DNA of 64,000 nt, taken from an uncultured Verrucomicrobiae bacterium. Its GTDB lineage: Bacteria; Verrucomicrobiota; Verrucomicrobiia; Limisphaerales; Palsa-1400. Numbering within the stretch: the stretch's first letter is position 1; each line of letters begins with the position of its first letter. The stretch lies in the NCBI GenBank assembly GCA_963702845.1, contig OY969763.1, positions 3,456,001-3,520,000 on the forward strand, given 5' to 3'. Below the pieces are notes generated by a model, which was given only the letters and a program-made list of their open reading frames with translations, had not been told where the DNA came from and made no database searches. The translations under genes were made by a program, and so were the position numbers. Shown one piece after another: positions 1 to 64,000 of the stretch.

Positions 1-2
1 AT

Positions 3-209
3 TTCTCTTTGGGCACACGCTCATTACCAGCTCACGGCAAGACTCCGATCATGTTCGTGACCTCGAAGCTTGACGTCGATAGTCGGGCGCATGCCGTTTT
101 ATGCGGCGGCCAAGAAATCATAGGCAAACCGTTGTTGGCAAGTGAAGTCATTGTCAAAGTGCTGATGCAAATTATGCACGATCAAATCGACGCCGCGAAG
201 CCAGCCTGA
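3..209 (+). CDS. Response regulator receiver domain, C-terminal part (5' end outside window)
   Basis: TPIMFVTS...GGQEIIGKPL matches the receiver beta4 Thr and beta5 Lys-Pro motifs; the frame is open to the window edge. Confidence 0.7.
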   Translation, partial: FSLGTRSLPAHGKTPIMFVTSKLDVDSRAHAVLCGGQEIIGKPLLASEVIVKVLMQIMHDQIDAAKPA

Positions 210-211
210 TC

Positions 212-3200
212 TTAGTTCCCGATTACGCGATAGTAGCGTGAGGGCGCAACCAACGGTGCAAGTCGGCGATTCTGGCCGAAATCCGAGAAACTCGTAATCG
301 GCGATGTGGCGTTCGTATTTCCTACTAATTGCCATTGATCACTGAATGCATCGCGAGACTCGATGCGCAACGACGTGCCAACGGGCGCGCTGATTTGAAC
401 ATGCGTTGCTCCCAGTTCGTTGGGCGGAAATCAGTTCGATTGCGTTAAACAGGGAGGGCACATCCAATAAACTCACATCAAAGGAGACATTGTCCCACGT
501 TGTTGCCCATGCGTTGTTCAACTGAACAGCAATAGTGTTCGTGCCAACCGTCAGCAGATTTTGAAACGGCGTCAGGTCGAAATACTTTGTTTCGTTACCA
601 TCGGAACTGACGGCGTTAATTCCGGATGTGATAATCTCCAAACCGTTTATCCACAATCGAAGTGGATACGTGGTGCCGGCAAAGTCATCCGTGCAATTGG
701 CCTCCAGGAGGAGCTCTTCGAAATCAATGTCGCATAATGTGAATGTCGTTCGAAAGTAGTAAGACGGCTTGAACGCGGGAAGAGGTGTCGCAATGTTTGT
801 CGGCCCACTTCCAGCGCCGAATTTTGCGGCACCGATTGGCCAGACGGTATCGGCAAAATTCGTAGTAAACCATGAGGCTGCGGGAGTGCTGTTGAAGTAC
901 CGCCACGGCGATCGGAACGGAAGCAGGACGTTCCAATGTGAATCGCTCAGCGGTGGCAGAGCACGAAAGAAAATATTATCGAGATAGATTGAGCCACTCG
1001 CGGGTGATGCACTTTGGAATCGATGGCGCAGTTCCACATTCGGGAAACCGACCGGCATCGTGAACACTCGATTCAAGTAAGTCCAAGGCGTTGCTGTTGG
1101 GCCAATGGCAAGCGGAGGCGTGAAGTAGTTCGGAAAAGGAAAAGTTGGACGCGCATTGTGGTCGTCGCCTGTCAATGATGAGGTCCATTCGAACCAATTC
1201 GTTGTCGCGGTTGTTAGACCGCCACTTTGCATGTATCCACCGAAACTGTAGAGCGTGCCGGCGCTGACGGGAAGGTAAGAACGCGGGGTGCCGTAGACGA
1301 CGTACTGATTCAGATCCGTCAGTCGTCGTTTGGTTCCGCAGTTCCACCTGCATGGATTGATGGCCCTGGAAAGCGTTGCTCGACCCAATAACATTTGTCC
1401 ATGGAAGATTCCCCGTATCCCATTTGTCCCAATGACTGTTGTCGTTCTCTTCGAAACCAGCATTTGCAATAAGGTTGCCATTGAGCAACGAAAGAACTGC
1501 GAACGGCGCGGAACGAACCTCTCTGCCGTTCACAATGGCTGCGAGTTCATAGATATATTGCCATCCGACATCGAAACCAGAATCAGTGTAATTGGTAGCG
1601 CTGTTTGGGAGAGTTGCGACCAGGTTGAAAACGCCAGTTTGGATCGGATGCGCGATAAAGCGATAAGCAGAAACAATGTTCGTCCCCTGCTCTGCCCATT
1701 CGAAATAGGCTTTTTCGTAACCGCCGATTTTTTTGGTCACGATCGGCGTATTTGGCGGAAATAGTGAGCGGACCAAGATTGCCGTCGCGTCGCGCGTTGC
1801 CACGATGTGTCGCCCATGAAACATTTGTCGCGTTATTGGCGCCGAAATTTTGGACGTAAACCTGACCGGCGAGAGAACGATAGACGACATCAAGCGAACC
1901 GTCGCCATTCACGTCCGCAAGAAACGGGATATGTTTGAGACCACCGGGGACATTCAGCTGTTTGTTTCAACGTCCCATCCAACGCAAAAACATAGAGAGC
2001 GCCACTGGATGGGTTGTGCGCCGGATCGTAGGTGCCGATAACGAGTTCCTGCTGACCATCACCATCAACGTCGCCGACAACAGGTGGAGTTGGAATGAAC
2101 GGGAAAAAATTCTTCGGCCAGCCCGGTCGATCGACCAATTCAACACCGTTCCAGGTGCGGAAATTAATTTCGTATGAGTGCGTGAAACTGACAACGTCGA
2201 TGCGATTGTCGTGATCAGGATTAATCGGGAAAGCGCAGGCGTTGTTAAACCAACCATTGTTGTTCGTGATCGTGACCGCCTGTTTCCATTTACGCCACAG
2301 GAGCGCGCCATCATCGTCGAGAAATGATTCATGGGGTTGCCACAAACAATTGAATTGGGTCGTGACTGAAAGCACTTCGTCCAGGCCATCGCCATCAATG
2401 TCACAGGGATAAATATCAATGCCTTGTTGATAGAAACCAGAAGTCATGCGCAAATTCTTGCCAAACATTTTGTGCAGTTGACCATTGCCATAGAAACCAA
2501 AGGGCTTGGATTTATCAAAGCAAACGATGCTGTCGCTGTCGTTGAGCACATAGGTTTCGAGTCCCCCTGCGGTTTGCGACCGACCGAGCCCGAGACCTGA
2601 TTCGACGAGCTGGTGGAGATGGTAAACGTAATCTTTTGCACCGGTGAGCGCGTTAAAAAACACAACACCGCCGGACCACGACTCTCCAACAGTGCCCCAT
2701 TCGCCACCGCCAAAGATGTCGTTGATAAAGGGGTTGTAATCCTGTTGACCACCATCGGGTCAGGATCGATCTTCCACGCAGTCGCAATTTGTTTTACGCC
2801 AGTGCCACCGAAGTCGGCAACATCGGCGACGAAACTTGTGAGGAGAACACCGCGTTCGCCGGTAATGTCGGCATGAAATTGATTATCTGTCGTCAGATAG
2901 AATCCATTGGTGACAACCTGATAGCCGCTTTGCGGAATGTAATTTTGATAGGTTACGGCGTTTGACCACATGACCGAGCCGTTGCCGCGCAGTGCGATGA
3001 GTCCGTTGCCGCGATAAAAATAATCTCCATTTTGCCATCGCCATCGAGATCATAGAGCGTCGGCGAAGTATTCATCTCATCGGAACCGCTGCTATAGGGA
3101 AACCCGGCAGCGCGTGCCGTTCCATTTAAAGGCATCGAGGAACCATTGACCGTTATTGTCTCGATATGGAACAACAATCTCCAAGGCGGAATCCGAATCC

Positions 3201-3344
3201 AAATTTCCTACAGCAAGTGTGCCCATGTGCCAACCGCCTGTGCCTGCCTGAAAACTGGACAGCGTTGTCGCGGTAGCCGTGGAGTAAGAGAAAAGCAGAC
3301 ATGCAGAAGCCCATATTGCGACAGAGAATAAGTTTCTGAAGCAA
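212..3344 (-). CDS. Large secreted FG-GAP/VCBS-repeat protein with FN3-like, CBM-like and jelly-roll domains (~1040 aa; broken by about 7 or more frameshifts)
   Basis: ORF pieces 3092-3472, 2953-3177, 2444-2971, 1890-2663, 1583-1912, 976-1908, 339-1481 and a final frame ending at TAA 212 join up. Motifs DLDGDGKMEII, DIDGDGLDEVL, GDVDGDGQQELVIG, NLIANAGFEE; hydrophobic signal segment; AAGGAG RBS before TTG 3344 (start approximate); C-terminus ...SRYYRVIGN*. Confidence 0.75.
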
Positions 3345-3510
3345 TTGAACTCCTTAATCTGACAACGGCAGAACCGTGTCGCGCCCACAATACCTTTGGC
3401 GCGTTGCATGCCCCCATAGGTAGCTCGAAACGTGCCACGACTGCTATTCAGGCGGTCGCGATTACGAAACAAAGACAGTTGCCGAGTCGCCGAAAAAGGA
3501 GAATTTGTAT

Positions 3511-3756
3511 ATGAACATCATCGTTTATAAAAAAACCGGCTGTCCCTGGGCGCAGGATGTTGAAGACTTCCTGAAGGAAAAGGGGCTTCAATACGAGGAA
3601 AGAGACATGATGAAGAAATCGCAATATCGGGATGAAGCGCAGCAACTATCAGGGCAGTCAAGGAGCCCGACGGTGATTATCGACGACAAAGTATTTCCAG
3701 ACACTGATGTCGACCATCTTGAAGAATATTTTGAATCGCGCGGTGTCGGCGTTTAG
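3511..3756 (+). CDS. Glutaredoxin family protein (monothiol CPWA)
   Basis: IIVYKKTGCPWA...SGQSRSPTVIIDD; AAGGAG RBS at 3496-3501 before ATG 3511. Confidence 0.85.
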   Translation: MNIIVYKKTGCPWAQDVEDFLKEKGLQYEERDMMKKSQYRDEAQQLSGQSRSPTVIIDDKVFPDTDVDHLEEYFESRGVGV

Positions 3757-4341
3757 CGCTGTAACAAACGTCGAAGTTGCGTCCGCGGGCGCCTCGATCG
3801 TCGTATCGGTCCAAACGACAAAGTCTGACTGGCGCTATTTTTCTTATCAACCGGCCATTGAGCGGCGATTCGGTTCTGAAGCTCTTCGTCGCTCCAACCG
3901 CGTTGGCGCAGACGAATGATTTGGGTTTCGTTGTGAACACGCAAGGCAGACTGTCGCGCTGAAAATGCAGATTGAGCGTTGGTTTCAAATAGCAGCGGGA
4001 TGATACGCGGCTGCTGCGTTTTATTTTCGTCTCGCCATTGTTGCGCGGCGTCAAACCACACTGCACGGAATCGTCGGATGCAGAATCGATTCCAATTTGG
4101 CGCGCTTAACGGGATCGCGAAATACTTCCGCAGCGAGTTCCCTCCGTAAGAGTTCTCCTTTTTCGTTGATCAATTGATCGCCCAATTCGCGTTTGATTTC
4201 GTTTAAAGCCGGTTGACCGGTTTGCACGATATCTCGCGCAATCTGGTCGGTATCAATTACTGCAACCCCAAGTTTTTGCAAAATACCGGCGGCAGTGGAC
4301 TTTCCCATTCCAACTCCGCCAGTTATTCCAAAAAGCGTCAC
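3753..4341 (-). CDS. coaE: Dephospho-CoA kinase (frameshift near 4060)
   Basis: GITGGVGMGKST P-loop, VIDTDQIAR, LESILHP in 4051-4341; continues IPLLFET...RIAAQWPVDKK in 3753-4061. Confidence 0.9.
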
Positions 4342-4345
4342 GTTG

Positions 4346-7300
4346 TTAGTGAGGCATGCGGAATGCGCGATAGTAACGGGTCGATGAACCCGTTGCCGCG
4401 CTATCGGTGATGGTAAATGTCCCGCCGACTGGCGTGTTGGTGCTGATCGTAATCCAGTTCGTCAGATCAGTTGAGAATTGCGACGATGTATGGTTCGCCG
4501 GTTTGACCATTAAGTGTTAATCTGGAAGCCGGTTCCATGCTGGTATGTGCCAGTCAACTGGGCGCTGGCAGCTTGAGTGACCGTGTTGACAAACGATGCG
4601 GTGTTGTCGATTCGTATACAGATCAGTGCATCGGCTGAAACAGTTGCGCTGAATTAGTCATGGCTCCAGAGGCTAACAGCCTGAACGCGAATGAATGCCG
4701 ACCGGACTGGAACCTGAAGCAAGCGATGGGAGACGGCAGTTAAGAAGATTGCCGCTGACGTCTGTGGTGCCGGATGCGATGGATGCAGAGACCAACGACA
4801 CGCCGGCCGGCAACGTGTCAGAAATCACAACATTAGTTGCGGCCGCAGGACCGGCATTATCAACTGTGACAACGTAGTCGACTAAATTGCCCGTGAGCAG
4901 GCTGGCAGGCGTGCCGGCCATGGTCAATGAAAGCGCTGCAGCCGGATTGACAGTATTTGCCACAGTCAATGTCAGCGACCAACCACCAATGCTACCTGAA
5001 TTACCCGCAGCGTCGTCGAGAACGTAGAGCGACCACGTTCCGTTCGCAGGGCTGCCGTTGAGCGCGCTCATCGTTGTGCTGGACGTGCCTGAGAATGCCG
5101 GGAAATGAAGTTGGCGAAAATGCGGAAGGTTTATAGCTGCCAGAAGTAATCTGCGCGGTGGCCGACAGATAGCTTGCTGCAGCGTCGTCCACTGTAATAT
5201 CGACATTGGCAATGCTATGCGCGCCGCCGCAATGTGCCATTGCGATGACACTTTGGCCGGTTGGGCTGACGAGCAGAACGTTGACGTCGTTCGGGAACGT
5301 ATGGGTTACCTTGCTCAGCTTGAGCACAGCTTTGCTGACAACACCCGGAACGTTCGAGATTGTGATCGTTGATGGATAAGGCGAAGCCGGTCCGGCTGAA
5401 GGAATTGTGACGCCCACGCCATTGGTGTATGAACTGGTTGTGGGAACTACGAACGAAAACGTTGGCGCGGGAAATTCATAGACGCCGTCTGCTAATGCCA
5501 GCTGAAGCACATTTGTGCTGCCCGCCGGCTGTGTTCCGATGAACGAATAGGTTGCAATAACGCTTGCTCCTGGAGCGATGCTGCCGAACTGCTGGAAGCC
5601 GATAATCGGAACGACGCCGCCGTTGTTTTGGACCTGGCTTTGTAGGTTCGTGGTCGCAGCGGTCCCAATATTCTTCAACGTGATCTGGATCGTGACAGTT
5701 TCGTTCGGGTCAACAGCACCGTTTTGAACGCCGTTTTCTAACACCAGTTTGACACCCGTTGGAACGATCACTGGCACCGGTTGCAGAACCGTTGAAGGGA
5801 TGGCAACTGAATTGTCTGCGTTATTTGCATCCGATGAACCGCTGACAACAGCTATAGTGTTGGTGACAAGCCCAGCAATGCTCGGTGCTACTGTAATCGT
5901 TGCGGTTGCCGCCGAATGAGGCGCCATGTTGCCAAACGCAATCGTCACGAGATTGCCACTTACACCGGCTGTGCCCTGGCTCGCAGTCGAATTGACGTAA
6001 GTGAAACCGGCGGGCAGCGGGTCGGTCAACGTCGCATTGAGAGCAACGTTCGGACCGCGATTCGTTACACCGATCGTGTAAACGAGATTATTGCCGATGG
6101 TAATTGGGTTGACTGAAGCCGTAGCGGACAGACCAAGATCAACAATTGGCAGAGCGACATTCACGGAAGGCGTCGCTGTATTGTTGCCAAAGTTAGCATC
6201 GAGTTCATTGGCACCGACACTTACCGAGTCCGTTTGTGTTCCGACAGCAGTTGCCTTTGCGGTAACGGTGAAGATCACATTACTGCCCAACGCAAGTTGT
6301 GGGAGCGTGAACACGATCGTTTGGCCGCTGGTTGTGTAAGTTGATTGTGGCGGGCCGGAAACGGAGACGAGCGACAACCCTGCGGAAAGCACGTTTGTCA
6401 TCTTCACGCCTGTCGCGGCAGCCGGGCCATCGTTCTTGACCCCGAGTTGGAACGTTACATTGTCACCAACCAAAGCTGATGTCGGCGTTGCCGGATTTAA
6501 TCCAGCGGTGACTGCCAGTTCAACCAGAGGATTGACCGGCTGGGCCGTCGTAATTGCAATGCTCCAACCACCTGCGATACTGCCTGAATCGCCCGTTGAA
6601 TCATCAGCTACATACAATGACCATGAGCCGTTTGGATTGGAGCCTCCGAAAGCAGCAATATTTGCGTCATAAGGTCCGACAGGCGGCGCGGGCGCGTTGG
6701 TTGGGAACACATAAGCAGGCGTATAGGACGCCGGCGCGTAACGCGTGGAAATCAACTGATTGTCGCTCGGGATTATCGTAGAAGCCGCAGAATCAAAGAT
6801 AGGGCTGATATTCGACACTGGAATGTCGCCACCGGCGTGGGCCATCAGAATCGATTTGCGTCCTGTAGGATGCACAACAAGCGTGCCGATATCTTGCGGA
6901 AACGTATGTGACAGCCCCGCCAACGTCACAGCGACTCGCGACACAAAGCCAGTGATACCTGACACCTGGATCGTGGACGGATATATCGAAGCGGCCTTCG
7001 GTCCGGAAGCCGTGGCATCAAGAATGGTAATTGCTGCGGAATTCGAAAACACCGTCGTGGTCGGAAGCGCAAACGTATAATTGATCGTCCCAACATTGGT
7101 ACCGTTATTTTGAACTTGAAGAGTGGCTGTGACGCTGCCGCCGTTTGTCCCAGTCGCAGCAAACGTAAATGGAGCCGAACCAATGCCATTGACTCCAATG
7201 GCACCATAGGACTGCTGGCCGCTTGGGGAATTCACGCCATTTCCAGACAACAAGGTCGCCGTAACCGATGATGCAGTGATGTTACCCTGGTTCTGCAAGC

Positions 7301-10300
7301 GCAGTTGGAGCGTTACAGTTTCGCCGATGTCGATAGTGCCGTTTGCAGGCGGGATACTTTCAGCAGTGAGCGTCGCTCCTGCGCCAGCAATCTTGATAAA
7401 GGGCTGCTGCACTGGTGTGTGCAAGATAAAGTTATTATTGGCAGTGTTCGGATCATTCTGAACCGAAGACACACTTGCCGCCGACAGAATGGTCGTCGGC
7501 AGTGCCGGAGCTTTCGCATAAACAATCGCAGTAACGACCGCGCCGGGCTGCATTGTCCCGATGTTTGCGGTCACGGCGCCGTTCTGATTCGAGATTGTTC
7601 CCGTCGTGATCGTGTTACTGAGAATGGTCGCACCACCTTGCACCGACTGAGACATTTGCACCGCCTGGGCAAGGCTCGGACCGTGGTTCACAACCGTGAT
7701 GGTGTAGGCGAAGTTGCTATTCAGAAGAACGCTGGCCGGATTCGCAACCATGGTGATTTCGAGGTCAGCAGCGGGATTCACGGTCGTCGAAACGGAGGCA
7801 TGGTTGTTTCCGGTGACAGGATCGAAAATAAAGCTGTCGGACGCTACTTGTGCAGAGGCATTGAAGATCCCCACGGCTGTTGGGCTGACGACAATCGTCA
7901 CTGTCGCTGTGGAACCTGCGGAGATATTGCCGAGGAGCGTTAAAATACCTGCCGAAGAATTTGCAAACATTCCCTGGCTCGTGGTCGAAGAAATAAATAC
8001 CACGTTCGCCGGCAGGAGGTTCGTTAGAACGACCCCTGTCGCAGTGAACGGCCCATTGTTGGTGACAACCATGGTGTAGGTAAGCGTTCCACCGGCGAGG
8101 ACGGGGTTCGGAGCTCCAATCATTGTCACCGCAATATCAGCAGTTGGCTTTTCGACGCGTGTTGTAGCGGTTGCCGAGTTGTTCGAATGATCCCCGTCGA
8201 CTGAAGGCGAACCAACATTCGCGGTGCTGGAGATGATCCCGTTGGTCAGCGGCGTAACAGTGACGGTCACGGTCGCAGTACCGTAAACAGATAAGCTGCC
8301 GATGTTAGCAGTGACGGTGCTCAACGACTGATTCACGGCTCCTTGCGTCGTTGTTGCGGAAACGAATTGAACGCTCGGGGGTAGCGATTGGTTCAAGACC
8401 ACCGCCTTCGCCGTCGCCGGGCCGAGGTTCGAGACAACCATCGTGTAAGTGAGGTTGCTGGTGACGAGCACTGGATCCGGGTTGTCGGTTATTGTGAGCG
8501 ACAGGTCTGAACCAGGACATTCGCCGCCGCCGTCGGTGCATACATATGGGGCGATCGACAACGACCAACAATTGAGCGTGCCAACGTCAATAAATACCTG
8601 ATCCACGATGTGCAGATACCAAGTGCCATTGACGTTGGTGCCGGTTTTAAGATTAAACGTGGCGAGCGCTTGTTGCGGTTGGAAAGAACCGACATATGGC
8701 GGCAAACCGGCAGTTATTGAATTCGTCGCATTGTCGTCGAATGTCGTGCGATTTGAATCTGGCGTGCAGTTGATGCCGTAGTTGTCACCATTAAAGCCGT
8801 TATTTTGCGACAGGAGAACTTTGGTACCGTCGGGCGCGATGAGTTCCATCATCAAATCGGAATCGAAGGTATGGGAGATAAACATTGACGCGGTCACGTG
8901 GGCAATCCCACCCAGAATATTTGTCACGGTTATCGGCGACATGATGCCGGTCTGATTAGCGTCAGGGATTACGACGGCGGTGTTGTTCTGGAATAAAATG
9001 GGAGCCCCATTTGTGCCGGTGAGAATTGTGATAGCGTTCGTCCGAATGTCCTGGTCCGAAGTGATGATGAGGTCAAACTGGAGCGGCGTGCCGCAGACCA
9101 GTTCAGGAGTCGTGCTGATCCCGAACGGCGTCAGACAAACAGCCGCATTTGTACCGGGAATGACGGGCCAGGTTGAAAAAGGTTGAGTGACAAACACACC
9201 GACGGTCTTTGAAATCAGTTTTGCGGAAATGCTTCCGACGATGAGCGTGCCCCGGTTTGTAAGGGTAATATTCATCTGGTTGCATTCGTCGGGATCGACG
9301 ATTCCGTTATTGTTGCCGCCGAGGAGCGAGTTGGTGAAATAGCCAAGGCCAGGAATATTGTATGATTCGATAACGCCGACAGTCGTCGAATTGATCGGAA
9401 CGAACGCTCCCGCACCCATACCCCGCTTGGCGAATCCGCGCCAGATTTCATCGGCATTTGCTGCGTTGTTGTCAATACGGTCAGCTGCGAGGATTGCATC
9501 GCGAGATTCAAGAAAGGTCGGATTAGCCGGACAGAGCTTCATCGCGTCAGTGGTGAGCTGCAGCATTTTCTGGTTGCCAATGTCGCCATATTTGGTGATG
9601 AGGTTTGCGCGCACTTCCCAAAGAGCACTGCACCAAACTTCGCCTGCATGATGCACTTCGTCCGCTTCGTTCGGATCAAACGGTGAGTAGACGGGGCTGT
9701 ACGGAATGCCGGTGTGCGGACTGACTTGGGTTGGGTCGATGTCCTTTAGGGTAAACGGATTCTTGCTCATGTCCGTTGTATAAGGATAGTGACGAACACC
9801 AAAGTAGTAGTTCGCGGTCATGCCAAAGAACTGATAGGTATCGTAACCGCCGAGAGCGTAATTGCCATTAACATCATCGCCTGGCTGGCTGAGAAGGGAT
9901 AATGCGTAGAAGTCCGACCATCCTTCTCCCATTTCGGACGGTTGTAGTTCGGTGATCGAAACACCGCCGCCAACAAGGCGCGTGCTTACGCCATGCGTAC
10001 TCTCGTGCAGGTAAACTTCCTGATCCACAGCGCCGTCACGAATTGGCGTTGGGAAATCGAAAACAAATTCAACAATATGACCAGATTGTCCGTCCGGTGC
10101 CGATAGGAAGAATGAGTTATCAGCGATTCCAACATCGGCGCCAAATTGCGTGTGCGCAATAATCGGATCCCCACCCAAGCCACCACGATTAAAATTATTT
10201 TGCTGATAGTTACCAGCAGCTTCGGTAAAGCCATAACCGTAGAGCGTGTCGTGATACCAATTTTGCCAATAAAACATATGAACCACTGAAGCATCTGAAT

Positions 10301-11558
10301 ACGTGCTCGGATCACTATTCAAATTGATCGGTATGTCGAACACACGATTTGGATTGCCAGTCGGACGCGCGCGGTCGGGCTGGAAATCGCCGTCGCGATC
10401 GAGAAACACATCCACGTTATTTCCGGTCGTCGAGTTGTTATTATCGTCGATCCAGCCGTTTGGCGATGCGTTGGTGTTCAACGCGGCAATTGTCACGAGA
10501 GTGCGAGCAACGGTTGTAGGTTGGAAGCTGGATGGAGTAGACAAGCCGGGAGAGAACGGAGATGGGCTATCGCTCGTCCACACGCGGTAGCTGGCATCGC
10601 TGATATGGCAGGTCAGATTCTGACGCAGCAGGATTTCACCGGTCTGCGCATCAACAAGTGTCTGGAAACGTTCCACAGGCGTACCGACTGTGACGAGTAC
10701 TTGCCAGCATAAGCGAACAGTGTTGGCATCCATCGGCAACCAAGTGAGATGAATGTAAGAATCGCCATAAATCTTACCGGGCGCTTTCAGGTTCTGCGCC
10801 TGTTCAGAACCATTAGCATCGGACACCGTTTGGATGTCATCAGCGTTTAGAGAATTTCCAACATCTTGCGCAGCCAAAACCAACGCCTGCCGTGCGGAAA
10901 TGGGCAAATTGGCTTTTAGCGCCGCGCGGGTCGCGGCGTCCTGATGTGCAGCCGCAGCTGGATCAGGCAGAAAATGCGTCGAAATGTTAACGAGTTCACT
11001 GTTCTTAGTCACGTGACCCATGAGCACTGCCTCGAATACCGAAATATCATCCAGTTGCTGTTCCCAGATCATGGTATGCAGGCCATTGTGCGCTGTCGTG
11101 TAATCGCGTTTGACCTTTGCACCATTTAATACTTCGCCGCCATGGCCGAAGAGAGCTGAGTGCTCGTTGAGGAATGATTTAATAATCTGCTGATGCGTTG
11201 CATTTTGCGCGTGGCTTTTGGCCAGAGCACCGCCCTGCCCGTTTGGTCCAGTGAGGAATCCATCGGCTGATTGCACCCAGTGCGGCGTATTCAGAAGGCG
11301 GTCGACACTGACTTTTGCGCCCGGCACAAGTTGTTCGAGCTTGTGTAAACCATTTTTCTTTTGCGCGGGTAACTCCGGTGTAAGCATCGCATGTCGTTTA
11401 TCAACATTCGGCGTGGGCGCATGGTCGCGATTGAACGCTTGTTGCGCACTGGCGCACTGCACAAGCGGCGTCAGCAAGAGCGCCGCGATGATGCAAGATG
11501 CCTGCCGCAAAACCCGGGCGGCGCAATTGATTTGTGAGGTTGTGGGTCGGTTTTTCAT
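4346..11558 (-). CDS. Secreted M36 (fungalysin) metallopeptidase with FTP propeptide, repeated proprotein-convertase P-domain-like modules and DUF11 repeats (~2400 aa; frameshifts at about 5100 and 4500-4700)
   Basis: YGFTEAAGNYQQNNF, HESTH (HExxH), MGEGWSDFYAL, EVHHAGEVW, NPTFLESRDAILAAD; DUF11 units (DLSLTITDNPDPV...LTYTMVVSNLGP); last frame ends STRYYRAFRMPH* at TAA 4346. Confidence 0.88.
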
Positions 11559-11568
11559 GGACGATGAA

Positions 11569-14500
11569 CTATTGCGCTCGCAGACGGAAGAATCGCGCGG
11601 AATTGGATGAGGACACCTGGAATTGGTATTGCCCGTTCACCAGCACTGCCGAGGAATCGGTCACTGGCGTCCACACACCAGAAGGTGCGAGGCTGGTTGT
11701 TTGCTCAATGACAAAGTTGCTTCCGGCCCACCCAGGCCACGTCAACACCAAACCGTTCTGGGCGGCAAACGCCCCGAGCGCTGGCCCGTCAATTTCAACT
11801 TTCGTAGAAGCGGTGTTGTTGCCCTTGAGGGGATCAAACGTTGCGCTGGCAACACGAACCGTTACCAGATTTGTCGTCCCGCCTAAGCCAACCGCCGATG
11901 CAGTAATCGTCACTGTCGGCGAGGTATTCGGATCCGAGTTCACTGGCAAGTCGCCGAGCGCAACCACGACGAGCCCGGTTGAGTTCGTAGTAATTACAGC
12001 AGAGCCGAGACTGCTCGAAACGCTTTGCAGCGCCAATCCAGCGGGCAATTGGTTGGTAAGCATGACGGCGGCTGCAGTCGAGAACCCGTTGTTGATTGCC
12101 CTCATCGTGATGGTGACATTGGTGTTGATCAGCACCGGGTTCGGACTAACCGAGATGGCAGCAGCCATGTCGGCTTGCGCTGTATCGACTTCAGTCAAAA
12201 CGCTTGCGATGTTGTTCGCCAGGTTCGGGTCAAACTGGTCTGCCACAACTGTGATCGTATTGGTGAATGTTCCAGTCACATCAGCGCGCACGAAGATGTC
12301 GAAGCTTTGCGTGCCATCCTTGAGCAGGTAGGCCAGCGGACAGCTCAACGTGTTGCTGCTGATGTTGAAAGTGCAGTTGCAAGTGTTGGATAGATACGTC
12401 ATACCGGCAGGCAGCGCATCAGTGAACACAAGATTGGTAGCGCCGGCAGGTCCGTAGTTACTGAACGTAATGTGGTAGTTAACAACGTTACTGACAGTCG
12501 CGGGAACAAGTAATTGTGTCATGCTGACTGCGAGATCGGCACTCTGGTCCAGGCGCGCGCCTGTCGTTAAGTTAAGGATCCAGCCGTTGTTAATCGTGCC
12601 GCTGTCGTGGTAAGTCGAGTCGACGATATACAGCGACCACAGGCCATTCGGGTTGATTCCGTTGAAAGCACCCATCGACACCTGGTAAGGTCCAGGCGGA
12701 GCGTCTGGGAACGACGGATAGAAAAACGGCTCGCTCGCGGCCGTGCCGAGCGTTGGCTTGTTAGTGCCAGTCGTAATTGGCGCCTCATTCGGCAATGCTG
12801 GATATGAATCATCGAACGTCAGGCGAACGTTGCTAATGCTGAAAGGCCCACCATCCGCTGCCATGAGCAGTGTGTTCGGAGCAGACCCGCTCGAATTATT
12901 TGGAGCTGCCAACAATGCATCAATGTCGTCAGGATACGTGTGGCTCACGCCGGCCAACGTTGCCGTGACTTTCGCAACAGTTCCGACCACGCCAGAGACG
13001 TTCATCTGTGCCGGATATGGCGTCGCTTTAGTCGGTGCGTTTGAACTGTCATTAATCACGATCGTGGCCGAATTCGTGAAGGAATAGGTGTGACCACCAA
13101 TCGGGAATGCGAACAGGCCCGTTCCCAACGGTCGACGAATAGCGCCGACAACATCCTCGAGCACGAAGGTCGCAGTAATCGTTTGTCCGTTTGTCGCATT
13201 CGCTTTGAACGAAAAGCGCTGAGACACAGACGGACCATTCTCGATGAGCGTCCCGTACGATCCCGAGTTACCCACACCATTATAAGGTGTCGCGGCAGTC
13301 GCGTTCGTGACGCCGTTGGTATTCAGAAGCGTCGCGATTAGGTTCGTTGTGTTACCACCACCCGTATTGCGGAAGGCGAAGTAGAGCGTGACGGTTTCGC
13401 TCGGATCAATCAAACCGTTGACCGGACCGCTCTCGCTCAAGAGCGCAACACCAGCGGGAACAACCAGACTGCCGTTATCTTCAACAATCGTCAGCGTTGC
13501 CGTTGTTGGCGTAATCAGCACTGCGCCCGTTGAAGGATTGGACAGCGTTAACACCACCGTTTTATCGCCGGTAATGATGTTGTTATCTTGAACGACAACA
13601 TCGAACGTCTTAATCGTCTCACCGGGCAGGAATAAAAGCGTGCCGTTGGTGGCCGCGTAGTTAATCGGGGCGGTTGCCGACCCATCTTTGGTTGCGAAAT
13701 CTACGCTCGCCGATCCGTTGGTAACACTGGTGCGTTGCACAGTGATCGTAACGGCATGCCCGTTCTTCAATACACGATAATTTGCGCTGGAGAACCGCAG
13801 TCCGATATCGTTGTCCAGCACAGTCAGCACAGCATTGGAGCTGGTAATTTTAGCTCCGGTGGAAGGATTGAACAGGTTCAAGAGCACCGTTTGGTCACCG
13901 TCAACAGCCGTGTTATCAATGATCGGGACAGTAAACGTCGCGGTGGCCTGGCCATTGACGAATGTCAACAAACCGTTCGTGCCAACATATCGTAATCCGG
14001 CGCGGGCGGTGCCGTCAGCCGTCGAGAAACCGACAGTAACAGTCCCGGTATTAATGGAACTTCGGTTGACTGTGATCACTGCGTTCGTCCCGCCTTCATT
14101 GACGACGTAGGTCGGGCTCGAGTAGCTCAGGCCAGAGTGTGTATTGATAATCGTCACCACAGCCGAATTAGGCAAACCAAGGAAGGTGTTTGGCGCCGGG
14201 TTCCTCAAGATAATAGAAAACTGTTCATCTGCGGTGATCTGACCGTCGTCCAGAATCGGGATGAAGATCAACTTGGTCACTTCACCGGGTCCGAACGTCA
14301 ACGTTCCCGACGTTGTTGTGTAATCCTCACCGGCCACCGCGACACCGTTAGTGCTCAGCGCGTTGGTGGTTGAATAGTCGACGGTCACAGTTCCGTTCGT
14401 TCCACTGTTGCGAACAACAGTGACAAACACAGAACCGGCATCCTGACGCACGAAGTACGCCGGATTCGCGAACGTGAAGTTCACATGATCATCGTTGATC

Positions 14501-17500
14501 GTAACCGTGGCAGCGCCAATCCCTCCGATGATCGCCCCGCCTTGCGGATTACTCAAAGTAACGTTGAAGATTTTATCCGGCTGGACTGTCGTGTGATGAG
14601 CGATCGGAATGTTCACCGTCTTTGCAATTTCGCCATCGGCGAAATTCACCACAACGCTCGTCGTCGTGTAATCCTGACCGGCAATTGCCGTGACGTCAGA
14701 TGTTGTCAGCTGAACGGAAACCGGGCCGGTACTGCCGTTCGTGCGCAACACATTAATCGCGACTGCGCCGCCAGATTGAATCACGGAGTAATTGGTTTGC
14801 GACAAAGTCAATGCACCGTGGCCAAAGCTCGATTCGGCAATCGTCAGGGTAGCCACATTCGGCGAGACAAGATATCCGCCTTGCGGATTGCTCAATTGCA
14901 GCCCCACCGTTTGATCACCGTCAACCAGCCCGTCGTTGAGAATCTGGATGCGGAACAGCTTGTTACTTTCGCCGTCGTTGAACACAAACGTGTTCGTCGT
15001 CGGAACGTAATTGATGAACGGAATAGCACTGCCGCCAACCGTTGCCACATCGACCGAGATCGTGCCAATTGTACTGCCAGTACGAATAACTGGAATCACT
15101 GCTGAGCCGGACGGAGTGTTTTCGGCCACTCGGGTACTGAGCCGCATCAAATGACACACCGCTGTCGTCATTGATGATGGTCAGGATAGAATATGGCTGA
15201 GGTCCGAGAGCCCCGTTGTGCGCATTGAGAATCAAATCCAGGAATCGATCGCCGTCGACAAGGTTGTTGTCGATGATGGGGACAATCACCGTCTGATATG
15301 TTTCGCCACGAGGGAAGATAATCGTATTCGTCACACCAACGTAATCGATGCCCGCAACCGCCGATTCATCGCGAGTAATCACATCGAAAGATGCAGGATT
15401 GACCGAAGACGTTTCGGTACCTTCAATTCTGCGCAACGTGATAATGGCGTTGGTTCCGTTTTCATTGACCACGTACTCTGCTGAAGTGAACGTGACTTTA
15501 CCCTCGCCTTTGATTGCACCTCCGGCCAACCGGGCAATGCAACCTTGTGCAATATTGTCGAAATGCGTAAAGCCGCCGCCGACGATGATCTGGTCGTCTG
15601 CCTGCAATACCATGGTGCCGACAAAATTATCGGCTCCTGCTCCGAAGTTAATGCTGGGGTCAACCGTTCCATCTGCAGCAAGTCGGGTCAGGCGATAACG
15701 GGTTACCCCGTTCGCCTGGGTAAATTCGCCGGCTACGAGAACGCGGCCTTGTGAATCAAGCGCCAGCGACAGCACTGAATCGTTCGCACCCACGCCGACA
15801 TTGAACGTCGGATCCACAGTACCATCCGCATTCAATCGAGCCACGTGGCTAAGAGCTGTTCCGTTAACAGCGGTAAACAGTCCACCAACGACAATCTTAC
15901 CGTCTGGCTGAACCGCGATCGCACGCACAGAACCATTTGTCCCGGTGTCAGGGTTAAACGTCGCATCAAGTGAACCGTCAGGATTCAAACGTGCGATGTG
16001 ACCGTGCGGCACTCCATTGAAAATGGTGAAATCACCACCAATGACGATTTTGCCGTCCGCCTGCTGCGCCATTGCAAAAATCGTGCCGTCAACTCCGACA
16101 ACACCATTTCCGGGATTGAACGTCGGATCAACGGTCCCGTTGTCATTGATGCGCACCACGCCGTTGGCAGGGAAACCGTTGAAGGTTCCAAATGCGCCAG
16201 CGGCATACATTTGACGATTTTGCTTCGGTCCAAAAAACGTTTCCACCAGTGCATAGATTGCACCATCTGCGCCAGCGCCCGGATTGAACGTCTCGTCCAA
16301 ACTTCCATCCTGGTACAAGCGTGCGATTTTGTGCCTGAAGACATTGTTGACGGTGTCAAATGCACCGGCAATCACGATCGGGCCATTCGTAAATCCGCTG
16401 GGAATCTGATTCGTTGTCTGAATCAGGATTGCGCGAACGGTGTTATCTACTCCGCTGAAGCCATTTCCAAAGGTTGTATCAGTTGTGCCATCTACATTTA
16501 GTCGTGCGATACGATTATGCACCTGATTATTGGCCAGCGTGAAATCGCCGCCGGCGACCAGTTTTCCATCCTGCTGCAATGCTGTCGCCAGGACGAAATT
16601 GTTAAATCCAGGATTCGCATAGGTCGTGTCGACGGAACCTGCGGGCGTGTGATACGTCTCGTCATCGATGATGGTCGCAATCGCGTTCGTCAATGCAACT
16701 GCATTGGTAGGAGGGGGTGGCGTTTGATTGGTCAAAATTAGACCGAACGTCCGGTTCGGGTCCTGACTATCGTTATTGCGCACCGGAACATCGAAGCTCT
16801 TGCTGAGTTCACCGGGCAGGAATGTAAGAACGCCGCTCGTCGGCGTATAATGGCTGCCCGGTTGAGCATAGATGTTGGCGTTCGTTCCAAGCGTAAGCGT
16901 TGAAAACCCTGCCGACACGGTTCCGGCTGTGCCACCGGTTCGAGAAACCGTCACACGAAGGGAACCAGCATCCTCTGTCACATTGAAGTTCTGCACAATG
17001 AAAGCGAGTTGTCCGTTGAAATCTTCATTGAGAATATTTAGAACAGCATTCGCCACCGTGCCCAGCACGTTAGTGTTGTTCGAGTTCGAAGGATCGCTCG
17101 CCACGACGGGGTTCGTGAGCGTTAACTGGACCGTCAGGTTTGATGTGACGATGCTGTCATGAATGAGCGGCACGTAAAAGGATTTCGGCGTAATATCGGT
17201 ATTGTTCCATCGCAACGTGCCGTTGGTGCCGACATAGTTCTGTCCATTGGTAGCAGTGATATCGCCAGTCTTGAAGTCGACCGCAATCGCCCCGACGCTG
17301 CCGCCAGTTCGGTTAACCGTGATTTTGGCAGATCCAGCAGCTTCACCGACAGAATAGGCTGCGGCACTGAAGTTCAGGTGGCCTGGAGCAAAGTTGTCGT
17401 CGATGATCGTAACGACCGAGTTCGTCGGCAAAATGCTGATATCATTCGTCGCGTAGTTGCCGGGATTGGACGAAAACGTCATGCCGACGTTGAAGAACTT

Positions 17501-20500
17501 ATCCGCCTGGGCAACGTTCGTGCTGACGATCTTCACCTGAAAGGTGCGGCTGGACACGCCGGGCCCGAAGGTGAGCGTTCCATTTGTTTTCACATAATCG
17601 ACTCCGGCCAACGCCGTTCCATTCGCCGTGGCGAAATTGACTCCCACGGAACCGGTCAACCCGTTCGTCCGCAGAAGTGTGACCGTGACCGTGCCAGCTT
17701 TGCGGCTCACGGCATAGTTCGTCGACGAGAACCCAAACGTGCCCGCATAGTAATCATTGTCGATAATTTGTAGTTTCGAATCACGATTCCCGAACGCTAC
17801 TCCGAGGGGAATTGTTTCGCCGCCAAGGGAGAAAGTGCTGGTGCCGTCGGGCTGCAACAGATCCAACAACGCTGACCGATTGCCATCAACCAAGCTGTTG
17901 TCATTAATATTGAGATACAACGGGATGGTTGGCTCCTTCGTATTAGGCGTTGGGACAAGGCTCTCGCTCGGGCCGGAAAAACCATCGCTCTTCATCCAGC
18001 CCCACTGAGTAGGAAGAATGGTAGTCGTCGCGGGCCAATAGGTCTGGTACGTCGGCTCCTTCGTGTTGTTCGCATTTAAACTGAAGTCGTTCGACGTCGC
18101 CGCTCCCGGTCCAACCGGAAGGAAGTTCGTATTGAAATTAACTGCCACGGCACCAAGGGTACCATTCGTCCGAAGCAGGTTGATGAAGCAGCCTTTTACA
18201 CCGGAATTTTCATCCGCGGTATAGGTATTCTTGGTCAGCAGAACGTTGCCCGGTCCCGGCGTCGCTCCGCCGATGAGACGCGCCACGTTGTAACGGTCGC
18301 GTATGTCATCGCGCGCGCCGCCACCGCCAACACGTTGGAAGCCGCCACCGATCATCACGTTGCCATTGGATTCCAAGCCGATCGCAAGCACAAAATTTCG
18401 CGCGTTATTCGGGCTATACCCATCGGTCACATCGTAAACGGACTCGTTGTGAAAATGGTTCGGCAAACCGGCAAACTGATTGTACGCCGTATCCATGAAG
18501 CTGGTATCCAACCAACCGTTCGTCAGCAACCGGGCGACACCCACGCGTCGCGTATCGTTGATGTTGTTGAAACGACCGCCGATAAGAATTCCCCCGTCAC
18601 TCTGCAGTGACACTGCATAAACAGTCGAGTCGACGCCGGTTCCAACGTCTAGCGTAGGATCGTAAGAACCATCAGAATTGATACGCACGATACCATTGGC
18701 TTGAGCGAGGTTATAGGAAGCGAATGCACCACCAATCACGAGCTTGCCATCCGCTTGCACCGCGATCGCATAGACGTTGTCGTCAAAGCCGCCGCCAGAG
18801 TTGAAGGTGGTGTCAAGCGAGCCATCCGTGTTCAGTCGTGCAATATGCGCCTGCGGAACGCCGTTGACCTTAGTAAATTGGCCGCCGATAACGACCTTGC
18901 CATCGGATTGACCCGCAATGGCGAATACCGTGTCATTCGCTCCTGATGATGGAGCGAAGCTCGCGTCCAACGAACCATCCGTGTTGATACGAGCGATTGC
19001 GTTGCGATTCGTCGCATCATAAGCACTGAATTCACCTCCGATGAGAATCTTGCCGTCAGGTTGCAACGTGGTCGCCCAAATAGTGGCATTCGCGCCAAAG
19101 CCGGGCTTGAACGAAGTGTCAAGGGCACCGCTCTGCAATAGCCTCGCCAAGTGATAACGTGTCGTGCCATTGAACGAGGTGAATCCACCGCCGATGACGA
19201 TTTTGCCGTTCGAATCGATAGCGGCCGAGGTGATAAACTCATTCGCACCATCGCCGGGGTTAAAGTTGGAATCCGGCAAACCGCCAGTCGTCAGGCGAGC
19301 GATACGATTCGCGGGAACCGTGTCAAACGCCGTGAAATCGCCAACTATGACAGACTGGTCGTCCCCTTGAACTGCGACGCCATACACTGGTCCGTTCGCG
19401 CCCGGAATCGGGTTGAAACTTGGATACGATCCAGCGGAAAAGTCAGGGTTATGGCCGCGATCAACCGCGCCCGCCGGCTGATCGCCGAATTTGATCGTTA
19501 CCGTTGCTTCGCTCTGGCTGCCTAAGATACCTGGCGGCGTCCCTTTTTGGTTGGGTTGCGGATTGAACAACTGAAGACGGATATCTTCGTTGAATTCCAC
19601 CAACGTGTCATTGGATGCAAATGGTCTCGTCAACCCAATCTCAGCCAACCAATTTCCGGGGCCAGGGACAGTTACAGTGCCCTTAATTTCAGTACAGATC
19701 GATACCAGGCTTGCCATAATCCGACCCGGGTTCCAACGGATACGTGTGGTAATTATCATAAGTATTCGGACTCGGCAGCCAGTTAATGCGATACTGCACG
19801 GATGCCCCGCTTTGCGGCGCATTCCAGATCTGTATCCAAATCCCACTTTCGCCTGGGCGACCATGGACCGGCGTCGGGTTTCCTCCCTCACCGACTGTAT
19901 AGCGCGCATATTCCCAGTTGAAGATCGTATTCGTTTCGCAAGCCGAAACATTTGGGGTCACAACGTCCGTTTCGAGAAGATTGATCGATGCAGAACCATC
20001 CACCGGGTCAATCGTCGGCGGGACAACGTCCGGGCTTTCCAATGCATCAATGTACGCATTCGTGATGTTCAGGACAAACGTGCGGTTCACACCGTAGTGG
20101 AAATAATTGAAGTCAGACGGAAAAAAAGAAGCGTCAGGCTGGCTAAAAGCAACGGCAGTTAAGTCCACAGGTGCAGTCGCACTCATCTGGAAGTCATCGA
20201 AAACCATCTCATTCGTTCCAGTGGGATATACAGGCACGTAGTTAGGCACAAACGCATCCGGGTCGACGTCCCCACCCACAACGGAATCAACATATCCAAA
20301 CCCCGGTGCGAAAGTGTCGCAGAAGATGTTAGTAGTCGTTACCGTATACAAGTTGTTTGTGTCTGGGCCGACCGTGACGGTGTCGCTCGAGTTCAAACAT
20401 GGCCCTGAAAAAAGAGTGCAAGTCGAAGTGACTGACGTTTTGAACGTTCTTGGTGGACCGTTTGTTGTTAAGATGTTTGTAACTCCAACAGATATTGTAC

Positions 20501-21555
20501 CTATGTCTTCGTCATAAACGCCCAAACCGTCTTTGCCGGTGTTTCCATAAAGGTTGTCCTGATACTGATTTATGAAAGACAAGTTCGTAATTAAATAGTT
20601 AGTGTAAGTCACAACGGGGTCCACAGTTGGGTCAGGAATCGCACCGGGGGGCGCTTGATAAGTCGTTATCAAAATATTTGTACCAGAATAGTTTGTTGTA
20701 TAGATGTTCGTATAAATGGTGCTAGTGACTTCGTATTGGACGTGAACACGACCGCTAAAGCCGCCCTTGCGCGTGATTGTCACCGTATTCGTTTGGTCAT
20801 TATCGCTAGTCAAATACATCAAACGCGTTGGAAATCCGCCTGCCGAACGGATACCTTTGGTGGGGACATTCTGCTCGGCAACAGGTCCTGCCACCACCAA
20901 CATAGATGAGTTGGCCGGTTTGGACGCCACTTGCCCATGCGAATACGCCGGAGGCGGGCGAATTATACCAATTCAATACGACAGTCCCCGGTGCGTCCGG
21001 AGCGCCGGTTGTCGAATTGATGCCGCTGTCTACCGCGATGTAATAGGTTTTGCCACCAACAGCTTGGAAGTCGACGCGGCTGATCGTATCGTTGGCATTG
21101 GCAGTTGGATCGTCGTTGTTTGGGTTACCTGTGTTTGAGCTCGTTGGAACGGGCCCCAATTGATCGATCGGAGCATTTGTGTAAACACCGAGAACCGTAT
21201 TGAGGTTGTTTCCGTTCGAATCCGTGCTCCCGCGTGTGTCAAACGTATACCAGGCGCTGTTTGGAGCCGTCCATGCGTACCAGATTGAATTCGTAGCTCC
21301 CACACCGTTATGCGCCGGTTCGCCACTCTCTGCGGTTGCACCGATATCACTGCCATGCACGCTGCCGGAAGTACCCGAAATCGCTTGCGCGTTCGCGAAC
21401 TTGTCATTGGGCGGCAATTGCGCGCTCGCCGAAACGGCGGCCAGCCCAATCAAGGCTGGCAAAAACATCTTGCGGATCAACCCGACAAGAAACTGTTTCC
21501 CGCCCTGCGGGACGGATACGGCGCGTCGCTGTGCTCTCTCTTCGACTTTATACAT
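11569..21555 (-). CDS. Giant secreted adhesin-like protein: PPNDxFANA module, many Calx-beta domains, two delta-60 (DUF5122) beta-propeller clusters, P-domain-like module, DUF11 (~3300 aa; frameshifts at about 20900, 19700, 15140)
   Basis: ORFs 20806-21555, 19689-20930, 14963-19951 and 11569-15171 join up. QPDGKILIGGEF...IARINTDGSLDASF repeats; TANGTALAGVDY...GTLTFGPG Calx-beta repeats; signal peptide LIGLAAVSASAQ; ends SARFFRLRAQ*. Confidence 0.85.
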
Positions 21556-21588
21556 ACTAAGGTCCTGGTTGCTGTTCCCCTGCGCCCC

Positions 21589-24500
21589 TTACGGATTATC
21601 CAACCGTACGGCGCCACTTTGATCGGCCCCCGAGAAAAACCCACGGGCATTGTTCTGGTTTTGCAGCATGACGCCATTGAGTTGGCGCACGCGGCTGCTC
21701 GTCGGATCTGTGAATTGGCCGTTGATTAGGCCAGTATTCGGGCTCAATTTTAGACTCAGTCGCGGATTCGTTGAGCTAAAGGTAAAATTGTTTGCGTTAA
21801 ACGTAATAACTGGCGCGAGATCTGTGACGAGGTTGCCTCCGCTCAATGTGATAATCGGCGTGGTCAGATTCAGGCCGCTTGTCCGGTTCTTCGGTGCAAC
21901 CCAGATCGAACCAATCAACGACACTGCGTTGGTGAATCCAGCGCGATAGTTCCCAAACGTCGATGGATTTTTAATCCAGTTCACCGTGCCGCTCATCACG
22001 CCACTTCCGTCGATGTGTGCCCATCCAATCACCATTTCGCGGCCAAAAACCGACATGAACAACGGCCAGTTACCATCCTTCGAAACTGCCACCACCGGCG
22101 ACAGTGTGACGCCATCAGCGAGGTGAATTGCCGAAACAAGTGTACCGAGGCGGTTGATAAATGGCGTTCCGTAACTGTCGCCAGCGGGACCGGCGCTTGG
22201 ATCGTTTGTTCCCTGCCACGCAAATGTGTAGTTGCCAGTGAATGGCGCAGGATTGCGGCCATTGAATACAGAGCGGTCCGCAATGAGATTGACGGTCCAA
22301 TTCGTATCACACGAAACTGTCCCCGTGATTTGCTGCGAAGCTCCCGTCGTGTCCAGCTTCAACTTCAAAATCAGCGACGGCTTTTTACCACGCGTAATGA
22401 TCGACGTTGCGTTTCCATCCACATCAAAATGGCCGCCGAACGGCACCGATGCCGCCGCATTCATTCCTAAGTGGCCGGAGAATCCGCCCTGCTGATCAAC
22501 CGAGAAGTTGACCGAACCGGCGCTGTCCATCGTCACTTTGTTCGTGTCGAAGAACAACCCGTTGAAACTGCCTTTCAATGCGATAAACGGATTGGTCACG
22601 AACCGCGCATTCAACACCATGTTGGAAGACAATGCGAACGAGATATTCGGCTGCGTCGTATTAATGCTGCCACTCCATCCGGCGAACAAGTTTCCGGGGT
22701 TTGGATTCGCACGCAGATTGTAAATGTGACCCAGCTGCACGACGGGGCTCTTTTGCTGTGGCGTCACTTTGCCGGAGCCTGTCACCGAAACCGCAAGGCT
22801 CGTCAGTGGTCCAGCGCCGTGATTCTCGGTGAGGAACGTCCGGATGCTCGTCGTCAAAGTATCGCCAGGGCACGGCAGGCTGAAATCAGGATTGCCGATA
22901 TTGTCCAGTGGGAATGCGTCCTTGGCATTTACCACGCCGTCGTTGTCCAAATCGATGATTGTGCTTTGGGCCAATGATTGGTTCATCAGGCAGATGCTGC
23001 CGTCAACGCGTGGCACTGCCGCTGTGCTGTTCGGCCCCGTGAAGCTGTTGGCCCAAACCAAACGTCCAGGATAGACGGCCTGCAGTTTGTCCGGTTCAAA
23101 GTTACACGCGGCGAAGTACACCGTCATGTTCGGATCGATAATCAGACCGTTGCGATAATCGTCGAAGGAGAAGTCGCGCAATTCCAGAAAATCGACATAG
23201 AGTGCATTCTGGCCACCAGCGGCAGAAATGTGAATGGAACTGTTCGATCCCTGCCGATCCAACACAAGACGGCCAATAACCAGATTGTTGTTGAATCCAT
23301 CTGATCCTGCGCCGTCGTCTTCCGCCGACCAAATGATTTGCGACTGATTACGATTGGTGGCCGCGCAAACGATTTCCGTTCCAAACAAATCGCCGTCCGG
23401 TTTTTGTGGAACACTAATTCCATTGTTCACCTGCCAGAAATTGATCAGCACATTAGTGGTTCCGGGAAGGTTCGGCACGAAATCACTCAAACTGTCGGTG
23501 ACATTCAGCGTCAGCTTGCCAATCGTTCCATTTTGGCCAGCAACGATTGTCGAATTTGTCACGTTGACCGTCGTAGCATCGATCTCGATATCGCGATCAG
23601 CAAGCAAGGTATTGGTCGGACCAACATTGCTCATCGGGCCGACAATCAGATCGACCGTATTGGCTTGAATAATCATTGAGCCACCGTTGGTGGCCAGAAT
23701 CTCGCCCGTATTTTCAACATAGTTCGCTTTGATCAACGGGGCCGTCGCGGCTAACAAACCATGATTGATGAATGTATTGATGCCCTTGGTCACATCCCAA
23801 CCGATGAACGCCGTGTCATCGACCTGGAGCGCACCGTTGGTGTCGATCAGCATGTCTTTGAGGTGCGGAACATTAGCACGCGTAAACTCACGCACTTGTT
23901 CCGTCAAATGCACGATTGAGTTGATATCAAGAAATTCCGCATCGAACGTCGCAGTTTTCACAACGCGCAACTTGTCTTCGATAACAGTGTTTGTTCCGTG
24001 CAACGTAATGTTCTGGAAGGTTGGTTGGTAACTGCCACGCAATTCATGGTCAACGATCAACACGTGCAGGAACATATTGTTCGTCTGCGTGCTATTGGTC
24101 GCAACATTGTTCCACGTCCCGCTCCACGCATACACGTCACCGCGCACGCGCTTAAACTCAGTTGGAACAACTTGCGAGATCTGAAGAAAACCGTTCGTGC
24201 TTCCGAGAATACCGTTAAGACTCCCCGCGTCCACACCAGCCAGGCCGCCTGGAAAGAGATGCTTCGTGTTCACCGCCAGCACACCTTCGCTTCGCAAATT
24301 GGCCGATGTCAGGTCGAGGTTCGTTGCATTAATTTCAATTCGCGGAATGTCGTTCGATACGTCAGGCAAGTTCAGGAAGAAGTTGTTGAAACCGCCTAGA
24401 CCGAAGAAAAATTGGTTCGTCGCAATAGTCACGCCAGCAACCGTCTCCGGGTTACGTCCGACCTGGGTACCATAAGTCCCGGAAGTATAGGCGACAATTT

Positions 24501-25875
24501 TGTTCTCGTATTTGCCCTGTCCCAAGGTGCCGCCGTTCGGGACCGAGTTATAAATCAAAGTCGGATCATACGGCACTAAACCTTGTCCAAAATTGAAGCC
24601 ACCTTGGAAAAAGTCGTTCGTCACGATCGAGAACCATTCAAATGGTGTCGCGGTCGTAATCTCGAAGTTCGACGGTCGCCCGTATTGATTAGGACTCACC
24701 ACGTTCGTCGTCATGACGATCGGATCCTCCAACGCACCCGTATCGATCAAATAAAACGAATTGTCAACATATTGGCCCGTCGTGACATCATACACGTTCG
24801 TGACCGTGAACCGGATAACGCCAGTCGCCGCGTTGATGTTTGTTGCGTTTATGTTGAAATTCCCACCGCTCGGAGAAAACTCAGCATCGATCTGCACATT
24901 CGTGTCATTTGCATTCGTGCGGAAGAAAATGACATTGATGTAGTAATCAAACCCGGTGTTATTCGGAATCGCATTAACAAATGCTTTTGCATCCAGGGAT
25001 GCAGTAAAATCGAGCGGAATGGACGTCGAACCAATGAAAACTCCATTGTTGGGACTGGAGCGAGATCGCACCTGTTCGATGGGCGAACTAGCGGGAAATC
25101 CATTTCCAAAACCAAAATTACCAAAGAAGCTGGAAACCGCCAAGGTGGAGGAATCGAACTTCTTGCCCGCCTGTGCTCCCCAAAACAGATCATAAACGTG
25201 CGGTGGCGCGATGAAATGATTCACTCCATCGGTAAACCCGCGCCCGGTCGTCTGGCCGAGAAAATTAATCACGCCAAAATTGCTCAGGAAGATGTTCGTG
25301 TTCAGGTCAGCGATGTCACCGGCGGCGAGCGTGCCACGTTCGAGATCGATGTCTCTTCCGTTCAAACGCATCAGACCGATGTTCCCGCAGCTCATCAGGC
25401 CGCGATTAACAATATTTGTCGCGTCGACCAGGCAGTAAGAACCCGCGGTTTGGACCTGCGTGAAAAGCCATTGCCCATTCGCCGGGTTAATTGAACCAAA
25501 CCAAAATAACGGGCTGTCCAGGCCTTGAATCGTGCCGCTTTCGTAATTGGTGAACGCGAGAGCACATTTGCGATTCGTCGCCGTCACCGTATCAAAGCGA
25601 AATCCGACTTCGCCATTCATGTCACCGTGATTGAGGAAAACTTTCGTATCCGTCATGTCAGCGGGGAACCCCGTCACGATATCAAAAAACACGCCTCGGT
25701 TATCAAAAACAACCGCGTCAATCGCCGGCCAGTTGGTCGTCGTCTGAAAATTCTGGTAAACCGGTGTCACGGCGCCCCAGCTTCGGGCCGCTGTCGCCAA
25801 CAACACGACGCCGACAAACAACCAACTGGTTGCAGAGCGGAGTTGTCGCGAAATGTTTGGATTAAACAAATTCAT
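21589..25875 (-). CDS. Large secreted beta-rich hypothetical protein (1428 aa) with TSP3-like Ca-binding motif, divergent InlB-B repeat and C-terminal beta domain
   Basis: Intact ORF; signal peptide; DLDNDGVVNAKDAFPLD; AVSVTGSGKVTP...ANPNPGNLFAGWSG...NARFVTNPF. Confidence 0.8.
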   Translation of the reverse strand: MNLFNPNISRQLRSATSWLFVGVVLLATAARSWGAVTPVYQNFQTTTNWPAIDAVVFDNRGVFFDIVTGFPADMTDTKVFLNHGDMNGEVGFRFDTVTATNRKCALAFTNYESGTIQGLDSPLFWFGSINPANGQWLFTQVQTAGSYCLVDATNIVNRGLMSCGNIGLMRLNGRDIDLERGTLAAGDIADLNTNIFLSNFGVINFLGQTTGRGFTDGVNHFIAPPHVYDLFWGAQAGKKFDSSTLAVSSFFGNFGFGNGFPASSPIEQVRSRSSPNNGVFIGSTSIPLDFTASLDAKAFVNAIPNNTGFDYYINVIFFRTNANDTNVQIDAEFSPSGGNFNINATNINAATGVIRFTVTNVYDVTTGQYVDNSFYLIDTGALEDPIVMTTNVVSPNQYGRPSNFEITTATPFEWFSIVTNDFFQGGFNFGQGLVPYDPTLIYNSVPNGGTLGQGKYENKIVAYTSGTYGTQVGRNPETVAGVTIATNQFFFGLGGFNNFFLNLPDVSNDIPRIEINATNLDLTSANLRSEGVLAVNTKHLFPGGLAGVDAGSLNGILGSTNGFLQISQVVPTEFKRVRGDVYAWSGTWNNVATNSTQTNNMFLHVLIVDHELRGSYQPTFQNITLHGTNTVIEDKLRVVKTATFDAEFLDINSIVHLTEQVREFTRANVPHLKDMLIDTNGALQVDDTAFIGWDVTKGINTFINHGLLAATAPLIKANYVENTGEILATNGGSMIIQANTVDLIVGPMSNVGPTNTLLADRDIEIDATTVNVTNSTIVAGQNGTIGKLTLNVTDSLSDFVPNLPGTTNVLINFWQVNNGISVPQKPDGDLFGTEIVCAATNRNQSQIIWSAEDDGAGSDGFNNNLVIGRLVLDRQGSNSSIHISAAGGQNALYVDFLELRDFSFDDYRNGLIIDPNMTVYFAACNFEPDKLQAVYPGRLVWANSFTGPNSTAAVPRVDGSICLMNQSLAQSTIIDLDNDGVVNAKDAFPLDNIGNPDFSLPCPGDTLTTSIRTFLTENHGAGPLTSLAVSVTGSGKVTPQQKSPVVQLGHIYNLRANPNPGNLFAGWSGSINTTQPNISFALSSNMVLNARFVTNPFIALKGSFNGLFFDTNKVTMDSAGSVNFSVDQQGGFSGHLGMNAAASVPFGGHFDVDGNATSIITRGKKPSLILKLKLDTTGASQQITGTVSCDTNWTVNLIADRSVFNGRNPAPFTGNYTFAWQGTNDPSAGPAGDSYGTPFINRLGTLVSAIHLADGVTLSPVVAVSKDGNWPLFMSVFGREMVIGWAHIDGSGVMSGTVNWIKNPSTFGNYRAGFTNAVSLIGSIWVAPKNRTSGLNLTTPIITLSGGNLVTDLAPVITFNANNFTFSSTNPRLSLKLSPNTGLINGQFTDPTSSRVRQLNGVMLQNQNNARGFFSGADQSGAVRLDNP

Positions 25876-25881
25876 ACAATA

Positions 25882-27283
25882 CTAAAAAACTGGGTTATAC
25901 GCCCCGCTGACATTCGTATCGACCAATGCGGGATTAAGCACTTGGTTTTCAATCTCTCGAATGCTTGTTCCCTGCGGATAAATCACAGGAGCATTCGTCG
26001 TCCCGTCGAACGATCCCCAGATAAACCCAGCCTGCGCGGTTTGCTCATCGAGGAAAAACGGATGCGAGTTAAACAAAAGCGGTCCGACTTTATTGAACGT
26101 TACAATCGACTGAGGCGCTATGATGCCGGGGCCCGCCGTGGCAATTACCGAGGTCGTTCCATTAGTGACAAACGAAATCGAACGCGTCAAAGAACTGTAA
26201 ACAGGAGGCGCGGATATATCTGCGGCAGTAAAGAGAATATCCGGTTGAGTAATCGTGCGGCGAATCGTCTGATTAACCAGGTGGAAGTTCGTTACAATCG
26301 GAATGTTGTAGGTAAACGTGATTGGCCGGAACGTCGATCCAAACAGTGAATCATAACGAGTTTTTACTGTACGTAACCTTCTCAATGCCACCACGCAATG
26401 CCAGCGTGTTGGTGGCGAAAACATTAGTGAACGAAAACGTATTCACGGGCGTCCAGGGACTCACCGCCGTGGTCGCGGTGGCATCGGTTGGCAGCACCTC
26501 ATTGTTGTAGTTGTCGTGCCGATACAAGTAGCGCAACCCACCAACGTCGTCGCGCGTCAGCCCAAGGTAAAAACCGCCAAATCGTTCCCCGGACAGATCA
26601 GAAGCAACTGAAGTCGGCACGATGGCCGTCGGATCCACCGGAATCTCCACCGCATCACCAACAGAACGAACCGGACAAAGATCCTCGATCTGGTAAGTGT
26701 ATAACACCCCGTTTACGTAATGGGTCGGTTCCCACGTGATTGGGTCAAAGTTACGATTGATGACTACGTAATCGAATTGGCATGCACCGGCTGGCTGTGC
26801 AATGCGTTGCCGAAGGTCGAACGTATGTGTCTCGCTCATTAAGCCCATGTGCTCAATGATCAAAAACATAGTTGCTGACTTTAAATCTATAAGATTCAAC
26901 GCCTGCGCAGACTGGTTGATGCGCTGATTGCCTTCGGTGATGAATTCCGACAAATCAGCGCTCGTGCGCGACACTGCCGGCAAATGATTGAAAACAGCAA
27001 ATGCCGCATCGACCGCTTTGACGCCGTTGGAGCCGAAGTAATCGAGAAACGTAAAATCGAAACCGTAAGTGATGATTGGCGTGTTGAGCCGCCATTCATC
27101 TCCGAGATTCTTCGGTCCGGCGAGTTCCGCGCCACCCTGAATCGGTCGCGCCGCGTAATCCAGATCCGCCGTCTGCCATGATTCAAACGGGCCCGTTGGA
27201 GTAAATGCCAGCGCGCTCTGCGCTACTGCTACCGCGCCAACCAGTGCCAGGATTGTTTTGCTCATCGAAATCATAGGTCTCAT
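25882..27283 (-). CDS. Secreted hypothetical protein (~466 aa; frameshift near 26365)
   Basis: ORFs 26351-27283 and 25882-26424 join (GGIEKVTY / VKTRYDSLFG); signal peptide ending AQSALA; ATGA overlap with the upstream gene. Confidence 0.75.
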
Positions 27284-28662
27284 TGCGCAGCGTTAAGGGT
27301 GTAAGCCTGGCCGTATAGATCAAACCCAAACCGCGCGATAAAGCTGGTCCACACAACCAGGAATCGATCAACCCCGTTCCATGCAACCGTCGGATGCATC
27401 TGCTGACTCACGCGTGTCGTATTCACCAAAAATTCATCTCCGGAAACCTGCGATCCGTTCGCCACAAATCGACCGAACACACCTTCGCGATTACCGTCCT
27501 GTCCAAGGCTCGTCCAAACTGCCATCACACCCGACGGGCAAGCCGCCAGCGCGGGATGATATTGGTCGCCAAAACGGAACGAGTTAATCAGGAATTCATC
27601 GCCGCGCGCAGTCCCCTCCGGATTAAAGGCGCGGCCTTTGATTTCCCAGCTATTGGTTTTGACAATCAAATCACGTTCGCTCCAGGCCGCCATGAAACCG
27701 CCATCGCTCAGACCAACAACAGCCGGGTTCGCGCAAAGATTCACCGACGATGAACTCATCAGAAATTCATCCGTGACCGGCGTGAGGTTCGGCGCGAAAA
27801 TTCGGCCGTAAATGTCAACGCTGTCCAACACGTTGTAGTTCTGCTGTTCAGAAACCCATGTGACAATGAAATTGCCGTTGGCCAATAAAGCCACGGCTGG
27901 AGAACGTCGTCCACCGCGATCACCGCGACTGGAATAGCCCGCGTCGCTAAATTGGTTCACTTCAAACTCATGCGTCGGCGTCAGCAGACCCTTCGCGCTG
28001 ATCTTGCGGGCGAAAATGCCGCTGGGGCAACCATCCTGCCATGCGCTCTGCCAGACGATGATCGCGCAACCGTCATTCAACGCCGCAATCACAGGCGCGG
28101 ACTGCGCATCCTTCAAGTAAGTGTTAACGCGTAAATCCGCAGTGAGCCCGAGATTATTCGTCTTGATCAGGCGCGCATAAATATCCGAGTTGCCTGTCGC
28201 AGTGCTCTGCCAGACGAACAACGTCAATCCATTCGTGGCCAGCAAGGCCGCTTGCGGGTTAAACTGGTTTTGAATTGAAATCGCATTGATCTGCGTCGTC
28301 TTCGGCACGGTCGCAAACGTCGTTCCCGAAAATCGACGCATCCCGATCCCTGAACCATTTCTATCCACACCGTTATCCTCCCAGGTCACCAACCCACCGT
28401 TCGATGTCAGCACCAGATTTGGATGAACTTGATCGCCAGGTATATTACCGAGCACGGAAAATTCGCTTCCCGCTGGAGCAAGGTAGTTACCACTTACATC
28501 TTTTGCCGCAACTGAGCTATCGACAGAGCCGCTAATTGTCGTCGCGGAGAGTCCCGTCAGTAGCGGAGTTGTCTTGGCTTCATCAGCCGAAACTGCTGTC
28601 ACCAAAACAGTGCAAAACCCTAGTAAACACAGGGGTTTTATAGCGCGAAGCAGGAACGACAT
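27280..28662 (-). CDS. Secreted repeat protein with EFxVN(T/Q)...Q..P.VA repeats (beta-propeller-like)
   Basis: Repeats DLRVNTYLKDAQSAPVIA, EFEVNQF...SPAVA, EFLINSFRFGDQYHPALA, EFLVNTTRVSQQMHPTVA; signal peptide from ATG 28662. Confidence 0.8.
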   Translation of the reverse strand: MSFLLRAIKPLCLLGFCTVLVTAVSADEAKTTPLLTGLSATTISGSVDSSVAAKDVSGNYLAPAGSEFSVLGNIPGDQVHPNLVLTSNGGLVTWEDNGVDRNGSGIGMRRFSGTTFATVPKTTQINAISIQNQFNPQAALLATNGLTLFVWQSTATGNSDIYARLIKTNNLGLTADLRVNTYLKDAQSAPVIAALNDGCAIIVWQSAWQDGCPSGIFARKISAKGLLTPTHEFEVNQFSDAGYSSRGDRGGRRSPAVALLANGNFIVTWVSEQQNYNVLDSVDIYGRIFAPNLTPVTDEFLMSSSSVNLCANPAVVGLSDGGFMAAWSERDLIVKTNSWEIKGRAFNPEGTARGDEFLINSFRFGDQYHPALAACPSGVMAVWTSLGQDGNREGVFGRFVANGSQVSGDEFLVNTTRVSQQMHPTVAWNGVDRFLVVWTSFIARFGFDLYGQAYTLNAAQ

Positions 28663-28699
28663 ATCAGTATTTATTTGTATCAAGCTGGGCTCGCGATGT

Positions 28700-29653
28700 C
28701 TATGCATTCTGGTTGAAAAAGTCAGATTTTCTGAGCCGCGCCTGCTCCAGCTCGTGTAATAAAGTGCGAAAGCCCCACCCTTCATAAAGGTGGTGCAAAC
28801 TTTCAAAGTCGACTTCCCGGACCGCTAACTCTTCCACTGGTGGTCCGCATTCGACCTTGTCATTTAATCGCACTAACTCTTGGTTTCGCCGGACTGCCTC
28901 CGCCGAAGATTGCAAGCTCCCCCGTAATCGTTCCGAACTGACTTCGTCGATGCGACGATAAATACCGTCGATCGAACCAAATTGCTTGAGTAACTCACAA
29001 GCAGTCTTTGGGCCAACACCCGGCACTCCGGGGATGTTGTCCACCGTGTCACCAATTAAGGCAAGCCAGTCCACGATTTGTTCAGGTTCCACGCCACTTT
29101 TCGCGCGGACATGTTCCCTGCCCCACAACGGCTGCTCTTTGTCAGTCGGGATATGCAGCCAGACATGGTCACTGACTAACTGCATGAAATCTTTATCAGA
29201 ACTGGCGATAACTACTTCATAACCGCCGGCACTCGCCCTCTTCGTCATTGCTGCAATGCAGTCGTCCGCCTCACAACCGTCTTTGACGTAAGAGCCAACG
29301 TTAGAAGCTTTCAGCCACGCGACAATTTGATCGAGCTGCTGCTCCATCTCCGAAGGCATCTCCTTGCGCTGTTGCTTGTATTGCGGCAGCAACGTCATTC
29401 GTTCGGCGGCGTTGCCACCATCCCACATCACCAACAAATGCGTCGGACGAACTATCTCCTGGATTTTCGTCAGCATTCGAATGAACCCATAAATGGCGTT
29501 CGTCGGCTGTCCAGTCGGAGAATTCAGTCTGCGAATCGCGTAAAATGCGCGATAGGCGTAGGAATGGCCGTCCACCAATAACAATCGCGACCGCCCTGCT
29601 GGCAGGACGGGCACCTGGGCTTGCGCCTCAGTTTGTTGCGATTTACTTGGCAT
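28700..29653 (-). CDS. Stand-alone 5'-3' exonuclease / flap endonuclease (PolA N-terminal PIN + H3TH domains)
   Basis: LLVDGHSYAYRAFYA, PTNAIYGF, EADDCIA, SDKDFMQL, GDTVDNIPGVPGVGPKTA; no polymerase domain. Confidence 0.92.
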   Translation of the reverse strand: MPSKSQQTEAQAQVPVLPAGRSRLLLVDGHSYAYRAFYAIRRLNSPTGQPTNAIYGFIRMLTKIQEIVRPTHLLVMWDGGNAAERMTLLPQYKQQRKEMPSEMEQQLDQIVAWLKASNVGSYVKDGCEADDCIAAMTKRASAGGYEVVIASSDKDFMQLVSDHVWLHIPTDKEQPLWGREHVRAKSGVEPEQIVDWLALIGDTVDNIPGVPGVGPKTACELLKQFGSIDGIYRRIDEVSSERLRGSLQSSAEAVRRNQELVRLNDKVECGPPVEELAVREVDFESLHHLYEGWGFRTLLHELEQARLRKSDFFNQNA

Positions 29654-29673
29654 GGCGAATTTACCTTCTTTGG

Positions 29674-29700
29674 GTAGGGCGCGTCGCTCCGCGCGCGCCG
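29674..29700 (+). repeat. GTAG-type REP-like palindrome
   Basis: GTAG followed by ggcgcgtcgctccgcgcgcgcc, an imperfect hairpin, in the intergenic gap. Confidence 0.5.
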
Positions 29701-29750
29701 CTTCTTCAGCCTTCAGCCTTCAGCTTTCAGACTTCTTCCTTCTGCCGCCG

Positions 29751-32450
29751 TTATGGATTCCCAGGCGCCGGTTGCGGCGGAATCTGAGTGCGCGCAAAAG
29801 GCATCTCTTCATCCGTGTGCAAACGATTACCAGCGGGATCAATCAGGGTCGGCGTTACAAATACGAGCAGGTTTTTCTTGCTGCTTTCGTTCGACTCACT
29901 GCGGAACAGGCGGCCGAAGAACGGCAGATCGCCCAGGACCGGCACTTTGTCTTTAATCTTGCGAATATCTTCGGAAATCAATCCGCCGAGCACAACCGTC
30001 TGACCGTCCCACACATTGCAGGTCGTCACCACTTGGCGCACGCGCAAGCGTGGCAGCGGCAATACTGCAGTCAACGGAATACCAACAGTTGATCCACCGA
30101 CCGATTGCGCCTGCGGCACGAATTGTCCCGGATTGTCGTAACCAAGGAATTCGGTAAACGTCGGGATCATGACCATCTGGATCGAGTAACCATCAGCCGA
30201 AACCGTAGGCATGACATCCAACGTCGGACCGAATGGCAACTGGTCGGTCGAAAACGTAATCGAACTCGCAACGACACCAACGCTAGCAGTGCTGTTGTTG
30301 TTCGCCGCGCCGGAACCACCAGCCGTCTGGCTGAGATCGACACCGGTAACAATCTGCACGAGGTCCAACACTGAAATGTGTGCCTGACGTCCGCTCAACG
30401 TCGTCACTTTTGGTGCCGACAGCAGGTCAGCTCCTGAACGTTGTTCAATCGCGCGAATCACCACACGAAATTGCGGGTCAGTCAAAATACCAGTGATCGT
30501 TCCTATTGCCGGAACGTTGTTGTTATTGCCAACGGTCTGTCGCAATCCCGCTGTCAGCAACTGGTCAGAGGCAGAGGTTCCAATCGCGCCCGCTCCAGGA
30601 ATAAACGTTCCATTTCCGAGAGGAATACCGCCACCGGGGAAGATTCCGCTTGGATTTGCCGTTGTTGGGTTGCCTTGGAAGGAGGGCGCTGTGCCAGCTT
30701 GTAAACCAATGCTACCACCAGCAGTCGTGGTGTTTCCCAGGAACCAATCAAAGCCCAGAGCTCTGCTGTCATCCTGGGTCATTTCCGCGAACTTCGATTC
30801 AATCGTCAATTGCGGCGGCGCCTGGTTCAACATTTCAACCGCGGCCTCAATGATCTCCAGGTCCTGCAACGATCCGCGAACCAGAAGCAAACCAGTGCGG
30901 TCGTTGAAAAACACGCTCTTGCCCGGATCGGTCAACGTCACGCCTGCAGCCGTAAAATAAGCACGAACCATTTCATGCAACGTCTGCGTGTTGTTCGTGT
31001 GTGTCACAAAATTAATTCCAACGCCTTGACCAACCCCACCACTTTGACCACCACGGCCGCCCCCTTGCGACGCGGCCAGTCCAATGCTCGGAATTTCAAC
31101 TGTTGGCGAACTATTTTGGCCACCACCACCGCTGCTGCGGCCACCGCCCTTGCCGCCGCCGCCACCTTGACCAAAGTTACTCAAGTCCAGCAAGCGAACG
31201 CTTTCCAAACCTTGAATGAACGTATTCGGGTCAACGTGAAATTGTTTGCTATACAGGGCCACCGCTTCCGGCGGGCGCGGCGCAAAAACAACCGCATAGT
31301 CTTCGATCGTATATTTAATCGGAACGTCGGCAACCTTCGTGATCGCATCCAACACATCCGCCAACGTGACATCGTTCAACGGCGGAGAAATCTTAATCGT
31401 CACCTGGCTCAGATCGACTGTCGTCGGAGCAGCAGCCAAGGGCGCGGGCGTCGTTCCCGGAGGCGCGTTTACATCTGGCCCGGGCCCGGCACTCACGCCA
31501 GCATCGCTGTGCGGGTTGATCAGGAAGTTAATACCCCTCTGGTCGGGATCACGCTTCTTGGATTCATCGCGCAGGGTCTTGAGCACTTCACTCAAAGGCA
31601 AGTCGTAGCTGACTTCGTTAAGGTGAATTTGGTCGAGCTTGGCTAAAATATTTTGACGGCCTTTCGTCGTATAGACGAGGTTCGTGCGAGCCATCGGATT
31701 GGCGATCCCAAGGCCTTCAGACTTATGGCTGGGCAACCAGGAGGCTTCCACCGAAAGCACGCGTTCCTTTTCATATTCCTCACGTGCTGACGCTCGGTTG
31801 CGATACGTCGCTTCTTTAATCAGGTCCAGATAGTAATAGGCCGCCTTGTTATTCGGCTCAATCGCGATAGCTGCTTTCAGCTCAACTTCCGCTTCCTTCA
31901 AACGCCCCATTTCATAAAGCAGTTTTCCGTTTTGAACTTTGGTCGAAACATCAATCTGCCGTTGTTGCTCCTCGGGGATTTTCTTCAGGACATCGACACT
32001 GGGACGGGTGCCGCGGCTCTCCTCGACATCGCGATCGAGCTCCAGCTTCATCCGCCGCAAACTTTCATTCTGCGGCGCGACCTTCACAGCCGCATCCATT
32101 TGGACCTTCGCTTCCACTAAATCGCCGTTCTTGCGCGCACGATTCGATAATTCCACACGCATCCGCACCAAACCGTCGATTGCCGCCGCCTTATCCGCAT
32201 TAGCGCGCGGATCATTGGCCACGGAATATGGAATCAGGGCAACCGCTTCCTGGTAAGCCTTTGCAGCGTCAACAACACGGTGCTTATTCTCAGCCTCGCA
32301 GGCTTCGATCACTTTCTGGTGAAGGCGGATAGTTGCTTCCTGGCGCTTCACTGCTTCATCTTCCGCGATGGTGGCGGCGTCCTGCGCGCGCAAGCCGGAA
32401 GCAACGATAAGTACTGTCAATAGAACAATTAATTTGGCTGCGTCTCTCAT
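29751..32450 (-). CDS. Outer-membrane secretin (GspD/PilQ family, Amuc_1098-like) with N-terminal TPR region
   Basis: APKVTTLSGRQA, VWDGQTVVLGGLI, DKVPVLGDLPFFGRLFRSE, KKNLLVFVTPTLID; TPR segment GKLLYEMGRLKEAEVELKAAIAIEPNN; signal peptide from ATG 32450. Confidence 0.92.
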   Translation of the reverse strand: MRDAAKLIVLLTVLIVASGLRAQDAATIAEDEAVKRQEATIRLHQKVIEACEAENKHRVVDAAKAYQEAVALIPYSVANDPRANADKAAAIDGLVRMRVELSNRARKNGDLVEAKVQMDAAVKVAPQNESLRRMKLELDRDVEESRGTRPSVDVLKKIPEEQQRQIDVSTKVQNGKLLYEMGRLKEAEVELKAAIAIEPNNKAAYYYLDLIKEATYRNRASAREEYEKERVLSVEASWLPSHKSEGLGIANPMARTNLVYTTKGRQNILAKLDQIHLNEVSYDLPLSEVLKTLRDESKKRDPDQRGINFLINPHSDAGVSAGPGPDVNAPPGTTPAPLAAAPTTVDLSQVTIKISPPLNDVTLADVLDAITKVADVPIKYTIEDYAVVFAPRPPEAVALYSKQFHVDPNTFIQGLESVRLLDLSNFGQGGGGGKGGGRSSGGGGQNSSPTVEIPSIGLAASQGGGRGGQSGGVGQGVGINFVTHTNNTQTLHEMVRAYFTAAGVTLTDPGKSVFFNDRTGLLLVRGSLQDLEIIEAAVEMLNQAPPQLTIESKFAEMTQDDSRALGFDWFLGNTTTAGGSIGLQAGTAPSFQGNPTTANPSGIFPGGGIPLGNGTFIPGAGAIGTSASDQLLTAGLRQTVGNNNNVPAIGTITGILTDPQFRVVIRAIEQRSGADLLSAPKVTTLSGRQAHISVLDLVQIVTGVDLSQTAGGSGAANNNSTASVGVVASSITFSTDQLPFGPTLDVMPTVSADGYSIQMVMIPTFTEFLGYDNPGQFVPQAQSVGGSTVGIPLTAVLPLPRLRVRQVVTTCNVWDGQTVVLGGLISEDIRKIKDKVPVLGDLPFFGRLFRSESNESSKKNLLVFVTPTLIDPAGNRLHTDEEMPFARTQIPPQPAPGNP

Positions 32451-32485
32451 GGTTTTAATGGGAGTTTTGGAAAGCGAGATGGTTG

Positions 32486-33277
32486 TCAGGGTGTGGTTGC
32501 GCCGGTCCAATTTATGGTTGTTTGTTTGCCGTTCGATTCGGCCGAGACTCTAACGGCATTCTTACTGATAGCAATAACTTTGTAAGTCTCTCCAGCAAGC
32601 GTAAATGTGTCACCTACATGCTTGTTCTTCAGACTTAGATTTGGCTCGGGTGGATAGGTCAAATCGACCACGTAACCGTCCACTTTTTGGAACGGCACGG
32701 TCTTGGTTACAGCTATCAATTCTTGCGTGTCGAGCATTTCAATTGAGAACTCCGTCGGATCTTCCGGAGCACCTTTGATGCCCATCAGCGTAAATACCGG
32801 CTGTCCGGTAACTTTCGCCGTCTCTTTGACGTGCAGATAGACGTTGTGTTTCTTGCCCGATTCCTTCTGGTAATAGAAGTAATAACCAGTCCCCGCCGCC
32901 CGGTCGAACGCCACTGTCAAATACAGAGGACGGATATCTTTCGCAACTAACGCGTCCGGACCTTCCACGTAAATCTTCACAAACGTATTGCTCGAAGTCA
33001 GCTTCCACGTCACCGGATTGAACAGGTTGTGGTATTCAGGTGGCGTCCCACGACCCAGTTTCACTTCCACTGGTTGCTTCAACTGTTCCAATGCATTTGA
33101 TTGCGAAGTGAAATCCGCCGCCTTCCACGGTCTGTTCGGTGGTTCGCTACCGGCCTGCACATTGATGGTTTCCTGCGCCGAGCTGATCATCTTCGGCAGC
33201 CACACCGCCACGCCGAGCAGGCACAGCAGCACCACGCTCATGATGATCTTTTCGTAATGTCTCTTAATGAATTCCAT
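32486..33277 (-). CDS. Amuc_1099-like pilus/secretion system protein (PilP/GspC-position component)
   Basis: MEFIKRHYEKII followed by one TM helix; lies between the Amuc_1100-like gene and the secretin. Confidence 0.7.
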   Translation of the reverse strand: MEFIKRHYEKIIMSVVLLCLLGVAVWLPKMISSAQETINVQAGSEPPNRPWKAADFTSQSNALEQLKQPVEVKLGRGTPPEYHNLFNPVTWKLTSSNTFVKIYVEGPDALVAKDIRPLYLTVAFDRAAGTGYYFYYQKESGKKHNVYLHVKETAKVTGQPVFTLMGIKGAPEDPTEFSIEMLDTQELIAVTKTVPFQKVDGYVVDLTYPPEPNLSLKNKHVGDTFTLAGETYKVIAISKNAVRVSAESNGKQTTINWTGATTP

Positions 33278-33290
33278 TTAACGAGCGCGG

Positions 33291-34268
33291 CTACGGTTTC
33301 ACGGGTTTAAGTTGAATGGCGTCCACCACCAACGTCACAAACAACGGTTTCTCACGAATAACGGTCACTGGACCTGACGGACCTGCTGCACGAGGCCCAT
33401 ACACCGGCGCTGCCGGAGTGGGCGTCGGCGCTCCGCCACCACCCGGACCATATCGCTCCGCCATGGTCAGCGGCCTTTGCGCCGCCGGTGACGGATACCG
33501 TGACTGAGCTTGTGGTGGCTGATAGCCAGGCGTCGCTCCCTGCGCTTGCGCCTTCGACGCCGCCACAACCACACTTTTCACAATGTAACAATTCGTCGAC
33601 GTAATAAACCCTTCCAATACCTGCGACAATTCGCGCGTGAAACAAACGAAACTGAGTTGATAAGGTGCAATCACACCAAGTTGATTCGTCACCCACGTCG
33701 TCTGCAGAAAATCAGTGCCGCCCTGATCGCAGGGATACACCGGCACTCGCTGAATTCCGTCCAGCTCATTGACGTGCGCGCGATAAATAATGTCCAAAAT
33801 TCCCTGCATCTCATTGAACTGCTCCAGCCAACTCGGAATGCAATTGGTCGGGAACGCCAATTGCCCCGTCAGTCCCGAAAACGAAAACGCATACTGCGGA
33901 TCCGGAAGTTTCACCGCCACCGTCTTCGCACCCGTTTGCCATTGCGCAATGTGCCGGCTCAACTCCGCGGCAAACATCTTCTCATCCATCGCCGGCACTG
34001 CCGGGAACGGCGCGAACACCGTTTGAAATTGTCCAAGCAAACCGCGCATCTGCGCCGCTTCAGCCTTCGCCGCGTCAATGTTGTCCGGCGTCGGATACGG
34101 ATTCATATTCCGCAATCCGGTCAATTCGTTCATCACGGAATCGAAATCGTCTTTGACCGCCTTGTCTTCCGACATGCTGTTGGTCAACGAATACCCAGCC
34201 CATCCGGCCAGCAGCAACCCCACCACTGCCGTGATCACAAAAATCAGATTGCGTTTGATCCAGAGCAT
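33291..34268 (-). CDS. Amuc_1100-like pilus-system protein (PilO-like)
   Basis: MLWIKRNLIF, N-terminal TM, coiled coil, PYQLSFVCFTRELSQVL ferredoxin-like segment; 1-bp overlap with pilM. Confidence 0.75.
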   Translation of the reverse strand: MLWIKRNLIFVITAVVGLLLAGWAGYSLTNSMSEDKAVKDDFDSVMNELTGLRNMNPYPTPDNIDAAKAEAAQMRGLLGQFQTVFAPFPAVPAMDEKMFAAELSRHIAQWQTGAKTVAVKLPDPQYAFSFSGLTGQLAFPTNCIPSWLEQFNEMQGILDIIYRAHVNELDGIQRVPVYPCDQGGTDFLQTTWVTNQLGVIAPYQLSFVCFTRELSQVLEGFITSTNCYIVKSVVVAASKAQAQGATPGYQPPQAQSRYPSPAAQRPLTMAERYGPGGGGAPTPTPAAPVYGPRAAGPSGPVTVIREKPLFVTLVVDAIQLKPVKP

Positions 34269-36130
34269 TACAATTTTGCTGGTTTCTTCAGGTTAACCGT
34301 CACCGTAAAAGTGAACGTGTTCGTCGACTCATCCTTCTTCCGCTCAAGCGTCCCGAGTTGGATCGGCGGCGCGAAAAACGGGCTGGCCCTCAATTCATCC
34401 TGTACTTGGTATGCCAGGGCGGAGTTCGCGACTTCCAGCGGTTGGTCCACCGCCCGGCAACGGAACGTCACGGAAGATATTTCATTCGCGTTCCCACCAC
34501 CCGGAGCACCTGCCGGTGGCGCTTGCGGCGCTGGCGTCGAAGAACGTTCCGCTATTCCGTAGCGCGCTGCGTTACCCATAACCGCAGAATTGCCACCGCC
34601 ACCGCCACCAGGATTGTCTGCCGCGCCTGCGACGAACGGCGTGCCATTCGGATAAATCGGGGAAAATTCTTCAACCCACACACCAACCTCGAGATTCGGC
34701 GCGTTGGTTTTCATCGCCGCCTTCGTCTTCAATTCCGATTGCAACATCACCCGGCGCAATTCCATCAAAAGTTTGGCCCAATACTCGCGATCCTCACCCA
34801 AACCGCCCAATTGATTCCCCTGCTCTTGCAGCATTCTGGTGTCACCCATCGCCGCTTTCAATTCACCAGCTTTTTGCTTCAGGGGCCCGAGTGAAGCGCG
34901 CAATTCTTCCAGCTTGTTCTTGCGCAACGTCACGATATGCGATTCCGCCCACCACACCGCAAACACCATCAACGCCAGCGCGTAAACAGCCGCGATAAAG
35001 AACGGCTTCTTCTGCGAAAATTCCTGCCGCTGAATCGAGCTTTTCGGCATCAGGTTCAGTTCCACCGGGCAATGCGCCAGGTCGCGCAATCCCAAGCCAA
35101 CTACTTCACCAAACGAATGGGCGTATTTTGAAAGGTCTTCCAGATCGATCGTCGGATCGATTTCGATATTCCGGAACGGATTGAAATACTCGACTGACAA
35201 ATTCAGCTTCTCAGCAAAAAATTGCGCCGTGTAAGGCATGATCGACGCGCCGCCCGACAGGAACAACTGCTGCGGCGCTGCCCCGCCCTGTTGTCCGCGG
35301 TAAAATTGAATCGTCTGATTAACCTGAATGTGCAAACGCGTCATCACCTGACGCGCAATCTTGGAAATAGCCGCCGCCTGCGGATCATCAGGCTCTTCGT
35401 AAGCACCACCGAGACTCACAAATCCCTTGTCGACCTTCACCGCTTCCGCTTCTGCAAATTTCAGCTTCGCTTCATTGCCAAACTCCTGCGTGATCGCGTT
35501 CGCGCCGATATTGATACTGCGCGAATACACCTTGCCCTTCTCGAAAAACAGCAAGTTACTCGTCTTCGCCCCGATATCCAAAAGCATCGTGCAACCTTCG
35601 AGATCGCCGTAATTATATCGGAACGCATTGCACAGCGCTGCCGGCGAAACGTCCACCAGCTTCAACTTCAAACCAGCCCCTTCCGCAACGCGGAACAGAC
35701 CTTCCACAATCTCCGCCTTCACCGCCACCAGCAACACTTCCAACTCATTCGTCGGCGACGTTCCAAGAATCTGGTAATCCCAGACAACTTCTTCCAGCGG
35801 AAACGGAACGTTTTGCTGCGCTTCGTAACGGATAATCTGCGTGACCTTCGAAGTATCTACCGGCGGCAGCTTGACGAACTTGGAAAAAACGTGAAAACCC
35901 GGCGCGCAAACATTGATCTGTTTTGCTCCAAAACTTTTTTCGGAAAGCACTTCCTTCAGTGCAGTCAGAATTGCAGCCTCGCGCGTGGACTCTTGCGCGC
36001 CCTCGGCGCCGAGCGGTTTGATGGCATATTGCTTAAGGCGCAATCCACCGGCTTCGTTCGGTTCGAATTCTGCCAGCTTTAGACTGCCCGCCCCAAAGTC
36101 AACTGCCAGGAATGATTTCGTGTTGAGCAT
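34268..36130 (-). CDS. pilM: Type IV pilus assembly PilM-like ATPase fused to a PilN-like C-terminus (Amuc_1101-like)
   Basis: LAVDFGAGSLKLAEF, YEAQQNVPFPLEEVVWDYQ, LLDIGAKTS, LFLSGGAS, VGLGLR; then ELNLMP, TM and coiled coil. Confidence 0.9.
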   Translation of the reverse strand: MLNTKSFLAVDFGAGSLKLAEFEPNEAGGLRLKQYAIKPLGAEGAQESTREAAILTALKEVLSEKSFGAKQINVCAPGFHVFSKFVKLPPVDTSKVTQIIRYEAQQNVPFPLEEVVWDYQILGTSPTNELEVLLVAVKAEIVEGLFRVAEGAGLKLKLVDVSPAALCNAFRYNYGDLEGCTMLLDIGAKTSNLLFFEKGKVYSRSINIGANAITQEFGNEAKLKFAEAEAVKVDKGFVSLGGAYEEPDDPQAAAISKIARQVMTRLHIQVNQTIQFYRGQQGGAAPQQLFLSGGASIMPYTAQFFAEKLNLSVEYFNPFRNIEIDPTIDLEDLSKYAHSFGEVVGLGLRDLAHCPVELNLMPKSSIQRQEFSQKKPFFIAAVYALALMVFAVWWAESHIVTLRKNKLEELRASLGPLKQKAGELKAAMGDTRMLQEQGNQLGGLGEDREYWAKLLMELRRVMLQSELKTKAAMKTNAPNLEVGVWVEEFSPIYPNGTPFVAGAADNPGGGGGGNSAVMGNAARYGIAERSSTPAPQAPPAGAPGGGNANEISSVTFRCRAVDQPLEVANSALAYQVQDELRASPFFAPPIQLGTLERKKDESTNTFTFTVTVNLKKPAKL

Positions 36131-36638
36131 TGAATTTCGTGCAGCGGTTTATTCGACCGCGGTGTTCGCCTGCCACGTGCCATCCCGCTCAACTGTGTTA
36201 TCTCGTCGCATTGAATTGAAAAAGTCCGTCGCTAGTTACAGAAATTCGCTCTACCGGTCAATCGTTTTGATAAAACTTTTGTGTCTCAAGTGTCCGTTTT
36301 AGCTAAACACATGCCAGCAACGAACTTTCGTTCAGTCGGCACGAATGCTGTGACGCGCGCCAGAGTGTCCCAATTGGCCGCACCTGCAATAAAAAAATTT
36401 TCAATCAGGTTTTTGCGGAACGTAAACTCCACCTTTCCCGCATCATTTCCACGCATTATGCGTGAATTTTCCGCAATCCATCAACAGCGTAATGGTCTAG
36501 GACTCACCCTCATATAGTGACCCTCCTCAAAAATTAGAGAAAAAAGTCGTATAATGGGAATGAACCAGCTCGGATTTCCGGTTTTCCGATCCACGTGCCG
36601 TTTCTCATTCCATCAACTCAATGCTATCTTTTTGACAG

Positions 36639-37097
36639 ATGAACGCCGAACTCTATGCCCTCGTGCAATCGGCCGTTGCGGTGGTGCTCGGCGGAGTCGT
36701 TGGATGGGAACGCGAACGCGCCAGCAAAGGAGCAGGCCTGCGCACTCATATGCTTGTCTGTCTGGCCGCGACGGTTTTCATGAGAGTCGGCGATTTTCTC
36801 ATGATTCACGCCAACGCGACTCAGGACCATGTCACCTTGCGCACCGACCCTATTCCGCTCATCAGCGCGATAGTCACCGGTGTGTCTTTCCTTGGAGCCG
36901 GAACAATTTTCCGCGACCGCAACGTGCATAGGGCTCACGGCTTAACCACCGCCGCCTCCCTGCTCGTCGTTGCAACCATCGGCATCTCGATCGCTCTTGA
37001 GCGTTATATTTTAGCAACCGGAATCACCATTCTCGCTCTTATTGTGTTGCGAGTATTTCTGGCCCTCGAACGTAAACAGATTCCAACTACTGAATGA
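36639..37097 (+). CDS. MgtC/SapB family membrane protein
   Basis: LGGVVGWERE...AGLRTHMLV, IVTGVSFLGAGTIF, GLTTAASL. Confidence 0.92.
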   Translation: MNAELYALVQSAVAVVLGGVVGWERERASKGAGLRTHMLVCLAATVFMRVGDFLMIHANATQDHVTLRTDPIPLISAIVTGVSFLGAGTIFRDRNVHRAHGLTTAASLLVVATIGISIALERYILATGITILALIVLRVFLALERKQIPTTE

Positions 37098-39000
37098 CGC
37101 CACGTTTCCGCAACATCGCTTCCATGGCCTTATCCATCAGCAAATCGGCCAAAGGCTTCGTTTCCTCGTCGAGCGCTGCGACCGCCGCTTTCAATTTAAT
37201 CGGGTCGCCAACTTTCGTCGTCGCGTCTTCGGCAGCAATGACCGCTTCAACGCCGCGCATTGCCGTTTCCACTTTCGTCGCGTAGTCGGCATCTAATTCC
37301 GCGGCGCAATCGGCCAAACCCTTCCTCGCCGCTGCCAACGTATCGTCCGCGCGCAACTTCGCTTCCACCCACTGCCGCGCCCGCAAATCATCGAACGCGT
37401 GCTCCACCGATTCCTCCACCATCTTCTGCACTTCCTCATCCGACACATCCACCGCAGACTTCATCTGCACAATCACCTGTTTCCCGGTGCGAATATCGCG
37501 TGCGAGCACGTGCAGAATTCCGTTCGCATCGATCTCAAATTGCACACCAACGCGCGGCACACCTTTGGGCGCGCGCTCAAAACCGAGCGTAAAATTCCCC
37601 AAACTCCAGTTGTCGCCAGCGCGTTCACGTTCACCCTGCAAGACGTGAATTAACATGTCCTTCTGATAATCCACCGCCGTCGTAAACACTTCTCCCGCCT
37701 TGAGCGGAATCGTCGAGTTACGCGGAATAATGACATTCATCAACCCGCCAAAAGTTTCAATCCCCAGCGACAACGGCGTTACGTCCAGCAAGAGCAAGTG
37801 TTTGAATCCGCCCGACAAAATTTCCGCCTGGATGGCCGCGCCGAGCGCAACTGCTTCGTCCGGATTCTGTGAAGTATTCAACTGTGGCCCATCGCCTTTG
37901 TGATACTCCGTCCCCAATCGAATTCCGCCGCGCGTTTCTTCAAACTCCGCGCAACCGAACCATTCCCCAACCAACTTCCTCACCAACGGCATTCGCGTCT
38001 GGCCACCGACCAAAATCACCTGGTCCAAATCACTCGCCTGCAACTTCGCATCCGCCAACGCCCGCACACAATGTTCACGCGTGCGTTCGACGATATCCCG
38101 CGTCAACACCTCCAAGTCCGCGCGCGTCAGTTTGTAACTGAAGCTGAAAGTCGCCGTCAAAAACGGCAGTGCAATTTCAACAACTTCTTCACTCGAAAGT
38201 TGGATCTTCGCGTCCTCCGCTACTTCGCGAATGCGCGACAACATTGGCAAATCATTAGCGGCATCGGGCCCACCCGCCGTCTTTATCTTATCGACAACAA
38301 ATTCAACAATGCGTCGGTCCAAATCATCACCACCCAGTCGCGTGTTGCCGCTCGTCGAAAGCACCTGAAACACCCCTTCGTTCAGTTCGAGAATCGACAG
38401 ATCAAACGTGCCGCCGCCCAAATCATACACCGCCACCTTCGCGTGTTCCTTCAGCTTATCCAACCCATACGCGAGCGCAGCCGCCGTCGGTTCATTCACG
38501 ATTCGCTCGACCGTAAATCCAGCAAGCTCCCCTGCCCGTTTCGTCGCGTTGCGCTGCGCATCATTAAAATATGCCGGCACCGTAATCACCGCTCGCGTCA
38601 CCGGTTCACCCAGCGTAGCTTCCGCATCGCGTTTTAATTTCTTCAAAACCTCTGCCGAAATTTCCTCCGGTGTCCACTTGCGCCCAAACAATTCGACTGT
38701 GACCGGCCCTGCCCCTTCACCGCGCACTGGATAAATCACCGAGGTCTCCTCGCGCGAAATTTCATTACCGCGCCGTCCCATGAAACGCTTGATCGAATAA
38801 ACCGTCTGCTCCGGCTTCAACGCACGCACACGATTCGCCTTTTCCCCAACAATCGGCTCCGCATCCGCCGCGGGAAAATGAATCACCGACGGCGTGAGCC
38901 GCCGTCCTTCCGCGTCAGCAATGACGTACGGAATTCCCGAATCCACCGTGGCCACCAGCGAATTCGTCGTGCCCAAATCAATGCCAACAATTTTGCTCAT
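37087..39000 (-). CDS. Hsp70 family chaperone (HscA/DnaK-like)
   Basis: GIDLGTTNS, ITVPAYFNDAQR, VNEPTAAALAYG, DLGGGTFD, LVGGQTRMP, NPDEAVALGAA, LLDVTPLSLGIET; lacks the DnaK acidic tail. Confidence 0.92.
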   Translation of the reverse strand: MSKIVGIDLGTTNSLVATVDSGIPYVIADAEGRRLTPSVIHFPAADAEPIVGEKANRVRALKPEQTVYSIKRFMGRRGNEISREETSVIYPVRGEGAGPVTVELFGRKWTPEEISAEVLKKLKRDAEATLGEPVTRAVITVPAYFNDAQRNATKRAGELAGFTVERIVNEPTAAALAYGLDKLKEHAKVAVYDLGGGTFDLSILELNEGVFQVLSTSGNTRLGGDDLDRRIVEFVVDKIKTAGGPDAANDLPMLSRIREVAEDAKIQLSSEEVVEIALPFLTATFSFSYKLTRADLEVLTRDIVERTREHCVRALADAKLQASDLDQVILVGGQTRMPLVRKLVGEWFGCAEFEETRGGIRLGTEYHKGDGPQLNTSQNPDEAVALGAAIQAEILSGGFKHLLLLDVTPLSLGIETFGGLMNVIIPRNSTIPLKAGEVFTTAVDYQKDMLIHVLQGERERAGDNWSLGNFTLGFERAPKGVPRVGVQFEIDANGILHVLARDIRTGKQVIVQMKSAVDVSDEEVQKMVEESVEHAFDDLRARQWVEAKLRADDTLAAARKGLADCAAELDADYATKVETAMRGVEAVIAAEDATTKVGDPIKLKAAVAALDEETKPLADLLMDKAMEAMLRKRGVIQ

Positions 39001-39018
39001 GTTCTGCAAGAGACGACT

Positions 39019-41559
39019 CTACCGCACAAAGGTCGCTTTGACTCGTCGCGAATTCTGCATGTAACTGCCCCAAAGCAACGCACCGAGAAAAATCGCAACA
39101 GGATTCGTGTATGTCTTCGCATCTCCTCCTTTGATCATGTGCACCAATCCCGCGTCAATGGCCACTCCGATCGCTTGCACGGTCAGAAAAAGAATAAACA
39201 ACGTTGGAAACAACCGCCGCTTTTTAAAAAACAATATTAACAGGAACACCGCGAAAATGCTCATGCCCAAATTAAAGAGCAGGTCAAAAATCAACGTCGG
39301 CGCCCACAGCGAATTGTAATCAGTTGAGCCCGGCATTGTCAGCGCTTGCCACGATGCCAGCGAATAAACCGGCCACGATTTTGCGACCGCTCCAAGTTTG
39401 GCGAATATTCCCATGATGAGCAGGAAGCAAAGCACCGCCAGCCACCCACCAAGTCCCTCCAGGTGTTTGTCTGTCTCTACGGCCATCAATGGCGGAGCCG
39501 CGGGCTGATACCGGCAAGCAAAGACTCCGCCGACCAAAACCAACGACGAAAAGCAAAAACCAATCCCGATGATCGCCCAGTTTGGATCGTTCGACACCAA
39601 TGACGCTATCGGTTTCGTAACAGTAAACGCCGCGTCATCGGTCACCTGATTTACAGCGCGTTTATACGCTCCAACTTTCGCAGCCGGCACCGTGTCGGTG
39701 AAAGTGCGATACTTGAACACCAATGTCGTGCGCGTAACCGAATCGGTGACGTCACTCGTAAAATCAAAAAACTCATTCCTGATTTCTTTCCGGTCCGGTT
39801 TGATTCGCCACTTGGCCGGGTGATTGATCTCAATCGTGTGCTCTCTGTTCGCAGGATGATACATCGCATACGGTGAACTGCGCGTTTCACTCACCGGCGC
39901 CCCGAGCAGGTCGCGTATCGTACGCGGCGAAAAAGAACACGATTTGCGCTCGTCACGACCCTCCACCCAAATATTCGGTATTCGATAGTTCTCCTCCGTA
40001 TCGACTGTATTCGCCCGTTCATCGTCATAAATCTTCACGCTACCGACCATTTCGATCCCGGCGTAGGCAGAGGCGTAGTAATTCAGATAACTTTTCTCCA
40101 ACTCCGCTTGTGAGACATTCGCCACTGCTCGCCGCAAACCATCCGCGTCCAACCCGCTCGTCCGCGACTTGACCTTCAAGTAGGTCATTCCATTTGTTCC
40201 GACAATCGAGAAGCTCTCCGTCACCGTCATGTGCGGAACGCCAGTCTGCATCGGCTCAATCCGCACCAACTGCGTCGCTTCCGGATCGACCACCAGCCCA
40301 AACCGATAATCTGGAAAATAACGGTCCTTCAATCCGCCGCGTTGTTGACTGATCGTTGGGTCCACATAGTAAGTTTTTTCACCAACCACCAACTGAACCA
40401 CGACATGGTTGAACGCGAACGGTGACGGCTGCCAATCTTCAATGCTGCGTCGCGCGTAACTATTCACCAGCACCGGTTTTGCCACGACACCGAGTTCGCG
40501 CAACATCGTGCACAACAAAAATGCCTTGTCCTTGCAATCGCCGAAGCGTCGCGCGAACACCGTCGATGGATCCGACGGTTCATGCGAATGCGGGCCAAAC
40601 TCGATTCCCATGTAACGAATCTGGTCCTGCACAAATTGAACCGCCGCAGTCGCCCGCACCTCTGCCTGCTTATTGAGCCCCCACAATCGCATGCTGTTTT
40701 GCAGCTCGGGCGACAGCTCGTTTTTCGAAACGTAAAGCTTGCACGCCCACCGCGCGACCTCTGCCCAATTTGCATATTCGGTCACGTTGATTTGCGGATG
40801 CGTTTCGTACCAAATCGGCGTTCCTGGCTCCGCCGCGAGGGCTGGAACGTTCGACCATTTCCAAACATATTCCGTTTCGTCATCCGTCCGCGTGACGGTC
40901 GGCTGCACAACCGTGCCCCGGTTCTGGATCGTAATCCGTCGTGATGACGGGCAGACCAGGCGATAGCGCTGATTTTGCACCGGCACCTGCCACTGAACGT
41001 ACCAGGCGTTCGCAAACCGGTTTTCAAGAATCGGATTCGTTCCTTTAACCGTGTAGCTGAAATCGATCAGGTCTCCCGGACGCACATCTTCCAGCAAACA
41101 AATCGCCGACCAACTTCCGTTGTAAATGTTTCGATCAAGATCCTTTTCCTGCTGAATGAGCTTGAACTTCTTTTCATCCATTTGACTCACCGCGTTGGTG
41201 CCGCGGATCACCCAAACACTGTGAATGATCAATTCCTGATAGGTCGGATCGAAATCGAACGAGAGTTGCGAGCCGTGTTCCACTCCCGTTTCGTTCAATA
41301 CCTGCCGGCAAATTCGCGTGTAGATTTCGCCTGTTCCAATATTTTCCTGCGAGTCGAGTAATAGAAATGCCTGACCCGACGATTCGTTCTTGTGCAGCGG
41401 CAACCTGTCGATGTGGTTCGTAAAAAGACGAACCCAGTCGGACTCAGGACCGAAGTTACATTTGGATTTCGGTTTCTCTTGCGCCGCAACCGGCATCACA
41501 TGAACCAAAACCAGCACTGCTATAAAAAATGCGACCACCCGTCGCGTTGTTTGGACCAT
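39019..41559 (-). CDS. DUF3857 + transglutaminase-like domain protein with C-terminal DUF2569 membrane domain
   Basis: DVRPGDLIDFSY, FVQDQIRY, RRFGDCKDKA, FNHVVV, YYVDPT (C-H-D triad); GLGGWL, TMs and SRRVKATFVR. Confidence 0.88.
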   Translation of the reverse strand: MVQTTRRVVAFFIAVLVLVHVMPVAAQEKPKSKCNFGPESDWVRLFTNHIDRLPLHKNESSGQAFLLLDSQENIGTGEIYTRICRQVLNETGVEHGSQLSFDFDPTYQELIIHSVWVIRGTNAVSQMDEKKFKLIQQEKDLDRNIYNGSWSAICLLEDVRPGDLIDFSYTVKGTNPILENRFANAWYVQWQVPVQNQRYRLVCPSSRRITIQNRGTVVQPTVTRTDDETEYVWKWSNVPALAAEPGTPIWYETHPQINVTEYANWAEVARWACKLYVSKNELSPELQNSMRLWGLNKQAEVRATAAVQFVQDQIRYMGIEFGPHSHEPSDPSTVFARRFGDCKDKAFLLCTMLRELGVVAKPVLVNSYARRSIEDWQPSPFAFNHVVVQLVVGEKTYYVDPTISQQRGGLKDRYFPDYRFGLVVDPEATQLVRIEPMQTGVPHMTVTESFSIVGTNGMTYLKVKSRTSGLDADGLRRAVANVSQAELEKSYLNYYASAYAGIEMVGSVKIYDDERANTVDTEENYRIPNIWVEGRDERKSCSFSPRTIRDLLGAPVSETRSSPYAMYHPANREHTIEINHPAKWRIKPDRKEIRNEFFDFTSDVTDSVTRTTLVFKYRTFTDTVPAAKVGAYKRAVNQVTDDAAFTVTKPIASLVSNDPNWAIIGIGFCFSSLVLVGGVFACRYQPAAPPLMAVETDKHLEGLGGWLAVLCFLLIMGIFAKLGAVAKSWPVYSLASWQALTMPGSTDYNSLWAPTLIFDLLFNLGMSIFAVFLLILFFKKRRLFPTLFILFLTVQAIGVAIDAGLVHMIKGGDAKTYTNPVAIFLGALLWGSYMQNSRRVKATFVR

Positions 41560-41615
41560 GAACCGAATTGTGTCCGATGCACGATAAAACGAAAAGCGTT
41601 TTCACTTGGACAACG

Positions 41616-41668
41616 TTCGGATTGCGGGTTGCGAGGACGACGTTCGGCCTCGCAACCCGCAATCCGAA
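41616..41668. terminator. Perfect 21-bp inverted repeat directly after the terminase stop codon (terminator-like)
   Basis: ttcggattgcgggttgcgagg-N11-cctcgcaacccgcaatccgaa. Confidence 0.7.
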
Positions 41669-41670
41669 AA

Positions 41671-43134
41671 TCAACACACGTGAGCACTCGGCCCTGAGCG
41701 CAGCGTCTTTGCCGCATACAACGCCAGGGCCAGTGCCCAAAAACGATCCGCATGACCGTTCTCGCTCCGACCCGCGCTAAAACGGATGTTGCCGCTCGCC
41801 GTGATTTCTTTGCGCACACTGCGCAGGTCGGCGCGAATTACGTTTTCATTTGGAGTACGAATGGTTCGCTGCTCGAATGCGGTGCGCAATGGGTAAGCGA
41901 GTTCTTCCTTCATCTCGGCCGTGAACGTCACCGGCCCGACGCGCCATTGGGTGTAGCGCTTCAAGGCGCGTTCGGCGAATTGGCGGCCGATCCCGGTATT
42001 GTCGATGCAAACGCGTTTGACGCGGTTCCATTGCATGAGCGCGTCGAGGCCGGCTTCCTGCGACTCGAAGGTTTCCTTCTCCATCGTTTCGACCAGACGT
42101 GTGTAATAGACGTCGCCCATTTTTTCGAGGAGCCACATGACCGACAAATCTTTTTCGCGCCCGATGTCCATGCCGAGAAACCAATCGTTCTGCGATTTGT
42201 TGATCATGTCTTGCGACAGTTCCCACTTGTCTTCCGGCGGGTATTCGCAACTGGCGATCAAATCATGTGGCAAAAACGCGGTGCGAATGTCGCTCGCGAC
42301 GCACATATATTCCTGCTGGAAAAATTGTTCGTCCGGACATTGGCTCCGCTGATAATTGAAATAATCCGCCTCATCCATTTCCTGCACCGGATCCTCTTCC
42401 GGCGAATGCAATTGAATCTTGTAGAGCAACCCTTGATCGAGCGCGTCTTGGAATGTCGTTTTATGGAAACTGAATTTCTTCGGATTCCCGCCATGGACAA
42501 TTTCTTCAACGAGGTCGTTGAAATACGTGTCGCGCCCGCGTTGCGTCGAAATAATTTCCAACTTGCTCCCGCCCCACATCGTGCCGGGAAAAGCGACTCC
42601 ATAAAGTTCGCGCGCGTGCGGATGCGTTGCGAACTCATCCAAAATACGATCACCCGTTTTACCCGCCTGCGCGTTGACGCTCGAGCTCATCGAAAAAATC
42701 CGGCACCCATTCGCGAACCGCAGCACATACGCCGTATGCCCCTCGTCATCGATAACCCTGAGCCCTTCCTTCTCCGCGTAAACCTGGATCCTCTGCGCAT
42801 ACGCGTAGCAACCTTCGAGAAACATACGGGCCTGCCCTTCATTGCTGCTGCACACCCATCCGTCGGTCGTACAACCCGCCAGGCTCTTGCGTTCCACCAA
42901 CGACATTTGCGACGATTTGCTCCCGCCGATCTGGCGCGACTTCAGCCAAAGCTTCAGCCGGCTATAATCGTCGATCCAACCGCGCTGATACGGCAGCGAG
43001 ATTCTTTCTTCCGGGATAATTTTAGCCCGCCCAATGTGACGGCTCGGCACGATGATCTTTGCCGGTTCCGGCAAAATCAATCCGTTCTCTGCTTTCAAAA
43101 CTCCACTCTCTGCGTTCAAAACTGTTGCATTCAT
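41671..43134 (-). CDS. Phage terminase large subunit (Mu gp28-like)
   Basis: Walker A KSRQIGGS, Walker B RILDEFA, IISTQRG, FFQQEYMC, nuclease FLGMDIGREKDLS, IDNTGIG, HADRFWALALA; intact 487 aa. Confidence 0.92.
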   Translation of the reverse strand: MNATVLNAESGVLKAENGLILPEPAKIIVPSRHIGRAKIIPEERISLPYQRGWIDDYSRLKLWLKSRQIGGSKSSQMSLVERKSLAGCTTDGWVCSSNEGQARMFLEGCYAYAQRIQVYAEKEGLRVIDDEGHTAYVLRFANGCRIFSMSSSVNAQAGKTGDRILDEFATHPHARELYGVAFPGTMWGGSKLEIISTQRGRDTYFNDLVEEIVHGGNPKKFSFHKTTFQDALDQGLLYKIQLHSPEEDPVQEMDEADYFNYQRSQCPDEQFFQQEYMCVASDIRTAFLPHDLIASCEYPPEDKWELSQDMINKSQNDWFLGMDIGREKDLSVMWLLEKMGDVYYTRLVETMEKETFESQEAGLDALMQWNRVKRVCIDNTGIGRQFAERALKRYTQWRVGPVTFTAEMKEELAYPLRTAFEQRTIRTPNENVIRADLRSVRKEITASGNIRFSAGRSENGHADRFWALALALYAAKTLRSGPSAHVC

Positions 43135-43172
43135 AAAAATTCATATTCCTTTCATCAAATAAACAAAACTTC

Positions 43173-43259
43173 GTAGCAGCCGACGTCAGGAGGCTCTAAT
43201 TTCCCTTCATTTCGGCAACACGCCGAAACAAGTCAGAGCCCCCTGACGTCGATCGCTAC
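43173..43259. repeat. REPIN-like inverted pair of GTAG REPs between the two terminase genes
   Basis: gtagcagccgacgtcaggaggctc...gagccccctgacgtcgatcgctac, imperfect inverted repeat with GTAG/CTAC ends. Confidence 0.65.
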
Positions 43260-43322
43260 CCAACTCGATTCCAACCCCCCACCCTCTTCTTCCTCATGCG
43301 AGGCCGACGTTCGGCTTCGGCC

Positions 43323-43988
43323 TTAGATCCTCATATCCCGTTTAATCCGTTCCAATTCCTCGCGCGTGATCCCGCCCCTCTGGTTCTGCTTCGACGTCGT
43401 AGTCTTCTTCGCGCGCTCCAGCGCCCGATACCGTTTCAACTCCAGCTCCGCATGCTGCGTAAACACCTCGTTCCGCAACTGCGAATTCACCGCTCGCACC
43501 AACCGGAAAAACATCCCCGGCTCCTTCTTCGCCGCCGCGAGCAACTTCTCCCCATCAAACCGTTCCAACACATCATTCAACTGCTCCGCGACCACCACAT
43601 GATTCATCAGCGCGAACCCGCTCTTCCCCCGCATCCGCCGCACCTCCTTCGCCAAATCCCCGGCCTTCTCCCGTCGTTCCACGCGCCGCTCCTTCCGCAG
43701 CACCCAATCCTGGAACCCTGTTTTCCCCCAACGCGACAACGACGACTCCGAAACCTCAAATCCCGATTTCTTAAGTTCCGCCCCGATATCCTTTAAAAGC
43801 GCCCCATCCTCAAACCGCCGATTCACCATTTCCCTCACCTTCAGCGGCAACCGCGCGACCTTGCTGACACTCCGCCTCCGCCCCGGCAAAACCGCCTCCA
43901 CGACTGGCGGCAACACCGCAATAATTTCGCTACCATCACGTGCCCCTTCTGCGACGGACAACGGACTACTAACAACTGACTCATTCAT
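43323..43988 (-). CDS. DUF3486 / Mu gp27-like small terminase subunit homologue
   Basis: SKVARLPLKVREMVN...GFEVSESSLSRW HTH, C-terminal GGITREELERIKRDM; lies directly upstream of the gp28-like terL; RBS GAAAGGTGA. Confidence 0.75.
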   Translation of the reverse strand: MNESVVSSPLSVAEGARDGSEIIAVLPPVVEAVLPGRRRSVSKVARLPLKVREMVNRRFEDGALLKDIGAELKKSGFEVSESSLSRWGKTGFQDWVLRKERRVERREKAGDLAKEVRRMRGKSGFALMNHVVVAEQLNDVLERFDGEKLLAAAKKEPGMFFRLVRAVNSQLRNEVFTQHAELELKRYRALERAKKTTTSKQNQRGGITREELERIKRDMRI

Positions 43989-44065
43989 AAAATCACCTTT
44001 CGTTCTCTCAAATCTCCAATTTCAAACTTCAGACTTTGTAATCTGTAATTTGTAATTACTTGCCG

Positions 44066-44094
44066 ATTGTGACATGTAGCCGCGTTTCAGTCAA
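44066..44094 (-). promoter_or_regulatory. Sigma70-type promoter for the terminase pair
   Basis: Minus strand TTGACT-N17-CACAAT with TGn extended -10; three AGGGAAA repeats just upstream at 44102, 44111, 44120. Confidence 0.55.
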
Positions 44095-44272
44095 AAAATG
44101 TAGGGAAACCAGGGAAAGGAGGGAAAGAAATGATATTTTTATTTGGAAAAAAATGGTGATTTTAGAGGATTGGCATGGAAGTTGATTGAGCTCTGGCGAG
44201 GTAAAGGGGGAAGTAGAAAAACATCATTGTTTGAAAAGTCATGAAGTAAGTAATTGACACTGCAACGCTCCT

Positions 44273-44975
44273 GAATCCCAACGGGATTTAAATCACTCAG
44301 CCCAGGGTTGCGAGGAACGAGCTACCCTGGGTTACGATGCAAACCAATGACCTCAACGCTGAAAGCGTTGAATCAAATGATTGATTGTACACCGTCACAA
44401 ACATCATCGTATTCTTATGTCGCAATCATTGGCGAAAATCCTCGTCCACGGCGCTTTTCCACAAAAGAACGCCGTCCCTTTCTGCGGGAAAAACCATTGC
44501 GTGACGAGTTGCACCACTACATAGGCGGCATTCTCGGAAACCTCGACTGCGTTCCGATCATCACCGGCGGCGTGGAAGACCACGTTCATTTTTTATGCGC
44601 ACTATCGCGCACGGCGCAACCTGCGGAAGTGGTCAAAGAGATCAAACGCGGTTCCTCTTTGTGGATCAAAACCAAATCTAACGACCTCCGGGATTTTGCA
44701 TGGCAAAGCGGTTACGGCATGTTTTCGATTGGATATTCCCAAATCGAATCCGCACGCAAATACATCGGCAACCAGGAAGAACATCACCGAAACATTTCGT
44801 TCCAGGACGAATTGCGCGAAATATTGAAACGGTACGACGTGCAATTCGATGAACGGTATGTTTGGGATTGAACATTTGATTCAACGCTTTCAGCGTTGAA
44901 TAAATTATTGTCCACTAACCCAGGGTAGCTCGTCCCTCGCAACCTTGGGCTGAGTGACTACAATCGCTTCGCGAT
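44273..44975 (+). mobile_element. IS200-like / REP-associated tyrosine transposase element with inverted multi-hairpin flanks
   Basis: A ~100-bp unit (cccagggttgcgaggaacgagctaccctggg + caacgctgaaagcgttg) at 44273-44375 and inverted at 44874-44975 flanks a tnpA. Confidence 0.8.
44417..44871 (+). CDS. tnpA: IS200/IS605-family (Y1 HUH) transposase, frameshift near 44452
   Basis: MSQSLAKILVH / FSTKERRPFL, EDHVHFL (HUH), FAWQSGYGMFS, KYIGNQEEHH (catalytic Y), FDERYVWD; no tnpB. Confidence 0.88.
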
Positions 44976-45043
44976 AAAAGCCCACTGATTGCAACCACCA
45001 ACGATTTCCAAAGGACTCCGCAGATCGACGTGTAACCTCCAAC

Positions 45044-45210
45044 GAATCCCAAAGGGATTCCATCACTTAGCCCAGGGTTGCGAGGAACGAGCTACCCTGG
45101 GTCACAGCCAAATAAATCAATTCAACGCTGAAAGCGTTGCATCGAATCATTGATTGTTACACGTATGCCAACACCAATGTATTGGCGTGTCGCAATCATT
45201 GGACATTCCT
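45044..45210 (+). repeat. Third copy of the element left end, including the first codons of tnpA
   Basis: Same hairpins as 44273-44375 followed by gtgtcgcaatcattgg, matching the tnpA start atgtcgcaatcattgg. Confidence 0.8.
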
Positions 45211-45300
45211 AAACTGCCCGCCACCAGCATACCATCCCTGCCTGCTTGCGGTTGACTGTCCACCTATAGATGTCCAGCATTAATCAACACGCGGCTAAAC

Positions 45301-45360
45301 TTGAACGTCGGCGAATATGTTAAAATCGGGGCAAAACAACTTCATAATCAGTGGTTAGCC
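45301..45360 (+). promoter_or_regulatory. Candidate cassette promoter (TGn-TAAAAT) and attI-like insertion site ending in GTTAGCC
   Basis: TGtTAAAAT at 45318-45326; GTTAGCC at 45354-45360 is the exact complement of the downstream attC R'' GGCTAAC. Confidence 0.5.
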
Positions 45361-45374
45361 GCTACGCGCAACGC

Positions 45375-45785
45375 ATGGAGATTATCGAATATACTGTGGC
45401 TGAGTTTCATGGTCCGGACGGCCAGTGTCGTGGCACTGTTGCGGATTTGATGCTCGATGCACACATGATTCCGCGGTGCGGTTTTATTCCACCGTTTCGC
45501 GTTGTTGCCGCCGTCATTCGTTCAGGAGGTTCGCGTGGCGGCATGAGCCCCGGCTGTGTCTGGCAGCCATTCGAGTTGAGCGAGGACGACTATTATCAGG
45601 CGGTTGCTCGCCTTGAGGGATTTACGCCTGTTGATCTCAAAGGTCGGCATCGCGACCCGCACATCACGGGCGAGATTCAACCGGATTATGCTGCATCTGA
45701 CACGGATGATTACCGAGTTTGGATTGACTCGTTAGTGCAGAGGGGGCATTTGCCAGGCGGCCCATTTCGAGAGGTGAGACGATGA
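45375..45785 (+). CDS. Integron cassette hypothetical protein (136 aa)
   Basis: ORF fills the space between GTTAGCC and the attC; contains GGMSPGCVWQPFELSEDDY. Confidence 0.75.
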   Translation: MEIIEYTVAEFHGPDGQCRGTVADLMLDAHMIPRCGFIPPFRVVAAVIRSGGSRGGMSPGCVWQPFELSEDDYYQAVARLEGFTPVDLKGRHRDPHITGEIQPDYAASDTDDYRVWIDSLVQRGHLPGGPFREVRR

Positions 45786-45792
45786 CGAGGTG

Positions 45793-45891
45793 GGCTAACA
45801 AATCGCTGCAGGCAACGCGAGATGACCGCTTCAGGTCCGCTTCGCGGTTCACGCCGAGTAGTCCCGCGCGCCTGAGCTCTGAACGTTATGC
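45793..45891 (+). other. Integron attC recombination site (99 bp)
   Basis: R'' GGCTAAC, 5-nt spacer, L'' GCTGCAGG ... L' CCTGAGC (one extra base on the L'' side), spacer, R' GTTATGC; imperfect palindromic arms. Confidence 0.85.
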
Positions 45892-46322
45892 CTGAAAGTC
45901 GAATGCTGTCGGAGCGATTCCGAGAATTGCGGGGGCGTGCGGGCCTCACCATAGAAGAGGCGTCGGCAAGGATGAACGTTTCGCCGTTCCACATCGAAAC
46001 CACAGACGATGACTTTACTATCAGCTATTCTCCTGCCGACGTGCGGCGATTCTGCAAGGTCTTAGCTGCGACGCCATGCGAACTTTTCGGGGTAATTATT
46101 GCTGAGTCGCCCGTTTCGGCTCAAGAGCTGGTGTCACGTATCAATGAAGAGTGTCTCAAGCGTGGTGTCACCCTTGAGCAGTTCGAGGATGTCGTGGGCT
46201 GGCCACTGAGTCACTGCATGGACCCTCCTGAGCGACTGCTCGACCACATGACATTGGACGGACTTCAATGGCTGTGTCGCGAACTCGGCATTCACTGGCA
46301 CAGGGTTATCTTGAGCTTATGA
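45888..46322 (+). CDS. Integron cassette XRE-family HTH protein (two HTH-like repeats)
   Basis: RFRELRGRAGLTIEEASARMNVS and RINEECLKRGVTLEQFEDVVG; ATG lies inside the attC R' box. Confidence 0.75.
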   Translation: MPESRMLSERFRELRGRAGLTIEEASARMNVSPFHIETTDDDFTISYSPADVRRFCKVLAATPCELFGVIIAESPVSAQELVSRINEECLKRGVTLEQFEDVVGWPLSHCMDPPERLLDHMTLDGLQWLCRELGIHWHRVILSL

Positions 46323-46328
46323 CAACCG

Positions 46329-46400
46329 GGCATAAAAAACGTGCCGCACTCAATGCCGGGCATTCATCCCGTTTTGATTTCGACCTTCCACCCAGTTATA
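46329..46400 (+). other. Degenerate/truncated attC of cassette 2
   Basis: GGCATAAA 6 nt after the stop, one mismatch from GGCATAAC (the complement of the cassette start GTTATGCC); no clear right arm. Confidence 0.45.
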
Positions 46401-46408
46401 GTGTCTGT

Positions 46409-46619
46409 ATGAAGAGCTGGATTGTCGCCGACGCCGAACATCTGGGCGGAAGTCTGCGGGTGCGCGGCACGCGGCATTTCCGTCGCTTTGATCCTCGAGT
46501 GCTTGGCCGCCAACATGACCATTCCACAAATCGTGGAAGCCTATCCAAGCCTTACTGAAGGTGCCGTTCGCGGCGCCCTCGCTGAATTCGCCGAAAAACA
46601 AGAATCATTGTCTGTTTGA
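46409..46619 (+). CDS. DUF433 family protein (putative antitoxin), frameshift near 46474
   Basis: IVADAEHLGGSLRVRGTR / ISVALILECLAANMTIPQIVEAYPSLTEGAVRGAL. Confidence 0.85.
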
Positions 46620-46700
46620 GTCATTTCACCTCGCTTTCCGAACCGAACTCTTTGTGTTCTTTGCGATCTCTGCGGTTAAATAAAGTTCTTCACTGCATCT

Positions 46701-46729
46701 TTGACAAAGCCGCTACTTCATTCCATAAT
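46701..46729 (+). promoter_or_regulatory. Sigma70-type promoter
   Basis: TTGACA-N17-CATAAT. Confidence 0.6.
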
Positions 46730-47148
46730 CATGCGCTATGAAGACAAACAGGCAGACACAACAGAAAACAAAGCGGACGCACCGACCAGCACAACTGATC
46801 GCGTTCGCCTGCCTGCGTTTGCACCCTGTAGCCCCCGCCCCATCTGCTATTTGCTATTTGCCATTTGCTTTCCCCTGCCACCGCTCAATCCCGTCGAAAA
46901 AGTCAGCAAAAGTCACTTGCTGTCACCTACTGCCGGCTACTGCCACCAAAAAAATATTTTTTAAAAACACCCCAAAAACCCACTTTCCTCCACGCCCGCT
47001 TGCATTTCATCACATTATGAACGCTGTTTTTTGCCCCGTTTTTGCATGCTTTTCGCGCACCTTCACGACACTCACCTCCAGCGTTGAATCGCAATTCTCT
47101 CGATTGCTATTCGGTCGCCATTCCGATATTTCTTGCTCGACCGTCTCT

Positions 47149-48654
47149 ATGACTCGACCCAACAAAAGCGCGTTCGTCTTCACGTACTCTCTCGTCTTGC
47201 TCGTTTGCTCGGCAATCTTTCTACAGGCTGCAACGGAAACACCGCCGCCAATTCCACGCGAGTTTCGCGGGGTTTGGGTTGCGACGGTGGCGAACATTGA
47301 TTGGCCGCTTAAGAAAGGGCTTTCCACAGCCGAACAAAAAGCTGCCATGGTCAAGATCATGGATGAAGCCGTCGCGATGCATCTCAATGCGGTCGTTCTC
47401 CAGGTGCGCTCGCAATGCGACGCCATTTATAAATCGTCTCTTGAACCGTGGTCGCCGTCGCTCACCGGCAAGATGGGACAGGCACCCAGCCCCTATTACG
47501 ATCCGCTCGACTTCGCCATCGCCGAAGCGCACAAGCGCGGGCTTGAACTGCACGCCTGGTGCAATCCATTCCGCGCCGGCATCAAAGCGTATTGCAGCAA
47601 CGCGCCCGCATCGCACGTCACGCGCAAACATCCTGAGTTCACTTTGGATTACGGCAAAATGTATTGGCTCAACCCCAACGAGCCGGCCGCGCAGGATTAT
47701 TCTTACAAAGTCGTGATGGACATCGTCCACCGCTATGACGTCGACGGCATTCACTTCGATGATTATTTTTTCCCCTACAAAGAAGAGGACGCGAACAAGA
47801 AAGAGATGCCCTTCCCTGACGAGCCGACCTACCAGCGCTACGTCGCGCGCGGCGGTAAACTCGACAAAGCCAACTGGCGCCGCGCCAATGTCGACGCCTT
47901 CGTCAAACGCGTGCACGACGGCATCAAACAACAAAAGCCGTGGGTGAAATTCGGCATCGCGCCATTCGGCATTTGGAAAAACGGCGTGCCGGTTAAAGTC
48001 AAAGCGACCGATTCCTACGACACACTTTTTGCCGACGCCCGCAAATGGATGCTCAGCGGTTGGCTCGATTACACATCGCCGCAACTTTATTGGAGGGTCG
48101 ATTATCCCGAGCGCAGCTACGCCACCTTGCTGCATTGGTGGGCGCAACAAAACACGCTCCATCGCAATGTTTGGCCCGGCCTATACGATAGTGCGGTCAA
48201 CGAACCGGATAAGGAACTCGGAGGCGTAAAAATCACGACGAACGACATCGTCCGCCAGGTCCAGATCGCGCGTAACGAACCGGGCGTGTCCGGCACCATT
48301 CATTACAGCATGGTCGCTCTTGAAAAAAATCGCGGCGGCCTCAAAGAAGCGCTCGCCCCGCTCTACGCGCAACCGGCGCTCGTGCCCGCTTCACCGTGGC
48401 TTGGGTATTCCGCAGTCAAACAACCCAGCATCAAAATCAGTCATGGCGAACACATCACGGCCAAATGGAGCGGCGGCGGTCATGTCTGGCAATGGGCCGT
48501 GCAAAAGAAAATCAACGGCAACTGGATCACCGAAATTTTCCCGGGTTCACAAACTTCGTGCGTTGTGAAGGAACCGGCCACAGCGATTGCCGTGACCGCG
48601 ATCGATCGCGTCGGGAACGCGAGCCAACCCGCAATCATTAAAAGCAATCAATGA
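47149..48654 (+). CDS. Glycoside hydrolase-like family 10 (GHL10/DUF187, YddW-like)
   Basis: REFRGVWVATVANIDWP, YDPLDFAIAEAHKRGLELHAWCNPFR, RYDVDGIHFDDYF, PQLYW; signal peptide from ATG 47149. Confidence 0.9.
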   Translation: MTRPNKSAFVFTYSLVLLVCSAIFLQAATETPPPIPREFRGVWVATVANIDWPLKKGLSTAEQKAAMVKIMDEAVAMHLNAVVLQVRSQCDAIYKSSLEPWSPSLTGKMGQAPSPYYDPLDFAIAEAHKRGLELHAWCNPFRAGIKAYCSNAPASHVTRKHPEFTLDYGKMYWLNPNEPAAQDYSYKVVMDIVHRYDVDGIHFDDYFFPYKEEDANKKEMPFPDEPTYQRYVARGGKLDKANWRRANVDAFVKRVHDGIKQQKPWVKFGIAPFGIWKNGVPVKVKATDSYDTLFADARKWMLSGWLDYTSPQLYWRVDYPERSYATLLHWWAQQNTLHRNVWPGLYDSAVNEPDKELGGVKITTNDIVRQVQIARNEPGVSGTIHYSMVALEKNRGGLKEALAPLYAQPALVPASPWLGYSAVKQPSIKISHGEHITAKWSGGGHVWQWAVQKKINGNWITEIFPGSQTSCVVKEPATAIAVTAIDRVGNASQPAIIKSNQ

Positions 48655-50103
48655 AACCCAGACTAATTTTAATAGCGCTGCTTGCGCTTACCGGATGTCA
48701 CACGCCGACGCTTCCGCCCCCACCGACGGTGCAACGCGAATTTCGCGCGATGTGGATTTGCACGGTCAACAACGCCGATTGGCCATCCAAGCGCACGCTC
48801 AGCACCGACGAGCAGAAAAAAGAACTGACCGATATGCTCGATCGCGCCGCCGAGCTCAAATTCAACGCGGTCATTTTTCAGGTCCGTCCCTGTTGCGATG
48901 CGATTTACGATTCACCGATCGAACCATGGTCGCAATATCTCACCGGCAAAATCGGCCAGGCGCCCGAACCCTATTACGACCCGCTCACCTTTGCAGTTGA
49001 AGAGTCACACAAACGCGGTCTCGAACTGCACGCATGGTTTAATCCTTATCGTGTCGGCATCGGCAAACTCACCAACGAAGTTCCCGCCAAGCACGTCACA
49101 AAAACGCATCCCGAACTCGTGCACGTTTACGGCAAGCATCTCTGGCTTGATCCCGGCGAACCGGCCACGCGCGAATACTCGCTCAGTGTCATCAAAGACG
49201 TCGTCCATCGTTACGACGTCGACGGGATTCATTTCGATGACTACTTTTATCCGTACCAGGAAAAGACGAACAAAGACGACAAAGTTTACATTCCCTTTCC
49301 AGACGACGTTTCGTGGAAAAACTATCAAGAGCAACGGCGGCACACTTGGACGCGAAGATTGGCGTCGCGATAACGTGAACAAATTTGTTCAAGAATGCGC
49401 TAGCGCAATTAAGGCCGACAAACCCTGGGTCAAATTCGGCATCAGCCCATTTGGCATTTGGCAGCCCGGTTACCCCAAACAAATCAAAGGCCTCAATTCC
49501 TACGCATCATTGTATTGCGATTCGCGCATGTGGTTGAGCAACGGAATGGTCGATTACCTCAATCCGCAACTCTATTGGCGCATCGATAAAAAAGAACAAA
49601 GTTTCCCGGTGCTCCTGAAGTGGTGGACCGAACAAAATCCGCAAGGCCGACATCTTTGGCCGGGCATGATCGTCAAAGGCCCCACCGAACTGACAAACCA
49701 GATCGCCGTCACCCGCGCTCAACCTGGAACAACGGGCCACGTCATCTTTAAAGCCACCAGCGTGGTCAACAGCACCAATGGCGTCGACGCCGCTTTGGCG
49801 GAAGCTTACACAGTCCCTGCCCTCATCCCCACGACTCCCTGGCTCGGGACCAACACGCCAGCCGCCACCGAACTGTCGCTCAAACGCAAACGTTACGAAG
49901 TTAAACTCGCATGGAAACCGCTCGATGACGCCCGCTGGTGGCTGGTTCAGCAACAGCTCGGCTCGAATTGGACCACCGAAATTTTGCCCGGCTCCGAAAC
50001 CAATTACGTCATCAAAGCGACCAATTCCGCCGCGTTGCCCGAGCACGTTTATATTTCAGCCGTTAATCGCCTCGGCAACATTGGCGGTTACGCGGCGAAA
50101 TAA
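48651..50103 (+). CDS. Second GHL10/DUF187 hydrolase, lipoprotein (frameshift near 49330)
   Basis: Lipobox LALTGC; REFRAMWICTVNNADWP, YDVDGIHFDDYFYPY; continues DWRRDNVN...FGISPFGIW...PQLYW in the next frame. Confidence 0.88.
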
Positions 50104-50160
50104 CGCGCGTTTGTTGACTTAATATTTGCATCACGCGCTGAGTAAGGTTTCACTAACGGC

Positions 50161-51963
50161 GTGATTGGCAGTCTCTTACAGCCCGAGCTCGTCGAGCTCA
50201 TTCGCGAGCGCAATTTCAATCAATTGCGCGAAATTCTCGTTGAGTTCCCGGCGGCTGACATCGCCGAAATTCTTGCCGACCTCAGCGGCGAAGACAAAGC
50301 GGTTCTGCTGCGCATTCTGCCACACGACCTCGCTGCCGACGTTTTCGAATATCTCAGTCTCGAAGATCAGGAACGACTTGTTCAAGCCCTGGGCACCGAA
50401 CACGTCGCACGCATCCTGAACGACATTCAGCCCGACGACCGCACCGCCTTGCTGGAGGAACTTCCTGGGCCGGTCACGCAGAGACTTCTCAACTTACTCT
50501 CGCCCGAAGAACGTAAAGTCGCCTCCGACCTGCTCGGCTATCCGAAAGATTCGATCGGCCGTCGCATGACGCCCGAATACATCGCGATCAAAAACAATTG
50601 GACTGTCGGCGATTGCTTCGTCCACTTGCGTCGTGAAGGTAAAAGCCGCGAGGAAGTTTTGAGCCAGCTGTATGTCGTGGACGAAAAAGATCGTCTCGTG
50701 GATTTAGTTCGGCTGCGCAATCTCGTCGTCGCCGACCCAGCGACGCCGGTGACTGATTTGCTCGAAGGCCAAACGTATCCACTGCGTGCCAGCGACGATC
50801 AGGAAACCGCCATCGCGACTTTCAAGAAATATGACATGACGATGTTGCCGGTCGTCGATTCGCAAGGCGTCCTCGTTGGAGTGCTGACGATTGACGACGT
50901 GCTCGACTTGCTCGAACGCGAGACGACGGAAGACATCCAAAAACTCGGCGGTTCCGAAGCGCTGGACGAGCCTTACCTCACGATTGCGCTTCCGCGAATG
51001 ATCCGCAAACGCGCGCCATGGCTGATCATTTTGTTCCTGAGCGAAATGCTCACGACCACCGCGATGGGCTTCTTCGAAGACGAGATCGCCCGTGCCGTCA
51101 TTCTCGCGTTGTTCCTACCACTGATTATTTCCAGCGGCGGCAACTCCGGCTCTCAAGCGACGACTCTTATCATTCGCGCTATTGCAATCGGCGAAGTCAA
51201 ACTCTCCCATTGGTGGCGCGTTATGCGTCGCGAAATTTTCACCGGGTTAACGCTTGGCGTTATTCTCGGCGTCATCGGATTTTGTCGCGTCAGCGTCTGG
51301 CATTTTGCGTTTCACGCCTACGGTCAATACTGGTGGCTTATCGGGTTCACCATCTGTGTGTCCCTGATTGGTGTCATTATGTGGGGTTCACTCTCCGGTT
51401 CGATGCTTCCTTTCGTCTTGAAAAGATGCGGCCTCGATCCCGCCACTGCATCGGCGCCGTTCGTGGCAACGCTGGTCGACGTCACTGGCATTGTGATCTA
51501 TTTCAACGTCGCGTTTTTCGTTTTGGGTGGGAGCCTGCTCAAGGCACCCGCTCCTGGGGTTAAGGAATTCGGTCATAAACCATCCACCGAAATGGTCGCA
51601 AGCATCCTAGGACTTGATGAGCAATGGAACGTTACCAAGGTCGAACTCGACAGCAAACGCGACGTCCTAGTCGTCCAAATCGTGGACACACGCACTTTTG
51701 GCAAGGACTTTCATTGCAAAGATGGTGGAGGAATCGAAGTCGTTGGTCACAGTCCAATGAAGAAATGGAGCTACCCCGATGCATTCGGCCATCATGTCGA
51801 AATCGAATCTGAACTTCCCGAGGTGCGTTGCAAAAATAATCCTCAGGAAAAAATCGTCTATCCCGAAAAAATTCCCTGGGAAGATAAAGGTAAACCTCTT
51901 AGCCAATATTCTCCGCGGAACACGCTCGACCTTTTCTACAACTCATGCGCCTCGCCTGCATAA
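50161..51963 (+). CDS. mgtE: Magnesium transporter MgtE with a ~125-aa C-terminal extension
   Basis: MgtE N-domain, CBS pair (SIGRRMTPEY, GVLTIDDVLD), PLIISSGGNSGSQ, DPATASAPFVATLVDVTG. Confidence 0.92.
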   Translation: MIGSLLQPELVELIRERNFNQLREILVEFPAADIAEILADLSGEDKAVLLRILPHDLAADVFEYLSLEDQERLVQALGTEHVARILNDIQPDDRTALLEELPGPVTQRLLNLLSPEERKVASDLLGYPKDSIGRRMTPEYIAIKNNWTVGDCFVHLRREGKSREEVLSQLYVVDEKDRLVDLVRLRNLVVADPATPVTDLLEGQTYPLRASDDQETAIATFKKYDMTMLPVVDSQGVLVGVLTIDDVLDLLERETTEDIQKLGGSEALDEPYLTIALPRMIRKRAPWLIILFLSEMLTTTAMGFFEDEIARAVILALFLPLIISSGGNSGSQATTLIIRAIAIGEVKLSHWWRVMRREIFTGLTLGVILGVIGFCRVSVWHFAFHAYGQYWWLIGFTICVSLIGVIMWGSLSGSMLPFVLKRCGLDPATASAPFVATLVDVTGIVIYFNVAFFVLGGSLLKAPAPGVKEFGHKPSTEMVASILGLDEQWNVTKVELDSKRDVLVVQIVDTRTFGKDFHCKDGGGIEVVGHSPMKKWSYPDAFGHHVEIESELPEVRCKNNPQEKIVYPEKIPWEDKGKPLSQYSPRNTLDLFYNSCASPA

Positions 51964-53348
51964 TCCTGCTCGCGCTCGTCTTGCGAGCAACCGCAGCAAC
52001 CGACGACGGCTATCGCGGCATTTGGTATTTCAACCAGGCCTCGCACGACGAATACAAATATAAATACAGCGGCGGCTTCGCGACTTACCCTCAGCAACAC
52101 GAGCCCATGGCCATCTACGCGCCTGCTGTTAAGAAAACTTTCTTCTGTTACGGCGGAACCACCGCTCGCAGCGCGGCCGACAAACAGGAACTGCTGCACA
52201 TGGTTTCATATTTCGACCACGTCACGCACCAGGTTCCCCGGCCCACAATTCTGCTGAACAAGAAAACCAATGACGCACACGACAACCCGACGATCGCGAT
52301 CGACGACGGTGGTTACATTTGGATTTTTTCGGCGTCGCATGGCACCGGTCGTCCGTCCTACATCCATCGCAGCAAGAAGCCTTATTCCATCGACGACTTT
52401 GATCGCATTCTGACGACGAACTTCTCCTATACGCAGCCGTGGTGGTTGCCGCACGATGGATTTGTTTTTCTGCACACGCGTTACAACAGCGGAACAGAAG
52501 GCACCACAGGCACGCGAGGTCTGCATTGGATGACCAGCCCGAACGGTACGAATTGGAGCGCGCCCAAACTACTCGCGAATATCGAAATGGGTGATTACCA
52601 GGTCAGTTGGCCGCATTCGAACACGCTCGCCACCGCCTTCGACTTTCACCCGAAACCGGGAGGACTCAACGCCCGCGCCAATATATATTATCTGCAAACC
52701 TCCGACGCAGGCCACACCTGGCAAACAATTGACGGCAAAGCCTTCAACACTCCTGCCCTGCAAACTAACAACGCCGCGCTGATCTACGACTCGCGCAAAG
52801 ATCATCGCCTCGTCTATCTCAAGGACCTCAATTTCGATGCCGCTGGTCATCCCGTAATTCTTTTTCTCACGAGCAAAGGATACGAGTCGGGGCCGAAGAA
52901 CGGACCGCGCGTTTGGAAAACGGCACGCTGGACAGGTTCACAATGGGAAGTGCGCGATATGACGACTTCCAATAGCAACTACGACCACGGCTCTCTTTAT
53001 ATCGAGCCCGATGGCACCTGGCGCGTCATCGCTCCCACCATTGCCGGACCGCAGCCATACAATCCCGGCGGCGAAATGGTGATGTGGACCAGTTCCGATG
53101 AAGGTAAAACCTGGAACAAAGTAAAACAACTGACCCACGACAGTCCTCTCAACCAGACTTACGCGCGACGTCCGCTCGACGCCGCGCCAGAATTTTACGC
53201 GCTCTGGGCCGATGGCAATCCGCGTCAGCCTTCGGAATCACATTTATACTTCACCGACAAAACCGGTTCGCATGTGTGGCGTATGCCAGCGAAAATGACT
53301 ACGGAAATGGCAACGCCAGAAGAAGTTGTCTTTCCGTCGTCTCATTGA
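51945..53348 (+). CDS. Secreted BNR-4 / Asp-box repeat protein
   Basis: Signal peptide; DAHDNPTIAID, TSDAGHTW, SSDEGKTW, TSPNGTNW. Confidence 0.85.
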   Translation: MRLACIILLALVLRATAATDDGYRGIWYFNQASHDEYKYKYSGGFATYPQQHEPMAIYAPAVKKTFFCYGGTTARSAADKQELLHMVSYFDHVTHQVPRPTILLNKKTNDAHDNPTIAIDDGGYIWIFSASHGTGRPSYIHRSKKPYSIDDFDRILTTNFSYTQPWWLPHDGFVFLHTRYNSGTEGTTGTRGLHWMTSPNGTNWSAPKLLANIEMGDYQVSWPHSNTLATAFDFHPKPGGLNARANIYYLQTSDAGHTWQTIDGKAFNTPALQTNNAALIYDSRKDHRLVYLKDLNFDAAGHPVILFLTSKGYESGPKNGPRVWKTARWTGSQWEVRDMTTSNSNYDHGSLYIEPDGTWRVIAPTIAGPQPYNPGGEMVMWTSSDEGKTWNKVKQLTHDSPLNQTYARRPLDAAPEFYALWADGNPRQPSESHLYFTDKTGSHVWRMPAKMTTEMATPEEVVFPSSH

Positions 53349-53382
53349 ATACTGCGGCCCGTCAAATCTTCAAACATCCAGA

Positions 53383-54654
53383 ATGACTGCCGGCCGACTA
53401 CTCGCGCTAATCTGGATTTTGACACTCCCTTTCACTGCGAGCGCTGGCTCAAGATATAATGAACCGTTCCCGCGCGCGGCTTCGAAGAAAGGTCTCCAGG
53501 TCGAGATGATCGATGACGCGCTCGCCCTGGGCGTCAAACATGCGGCGCTCAACTTCGATCTCGCCCGGCTTGTTGATCCAGTCGGAGCGCCGGAGAACCC
53601 CAGCTACGAACTCAACGGAAAAACTTATCACTTCCGCCGCGCCTACGTCGAATCGATGGACAACCGCATCAAAGCCCTCTCCGACCACGGCATCCTCGTT
53701 TACATCATCGCCCTCGCCTATCAATCGAACGATCCTCAAGTCGATCGTTTGATGCTCCATCCGCGACGCGCTACGAATCTTCCCAACGGCCTCGCCGCCT
53801 TCAACACAATTACGGACGAAAGCCGCGATTGGTTCCAGGCCAGCCTCGAATTCGTCGCTGAGCGCTGGTCGCGACCAGACCAACATTTTGGTCGCGCCGT
53901 GGGTTACATTATTGGCAATGAAGTAAACTCCCACTCGGCCTGGTATAACATGGGCCCGGCCACCATGGAGCAATTTGCCGATGACTATCTCCGCACTGTT
54001 CGCCTCGCCCACACCGCCATTCGAAAACAATCCTCATCGGCGCGTGTCTATATTTCCCTCGAACACCATTGGAATATTCATTACCCGGCGATGAGTGATA
54101 AGGAAAGTTTCGCCGGCCATCCTTTTCTCGAATACTTCGCACGCCGCGCCAAAGAAGGCGGCGATTTCGACTGGAACCTCGCTTTCCATCCCTATCCCGA
54201 AAACCTATTCGAACCGCGTTTCTGGAACGACAAATCCGCCACCACCAGCACCAACACCGCTCGTATCACTTTCAAAAATCTCGAGATGCTCACGCGTTTC
54301 ATGAACCAGCCGGCCATTCGTTATCACGGCAAACCGCGCAGCATCATTCTCAGCGAACAAGGCTTCCACACTCCCGACGGTCCTGATGGCCAAAAAATCC
54401 AGGCGGCCGCTTTCTGTTACGCCTATAAAAAAGTCGAATCGCTGAAAGGCGTCGACGCCTTCATCCTCCATCGTCACGTCGACAATGCGAACGAAGGTGG
54501 CCTCATGCTCGGCCTGCGCGGCTTGACACCAGCCAACGGTGAACAACGTCCGAAAAAATTTATCTACGATTGCTTCCTCGCTGCCGATATGCCCGACTGG
54601 AAAAGCAAATTCCAATTCGCTCTTCCAATCATCGGGTTGAAAAGTTGGCGGTGA
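53383..54654 (+). CDS. DUF5722 domain protein (clan GH-A-like TIM barrel)
   Basis: SKKGLQV, YIIGNEVN, AFHPYP, ITFKNLE, IILSEQGF; signal peptide. Confidence 0.8.
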   Translation: MTAGRLLALIWILTLPFTASAGSRYNEPFPRAASKKGLQVEMIDDALALGVKHAALNFDLARLVDPVGAPENPSYELNGKTYHFRRAYVESMDNRIKALSDHGILVYIIALAYQSNDPQVDRLMLHPRRATNLPNGLAAFNTITDESRDWFQASLEFVAERWSRPDQHFGRAVGYIIGNEVNSHSAWYNMGPATMEQFADDYLRTVRLAHTAIRKQSSSARVYISLEHHWNIHYPAMSDKESFAGHPFLEYFARRAKEGGDFDWNLAFHPYPENLFEPRFWNDKSATTSTNTARITFKNLEMLTRFMNQPAIRYHGKPRSIILSEQGFHTPDGPDGQKIQAAAFCYAYKKVESLKGVDAFILHRHVDNANEGGLMLGLRGLTPANGEQRPKKFIYDCFLAADMPDWKSKFQFALPIIGLKSWR

Positions 54655-54748
54655 CGTATCAGGAGGATTTCAAAAACGAAAGACGCTAAGATGCAAAAGC
54701 GCAAAGAGGATTTGAGGGTCAGAACTCAGTAAAAATCACTTAAACTTT

Positions 54749-55579
54749 TCAGAGGCTGTTCGTCTGGATGTTCGGTGGTTTATAAAACAAAACCCAACTA
54801 CCAGTGGCCGAACCAACATCGATCGTTGCGCGCGCATTCTGAAGTTTGAACGGATACCATTGCACGCGCCCGTCCTCGAAAAGGAAATTGCCGCCCACTG
54901 GTACGTTCGCGGCATCACGATGGCTCGCGGTTGGAAAATACGTTGTGCCATTGAGCGATGCCGACCACGCCAACGATCCCGTGCCCGCGCTGATATTCCA
55001 CGAGCCGGTTGCCTGGAGCCGATCACTCATGATCGGCGCGTTTCGAAACTGCCCGCCCAGTTTCTTCTTGAAGTGCCAATCAGGCACGCCCGCCGACGCA
55101 TAGTCCCAGGTATTTCCCGCGTTGTTTTCCCGTGCAAACATCGAAAAATATCCGATCAACTGTGCGGTGGTATCGGTACTGATCGTCGTTTCGGCTGCGC
55201 GATGCCACTCGTCCGTCGGACAATAAAGAACATCCTGCCGCGTGCGCTCGTGTTGCGTCGTGCTGCGCCGATTCGGATTTAGATAACCTTGGTAAAACGG
55301 GTTCAGATCAGGCGACATCCAACTTAAGTCACGTCCTTTCGAATTATCCGGAAAATAATTCCGGTTCTCGCCCGCGTACAAATTAATAGCTGTCCCCCAC
55401 TGCTTGAGATTGCTCATGCACTGCGCTTTGACCGCGCTGCTTTTTGCGCGTGCCAACGCCGGCAATAACATGGACGCGAGAATGGCAATGATTGCGATGA
55501 CGACGAGCAATTCGATCAACGTAAAGCCCAGTTCGCGCGGAGACGCGCGCTCACTCTGATCGGTCGGGGACATGACCAA
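54749..55579 (-). CDS. Prepilin-type N-terminal cleavage/methylation protein with H-X9-DG-type motif
   Basis: [40 protein letters not shown]...[11 protein letters not shown]. Confidence 0.9.
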
Positions 55580-55833
55580 TATTTACTCTGCCAACCGCGC
55601 TGGAGCAAGACGTACTATCAACCAAAAGAAGGTCGGTCGCTTCCTCAGCGCCCGTCAATTTTGTAATCGGGCACACAAATAACAGTTAGGTAAGTCACCG
55701 ATAGCGCCACACGAATTAATCTGATAACTGTAATATCCACTGGCTGCGAAAGTTGCAGTTGTAATTTACGCCGCTCTATGATTGAATAGGAACTGCAAAT
55801 ACTGACCCGTTGAGGCACATTTTTAATCCTGTC

Positions 55834-56607
55834 ATGCGAATCTTGATTCTTGCGGTCCTGGCTTTGGCTTCCTGGACTTCTCACGCCCTGACCATCCAGG
55901 TGGATGCTGATCTGCTCAAAGACTCGAGCGGCAACGCCATGCCCACTAACGGCCTCGTTGTTCTGGTTGCCAGCACGACCGACACTAACTTCAACGGCCC
56001 CACCGCCGGCGCTTTCGCCACGGGCGATGATATCGTCGTTGCGAAGTTTAATCTGGCCTCTTCCGGCGCGCCGGGCGTCTTGATCGATGTCGCCGCAAGC
56101 CTCAGCTTTTCCGGCAACTGGAATCCCGGCGACCCGCTCGCTATTTATTGGTTTCCCACACTGACAACGAATTCCACCGCTCCGACCGCCGGCATTCCCT
56201 ACGGCATGTATACGACGACCACTCCTTTGGACGGCAGCGATCCGTGGGTGACGCCTCAATCTTCCGCAAACATCGACCTGCGATTTATCACCACTGATTC
56301 CGATTCAGTCAATGGCCACCTCGCCGGCTCAAATCCCGCTTCGGCTGGATTGGCAAGTCTCGTTGTCACCGGCAGCGCCCCGTCGCCGAACCTGGCTATT
56401 CACATGCTTAGCGGCAGCACAGTTGGCATTCACCTCACCGGCGTCGCCAATGCAAACTATGCGTTGCAATACGTCACCGCGTTGCTGAACACGAACAACA
56501 GTTGGTTGACTCTCTCCAATGGCAAAGCTGACTCGAACGGTGTGATTGATTTCCAGGACACTCCCGGAGCCGCCCAACGCTCCTATCGTTCGCAGGTTCT
56601 GCCCTAA
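55834..56607 (+). CDS. Secreted hypothetical protein with the shared C-terminal R-x-Y-R domain
   Basis: Signal peptide ending WTSHA; ends IDFQDTPGAAQRSYRSQVLP*. Confidence 0.75.
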   Translation: MRILILAVLALASWTSHALTIQVDADLLKDSSGNAMPTNGLVVLVASTTDTNFNGPTAGAFATGDDIVVAKFNLASSGAPGVLIDVAASLSFSGNWNPGDPLAIYWFPTLTTNSTAPTAGIPYGMYTTTTPLDGSDPWVTPQSSANIDLRFITTDSDSVNGHLAGSNPASAGLASLVVTGSAPSPNLAIHMLSGSTVGIHLTGVANANYALQYVTALLNTNNSWLTLSNGKADSNGVIDFQDTPGAAQRSYRSQVLP

Positions 56608-56635
56608 GTGGTTTTAGCGGCAGCTTCAGCCGGAA

Positions 56636-58843
56636 TTACGAGCTCTGAGATTCCGGCCGTAACGCCAGCACACTCAACGGTGGCAACGTCAGATTCAATG
56701 AATACGGTTGCCCGTGTGTTTTGACTTCGTCCGCATTCACGCCGCCGAGATTGCCATTGTTACCTCCGCCATAAGTTCCTGCGTCGGTATTGACGACCTC
56801 TTTCCAGAACCCCGGCTGCGGGACGCCGATTCGATAATTGTGACGGAGCACCGGCGTTAAATTCATAATGACGGCAACACGACGCGAACCGTCCTGGTTC
56901 TGTCGCATGAACGACAACACACTGTTCTCCACGTCACTGCAATCAATCCACCAGAAGCCGGACAGATCATAGTCCCCGTCGAAAACGGCCGGCTCATTCT
57001 TGTAAAAATGATTCAGGTCGCGCATGAAATTTTGCAGACCGCGATGAAACGGTCCGGCATCGAGCAGCCACCAATCCAGCGACGCGTTGGCGTTCCACTC
57101 CGCGGTTTGGCCAAATTCAGTGCCCATCATCAGCAATTGTTTCCCGGGGAAAAGCCATTGATACGCCAGCAGCGCGCGCAAGTTGGCAAACTTCTGCCAA
57201 TCATCACCGGGCATCTTGCGCAACAGCGATCCCTTCCCGTGCACGATTTCATCATGGGACAACGGCAGAATAAAATTCTCGTTGTGATGATAGAGCATCG
57301 CGAACGTCAGATCGTTCTGGTGAAATTTGCGATGAATCGGATCGCGACTGAAATAATTCAACGTGTCGTGCATCCAGCCCATGTTCCACTTGAACGTGAA
57401 ACCCAAACCGCCGAGATACGGCGGGCGCGTCACCAGCGGCCACGCCGTCGATTCTTCCGCCACCGTAATCACTCCTGGCGCTTCTGTGTGCACCACGTGA
57501 TTGAAGTGACGCAGAAACTCGACCGCTTCCAAATTTTCGCGACCACCATATTGATTGGGAATCCACTCATCGTGTTTACGCGAGTAATCGAGGTAAAGCA
57601 TCGAAGCCACCGCATCGACGCGCAGGCCGTCCATATGAAAGCGGTCGCACCAGAACAGCGCATTCGCCGCGAGAAAATTCCGGACTTCGTGCCGTCCGTA
57701 ATTGAAAATCAGTGTACCCCAATCCTGATGCGCGCCTTTGCGCGGATCTTCGTGTTCGTATAGGGCGGTGCCATCAAACTTGGCCAACGCCCATTCGTCG
57801 CGCGGGAAGTGCGCCGGAACCCAATCCATCAACACGCCGATGCCCGCTTCATGCAGACGATTAACCAAAAATTGAAATTCGTCCGGAGTTCCGAATCGAC
57901 TCGTCGGTGCGTAAAACCCGGTCACTTGATATCCCCACGAAGGAAAATAGGCGTGCTCCGCCGTCGGTAAAAATTCCACATGTGTGAATCCCATGTCCTT
58001 GACGTATTTGGCCAAAGGCTCGGCCATCTCACGATAGCTCAGCGATTCGACCTCATTCTTTTTCCGCCACGAGCCAACGTGTACTTCGTAAATGCTCATC
58101 GGACTGCGGAACGGATTTTGTTCCCGCCGCTTCTTCAGCCACGCCTCATCGTTCCACTTGAACTTATTATTATTCCAAACGATCGCGGCATTTTTCGGCG
58201 GTGTCTCAAAAAAGAACGCATACGGGTCCGTGTTCAACTTCACTCGGCCGTTGATATCTTTGATTTCGTATTTGTAATGCGCGCCTTCGCCAACATTGGG
58301 GATAAAAATTTCCCAAATACCCGATGCTCCAATCGAGCGCATCGCATGGCAGCGTCCATCCCACTTGTTGAAATCACCCACGACACTGACGCGTTGCGCA
58401 TTCGGCGCCCAGACGGCGAAACTTGTGCCGGCCACCCCGTCAATCGTGCGGAGGTGCGAACCAAGCTTATCGTAAATCCGACGTTCATTCCCCTGCCCAA
58501 ACAGAAACACATCCTGTTCACCGAGCGTCGGCAAAAACGAATACGGGTCGCGCATTTGTATTTTGCGACCGTCGTGTTCGGTGATCACAAGATCGTAAGC
58601 ATACACCTGGCTGACTTTGTCGACCTTGCCCTCGAACACGCCATGGTCATGAATGCGCTGTAATTTGACGGCGGGTTTATTTTTTTCGTGCGTGGGAACA
58701 ATCTCGACCTTTGCCGCTTGCGGCCAGAAGGCGCGCACCACCAGGCCTGCGCCATTGCCGAGCGGGTGCATCCCTAAAAATTGGTGCGGTGACCGGTGCT
58801 GGACGCGAATCAGGCCTTCCAATTCTTCCTGTGCCAAAATCAT
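56636..58843 (-). CDS. glgB: 1,4-alpha-glucan branching enzyme
   Basis: FAVWAPNA, IYEVHVGSW, DWVPAHFP, DGLRVDAVASM, AEESTAW, WNMGWMHD, LSHDEIVHGK. Confidence 0.97.
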   Translation of the reverse strand: MILAQEELEGLIRVQHRSPHQFLGMHPLGNGAGLVVRAFWPQAAKVEIVPTHEKNKPAVKLQRIHDHGVFEGKVDKVSQVYAYDLVITEHDGRKIQMRDPYSFLPTLGEQDVFLFGQGNERRIYDKLGSHLRTIDGVAGTSFAVWAPNAQRVSVVGDFNKWDGRCHAMRSIGASGIWEIFIPNVGEGAHYKYEIKDINGRVKLNTDPYAFFFETPPKNAAIVWNNNKFKWNDEAWLKKRREQNPFRSPMSIYEVHVGSWRKKNEVESLSYREMAEPLAKYVKDMGFTHVEFLPTAEHAYFPSWGYQVTGFYAPTSRFGTPDEFQFLVNRLHEAGIGVLMDWVPAHFPRDEWALAKFDGTALYEHEDPRKGAHQDWGTLIFNYGRHEVRNFLAANALFWCDRFHMDGLRVDAVASMLYLDYSRKHDEWIPNQYGGRENLEAVEFLRHFNHVVHTEAPGVITVAEESTAWPLVTRPPYLGGLGFTFKWNMGWMHDTLNYFSRDPIHRKFHQNDLTFAMLYHHNENFILPLSHDEIVHGKGSLLRKMPGDDWQKFANLRALLAYQWLFPGKQLLMMGTEFGQTAEWNANASLDWWLLDAGPFHRGLQNFMRDLNHFYKNEPAVFDGDYDLSGFWWIDCSDVENSVLSFMRQNQDGSRRVAVIMNLTPVLRHNYRIGVPQPGFWKEVVNTDAGTYGGGNNGNLGGVNADEVKTHGQPYSLNLTLPPLSVLALRPESQSS

Positions 58844-59046
58844 TCAGCGGCAACGTAACACGAAATTTTATAAACGAACAAAAATTTTTTGTCAGTGACA
58901 GCAGTTCCAAAATCGCGAGCACCCAGTGAAACCATTACGCGGTCGTCAGGGGCATCTGTCGGTAGAATTTTGACATAGCGCGTAGGAACACCTCCTGATG
59001 CAACTTTCAGGACGACATCTTTTGAGCGATTTGTAGAATACAGGTC

Positions 59047-59217
59047 ATGGATCGTGACGAAGGCATGAACAGCTTAGCTTTGTTGAAACAATCCATTGAG
59101 GATTCCGAAGCTACTTTGCGCCAGATGAAACAAACGATCGAAGTCGTCGATGCCCGGTTGAAACAGCATTCACAGACGCAGCCGTGCGAAACTTTTTCCT
59201 CGAACCGCGAGAGCTAA
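59047..59217 (+). CDS. Small hypothetical coiled-coil protein (56 aa), below the ORF-track cut-off
   Basis: MDRDEGMNSLALLKQSIEDSEATLRQMKQTIEVVDARLKQHSQTQPCETFSSNRES*; fills the gap between glgB and the response regulator. Confidence 0.45.
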   Translation: MDRDEGMNSLALLKQSIEDSEATLRQMKQTIEVVDARLKQHSQTQPCETFSSNRES

Positions 59218-59220
59218 CTA

Positions 59221-59673
59221 TTATTTGAAAGCTGCCCCTGGCGGAGCCTGGTTGATCGCCAGCCAGTAATAGCCGAGTTGTCCCATGATACTCTGGAAAT
59301 CCGAAAAACTGATTGGCTTCTGAATGTAGCTGTTCACCCCGTATTTATAGCTTTCCACCATGTCGCGTTGCTGATTGGACGAAGTCATTACCACCACTGG
59401 CACAGCACGAGTCCTCGGATCTTCCTTCAACTGCCGCAACACTTCGAGCCCTTCAACCTTCGGCAACTTCAAATCGAGCAACACGACTCTTGGCGGCGAT
59501 TCAAAACTGCGTTCGCAATGCGAGCCGCGACAAAACAGAAAGTCCAACGCTTCTTCCCCATCCCGCGCCACATGGACCTTGTTCGCGAGCTTGTGCTTCT
59601 GCAGCGCCAACAGCGTCAACTCGAGGTCCGTCGGATTGTCTTCTACCAGCAAAATTTCAATAGCGGTACTCAT
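59221..59673 (-). CDS. Single-domain response regulator (Rcp1-like)
   Basis: ILLVEDNPTD, VLLDLKLPKVEGLEVL, VVVMTSS, NSYIQKP; ATGA overlap with the kinase. Confidence 0.92.
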   Translation of the reverse strand: MSTAIEILLVEDNPTDLELTLLALQKHKLANKVHVARDGEEALDFLFCRGSHCERSFESPPRVVLLDLKLPKVEGLEVLRQLKEDPRTRAVPVVVMTSSNQQRDMVESYKYGVNSYIQKPISFSDFQSIMGQLGYYWLAINQAPPGAAFK

Positions 59674-61151
59674 TTGGTTGCGCGCTGATCGGCTGCAAGG
59701 CCACGGAAAGTGAACCAAAAAGTCGCTCCTTTGTCGAGTTCGGACGACGCCCAAATCTTGCCATCGTGCAGGTCAAGGATGCGTTTGACGATCGCCAAGC
59801 CCACGCCGGTCCCTTCGAAATCTTCCGCCCGGTGCAATCGTTGGAAAACGCCAAATAACTTAGCGACATAGCGATTATCAAACCCGACGCCATTATCTCG
59901 CACTAAAATTGCCGGTGTGCCGTCGACCGTCTGCAAGTCAATACAGATGACGGCCCGTTCCCGCGGCCGTGTGTATTTAACAGCGTTGGCAATCAAGTTC
60001 GTAAACACCTGCTTCATCAAGCCGGGGTCACAGACAGCCGTCGGTAAGCGCCCGATCGTCCACTCGATATTGCGATGTTCGATTTCCGGTCGCATCTCAC
60101 CAATAACTTCGTCCACAAGCGCGTTAAGTGAAACCGGTTGTTGCGCTACTTCCACACGAGCGACGCGCGAGAGGTTTAGCAAGTCGTCGATCAGCCGCCC
60201 CATATTCTGAACTCCCACACGAATGCGCTCGATGTATTTGCGCAATTGCGGCGACGCACTGGTGGCGGTTTGCTCTTCGGCCAATTGCGCAAAGGCGTCA
60301 ACGTGCCGGAGCGGGGCCCGTAAATCATGCGACACAGAATAAGTAAACGCTTCCAATTCTTTGTTAGTCGCTGCCAATTCCGCGGTCCGGACCAGCACGC
60401 GTTCTTCCAATTCACGGTTCAACTGCTGCAGATCGCGCTGGCTGGCCTGCAACGCCGCCTCACGCTCCTGGATCTGGTTGAGCATATGGTTGAACGCCTT
60501 GGTCAAAGTGCCCAGTTCGTCGGCGCTTGAAGTCTTCGCCCGCACGTTGTAGTCGCGCTTTTCAGAAACCATCCGAGCCGTATTGGCGAGTTCGAGAATC
60601 GGTTGTGAAATTTGTCGCTGCAACCACTTCGTCAACAATGCAATGATTGCTATCGCCGTCAGCATAACCGCTCCAACGATCACCGCGTAGAGGCGAAAAC
60701 GGTCATAGAGAGGTGACAAGTCCGATTGCACATACAATGTTCCGACCCACCGCTCGTTCTCGTGTACCGGATAGAAAACCTCCAGCACGCCGTGACCGAA
60801 CCGCGACACTTCTCTAATTTCCACGGCGGGGTAATTTGTATCCGCCAGTGTTTTTGGATAATGCGCCAGGATTTTGCGGTCGCGCGTGTAAAGTGCCGCC
60901 TTAATCACGGTCGGTTCTGCCTGCAGTTTGGAAAGAATTTCGTTTGCGGTTTTCGGCTCCTCAAACAACAGCGATGCGCTCGCATTGGCCGCCGTAATTT
61001 CGGCGAGAATATTGAGGTTCACGACGAGGTTGCGACGCGCAGTGATCACCCCGTATGTCACGAACGCCATCGACGCAAGTAGCAAAACGCTGCCGCCGGT
61101 CAGCAACATTGCCAACATCAGCTTTCGTTTGATTGGGACGTTTCTCAGCAT
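59670..61151 (-). CDS. Sensor histidine kinase (periplasmic sensor, HAMP, HisKA, HATPase)
   Basis: EAFTYSVSHDLRAPLR, NLIANAVKY, DNGVGF, GTGVGLAIV; two TMs and HAMP. Confidence 0.95.
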   Translation of the reverse strand: MLRNVPIKRKLMLAMLLTGGSVLLLASMAFVTYGVITARRNLVVNLNILAEITAANASASLLFEEPKTANEILSKLQAEPTVIKAALYTRDRKILAHYPKTLADTNYPAVEIREVSRFGHGVLEVFYPVHENERWVGTLYVQSDLSPLYDRFRLYAVIVGAVMLTAIAIIALLTKWLQRQISQPILELANTARMVSEKRDYNVRAKTSSADELGTLTKAFNHMLNQIQEREAALQASQRDLQQLNRELEERVLVRTAELAATNKELEAFTYSVSHDLRAPLRHVDAFAQLAEEQTATSASPQLRKYIERIRVGVQNMGRLIDDLLNLSRVARVEVAQQPVSLNALVDEVIGEMRPEIEHRNIEWTIGRLPTAVCDPGLMKQVFTNLIANAVKYTRPRERAVICIDLQTVDGTPAILVRDNGVGFDNRYVAKLFGVFQRLHRAEDFEGTGVGLAIVKRILDLHDGKIWASSELDKGATFWFTFRGLAADQRATK

Positions 61152-61158
61152 CGCTACG

Positions 61159-61740
61159 CTATTTGGTCGTCGAGACGATCTGCGCCATCTGCAGCAGCTT
61201 TGCGCTGATGCTCAACCCAGCCTGCTTCGCCGCCTCTACATTGATTCGAAAGCCGACACGGTTTCCATTCTTCACGAACCTGATCATCCCGCCGTGCTGG
61301 GCAAATTCCGGAATATCGCTCACAGTGAGAATGGGTCGGCCTTTCACGCGGGCCAAAATTACCGGCACCCGTCCGCCAGCAGATGTGCCTAGATACAACA
61401 TATTGCAGCTCGTGATTTCATCCAGAGACTTAAACCTCCTTACTTCCACGGCGTGTCCTTTGACCGTTTCGCCACGGACTGTATCCTCTAAAAATCCGTC
61501 GAATGGATCATTGCCATAAATCCCAATCACGAACGGACGGTTATCGCGTTCAAAAGCCTGCGATGGCCAAGTGACATACTCGGTGAAACGAAACAGGAAG
61601 ACCGCTTTGAGTTTGTATTCGGCAACCGCCGGTTGCGCCACGACAGGCGCCAAGTTCAGCCCAAAAATCAATAATGCAAGCAGCAGTCGCAGACCGCGTG
61701 CTGCGAGATGGTCCGCAAAAATGTTGATTCTTCGAGTCAT
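61159..61740 (-). CDS. YfiR/DUF4154 family periplasmic protein
   Basis: EYKLKAVFLFRFTEYVTWP, IGIYGNDPF, PILTVSD...GGMIRF, GLSISAKLLQMA. Confidence 0.92.
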   Translation of the reverse strand: MTRRINIFADHLAARGLRLLLALLIFGLNLAPVVAQPAVAEYKLKAVFLFRFTEYVTWPSQAFERDNRPFVIGIYGNDPFDGFLEDTVRGETVKGHAVEVRRFKSLDEITSCNMLYLGTSAGGRVPVILARVKGRPILTVSDIPEFAQHGGMIRFVKNGNRVGFRINVEAAKQAGLSISAKLLQMAQIVSTTK

Positions 61741-61776
61741 TCAGTAGGTCAGCGTTAATTTCGCATAACAACTGCT
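61741..61776 (-). pseudogene. Possible 3' remnant of a TonB-dependent receptor gene
   Basis: SSCYAKLTLTY* abuts the YfiR ATG; alternating beta-strand ending in an aromatic residue; in-frame stop directly upstream. Confidence 0.4.
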
Positions 61777-61956
61777 TTAGACCTCATTGGCTTCGGCTAT
61801 AGTTCTGCTTTGCATACGAGTACATAGCTCTTGCGTGTTGATGTTGGCGCCGAATCTATTGAACTTTGTCATCCATACGGTTGCAAGCCTCGACTGCCCT
61901 TCTCACAGTCTCCCCTTTCCAAGCGCGCCCGCTCGTGCTTAGTTAAGGGCGATACT

Positions 61957-63066
61957 ATGACAGACCCGCGCTATACCAAATTGGCCGAATTGCTCGTGAA
62001 CTATTCGACGGAACTCAAAAAAGGCGAACACGTCATGCTCGACATGATCGATACGCCCGACCAAATGGCGATCGAACTAATGCGCGCCGTCCGTCGCAAA
62101 GGCGCCATTCCGCTGATCGAATGCCGCCACAGCCGCGTCACGCGCGAGATCGTCCGCGACACCAATGAGAAACAAGCGGCGACGCAACGCGATATCGAAA
62201 TGTTCCGCATGAAAAAGGTCCAGGCCTACATTGCCATTCGCGGAGCGGACAACGCGTCGGAAACTTCCGACGTGCCGAGTAATTTAATGGGGCTGCACAG
62301 CAAAATCATGCGGCCGGTTCTCGACCAACGCGTTAATAAAACCAAATGGTGCGTGTTGCGCTGGCCAACGCCGAGCATGGCCCAGGGCGCGAACATGAGC
62401 ACGGAAGCGTTTGAGAATTTTTATTTCGACGTCTGCACGATGAATTATCCAAAAATGGCCAAAGCGATGCTTCCGTTGCAGCGCCGTTTCAATCGCGCCG
62501 ATAAAGTCCACATCACCAGTCCCGGCACTGATTTGCGTTTCAGTATCAAAGGCATCGGCGCATTGCTCGCGGAAGGCAAACGTAATATTCCCGATGGCGA
62601 AGTGTTCTCGTGCCCGGTCAAAAATTCCGTTCAAGGGTGCATTCAATACAACACGCCCACAATTTATGGCGGCACGAAGTTTGAAAATGTGCGCCTGGAA
62701 TTTAAGGATGGCAAAATCATTAAAGCCACAGCGAACAATACCAAGCGCCTGAATGAAATTTTGGATACCGACGCCGGCGCGCGTTACATTGGCGAGTTTT
62801 CGCTCGGCTTCAATCCGTATATCCTCAACCCAATGTGCGACATTTTGTTCGACGAAAAAATCGCCGGCTCATTGCACTTCACTCCCGGCCAGGCCTACGA
62901 AGACGCCGACAACGGCAACCGTTCCGCCGTGCACTGGGACATGGTTCTCATCCAACGCAAAGAATGGGGCGGCGGCGAAGTGTCGTTCGACGGCGAACTC
63001 ATCCGCAAAGACGGCAAGTTCGTGCCAAAAGATTTGCAGCCGCTGAATCCGGAAAAACTGAAGTAA
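61957..63066 (+). CDS. M29 family aminopeptidase (thermophilic metalloprotease, AmpT/PepS-like)
   Basis: MTDPRYTKLAELLVNYS, NIPDGEVF, IGEFSLG, LFDEKIAGSLHFTPGQAY, NRSAVHWDMV. Confidence 0.93.
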   Translation: MTDPRYTKLAELLVNYSTELKKGEHVMLDMIDTPDQMAIELMRAVRRKGAIPLIECRHSRVTREIVRDTNEKQAATQRDIEMFRMKKVQAYIAIRGADNASETSDVPSNLMGLHSKIMRPVLDQRVNKTKWCVLRWPTPSMAQGANMSTEAFENFYFDVCTMNYPKMAKAMLPLQRRFNRADKVHITSPGTDLRFSIKGIGALLAEGKRNIPDGEVFSCPVKNSVQGCIQYNTPTIYGGTKFENVRLEFKDGKIIKATANNTKRLNEILDTDAGARYIGEFSLGFNPYILNPMCDILFDEKIAGSLHFTPGQAYEDADNGNRSAVHWDMVLIQRKEWGGGEVSFDGELIRKDGKFVPKDLQPLNPEKLK

Positions 63067-63083
63067 TCGTGGCGCTATAAAAT

Positions 63084-63125
63084 CACGTGAAGCGTCTTGG
63101 ACTGCGGCAGTCCTCTGGCGCTTTT
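63084..63125 (+). repeat. REP-like palindrome between convergent genes
   Basis: agcgtcttggactgcggcagtcctctggcgct with core hairpin ggactgc-g-gcagtcc. Confidence 0.5.
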
Positions 63126-64000
63126 CAATACACACCTTCGACGATGTTTTTCTCCATCGCCCCAAACGGCCTAACCTCCGCCACGCCATCCCAAGAATAA
63201 GCCCCGCGCGGCTTCCGCCGAATCGCCTCATCACGCTCCAAAAACCGCGGCATAAAAAACTCGCGCGTCAGCGTCGTCAGCTCAACACGTCCCCACTGAT
63301 CGTATTCCACCGTCTGCTCCGTCGCATTCGGATTCACCACACGCAACACCGCGCGTGGCTGCGGCGCATAATAAGTGATCGAAAATATATCTTCGGGCCG
63401 CAACGGCACACTCGCCGCCAAACCCATCAACGTATTTCCGTAAGTCGGATAAAACCCAATCCGATTCTCCAAAACTTCCTCCACGATATAGCGCACATAC
63501 TGCGGCGCCATTGTGGTGCCGCCGCAAAACACGCCGCGAATACCAGCTTCCCATAAATTGATTTTTTCACCGAGCGCTTCGAGCAACTTCGGCGTCGTGA
63601 ACAAACCCGCAATCTTGCGGTTCTTCAAAATCGTCACGCCTTGATCAACGACGTGATCCATGTAAGCGCGCGCGACCTCGAATTTCTTATCCGCAATCAC
63701 CTTCTTCACCCAACGCGGATCAAGATCAATGAAGTAGCACGAACTGCCGCGAAAATTCGCAAGATGCTCGATCGCCAGTCGCAGACGGCGAGGGCCAGTT
63801 GGACCAACCATCAACCACGCCGCGCCTTTCGGAAAATGTTCGTCCGAAATTTTTCCTGAGAACTCTTCGTAGTCAGTTTTGTAATCATCCCATCCAATGC
63901 GTTGCTTGGGCATGCCGGTCGTGCCGCCGGTTTCGAAAATATTAAACGGGCGGCCACGGAATTTCTTTGGCACCCAAACTTCCGGCTGCAAATCGCGCAG
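63125..64000 (-). CDS. ANL-superfamily adenylate-forming enzyme, EhpF/LuxE/PaaK-like (5' end outside window)
   Basis: ETGGTTGMPKQ P-loop, CGGT, YGNTLMG, GRVELTTL, FLERDEA; frame open to the window edge. Confidence 0.75.
   Translation of the reverse strand: MRDLQPEVWVPKKFRGRPFNIFETGGTTGMPKQRIGWDDYKTDYEEFSGKISDEHFPKGAAWLMVGPTGPRRLRLAIEHLANFRGSSCYFIDLDPRWVKKVIADKKFEVARAYMDHVVDQGVTILKNRKIAGLFTTPKLLEALGEKINLWEAGIRGVFCGGTTMAPQYVRYIVEEVLENRIGFYPTYGNTLMGLAASVPLRPEDIFSITYYAPQPRAVLRVVNPNATEQTVEYDQWGRVELTTLTREFFMPRFLERDEAIRRKPRGAYSWDGVAEVRPFGAMEKNIVEGVY

Follow-up and report, generated by a model that had tools for sequence, protein, structure and literature searches.

The locus described here places a secretin machine in one run with genes for five secreted proteins, and raises the question whether the machine exports its neighbours and, if so, by which route.

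Gene order, transcription signals and frameshifts

In the stretch of 64,000 nucleotides analyzed here (the window), eleven genes, all on the minus strand, occupy positions 3753..36130 and run from a pilM-pilN fusion to coaE, with intergenic gaps of -1, 13, 35, 97, 37, -4 (ATGA), 6, 33, 10 and 3 bp. The tight spacing and the named gene order of the preliminary description are confirmed, with gaps of -4 to 97 bp, and the eleven-gene run is genuine. It has three layers: a phylum-wide core, a triad of genes (H460, H470 and H1428) found throughout the host's order, and a slot of variable content that holds giant stalked proteins. The five secreted proteins had been put at 460-3300 aa, and their sizes of about 460, 466, 1428, 3328 and 2403 codons bear this out; all five N-termini are hydrophobic and signal-peptide-like by a crude hydropathy check, while a signal-peptide heuristic, which scored 71/99 versus 430/951, was too crude for use.

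Within the run there is neither a prepilin motif nor a family match to PilB/PilT or PilC, as had been claimed, and terminator-like sites are not enriched (23 versus 23.8 and 20 versus 25.3 in shuffles), in agreement with the reported lack of an obvious internal terminator. Scans of the locus for sigma-70 promoters gave matches below the shuffled expectation. Between 3300 and 37000 a tight sigma-54 pattern matches the minus strand only once, at a predicted -24/-12-like promoter motif (36301..36316) that lies 186 nt before pilMN. Of 18 same-family loci (this count leaves out locus L029), 17 have a looser sigma-54-like motif 134-181 nt upstream, with a shuffle control mean of 1.8 in 40 regions, and rpoN is encoded in the host genome, although split in this assembly. 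The notion of a single putative operon is favored by this one conserved promoter-like motif, but the run does not form a single unit, as the triad is order-wide and the Calx/protease slot is variable.

Four genes of the run are frameshifted in this assembly: H470 once (at about 26365), the Calx gene at three sites (about 20890, 19690 and 15130), the M36 gene at several (about 5100 and 4350-4700), and coaE once or more. Note that the first reading was silent on these frameshifts, as on the missing Amuc_1102 and the C-terminal tails discussed below. Frame changes affect 6 of 31 genes tested elsewhere in the host genome, at 0.24 per kb; this background predicts about 8 breaks in 32 kb, and about 10 are observed in the run. 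As the two rates match, and as rpoN and a gspE copy are split likewise, we read the breaks, from frame data rather than from reads, as probable assembly indels. In relatives the broken genes are mostly single ORFs, with a few assemblies (L002, L006-L008) broken too. Some ten frameshifts across four genes could also mean that the downstream genes of this strain are decaying pseudogenes; this is highly improbable, with a break rate in line with the genome background, breaks in coaE and rpoN as well, and intact close homologues of H470 and H1428.

The secretin core and its ancestral neighbours

For comparison we used 151 genomes of the host's order (Limisphaerales), host included, and 200 from outside it, and followed synteny in 35 order loci from 17 families; locus L040 was dropped from the synteny count for its different secretin. 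The core begins with an Amuc_1101-like PilM-PilN fusion of 620 aa (34268..36130; PF11104, E 6.5e-40) with one internal TM segment at about residue 375, which passes the cut-off of the PilM family TIGR01175 and matches NF045709 with 489 bits (E 2e-146, cut-off 650). The next two proteins each have an N-terminal TM segment. One is Amuc_1100-like, in a PilO/GspM-like position (33291..34268, 325 aa; NF038287, E 2.7e-17, 63 bits, cut-off 180); the other is Amuc_1099-like, in a PilP/GspC-like position (32486..33277, 263 aa), with a weak match to NF042425 (E 0.0045, 17 bits, cut-off 50) and syntenic orthologues in 35 of 35 order loci. The Amuc_1098-like TPR-secretin (29751..32450, 899 aa; PF00263, E 2.4e-34) matches NF042912 with 364 bits (E 2e-108, cut-off 750) and scores far under the PilQ cut-off. 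The naming of the four machine genes as Amuc_1101-, 1100-, 1099- and 1098-like therefore holds, with HMM matches in that order that all lie under the Akkermansiaceae equivalog cut-offs. Such cut-offs are narrow, as that of NF045709 is passed by only 13 of 201 genomes. By sequence, the four core genes are a predicted pilMNOPQ-like set, with PilO and PilP assigned from the Amuc families and gene position only. PilM/N/O/P-like proteins are the counterparts of GspL/M/C. Amuc_1100 has been heavily studied; a PDB sequence search with the Amuc_1100-like protein returned nothing useful.

The Amuc_1101-1098 core is phylum-wide, PilMN being present in 174 of the 200 genomes outside the order. The Akkermansia MUL2 cluster (NF042912, NF042425, NF038287, NF045709, NF042424) has the same order of PilMN, Amuc_1100-like, Amuc_1099-like and TPR-secretin genes, and according to PMC13174399 it also has coaE downstream. 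Amuc_1098 is reported there to be part of a machine whose cargo or product is still presented as a hypothesis (PMC13174399), and PMC4960237 ranks it first in abundance among the outer-membrane proteins of Akkermansia muciniphila. Two differences stand out. About 25 kb of triad and giant genes separate secretin and coaE in our locus, unlike in MUL2, and MUL2 has the pilin-like subunit Amuc_1102 (MUL2A) upstream of pilM, whereas none was found in the host's order. Two profiles, which a very divergent homologue could escape, gave Amuc_1102 in 0 of 151 order genomes (one of the two is the curated model, whose positive control scored 228 bits), as against 149 of 200 genomes outside the order.

Two further genes of the run have a longer history at the locus. 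The PolI N-terminal-like 5'-3' exonuclease gene (28700..29653; PF02739/PF01367) is present at 29 of 35 order loci and 5 of 20 loci outside the order, and the secretin is followed by coaE and rho in 11 of the 20 outside loci. The host's coaE, for dephospho-CoA kinase (3753..4342; PF01121, tblastn 41%), is frameshifted and its true 3' end is uncertain. Judged by this distribution, exonuclease and coaE are old phylum-wide neighbours of the secretin core and not cargo; being ancestral here, they make a shared operon alone no evidence for a shared job.

A fixed triad, possibly in place of Amuc_1102

The triad lies between the exonuclease gene and coaE, with the variable slot after it. H460, H470 and H1428 follow the secretin in fixed order in 34 of 35 order loci from 17 families, and the order is kept in two further genomes. 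Order and position are constant at 24-55% identity, while upstream and slot genes vary freely. H470 occurs in 141 of 151 order genomes and in 0 of 200 outside, and is thus distributed as the mirror image of Amuc_1102 (0/151 versus 149/200); H1428 was likewise found in 0 of 200 genomes outside the order. Of the 10 order genomes negative for H470, 5 also lack H1428. The locus runs off the contig in four (G378, G360, G317, G033), secretin matches begin at contig ends in three (G271, G281, G308) and two have no secretin match (G345, G383), so that G007 counts as the sole genuine loss. In G007 all three triad genes and the sigma-54-like motif are missing together, the exonuclease gene adjoins coaE, and the secretin machine is retained with neither triad nor Amuc_1102.

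H460 (27280..28662) is a secreted repeat protein without a Pfam family and a probable beta-propeller; among named Atlas clusters the closest to it are those of BNR-repeat proteins (0.85-0.87, a lead only), and PDB sequence searches with its orthologues gave FN3 matches to their extensions only. H470 (25882..27283, about 466 aa) gave nothing useful in such a search, and its fold was read from the AF2 model of an orthologue (P0015, pLDDT 89) that is 52% identical to it over the N-terminal 311 aa. The 15 best VIA matches of this model are zinc metalloprotease-type folds (Z 2.7-3.9, rmsd 2.7-6.1, 92-145 aligned), which, at Z under 4, weakly suggests a metzincin-like fold without zinc ligands. The HExxH / HExxHxxGxxH zinc-binding motif is present in 0 of 119 H470 homologues, and 113 of the 119 carry a Glu at the position aligned with the second His. 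Proteins with an H470 domain are encoded outside the locus as well, and one paralogue adjoins a gspD-type cluster of the host.

H1428 (21589..25875) contains a right-handed beta-helix (25779-22921, AF2 pLDDT 88) and an InlB-type repeat (PF18998). Its top VIA matches are HxuA, EtpA and HMW1 (Z 14.9-15.3, rmsd 2.7-7.5, 171-454 aligned). The likeness to the TpsA adhesins (HxuA, EtpA, HMW1, FHA) lies in the right-handed beta-helix (Z about 13-15), but H1428 has no sequence family match and the run holds no TpsB gene. As many beta-helical enzymes are found within 2-3 Z, the fold does not assign a function. Foldseek at E 0.001 gave no match for the H470 or the beta-helix model, and the Amuc_1102 chain (7DSZ) is absent from the VIA matches listed for both, in which beta-helix residues of about 150-480 are barely covered. 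A predicted H460-H470 complex scored a median of 0.14, with the mark at 0.32.

The variable slot and the C-terminal tails

In the host the slot holds two giants. The first (11569..21555, about 3328 codons, three frameshifts) combines Calx-beta, delta-60 (DUF5122) and DUF11 domains; where same-family loci have sufficient sequence, its gene comes after that of the beta-helix protein in 15 of 15. The second (4346..11558, about 2403 codons) carries an M36 metalloprotease head (PF02128, E 4e-97, 326 bits, cut-off 23.3) with an HESTH motif on a P-domain/DUF11/CARDB stalk; in family relatives the same stalk bears an S53 pro-kumamolisin head instead. Across loci the protease heads belong to three unrelated classes, M36, S53 or S8, and the slot is empty in 3 followed loci. 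The secreted genes adjoin the secretin in relatives too, so that the linkage of the large genes to the machine is kept. Of the proposal that the machine is co-expressed with its cargo or surface structure, this linkage stands, but the Calx and protease positions are exchangeable and can be vacant. In another lineage (G231), a 3136-aa Ig-repeat protein is encoded at the secretin locus.

Two kinds of C-terminal tail recur among these proteins. FYR, of about 75 aa, forms the end of more than 100 exported proteins that are unrelated to one another, and its profile was built after removing three seeds by eye; CTD2 has about 330 aa. The Calx and M36 proteins both end in FYR (11572-11811 and about 4346-4516, respectively), and H1428 in CTD2 (about 22580-21589). 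Together the two tails terminate about 140 ORFs of the host genome. All 31 complete beta-helix orthologues carry one or the other (13 FYR, 18 CTD2), and the starred branches of a quick tree force at least three changes between them; interchangeable modules for addressing or anchoring would behave in this way. H460 orthologues end in FYR in 12, in CTD2 in 1 and in neither in 21 of 34 loci, and H470 orthologues are tail-less in 34 of 34. Like the C-terminal domain of the Bacteroidota T9SS, the tails are terminal modules common to many unrelated exported proteins, and M36 proteases occur with T9SS and sortase-type tails as well. The host tails differ, however, in that T9SS tail models gave no match to FYR (21 tails versus Pfam at E up to 1, 8 versus NCBIfam) and in that the far longer CTD2 is interchangeable with it. 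Against PDB sequences FYR gave weak FN3/discoidin-type matches.

The distribution of the tails does not track the secretin machine. Outside the order FYR is found in 84 of 200 genomes, versus 174 for PilMN; machine and tails are present in 32/32 and 2/32 genomes of family f47 and in 17/17 and 3/17 of the Akkermansia-type family f36, and G237 has 6 tail matches without any Amuc_1098- or Amuc_1101-type match.

Export route

Our leading reading, which we hold tentatively and at a little less than even chance, is that the locus is an order-specific form of the phylum-wide Amuc_1101-1098 operon and serves a surface-display route driven by a type IV filament. One sigma-54 promoter would give a single long transcript; the five secreted proteins would cross the inner membrane by Sec, fold in the periplasm and leave through the secretin under the push of a pilus or pseudopilus that is powered in trans, and their C-terminal tails would route them or hold them at the surface. 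The triad would be a fixed extracellular module taking the place of Amuc_1102, with the beta-helix protein as adhesin, the propeller, and the catalytically dead metzincin as scaffold or peptide binder, and the slot would carry exchangeable stalked adhesins and proteases. Passage of the run's proteins through this secretin is what we infer from sequence. For the display route speak the fixed triad, the H470/Amuc_1102 mirror, the tail exchange, the FYR-tailed giants with their three head classes, the lack of any terminator excess, the shared promoter-like motif and its joint loss with the triad genes in G007. Against it stand tails that do not follow the machine (G237 is tailed without one), two separate gspD-type clusters that could export the proteins and of which one has the H470 paralogue beside it, and the machine kept in G007 with neither triad nor Amuc_1102; moreover, the mirror pattern amounts to one evolutionary event, the operon accommodates genes that are unrelated (exonuclease, coaE, rho), and the metzincin assignment is weak.

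Alternatively, the core may build a retractile, type IVa-like pilus that serves in attachment or uptake, with the triad as a tip or priming module replacing PilY1 or Amuc_1102 and the giants merely co-transcribed and exported by a canonical T2SS. We consider this rather unlikely, although it draws on the pilMNOPQ-like layout and on PilB/GspE-type ATPases, PilC platforms, PilT and prepilins encoded away from the locus: five PilT ATPases over the cut-off, a pilB-pilT-pilB-pilC cluster at C1:6.5-12.4 kb and 77 prepilin-motif ORFs, short ones included. The PilT genes make the machine pilus-like, and in G226 tandem secretins are followed by two pilT genes. PMC4960237 and PMC13174399 call Amuc_1098 a PilQ and describe MUL2 as a pilus for attachment. 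With type IVa pili the locus shares a pilMNOPQ-like layout, a PilM over the cut-off, motor and platform in trans and the presence of PilT, but the host's M and N are fused and TPRs form the N-terminus of its secretin. Against the pilus reading, a second pilN-O-P-Q-like set was recognized by eye at C1:210-214 kb, none of the 3 triad proteins has a prepilin motif, and the beta-helix tails recur on about 140 unrelated ORFs, as expected of cargo rather than of a dedicated pilus part. A search for PilY1 gave no match, and neither did its control. The earlier label of a T2SS-like exporter is not secured by these genes: the secretin does adjoin Sec-type secreted proteases and adhesins, as in T2SS, but gspE, gspF and pseudopilin genes are absent from the locus, gsp clusters lie elsewhere, and layout and PilT genes are pilus-like. 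We know of no terminal domain shared by T2SS cargo.

A surface-protein cassette might also have entered a strongly expressed operon of the order's ancestor in a single insertion, have stayed there and be exported otherwise, with Amuc_1102 lost independently on that branch. The housekeeping genes at the locus throughout the phylum, the unrelated insertions of other lineages such as that in G231, the differing distributions of tail and machine, and the H470-domain proteins found elsewhere all suit such hitch-hiking; we nevertheless judge it unlikely, as triad order and position persist in 34 of 35 loci despite 24-55% identity and the sole clear loss takes all three genes. Bolder, and also improbable, is an extension of the display route in which the Amuc_1098-type machine would be the general surface-protein exporter of Verrucomicrobiota, reading folded FYR/CTD2 address domains, with the dead-protease/propeller/beta-helix module replacing Amuc_1102 at the channel's outer end in this order and some 140 tail-bearing proteins in each genome as cargo. 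If true, addressing in the style of type IX would here run on the hardware of a type IV filament.

In either form, the display route has the locus point to a possible, as yet undescribed way of placing proteins on the cell surface. Neither the triad nor the loss of Amuc_1102 in the order nor the tails are described in the literature consulted; the supplements of PMC13174399 may cover the order's MUL2. The locus is a natural swap experiment, in which the core is kept, the extracellular module differs and candidate cargo is linked physically; it displays two tails exchanging on one orthologous gene and offers a candidate export route for widespread, uncatalogued verrucomicrobial tails. H470 in turn is a near-universal, order-restricted marker family without a Pfam model, with 1641 representatives at 50% clustering.

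Integrity and frame of the locus

The window corresponds to G000:C1:3456001-3520000, part of a 6.03 Mb genome in a single contig. The preliminary description had placed eleven consecutive minus-strand genes at 3753..36130, and all 11 were indeed there, their gaps running from -4 to 97 bp. The run contains about ten frameshifts across four genes; because the genome background was comparable (7 changes of reading frame over 9886 aligned residues, 6 of 31 genes affected) and coaE and rpoN are also broken in this genome, we have treated them as assembly errors. The feature is real. H1428 is 86% identical to a database protein labelled Limisphaerales, which we take to be equivalent to the order Pedosphaerales.

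The four machine genes had been described as of the Amuc_1098-1101 type, which in Akkermansia belongs to the Amuc_1098-1102 cluster (the MUL2 system), and they do match the models for Amuc_1101, 1100, 1099 and 1098, but all of them below cut-off. A match to the secretin occurs in 57 of 61 relatives. Outside the order, 174 of 200 genomes have one to the PilMN fusion. Among 20 outside-order loci picked for long contigs, coaE and rho lay downstream of the secretin in 11 and the exonuclease in 5. According to a figure legend in PMC13174399, a secretion channel, dephospho-CoA kinase and rho adjoin MUL2, and together with these neighbours this places the exonuclease and coaE, as judged from gene order, in the old frame of the locus. 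Passages of that paper discuss MUL2 in Verrucomicrobiales, Chthoniobacterales and Methylacidiphilales, not in the window's order.

Two Amuc_1098-like secretins stand in tandem at L084:5089-13517, followed by one gene and then two PilT ATPases; tandem secretins also occur in L076 and L079. A DxDxDG-type motif is present outside the order in the protein at the Amuc_1099 position, encoded by the gene preceding the secretin (L074, L078, L079, L081, L082, L088-L091), and in extensions of some H460 orthologues; we presume that it may bind calcium.

Distribution of the triad and of Amuc_1102

Three genes for secreted proteins, H460 (27280..28662), H470 (25882..27283) and H1428 (21589..25875), all on the minus strand, form a triad. 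From 36 secretin loci of relatives, sampled with a preference for long contigs, one proved to hold a different secretin and was dropped; in 34 of the remaining 35 (34 genomes, 17 families) H460, H470 and H1428 follow the secretin or the exonuclease in this same order. The proposed linkage of secreted genes to the secretin thus stands for the triad, but the giant genes vary by locus. H470 was found in 141 of 151 genomes of the order, G000 counted, versus none of 200 outside it, and the H1428 N-domain was likewise absent from all 200.

Outside the order, a small exported gene lies directly upstream of pilMN in 19 of 19 loci, and all match one profile, of which 13 were themselves seeds. The copy in L073 aligns to Amuc_1102 (PDB 7DSZ) with 462 bits, and a profile built from 17 of these upstream genes recovered 149 of the 200 outside genomes, its 17 sources included. 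Within the order, neither this profile, which a very divergent homologue could escape, nor the curated model gave a match in any of 151 genomes. The order therefore has the triad and is without Amuc_1102, save for a very divergent form that could be missed. This comparative pattern, drawn from sequence, is strong; note that the mirror image counts as a single event in evolution and should not be read as a statistical test. One genome, G007, has retained the core with neither triad nor Amuc_1102.

In family relatives, an NAD-dependent epimerase-like gene abuts pilMN upstream, where the window has other genes, and the junction looks as if Amuc_1102 had been deleted in place. An epimerase-like gene, recognized by eye, precedes the Amuc_1102 homologue at an outside locus (L075:18090-19798, minus strand). 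An H470 paralogue in G000 (L062:1119-2102; G000:C1:3986933-3988102) adjoins a transposase-like ORF, also identified by eye, between parts of a second gsp-type cluster. Off the secretin locus, an H470 domain also forms the N-terminus of separate proteins of 1242-1311 aa (L120:8358-12086, L121:9919-13779, L122:3892-7827).

Predicted structures and the variable slot

The model of H470, calculated from an intact orthologue, reached a pLDDT of 89, and its 15 best structural matches were zinc metalloprotease-type folds with Z only 2.7-3.9. HExxH was found in none of 119 H470 homologues; a dead metzincin is the probable identity of this protein. Modelling of the N-domain of H1428 (pLDDT 88) gave a right-handed beta-helix with TpsA adhesins as best matches (Z about 15), closely followed by beta-helical enzymes. 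H460 is a candidate propeller, judging by its repeats and by its neighbours in the Atlas.

In the slot between H1428 and coaE, the Calx protein comes next in 15 of 15 family loci, and in all 12 traced that far it is followed by a DUF11-stalk gene and then coaE. The family stalk gene carries an S53-type head in place of the window's M36, Pfam-confirmed in two loci, assigned by similarity in the rest and partial in one. Other genomes hold M36 heads (G046, G045) or S8 subtilases (G054, G037, G032), or H1428 leads directly to coaE (G053, G272, G041). The bin G032 contains the whole locus in two divergent copies (L034, L035), through duplication or contamination.

C-terminal tails

Both giant proteins of the window end in a tail of about 75 aa with FYR-like final residues (FYR), and H1428 ends in one of about 330 aa (CTD2). 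The FYR profile gave 143 matches in G000, 116 of them within 15 residues of the stop, a location that is partly circular as the 86 seeds were selected by terminal motif; 44 terminal matches are non-seeds. CTD2 was found in 27 ORFs, terminal in 25, and matched no Pfam family. All 31 complete H1428 orthologues are tailed, 13 with FYR and 18 with CTD2, and a quick N-domain tree of 31 rows, which takes in the window and omits L007, requires at least three changes of type. The H460 copies at 34 loci comprise 12 with FYR, one with CTD2 and 21 that lack both tails, and H470 has a tail in no locus. FYR tails occur in only 84 of the 200 outside genomes, a distribution that does not follow the machine. 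Neither the tails nor the triad were found described in the literature searched.

In thirteen G000 ORFs, L058 among them, an internal FYR match is continued by a stretch of about 320 residues, identified as TIGR02597 in the one tested; these form a third tail class. Some FYR-rich genomes have an Amuc_1098-like secretin and no PilMN fusion match (L087:13848-16121; G197, G071, G149). Just past coaE, heavily frameshifted secreted FG-GAP-repeat gene(s) (212-3472, minus strand) carry an FYR tail at 212-430, and a further FYR-ended ORF lies at 55786-56607 on the plus strand.

Proposed export and its alternatives

The run was described as lacking its own motor, and this agrees with the motor parts encoded elsewhere in G000: 14 T2SSE, 16 T2SSF and 5 secretin family matches, 5 PilT matches over cut-off and 77 ORFs with a prepilin motif, among which are one pilB-pilT-pilB-pilC cluster and two gsp-type clusters. 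We infer a mechanism in which the five secreted proteins would leave through the run's secretin and reach the surface, with power supplied in trans, the tails directing the proteins or anchoring them there and the triad forming a fixed outer module. This is our best reading, but a tentative one, and we put it somewhat short of an even chance. Against it stand the independence of the tails from the machine, the two other gspD clusters that could export the proteins instead, the H470 paralogue adjoining one of these, and the genome G007 that manages without the triad. That the core instead builds a type IVa-like pilus tipped by the triad appears rather unlikely, and hitch-hiking slightly more so. 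Decay, to which the frameshifts would be relevant, is highly improbable.

Expression and upstream region

A single putative promoter for the run is supported by a sigma-54-like motif that occurs only once on its minus strand, at 36316, and is kept in 17 of 18 family loci; among 20 correctly cut regions from other families, the loose pattern was found in only 1. Further upstream, family searches identified a gene of the Hsp70 family that scores under both the DnaK and the HscA cut-off, with a DUF3857/transglutaminase/DUF2569 protein (37087-41559, minus strand), and a terminase large subunit-like gene (PF03237, PF17289) with a small upstream gene (41671-43988, minus strand), the latter region being a probable prophage remnant.

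What the first reader, a model, noticed from the sequence alone, without database searches (positions are those of the whole stretch)
41616..44128. Self-contained, intact Mu-type small+large terminase pair with no other phage genes
Seen: DUF3486/gp27-like and gp28-like terL genes with Walker A/B and nuclease motifs intact and no frameshifts, a TTGACT-N17-CACAAT promoter, strong RBSs and a perfect 21-bp hairpin just past the terL stop. No portal, head, tail or transposase A/B genes lie anywhere in the 64 kb. Known: in Mu-like phages gp28 is followed directly by the portal gp29. Inference: this could be a domesticated ATPase/nuclease module (phage-packaging interference, anti-phage defence, or part of a dispersed GTA-like system) rather than a decaying prophage. 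It sits beside other accessory elements.
Basis: partly seen in the sequence, partly recalled or inferred. Interest (0 to 1): 0.78.

Follow-up and report, generated by a model that had tools for sequence, protein, structure and literature searches.

The report
Genome-wide scattered phage DNA-packaging cassettes
This intact pair of phage DNA-packaging genes is one of many copies scattered through a soil bacterium's chromosome; it sits behind the same repeated promoter-like sequence as a conserved, tail-less capsid gene block 1.7 Mb away, so it likely belongs to a domesticated system that would pack host DNA into phage-like heads.

Summary
Observation confirmed: intact terS (221 aa) and terL (487 aa), and no other phage genes in 64 kb. 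But the pair is not self-contained. The genome (likely Limisphaerales) has 8 B3/Mu-type terL loci (6 intact), about 14 terS-like loci, and one HK97-type head block with no tail or transposase genes found. The window promoter is one of 31 near-identical sites (motif A). Eight of them head phage-derived units, including protease-capsid, connector-portal-terL and three bare terS-terL pairs. A congener carries its own uniform variant at orthologous sites. TerL orthologues (67-77%) are bare pairs where context is known, with dN/dS about 0.15 and host-like dS. The locus lies in an 8-kb island absent from a congener. terS-like genes are found in 23 of 24 family genomes (1-32 matches each). Other paralogues, and bare pairs of a second terminase family, sit behind a palindrome shared with recA, ligA, mfd, imuB and WYL genes. 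Best reading (0.45): a domesticated, dispersed, GTA-like packaging regulon. Rivals: selfish packaging-hijack cassette (0.25), anti-phage decoy (0.2). Neutral decay is unlikely. Packaging, expression and motif function are untested.

The parts
41671..43134 (-). terL, B3/Mu-gp28-type large terminase, 487 aa, member of a 9-row 'KSRQIGGS' clade
43323..43988 (-). terS-like gene (Mu gp27/DUF3486-like), 221 aa; predicted low-confidence N-tail, helical DNA-binding-type domain and long helices
44066..44141 (-). motif A: A-rich box, three 9-bp direct repeats (TTTCCCTnn), TTGAC and a -10-like hexamer; 31 copies in the genome
44170..44177 (+). TTGGCATG box, found upstream of many motif-A copies and in kin
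43173..43259 (.). REP-like inverted repeat in the 188-bp terS-terL gap; 22 other matches in the genome
41616..41668 (.). perfect 21-bp hairpin 3 nt past the terL stop; REP-like family member
41600..41612 (+). half site of motif B (CACTTGGACA-N5-TGTCCAAGTG palindrome) abutting the hairpin
44308..44871 (+). Y1/RAYT-like transposase with flanking inverted repeats (44275-44334, 44916-44975); neighbour, probably independent
39004..47235 (.). 8.2-kb island (DUF3857 gene, terL, terS, RAYT, HTH_31, DUF433) replaced by about 150 bp in congener G001

Best explanation
The pair is one cassette of a likely domesticated, dispersed DNA-packaging regulon derived from a B3-like transposable prophage, and it would work as a remote packaging starter for a tail-less head block kept elsewhere in the chromosome. 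Shown: (1) the ancestral element is still seen whole in a family member (MuA, MuB, Gam, terS-terL, HK97-type head). (2) In this genus only a head block survives (protease-capsid, connector-portal-terL, holin-like genes-terS, plus a DnaB/primase fusion nearby), syntenic and under purifying selection. (3) terS-terL cassettes of the same TerL lineage are duplicated across the chromosome. (4) The window cassette and every unit of the head block share motif A. Inferred: one trans-acting factor binds the three direct repeats and switches on all motif-A units together, as phage late activators do upstream of terS. TerS then binds DNA at or near its own cassette, TerL cuts and pumps neighbouring chromosome into HK97-type heads (home-made or from an infecting B3-like phage), and tails would be borrowed or not needed. 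Many start points would let much of the chromosome be packaged, as in lateral transduction or a GTA.
For: Catalytic motifs intact. Window terL vs bare orthologues L108/L109: dN/dS 0.148/0.158 at dS 1.28/1.55; host genes on those contigs have dS 0.90-1.37 (3 clear orthologues) and 1.43-2.10 (7 genes). Head block syntenic in L110, G001 and G002, dN/dS 0.11-0.20. PF05065 capsid occurs exactly once in each of G000, G001 and G002. Motif A: 31 sites scoring above 24, with one further marginal hit at a contig end. 8 of 31 head phage-derived units: 3 bare terS-terL pairs, 1 solo terS, protease-capsid, connector-portal-terL, holin-like-terS, DnaB/primase. 7 of 12 variant sites in G002 are orthologous to G000 sites, yet each genome has its own uniform repeat unit, as expected of a binding site co-evolving with its protein. 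Six G000 TerL, congener copies, L113, G007, P0009 and P0020 fall on one side of a branch against prophage-type TerL (SH-aLRT 89, 94; quick trees, not starred). Precedents: direct repeats upstream of terS bind late activators (PMC3753634, passages); satellite TerS drives packaging of chromosome from its own pac sites and can be SOS-induced (PMC12597102, passages).
Against: No tail genes found in G000: no PF10145; no tail-type hits with relatives' late genes (59 queries, 2328 frames, 26 queries with one weak 24% hit). The head-block terL carries a TAG at codon 113 in G000, though it is intact in L110 and G001. 23 of 31 motif-A sites have no intact phage gene, only leaders or stubs before unrelated host genes. 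The window island is absent from G001, and the window's TerL clade was not found in 30 other family genomes, so this copy is dispensable or mobile. Window TerS is only 31-37% identical to the L108/L109 TerS, while solo terS 1810 kb is 48-49%. 11 of 24 family genomes have no PF05065 capsid hit although 23 of 24 have terS hits. No Mor/C-type activator was found. The 'holin-like' label rests on position and hydrophobicity only; no family hit. Gene conversion could also homogenise motif A.
Confidence: 0.45

Rival explanations
1. Selfish minimal satellite: promoter + terS (with or without terL) is itself a mobile element. It gets packaged from its own pac-like site into heads of helper phages or resident elements and re-inserts by recombination, leaving ragged ends and promoter stubs. 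Selection acts on the element, not on the host.
For: Lineage-specific bursts of solo terS cassettes, 75-96% identical in DNA, with ragged 3' ends; 0 of 40 fetched loci have terL or head hits within about 3 kb. dN/dS among copies is 0.18-0.40 in 5 genomes. Filled and empty sites differ between congeners. Between G016 and G011, 4 loci share only the downstream flank and 1 shares both. Dozens of promoter-plus-stub remnants. A second terminase family shows the same endpoint.
Against: No integrase, transposase or replicon in the cassette, and no terminal repeats or target duplications seen. Only 1 of 7 Y1 transposase hits lies beside a terS-terL pair. Window terL dS matches host divergence. Many motif sites are orthologous and old. 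The shared promoter with a fixed head block is not predicted.
Confidence: 0.25
2. Anti-phage interference: diverse TerS decoys poison the terminase of incoming B3-like phages, or TerL cuts DNA abortively. Motif A would be a decoy late promoter tripped by the phage activator, and motif B a DNA-damage trigger.
For: terS copies far outnumber terL and capsid genes across the family. TerS partners diverge fast. The locus is in a variable island with HTH and DUF433 genes. Satellite small terminases are discussed as interference genes (PMC9618062, passages).
Against: 0 of 6 island proteins hit PADLOC. Capsid, portal and protease are conserved under the same motif, which a pure decoy does not need. 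TerL motor motifs are fully intact.
Confidence: 0.2
3. Neutral debris of repeated prophage insertions, not yet decayed.
For: 2 of 8 family-I terL loci are broken and a further one is a stub. Relatives show a graded series from whole prophage to late block to lipase-terS-terL to bare pair. Most motif sites are remnants.
Against: dN/dS about 0.15 over dS above 1 while bare in all 3 loci with context. The paralogues group together rather than scattering among prophages. Motif A changed in concert. Random deletion would not repeatedly spare the same two genes in two terminase families.
Confidence: 0.07
4. Assembly artefact at the hairpin.
For: No independent record spans the hairpin junction.
Against: Single 6.03-Mb contig. 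Six 150-nt pieces from one soil study match terS, terL and the terL start with no differences. Kin L108 and L109 show the same bare layout.
Confidence: 0.02

Closest known systems
Gene transfer agents (e.g. RcGTA, recalled)
   Same: Phage head and packaging genes kept in the chromosome without excision or transposition genes, vertically inherited, under purifying selection, split over several loci with shared regulation.
   Different: Many terminase cassettes rather than one; no tail genes found; B3-like origin; DNA transfer untested.
SaPI/PICI terS and lateral transduction (PMC12597102 passages; PMC12409344 passages)
   Same: Non-phage-located terS that could set new packaging start sites in the chromosome; some paralogues sit behind a DNA-damage-type box, like SOS-inducible SaPI operon I.
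   Different: No integrase, att sites or replicon in cis; carries its own terL; present in many dispersed copies.
Capsid-forming PICIs (bioRxiv 10.1101/2025.02.11.637232, search listing and abstract start only)
   Same: Tail-less head and packaging gene sets.
   Different: The family-I genes here are scattered and lack an integrase. The five family-II elements in this genome are the closer match.
Transposable phage B3 (Beetrevirus) / Mu gp27-gp28
   Same: TerL 50.8% identical, same KSRQIG motif, terS-terL order.
   Different: In B3 terS, terL and portal abut or overlap. Here there is a 188-bp REP-containing gap, an own promoter, no portal, and no MuA/MuB/Gam found in the genome.
Ltr/RinA late activators binding direct repeats upstream of terS (PMC3753634 passages)
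   Same: Short direct repeats just upstream of a terS promoter.
   Different: Here the repeat block is copied 31 times genome-wide; the binding protein is unknown.

Membership tests
Gene transfer agent | Head and packaging genes in the chromosome without excision or transposition genes | tested here: met
   (uninformative: its control rang nowhere)
Gene transfer agent | Synteny and purifying selection across host species | tested here: met
   head block; window pair: selection met, position not conserved
Gene transfer agent | Tail or delivery genes | tested here: not met
   none found; genome 89.8% complete
Gene transfer agent | Host-controlled co-expression | tested here: inconclusive
   shared motif A; regulator not identified
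Gene transfer agent | Particles carry host DNA and transfer it | not testable with these tools
   needs culture
PICI/SaPI satellite | Integrase, att sites and replication module in cis | tested here: not met
PICI/SaPI satellite | TerS redirects packaging to its own pac site | not testable with these tools
   needs binding and packaging assays
Mu/B3-like transposable prophage | gp27/gp28-type terminase | tested here: met
Mu/B3-like transposable prophage | MuA/MuB/Gam and portal directly after terL | tested here: not met
Insertion sequence / MITE | Defined ends, target duplication, cognate transposase | tested here: inconclusive
   ragged ends, none seen; Y1 transposase adjacent only here
Known anti-phage defence system | Match to a PADLOC model | tested here: not met
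   0 of 6 proteins

The most novel reading that the evidence does not exclude
Limisphaerales have turned phage terminases into a new class of chromosomal element: promoter-terS(-terL) cassettes that multiply across the genome, are wired into two genome-wide regulons (a late-type repeat motif shared with a tail-less head block, and a DNA-damage-type palindrome shared with recA and WYL regulators), and act as dozens of built-in packaging start points, a multi-origin, tail-borrowing gene transfer system that also spreads itself.
Probability: 0.3. Interest if true: 0.92.

Novelty: new variant of a known kind. Interest (0 to 1): 0.8.

Why it matters
GTAs are known from few lineages, and satellites normally carry one terS inside an integrase-bearing island. 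A family of abundant soil bacteria with chromosome-wide amplification of terminase cassettes, two independent terminase families reaching the same bare state, and genome-specific co-evolving promoter motifs would be a new route to phage domestication and to chromosomal gene transfer. It gives exact, testable parts: motif A, motif B, TerS variants and a host portal.

Tried and rejected
Viral contigs: no relative found with the single protein or alignment A3. Genome-contig scan: none. Exact G000 motif A in 40 relatives: 0, because the repeat unit is genome-specific. Foldseek against PDB for TerS: no match at E<=0.001. NCBIfam: no hit for terS or terL. No RNA holder listed, so expression is open. 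Read laying gave only short pieces. The hairpin as a bespoke terminator was rejected (REP-like, not called by the terminator scan). The adjacent RAYT as general mobiliser was rejected. The early note 'only one capsid gene in the genome' was corrected: it holds for the HK97/PF05065 type; five family-II elements have their own capsid genes. Motif B as a family-wide host SOS box was not confirmed: 20 relatives' sites had no recA, WYL, ligA, imuB or mfd within 2.5 kb, and in G000 recA, ligA and imuB lie 0.5 kb or more downstream, behind stub ORFs. LexA DNA-binding hits are in 147- and 168-aa frames and were not examined further. The complex-prediction tool and the protein atlas were not available, so TerS oligomerisation is untested. 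Both trees are quick IQ-TREE runs without bootstrap; one search left out 14 loci of the more distant TerL subfamily that my motif filter missed, and metagenome loci with under 1.5 kb downstream. Literature searches that found no description of this system: (open-access library only; supplements not read).

Full report
Observation. 42 other window ORFs show no tailed-phage structural or Mu transposition family. The promoter match alone is at chance level and the hairpin belongs to a REP-like family. The closest characterised TerLs are from B3 and Sinorhizobium phages Aussie and StopSmel, about 50%. In B3, terS, terL and portal abut. The host is likely Verrucomicrobiota, Limisphaerales; this is inferred from the names of homologues.

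The pair is one of many. The genome (G000, one contig, 6.03 Mb, 89.8% complete) has 8 loci of this TerL family: six intact, one with a TAG, one frameshifted. The terS searches give 13 and 15 matches, about 14 loci. There is one HK97-type protease, capsid and connector, and two portals. No MuA, MuB, Gam, lipase or tail homologue of relatives' elements was found. The MuB-family search gave only AAA-type and HTH matches that were not followed up.

Motif A. The sequence upstream of terS recurs. A weight matrix gives 31 sites with a clean gap to background. The layout is an A-rich box, three 9-bp repeats, then TTGAC in 27 of 31. The two repeat 16-mers tested occur nowhere else. Eight sites head phage-derived units: the window pair, pairs at 2.597 and 4.753 Mb, a solo terS at 1.811 Mb, protease-capsid, connector-portal-terL, holin-like-terS and a DnaB/primase fusion. 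Eight more share the leader of the 1.811-Mb terS, and one has a terS 5' stub. The rest precede unrelated host genes. G002 has at least 12 variant sites, 7 of them orthologous to G000 sites, all with a different but uniform repeat unit. L110 has the G000 version and L109 a third. G001 gave none with this pattern (73% complete).

Orthologues and selection. Seven proteins at 67-77% form a distinct group before a drop to 56%. They make a clade with support 100 on a long stem. The two with context (L108, L109) are bare terS-terL pairs among host genes, with different neighbours. Of the other 78 metagenome loci, most with enough flank carry a portal or protease hit. Nei-Gojobori dN/dS is 0.15-0.19 within the clade, at dS like that of host genes. 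The head block is syntenic beside gcvH in L110, G001 and G002, with dN/dS 0.11-0.20. The younger 2183/2302/2758 paralogues are more relaxed (0.32-0.58). The window clade was not found in 30 other family genomes. Congener G001 joins hsp70 directly to the GH10-like gene, lacking window 39,004-47,235.

Family picture. TerL hits occur in 20 of 24 and terS hits in 23 of 24 same-family genomes (1-32 matches each), against 3 of 16 for each in other families. Contexts range from a whole transposable prophage (G012), through late-gene blocks with no MuA/B/Gam in the fetched flanks (G008, G014, G016, G034), to bare pairs. 40 fetched terS loci from six genomes have no terL or head hit within about 3 kb. 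Most form genus- or genome-specific bursts with shared promoters and ragged 3' ends, under purifying selection.

Motif B. Five terS paralogues sit behind CACTTGGACA-N5-TGTCCAAGTG. It has 28 copies in G000 (control 0), 18 in G002, 5 in G001 and 17 in G022; 13 of 24 family genomes have at least one and 0 of 16 others do. In G000 it also precedes four WYL regulators, recA, ligA, mfd, imuB, and two bare pairs plus a solo terS of an unrelated terminase family. Its core lies at the left end of the G012 prophage. A DNA-damage role is inferred; it was not confirmed in relatives. The window has a half site next to the hairpin. The second terminase family has 7 full terL; five sit in integrated elements with portal, scaffold, capsid and adaptor, and replication genes upstream. 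Integrases were confirmed for the two elements scanned, and no tail family was seen among the genes scanned. One bare pair is 91% identical and syntenic in G002 with dN/dS 0.12.

Mechanism. Shown: intact motor, long-term selection without adjacent phage genes, shared cis motif with a conserved tail-less head block, copy-number expansion and site turnover. Inferred: co-activation through motif A, packaging initiation at cassettes, and use of host or helper heads. I favour a domesticated, dispersed packaging regulon (0.45) over a selfish cassette (0.25); these share the packaging step and differ in who benefits. Defence is 0.2, neutral decay 0.07, artefact 0.02.

Known systems. It would work like a GTA or like SaPI TerS-driven lateral transduction, but it fails membership of both as tested: no tail genes found, and no integrase or replicon in cis. 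Papers seen: passages of PMC3753634, PMC12597102, PMC12409344 (LexA control only in a reference title), PMC9618062 and PMC5727402 (reference title only); listing and abstract start of 10.1101/2025.02.11.637232. Eight searches found no description of this system. The library lacks most subscription papers and no supplements were read.

Verdict. New variant of a known kind, interest 0.8, with a 0.3 chance of a categorically new class of element.

Noticed in passing
G000 C1: 28 sites, e.g. 4979324, 42051, 4589082, 1186239, 124641: Palindrome TGGACA-N5-TGTCCA upstream of recA, ligA, mfd, imuB, four HTH-WYL-WCX regulators and many terminase cassettes; a candidate WYL-controlled DNA-damage regulon.
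   Followed up: partly
G000 C1: terL at 134606, 1715664, 2249040, 4296908, 4828809 (L358-L362, L365, L366): Five integrated elements with replication genes, terS-terL, portal, scaffold, capsid and adaptor but no tail family seen; capsid-forming satellite candidates with unrelated genes interspersed.
   Followed up: partly
L038/L258 (G014), L049/L259 (G008), L039/L260 (G016): Late-gene blocks of about 20-25 kb (lipase, terminase, head, putative tail genes) with no MuA/MuB/Gam in the fetched flanks; two lie beside an RND efflux operon, as does the G000 head region. GTA candidates.
   Followed up: partly
L036/L261/L262 (G012 C4: about 317,000-352,000): Apparently complete transposable prophage with HK97-type head and a motif-B core at its left end.
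   Followed up: partly
L218-L257: Genome-specific bursts of solo terS-like genes whose C-termini run into REP-like repeats; one pair gains a shared extra C-terminal tail.
   Followed up: partly
G000 C1: 877386, 812791, 1556891, 2104811: A 123-aa HTH-like ORF in four 98-100% identical copies plus three diverged ones; likely another small mobile element.
   Followed up: no
window 44275-45202: RAYT-like transposase with three REP-type repeat copies.
   Followed up: partly
window about 46860-47060: Leader remnant related to motif-A elements at 5.02 and 5.60 Mb, in front of the GH10-like gene at the island's right edge.
   Followed up: no
window 48651-50103: Second GH10-like gene appears split over two frames (48651-49373, 48898-50103); pseudogene or sequencing error.
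   Followed up: no
G000 C1: 5223379-5223726: HTH repressor-like gene beside a motif-B site, with homologues next to terminase loci in G024 and G016; candidate regulator.
   Followed up: partly
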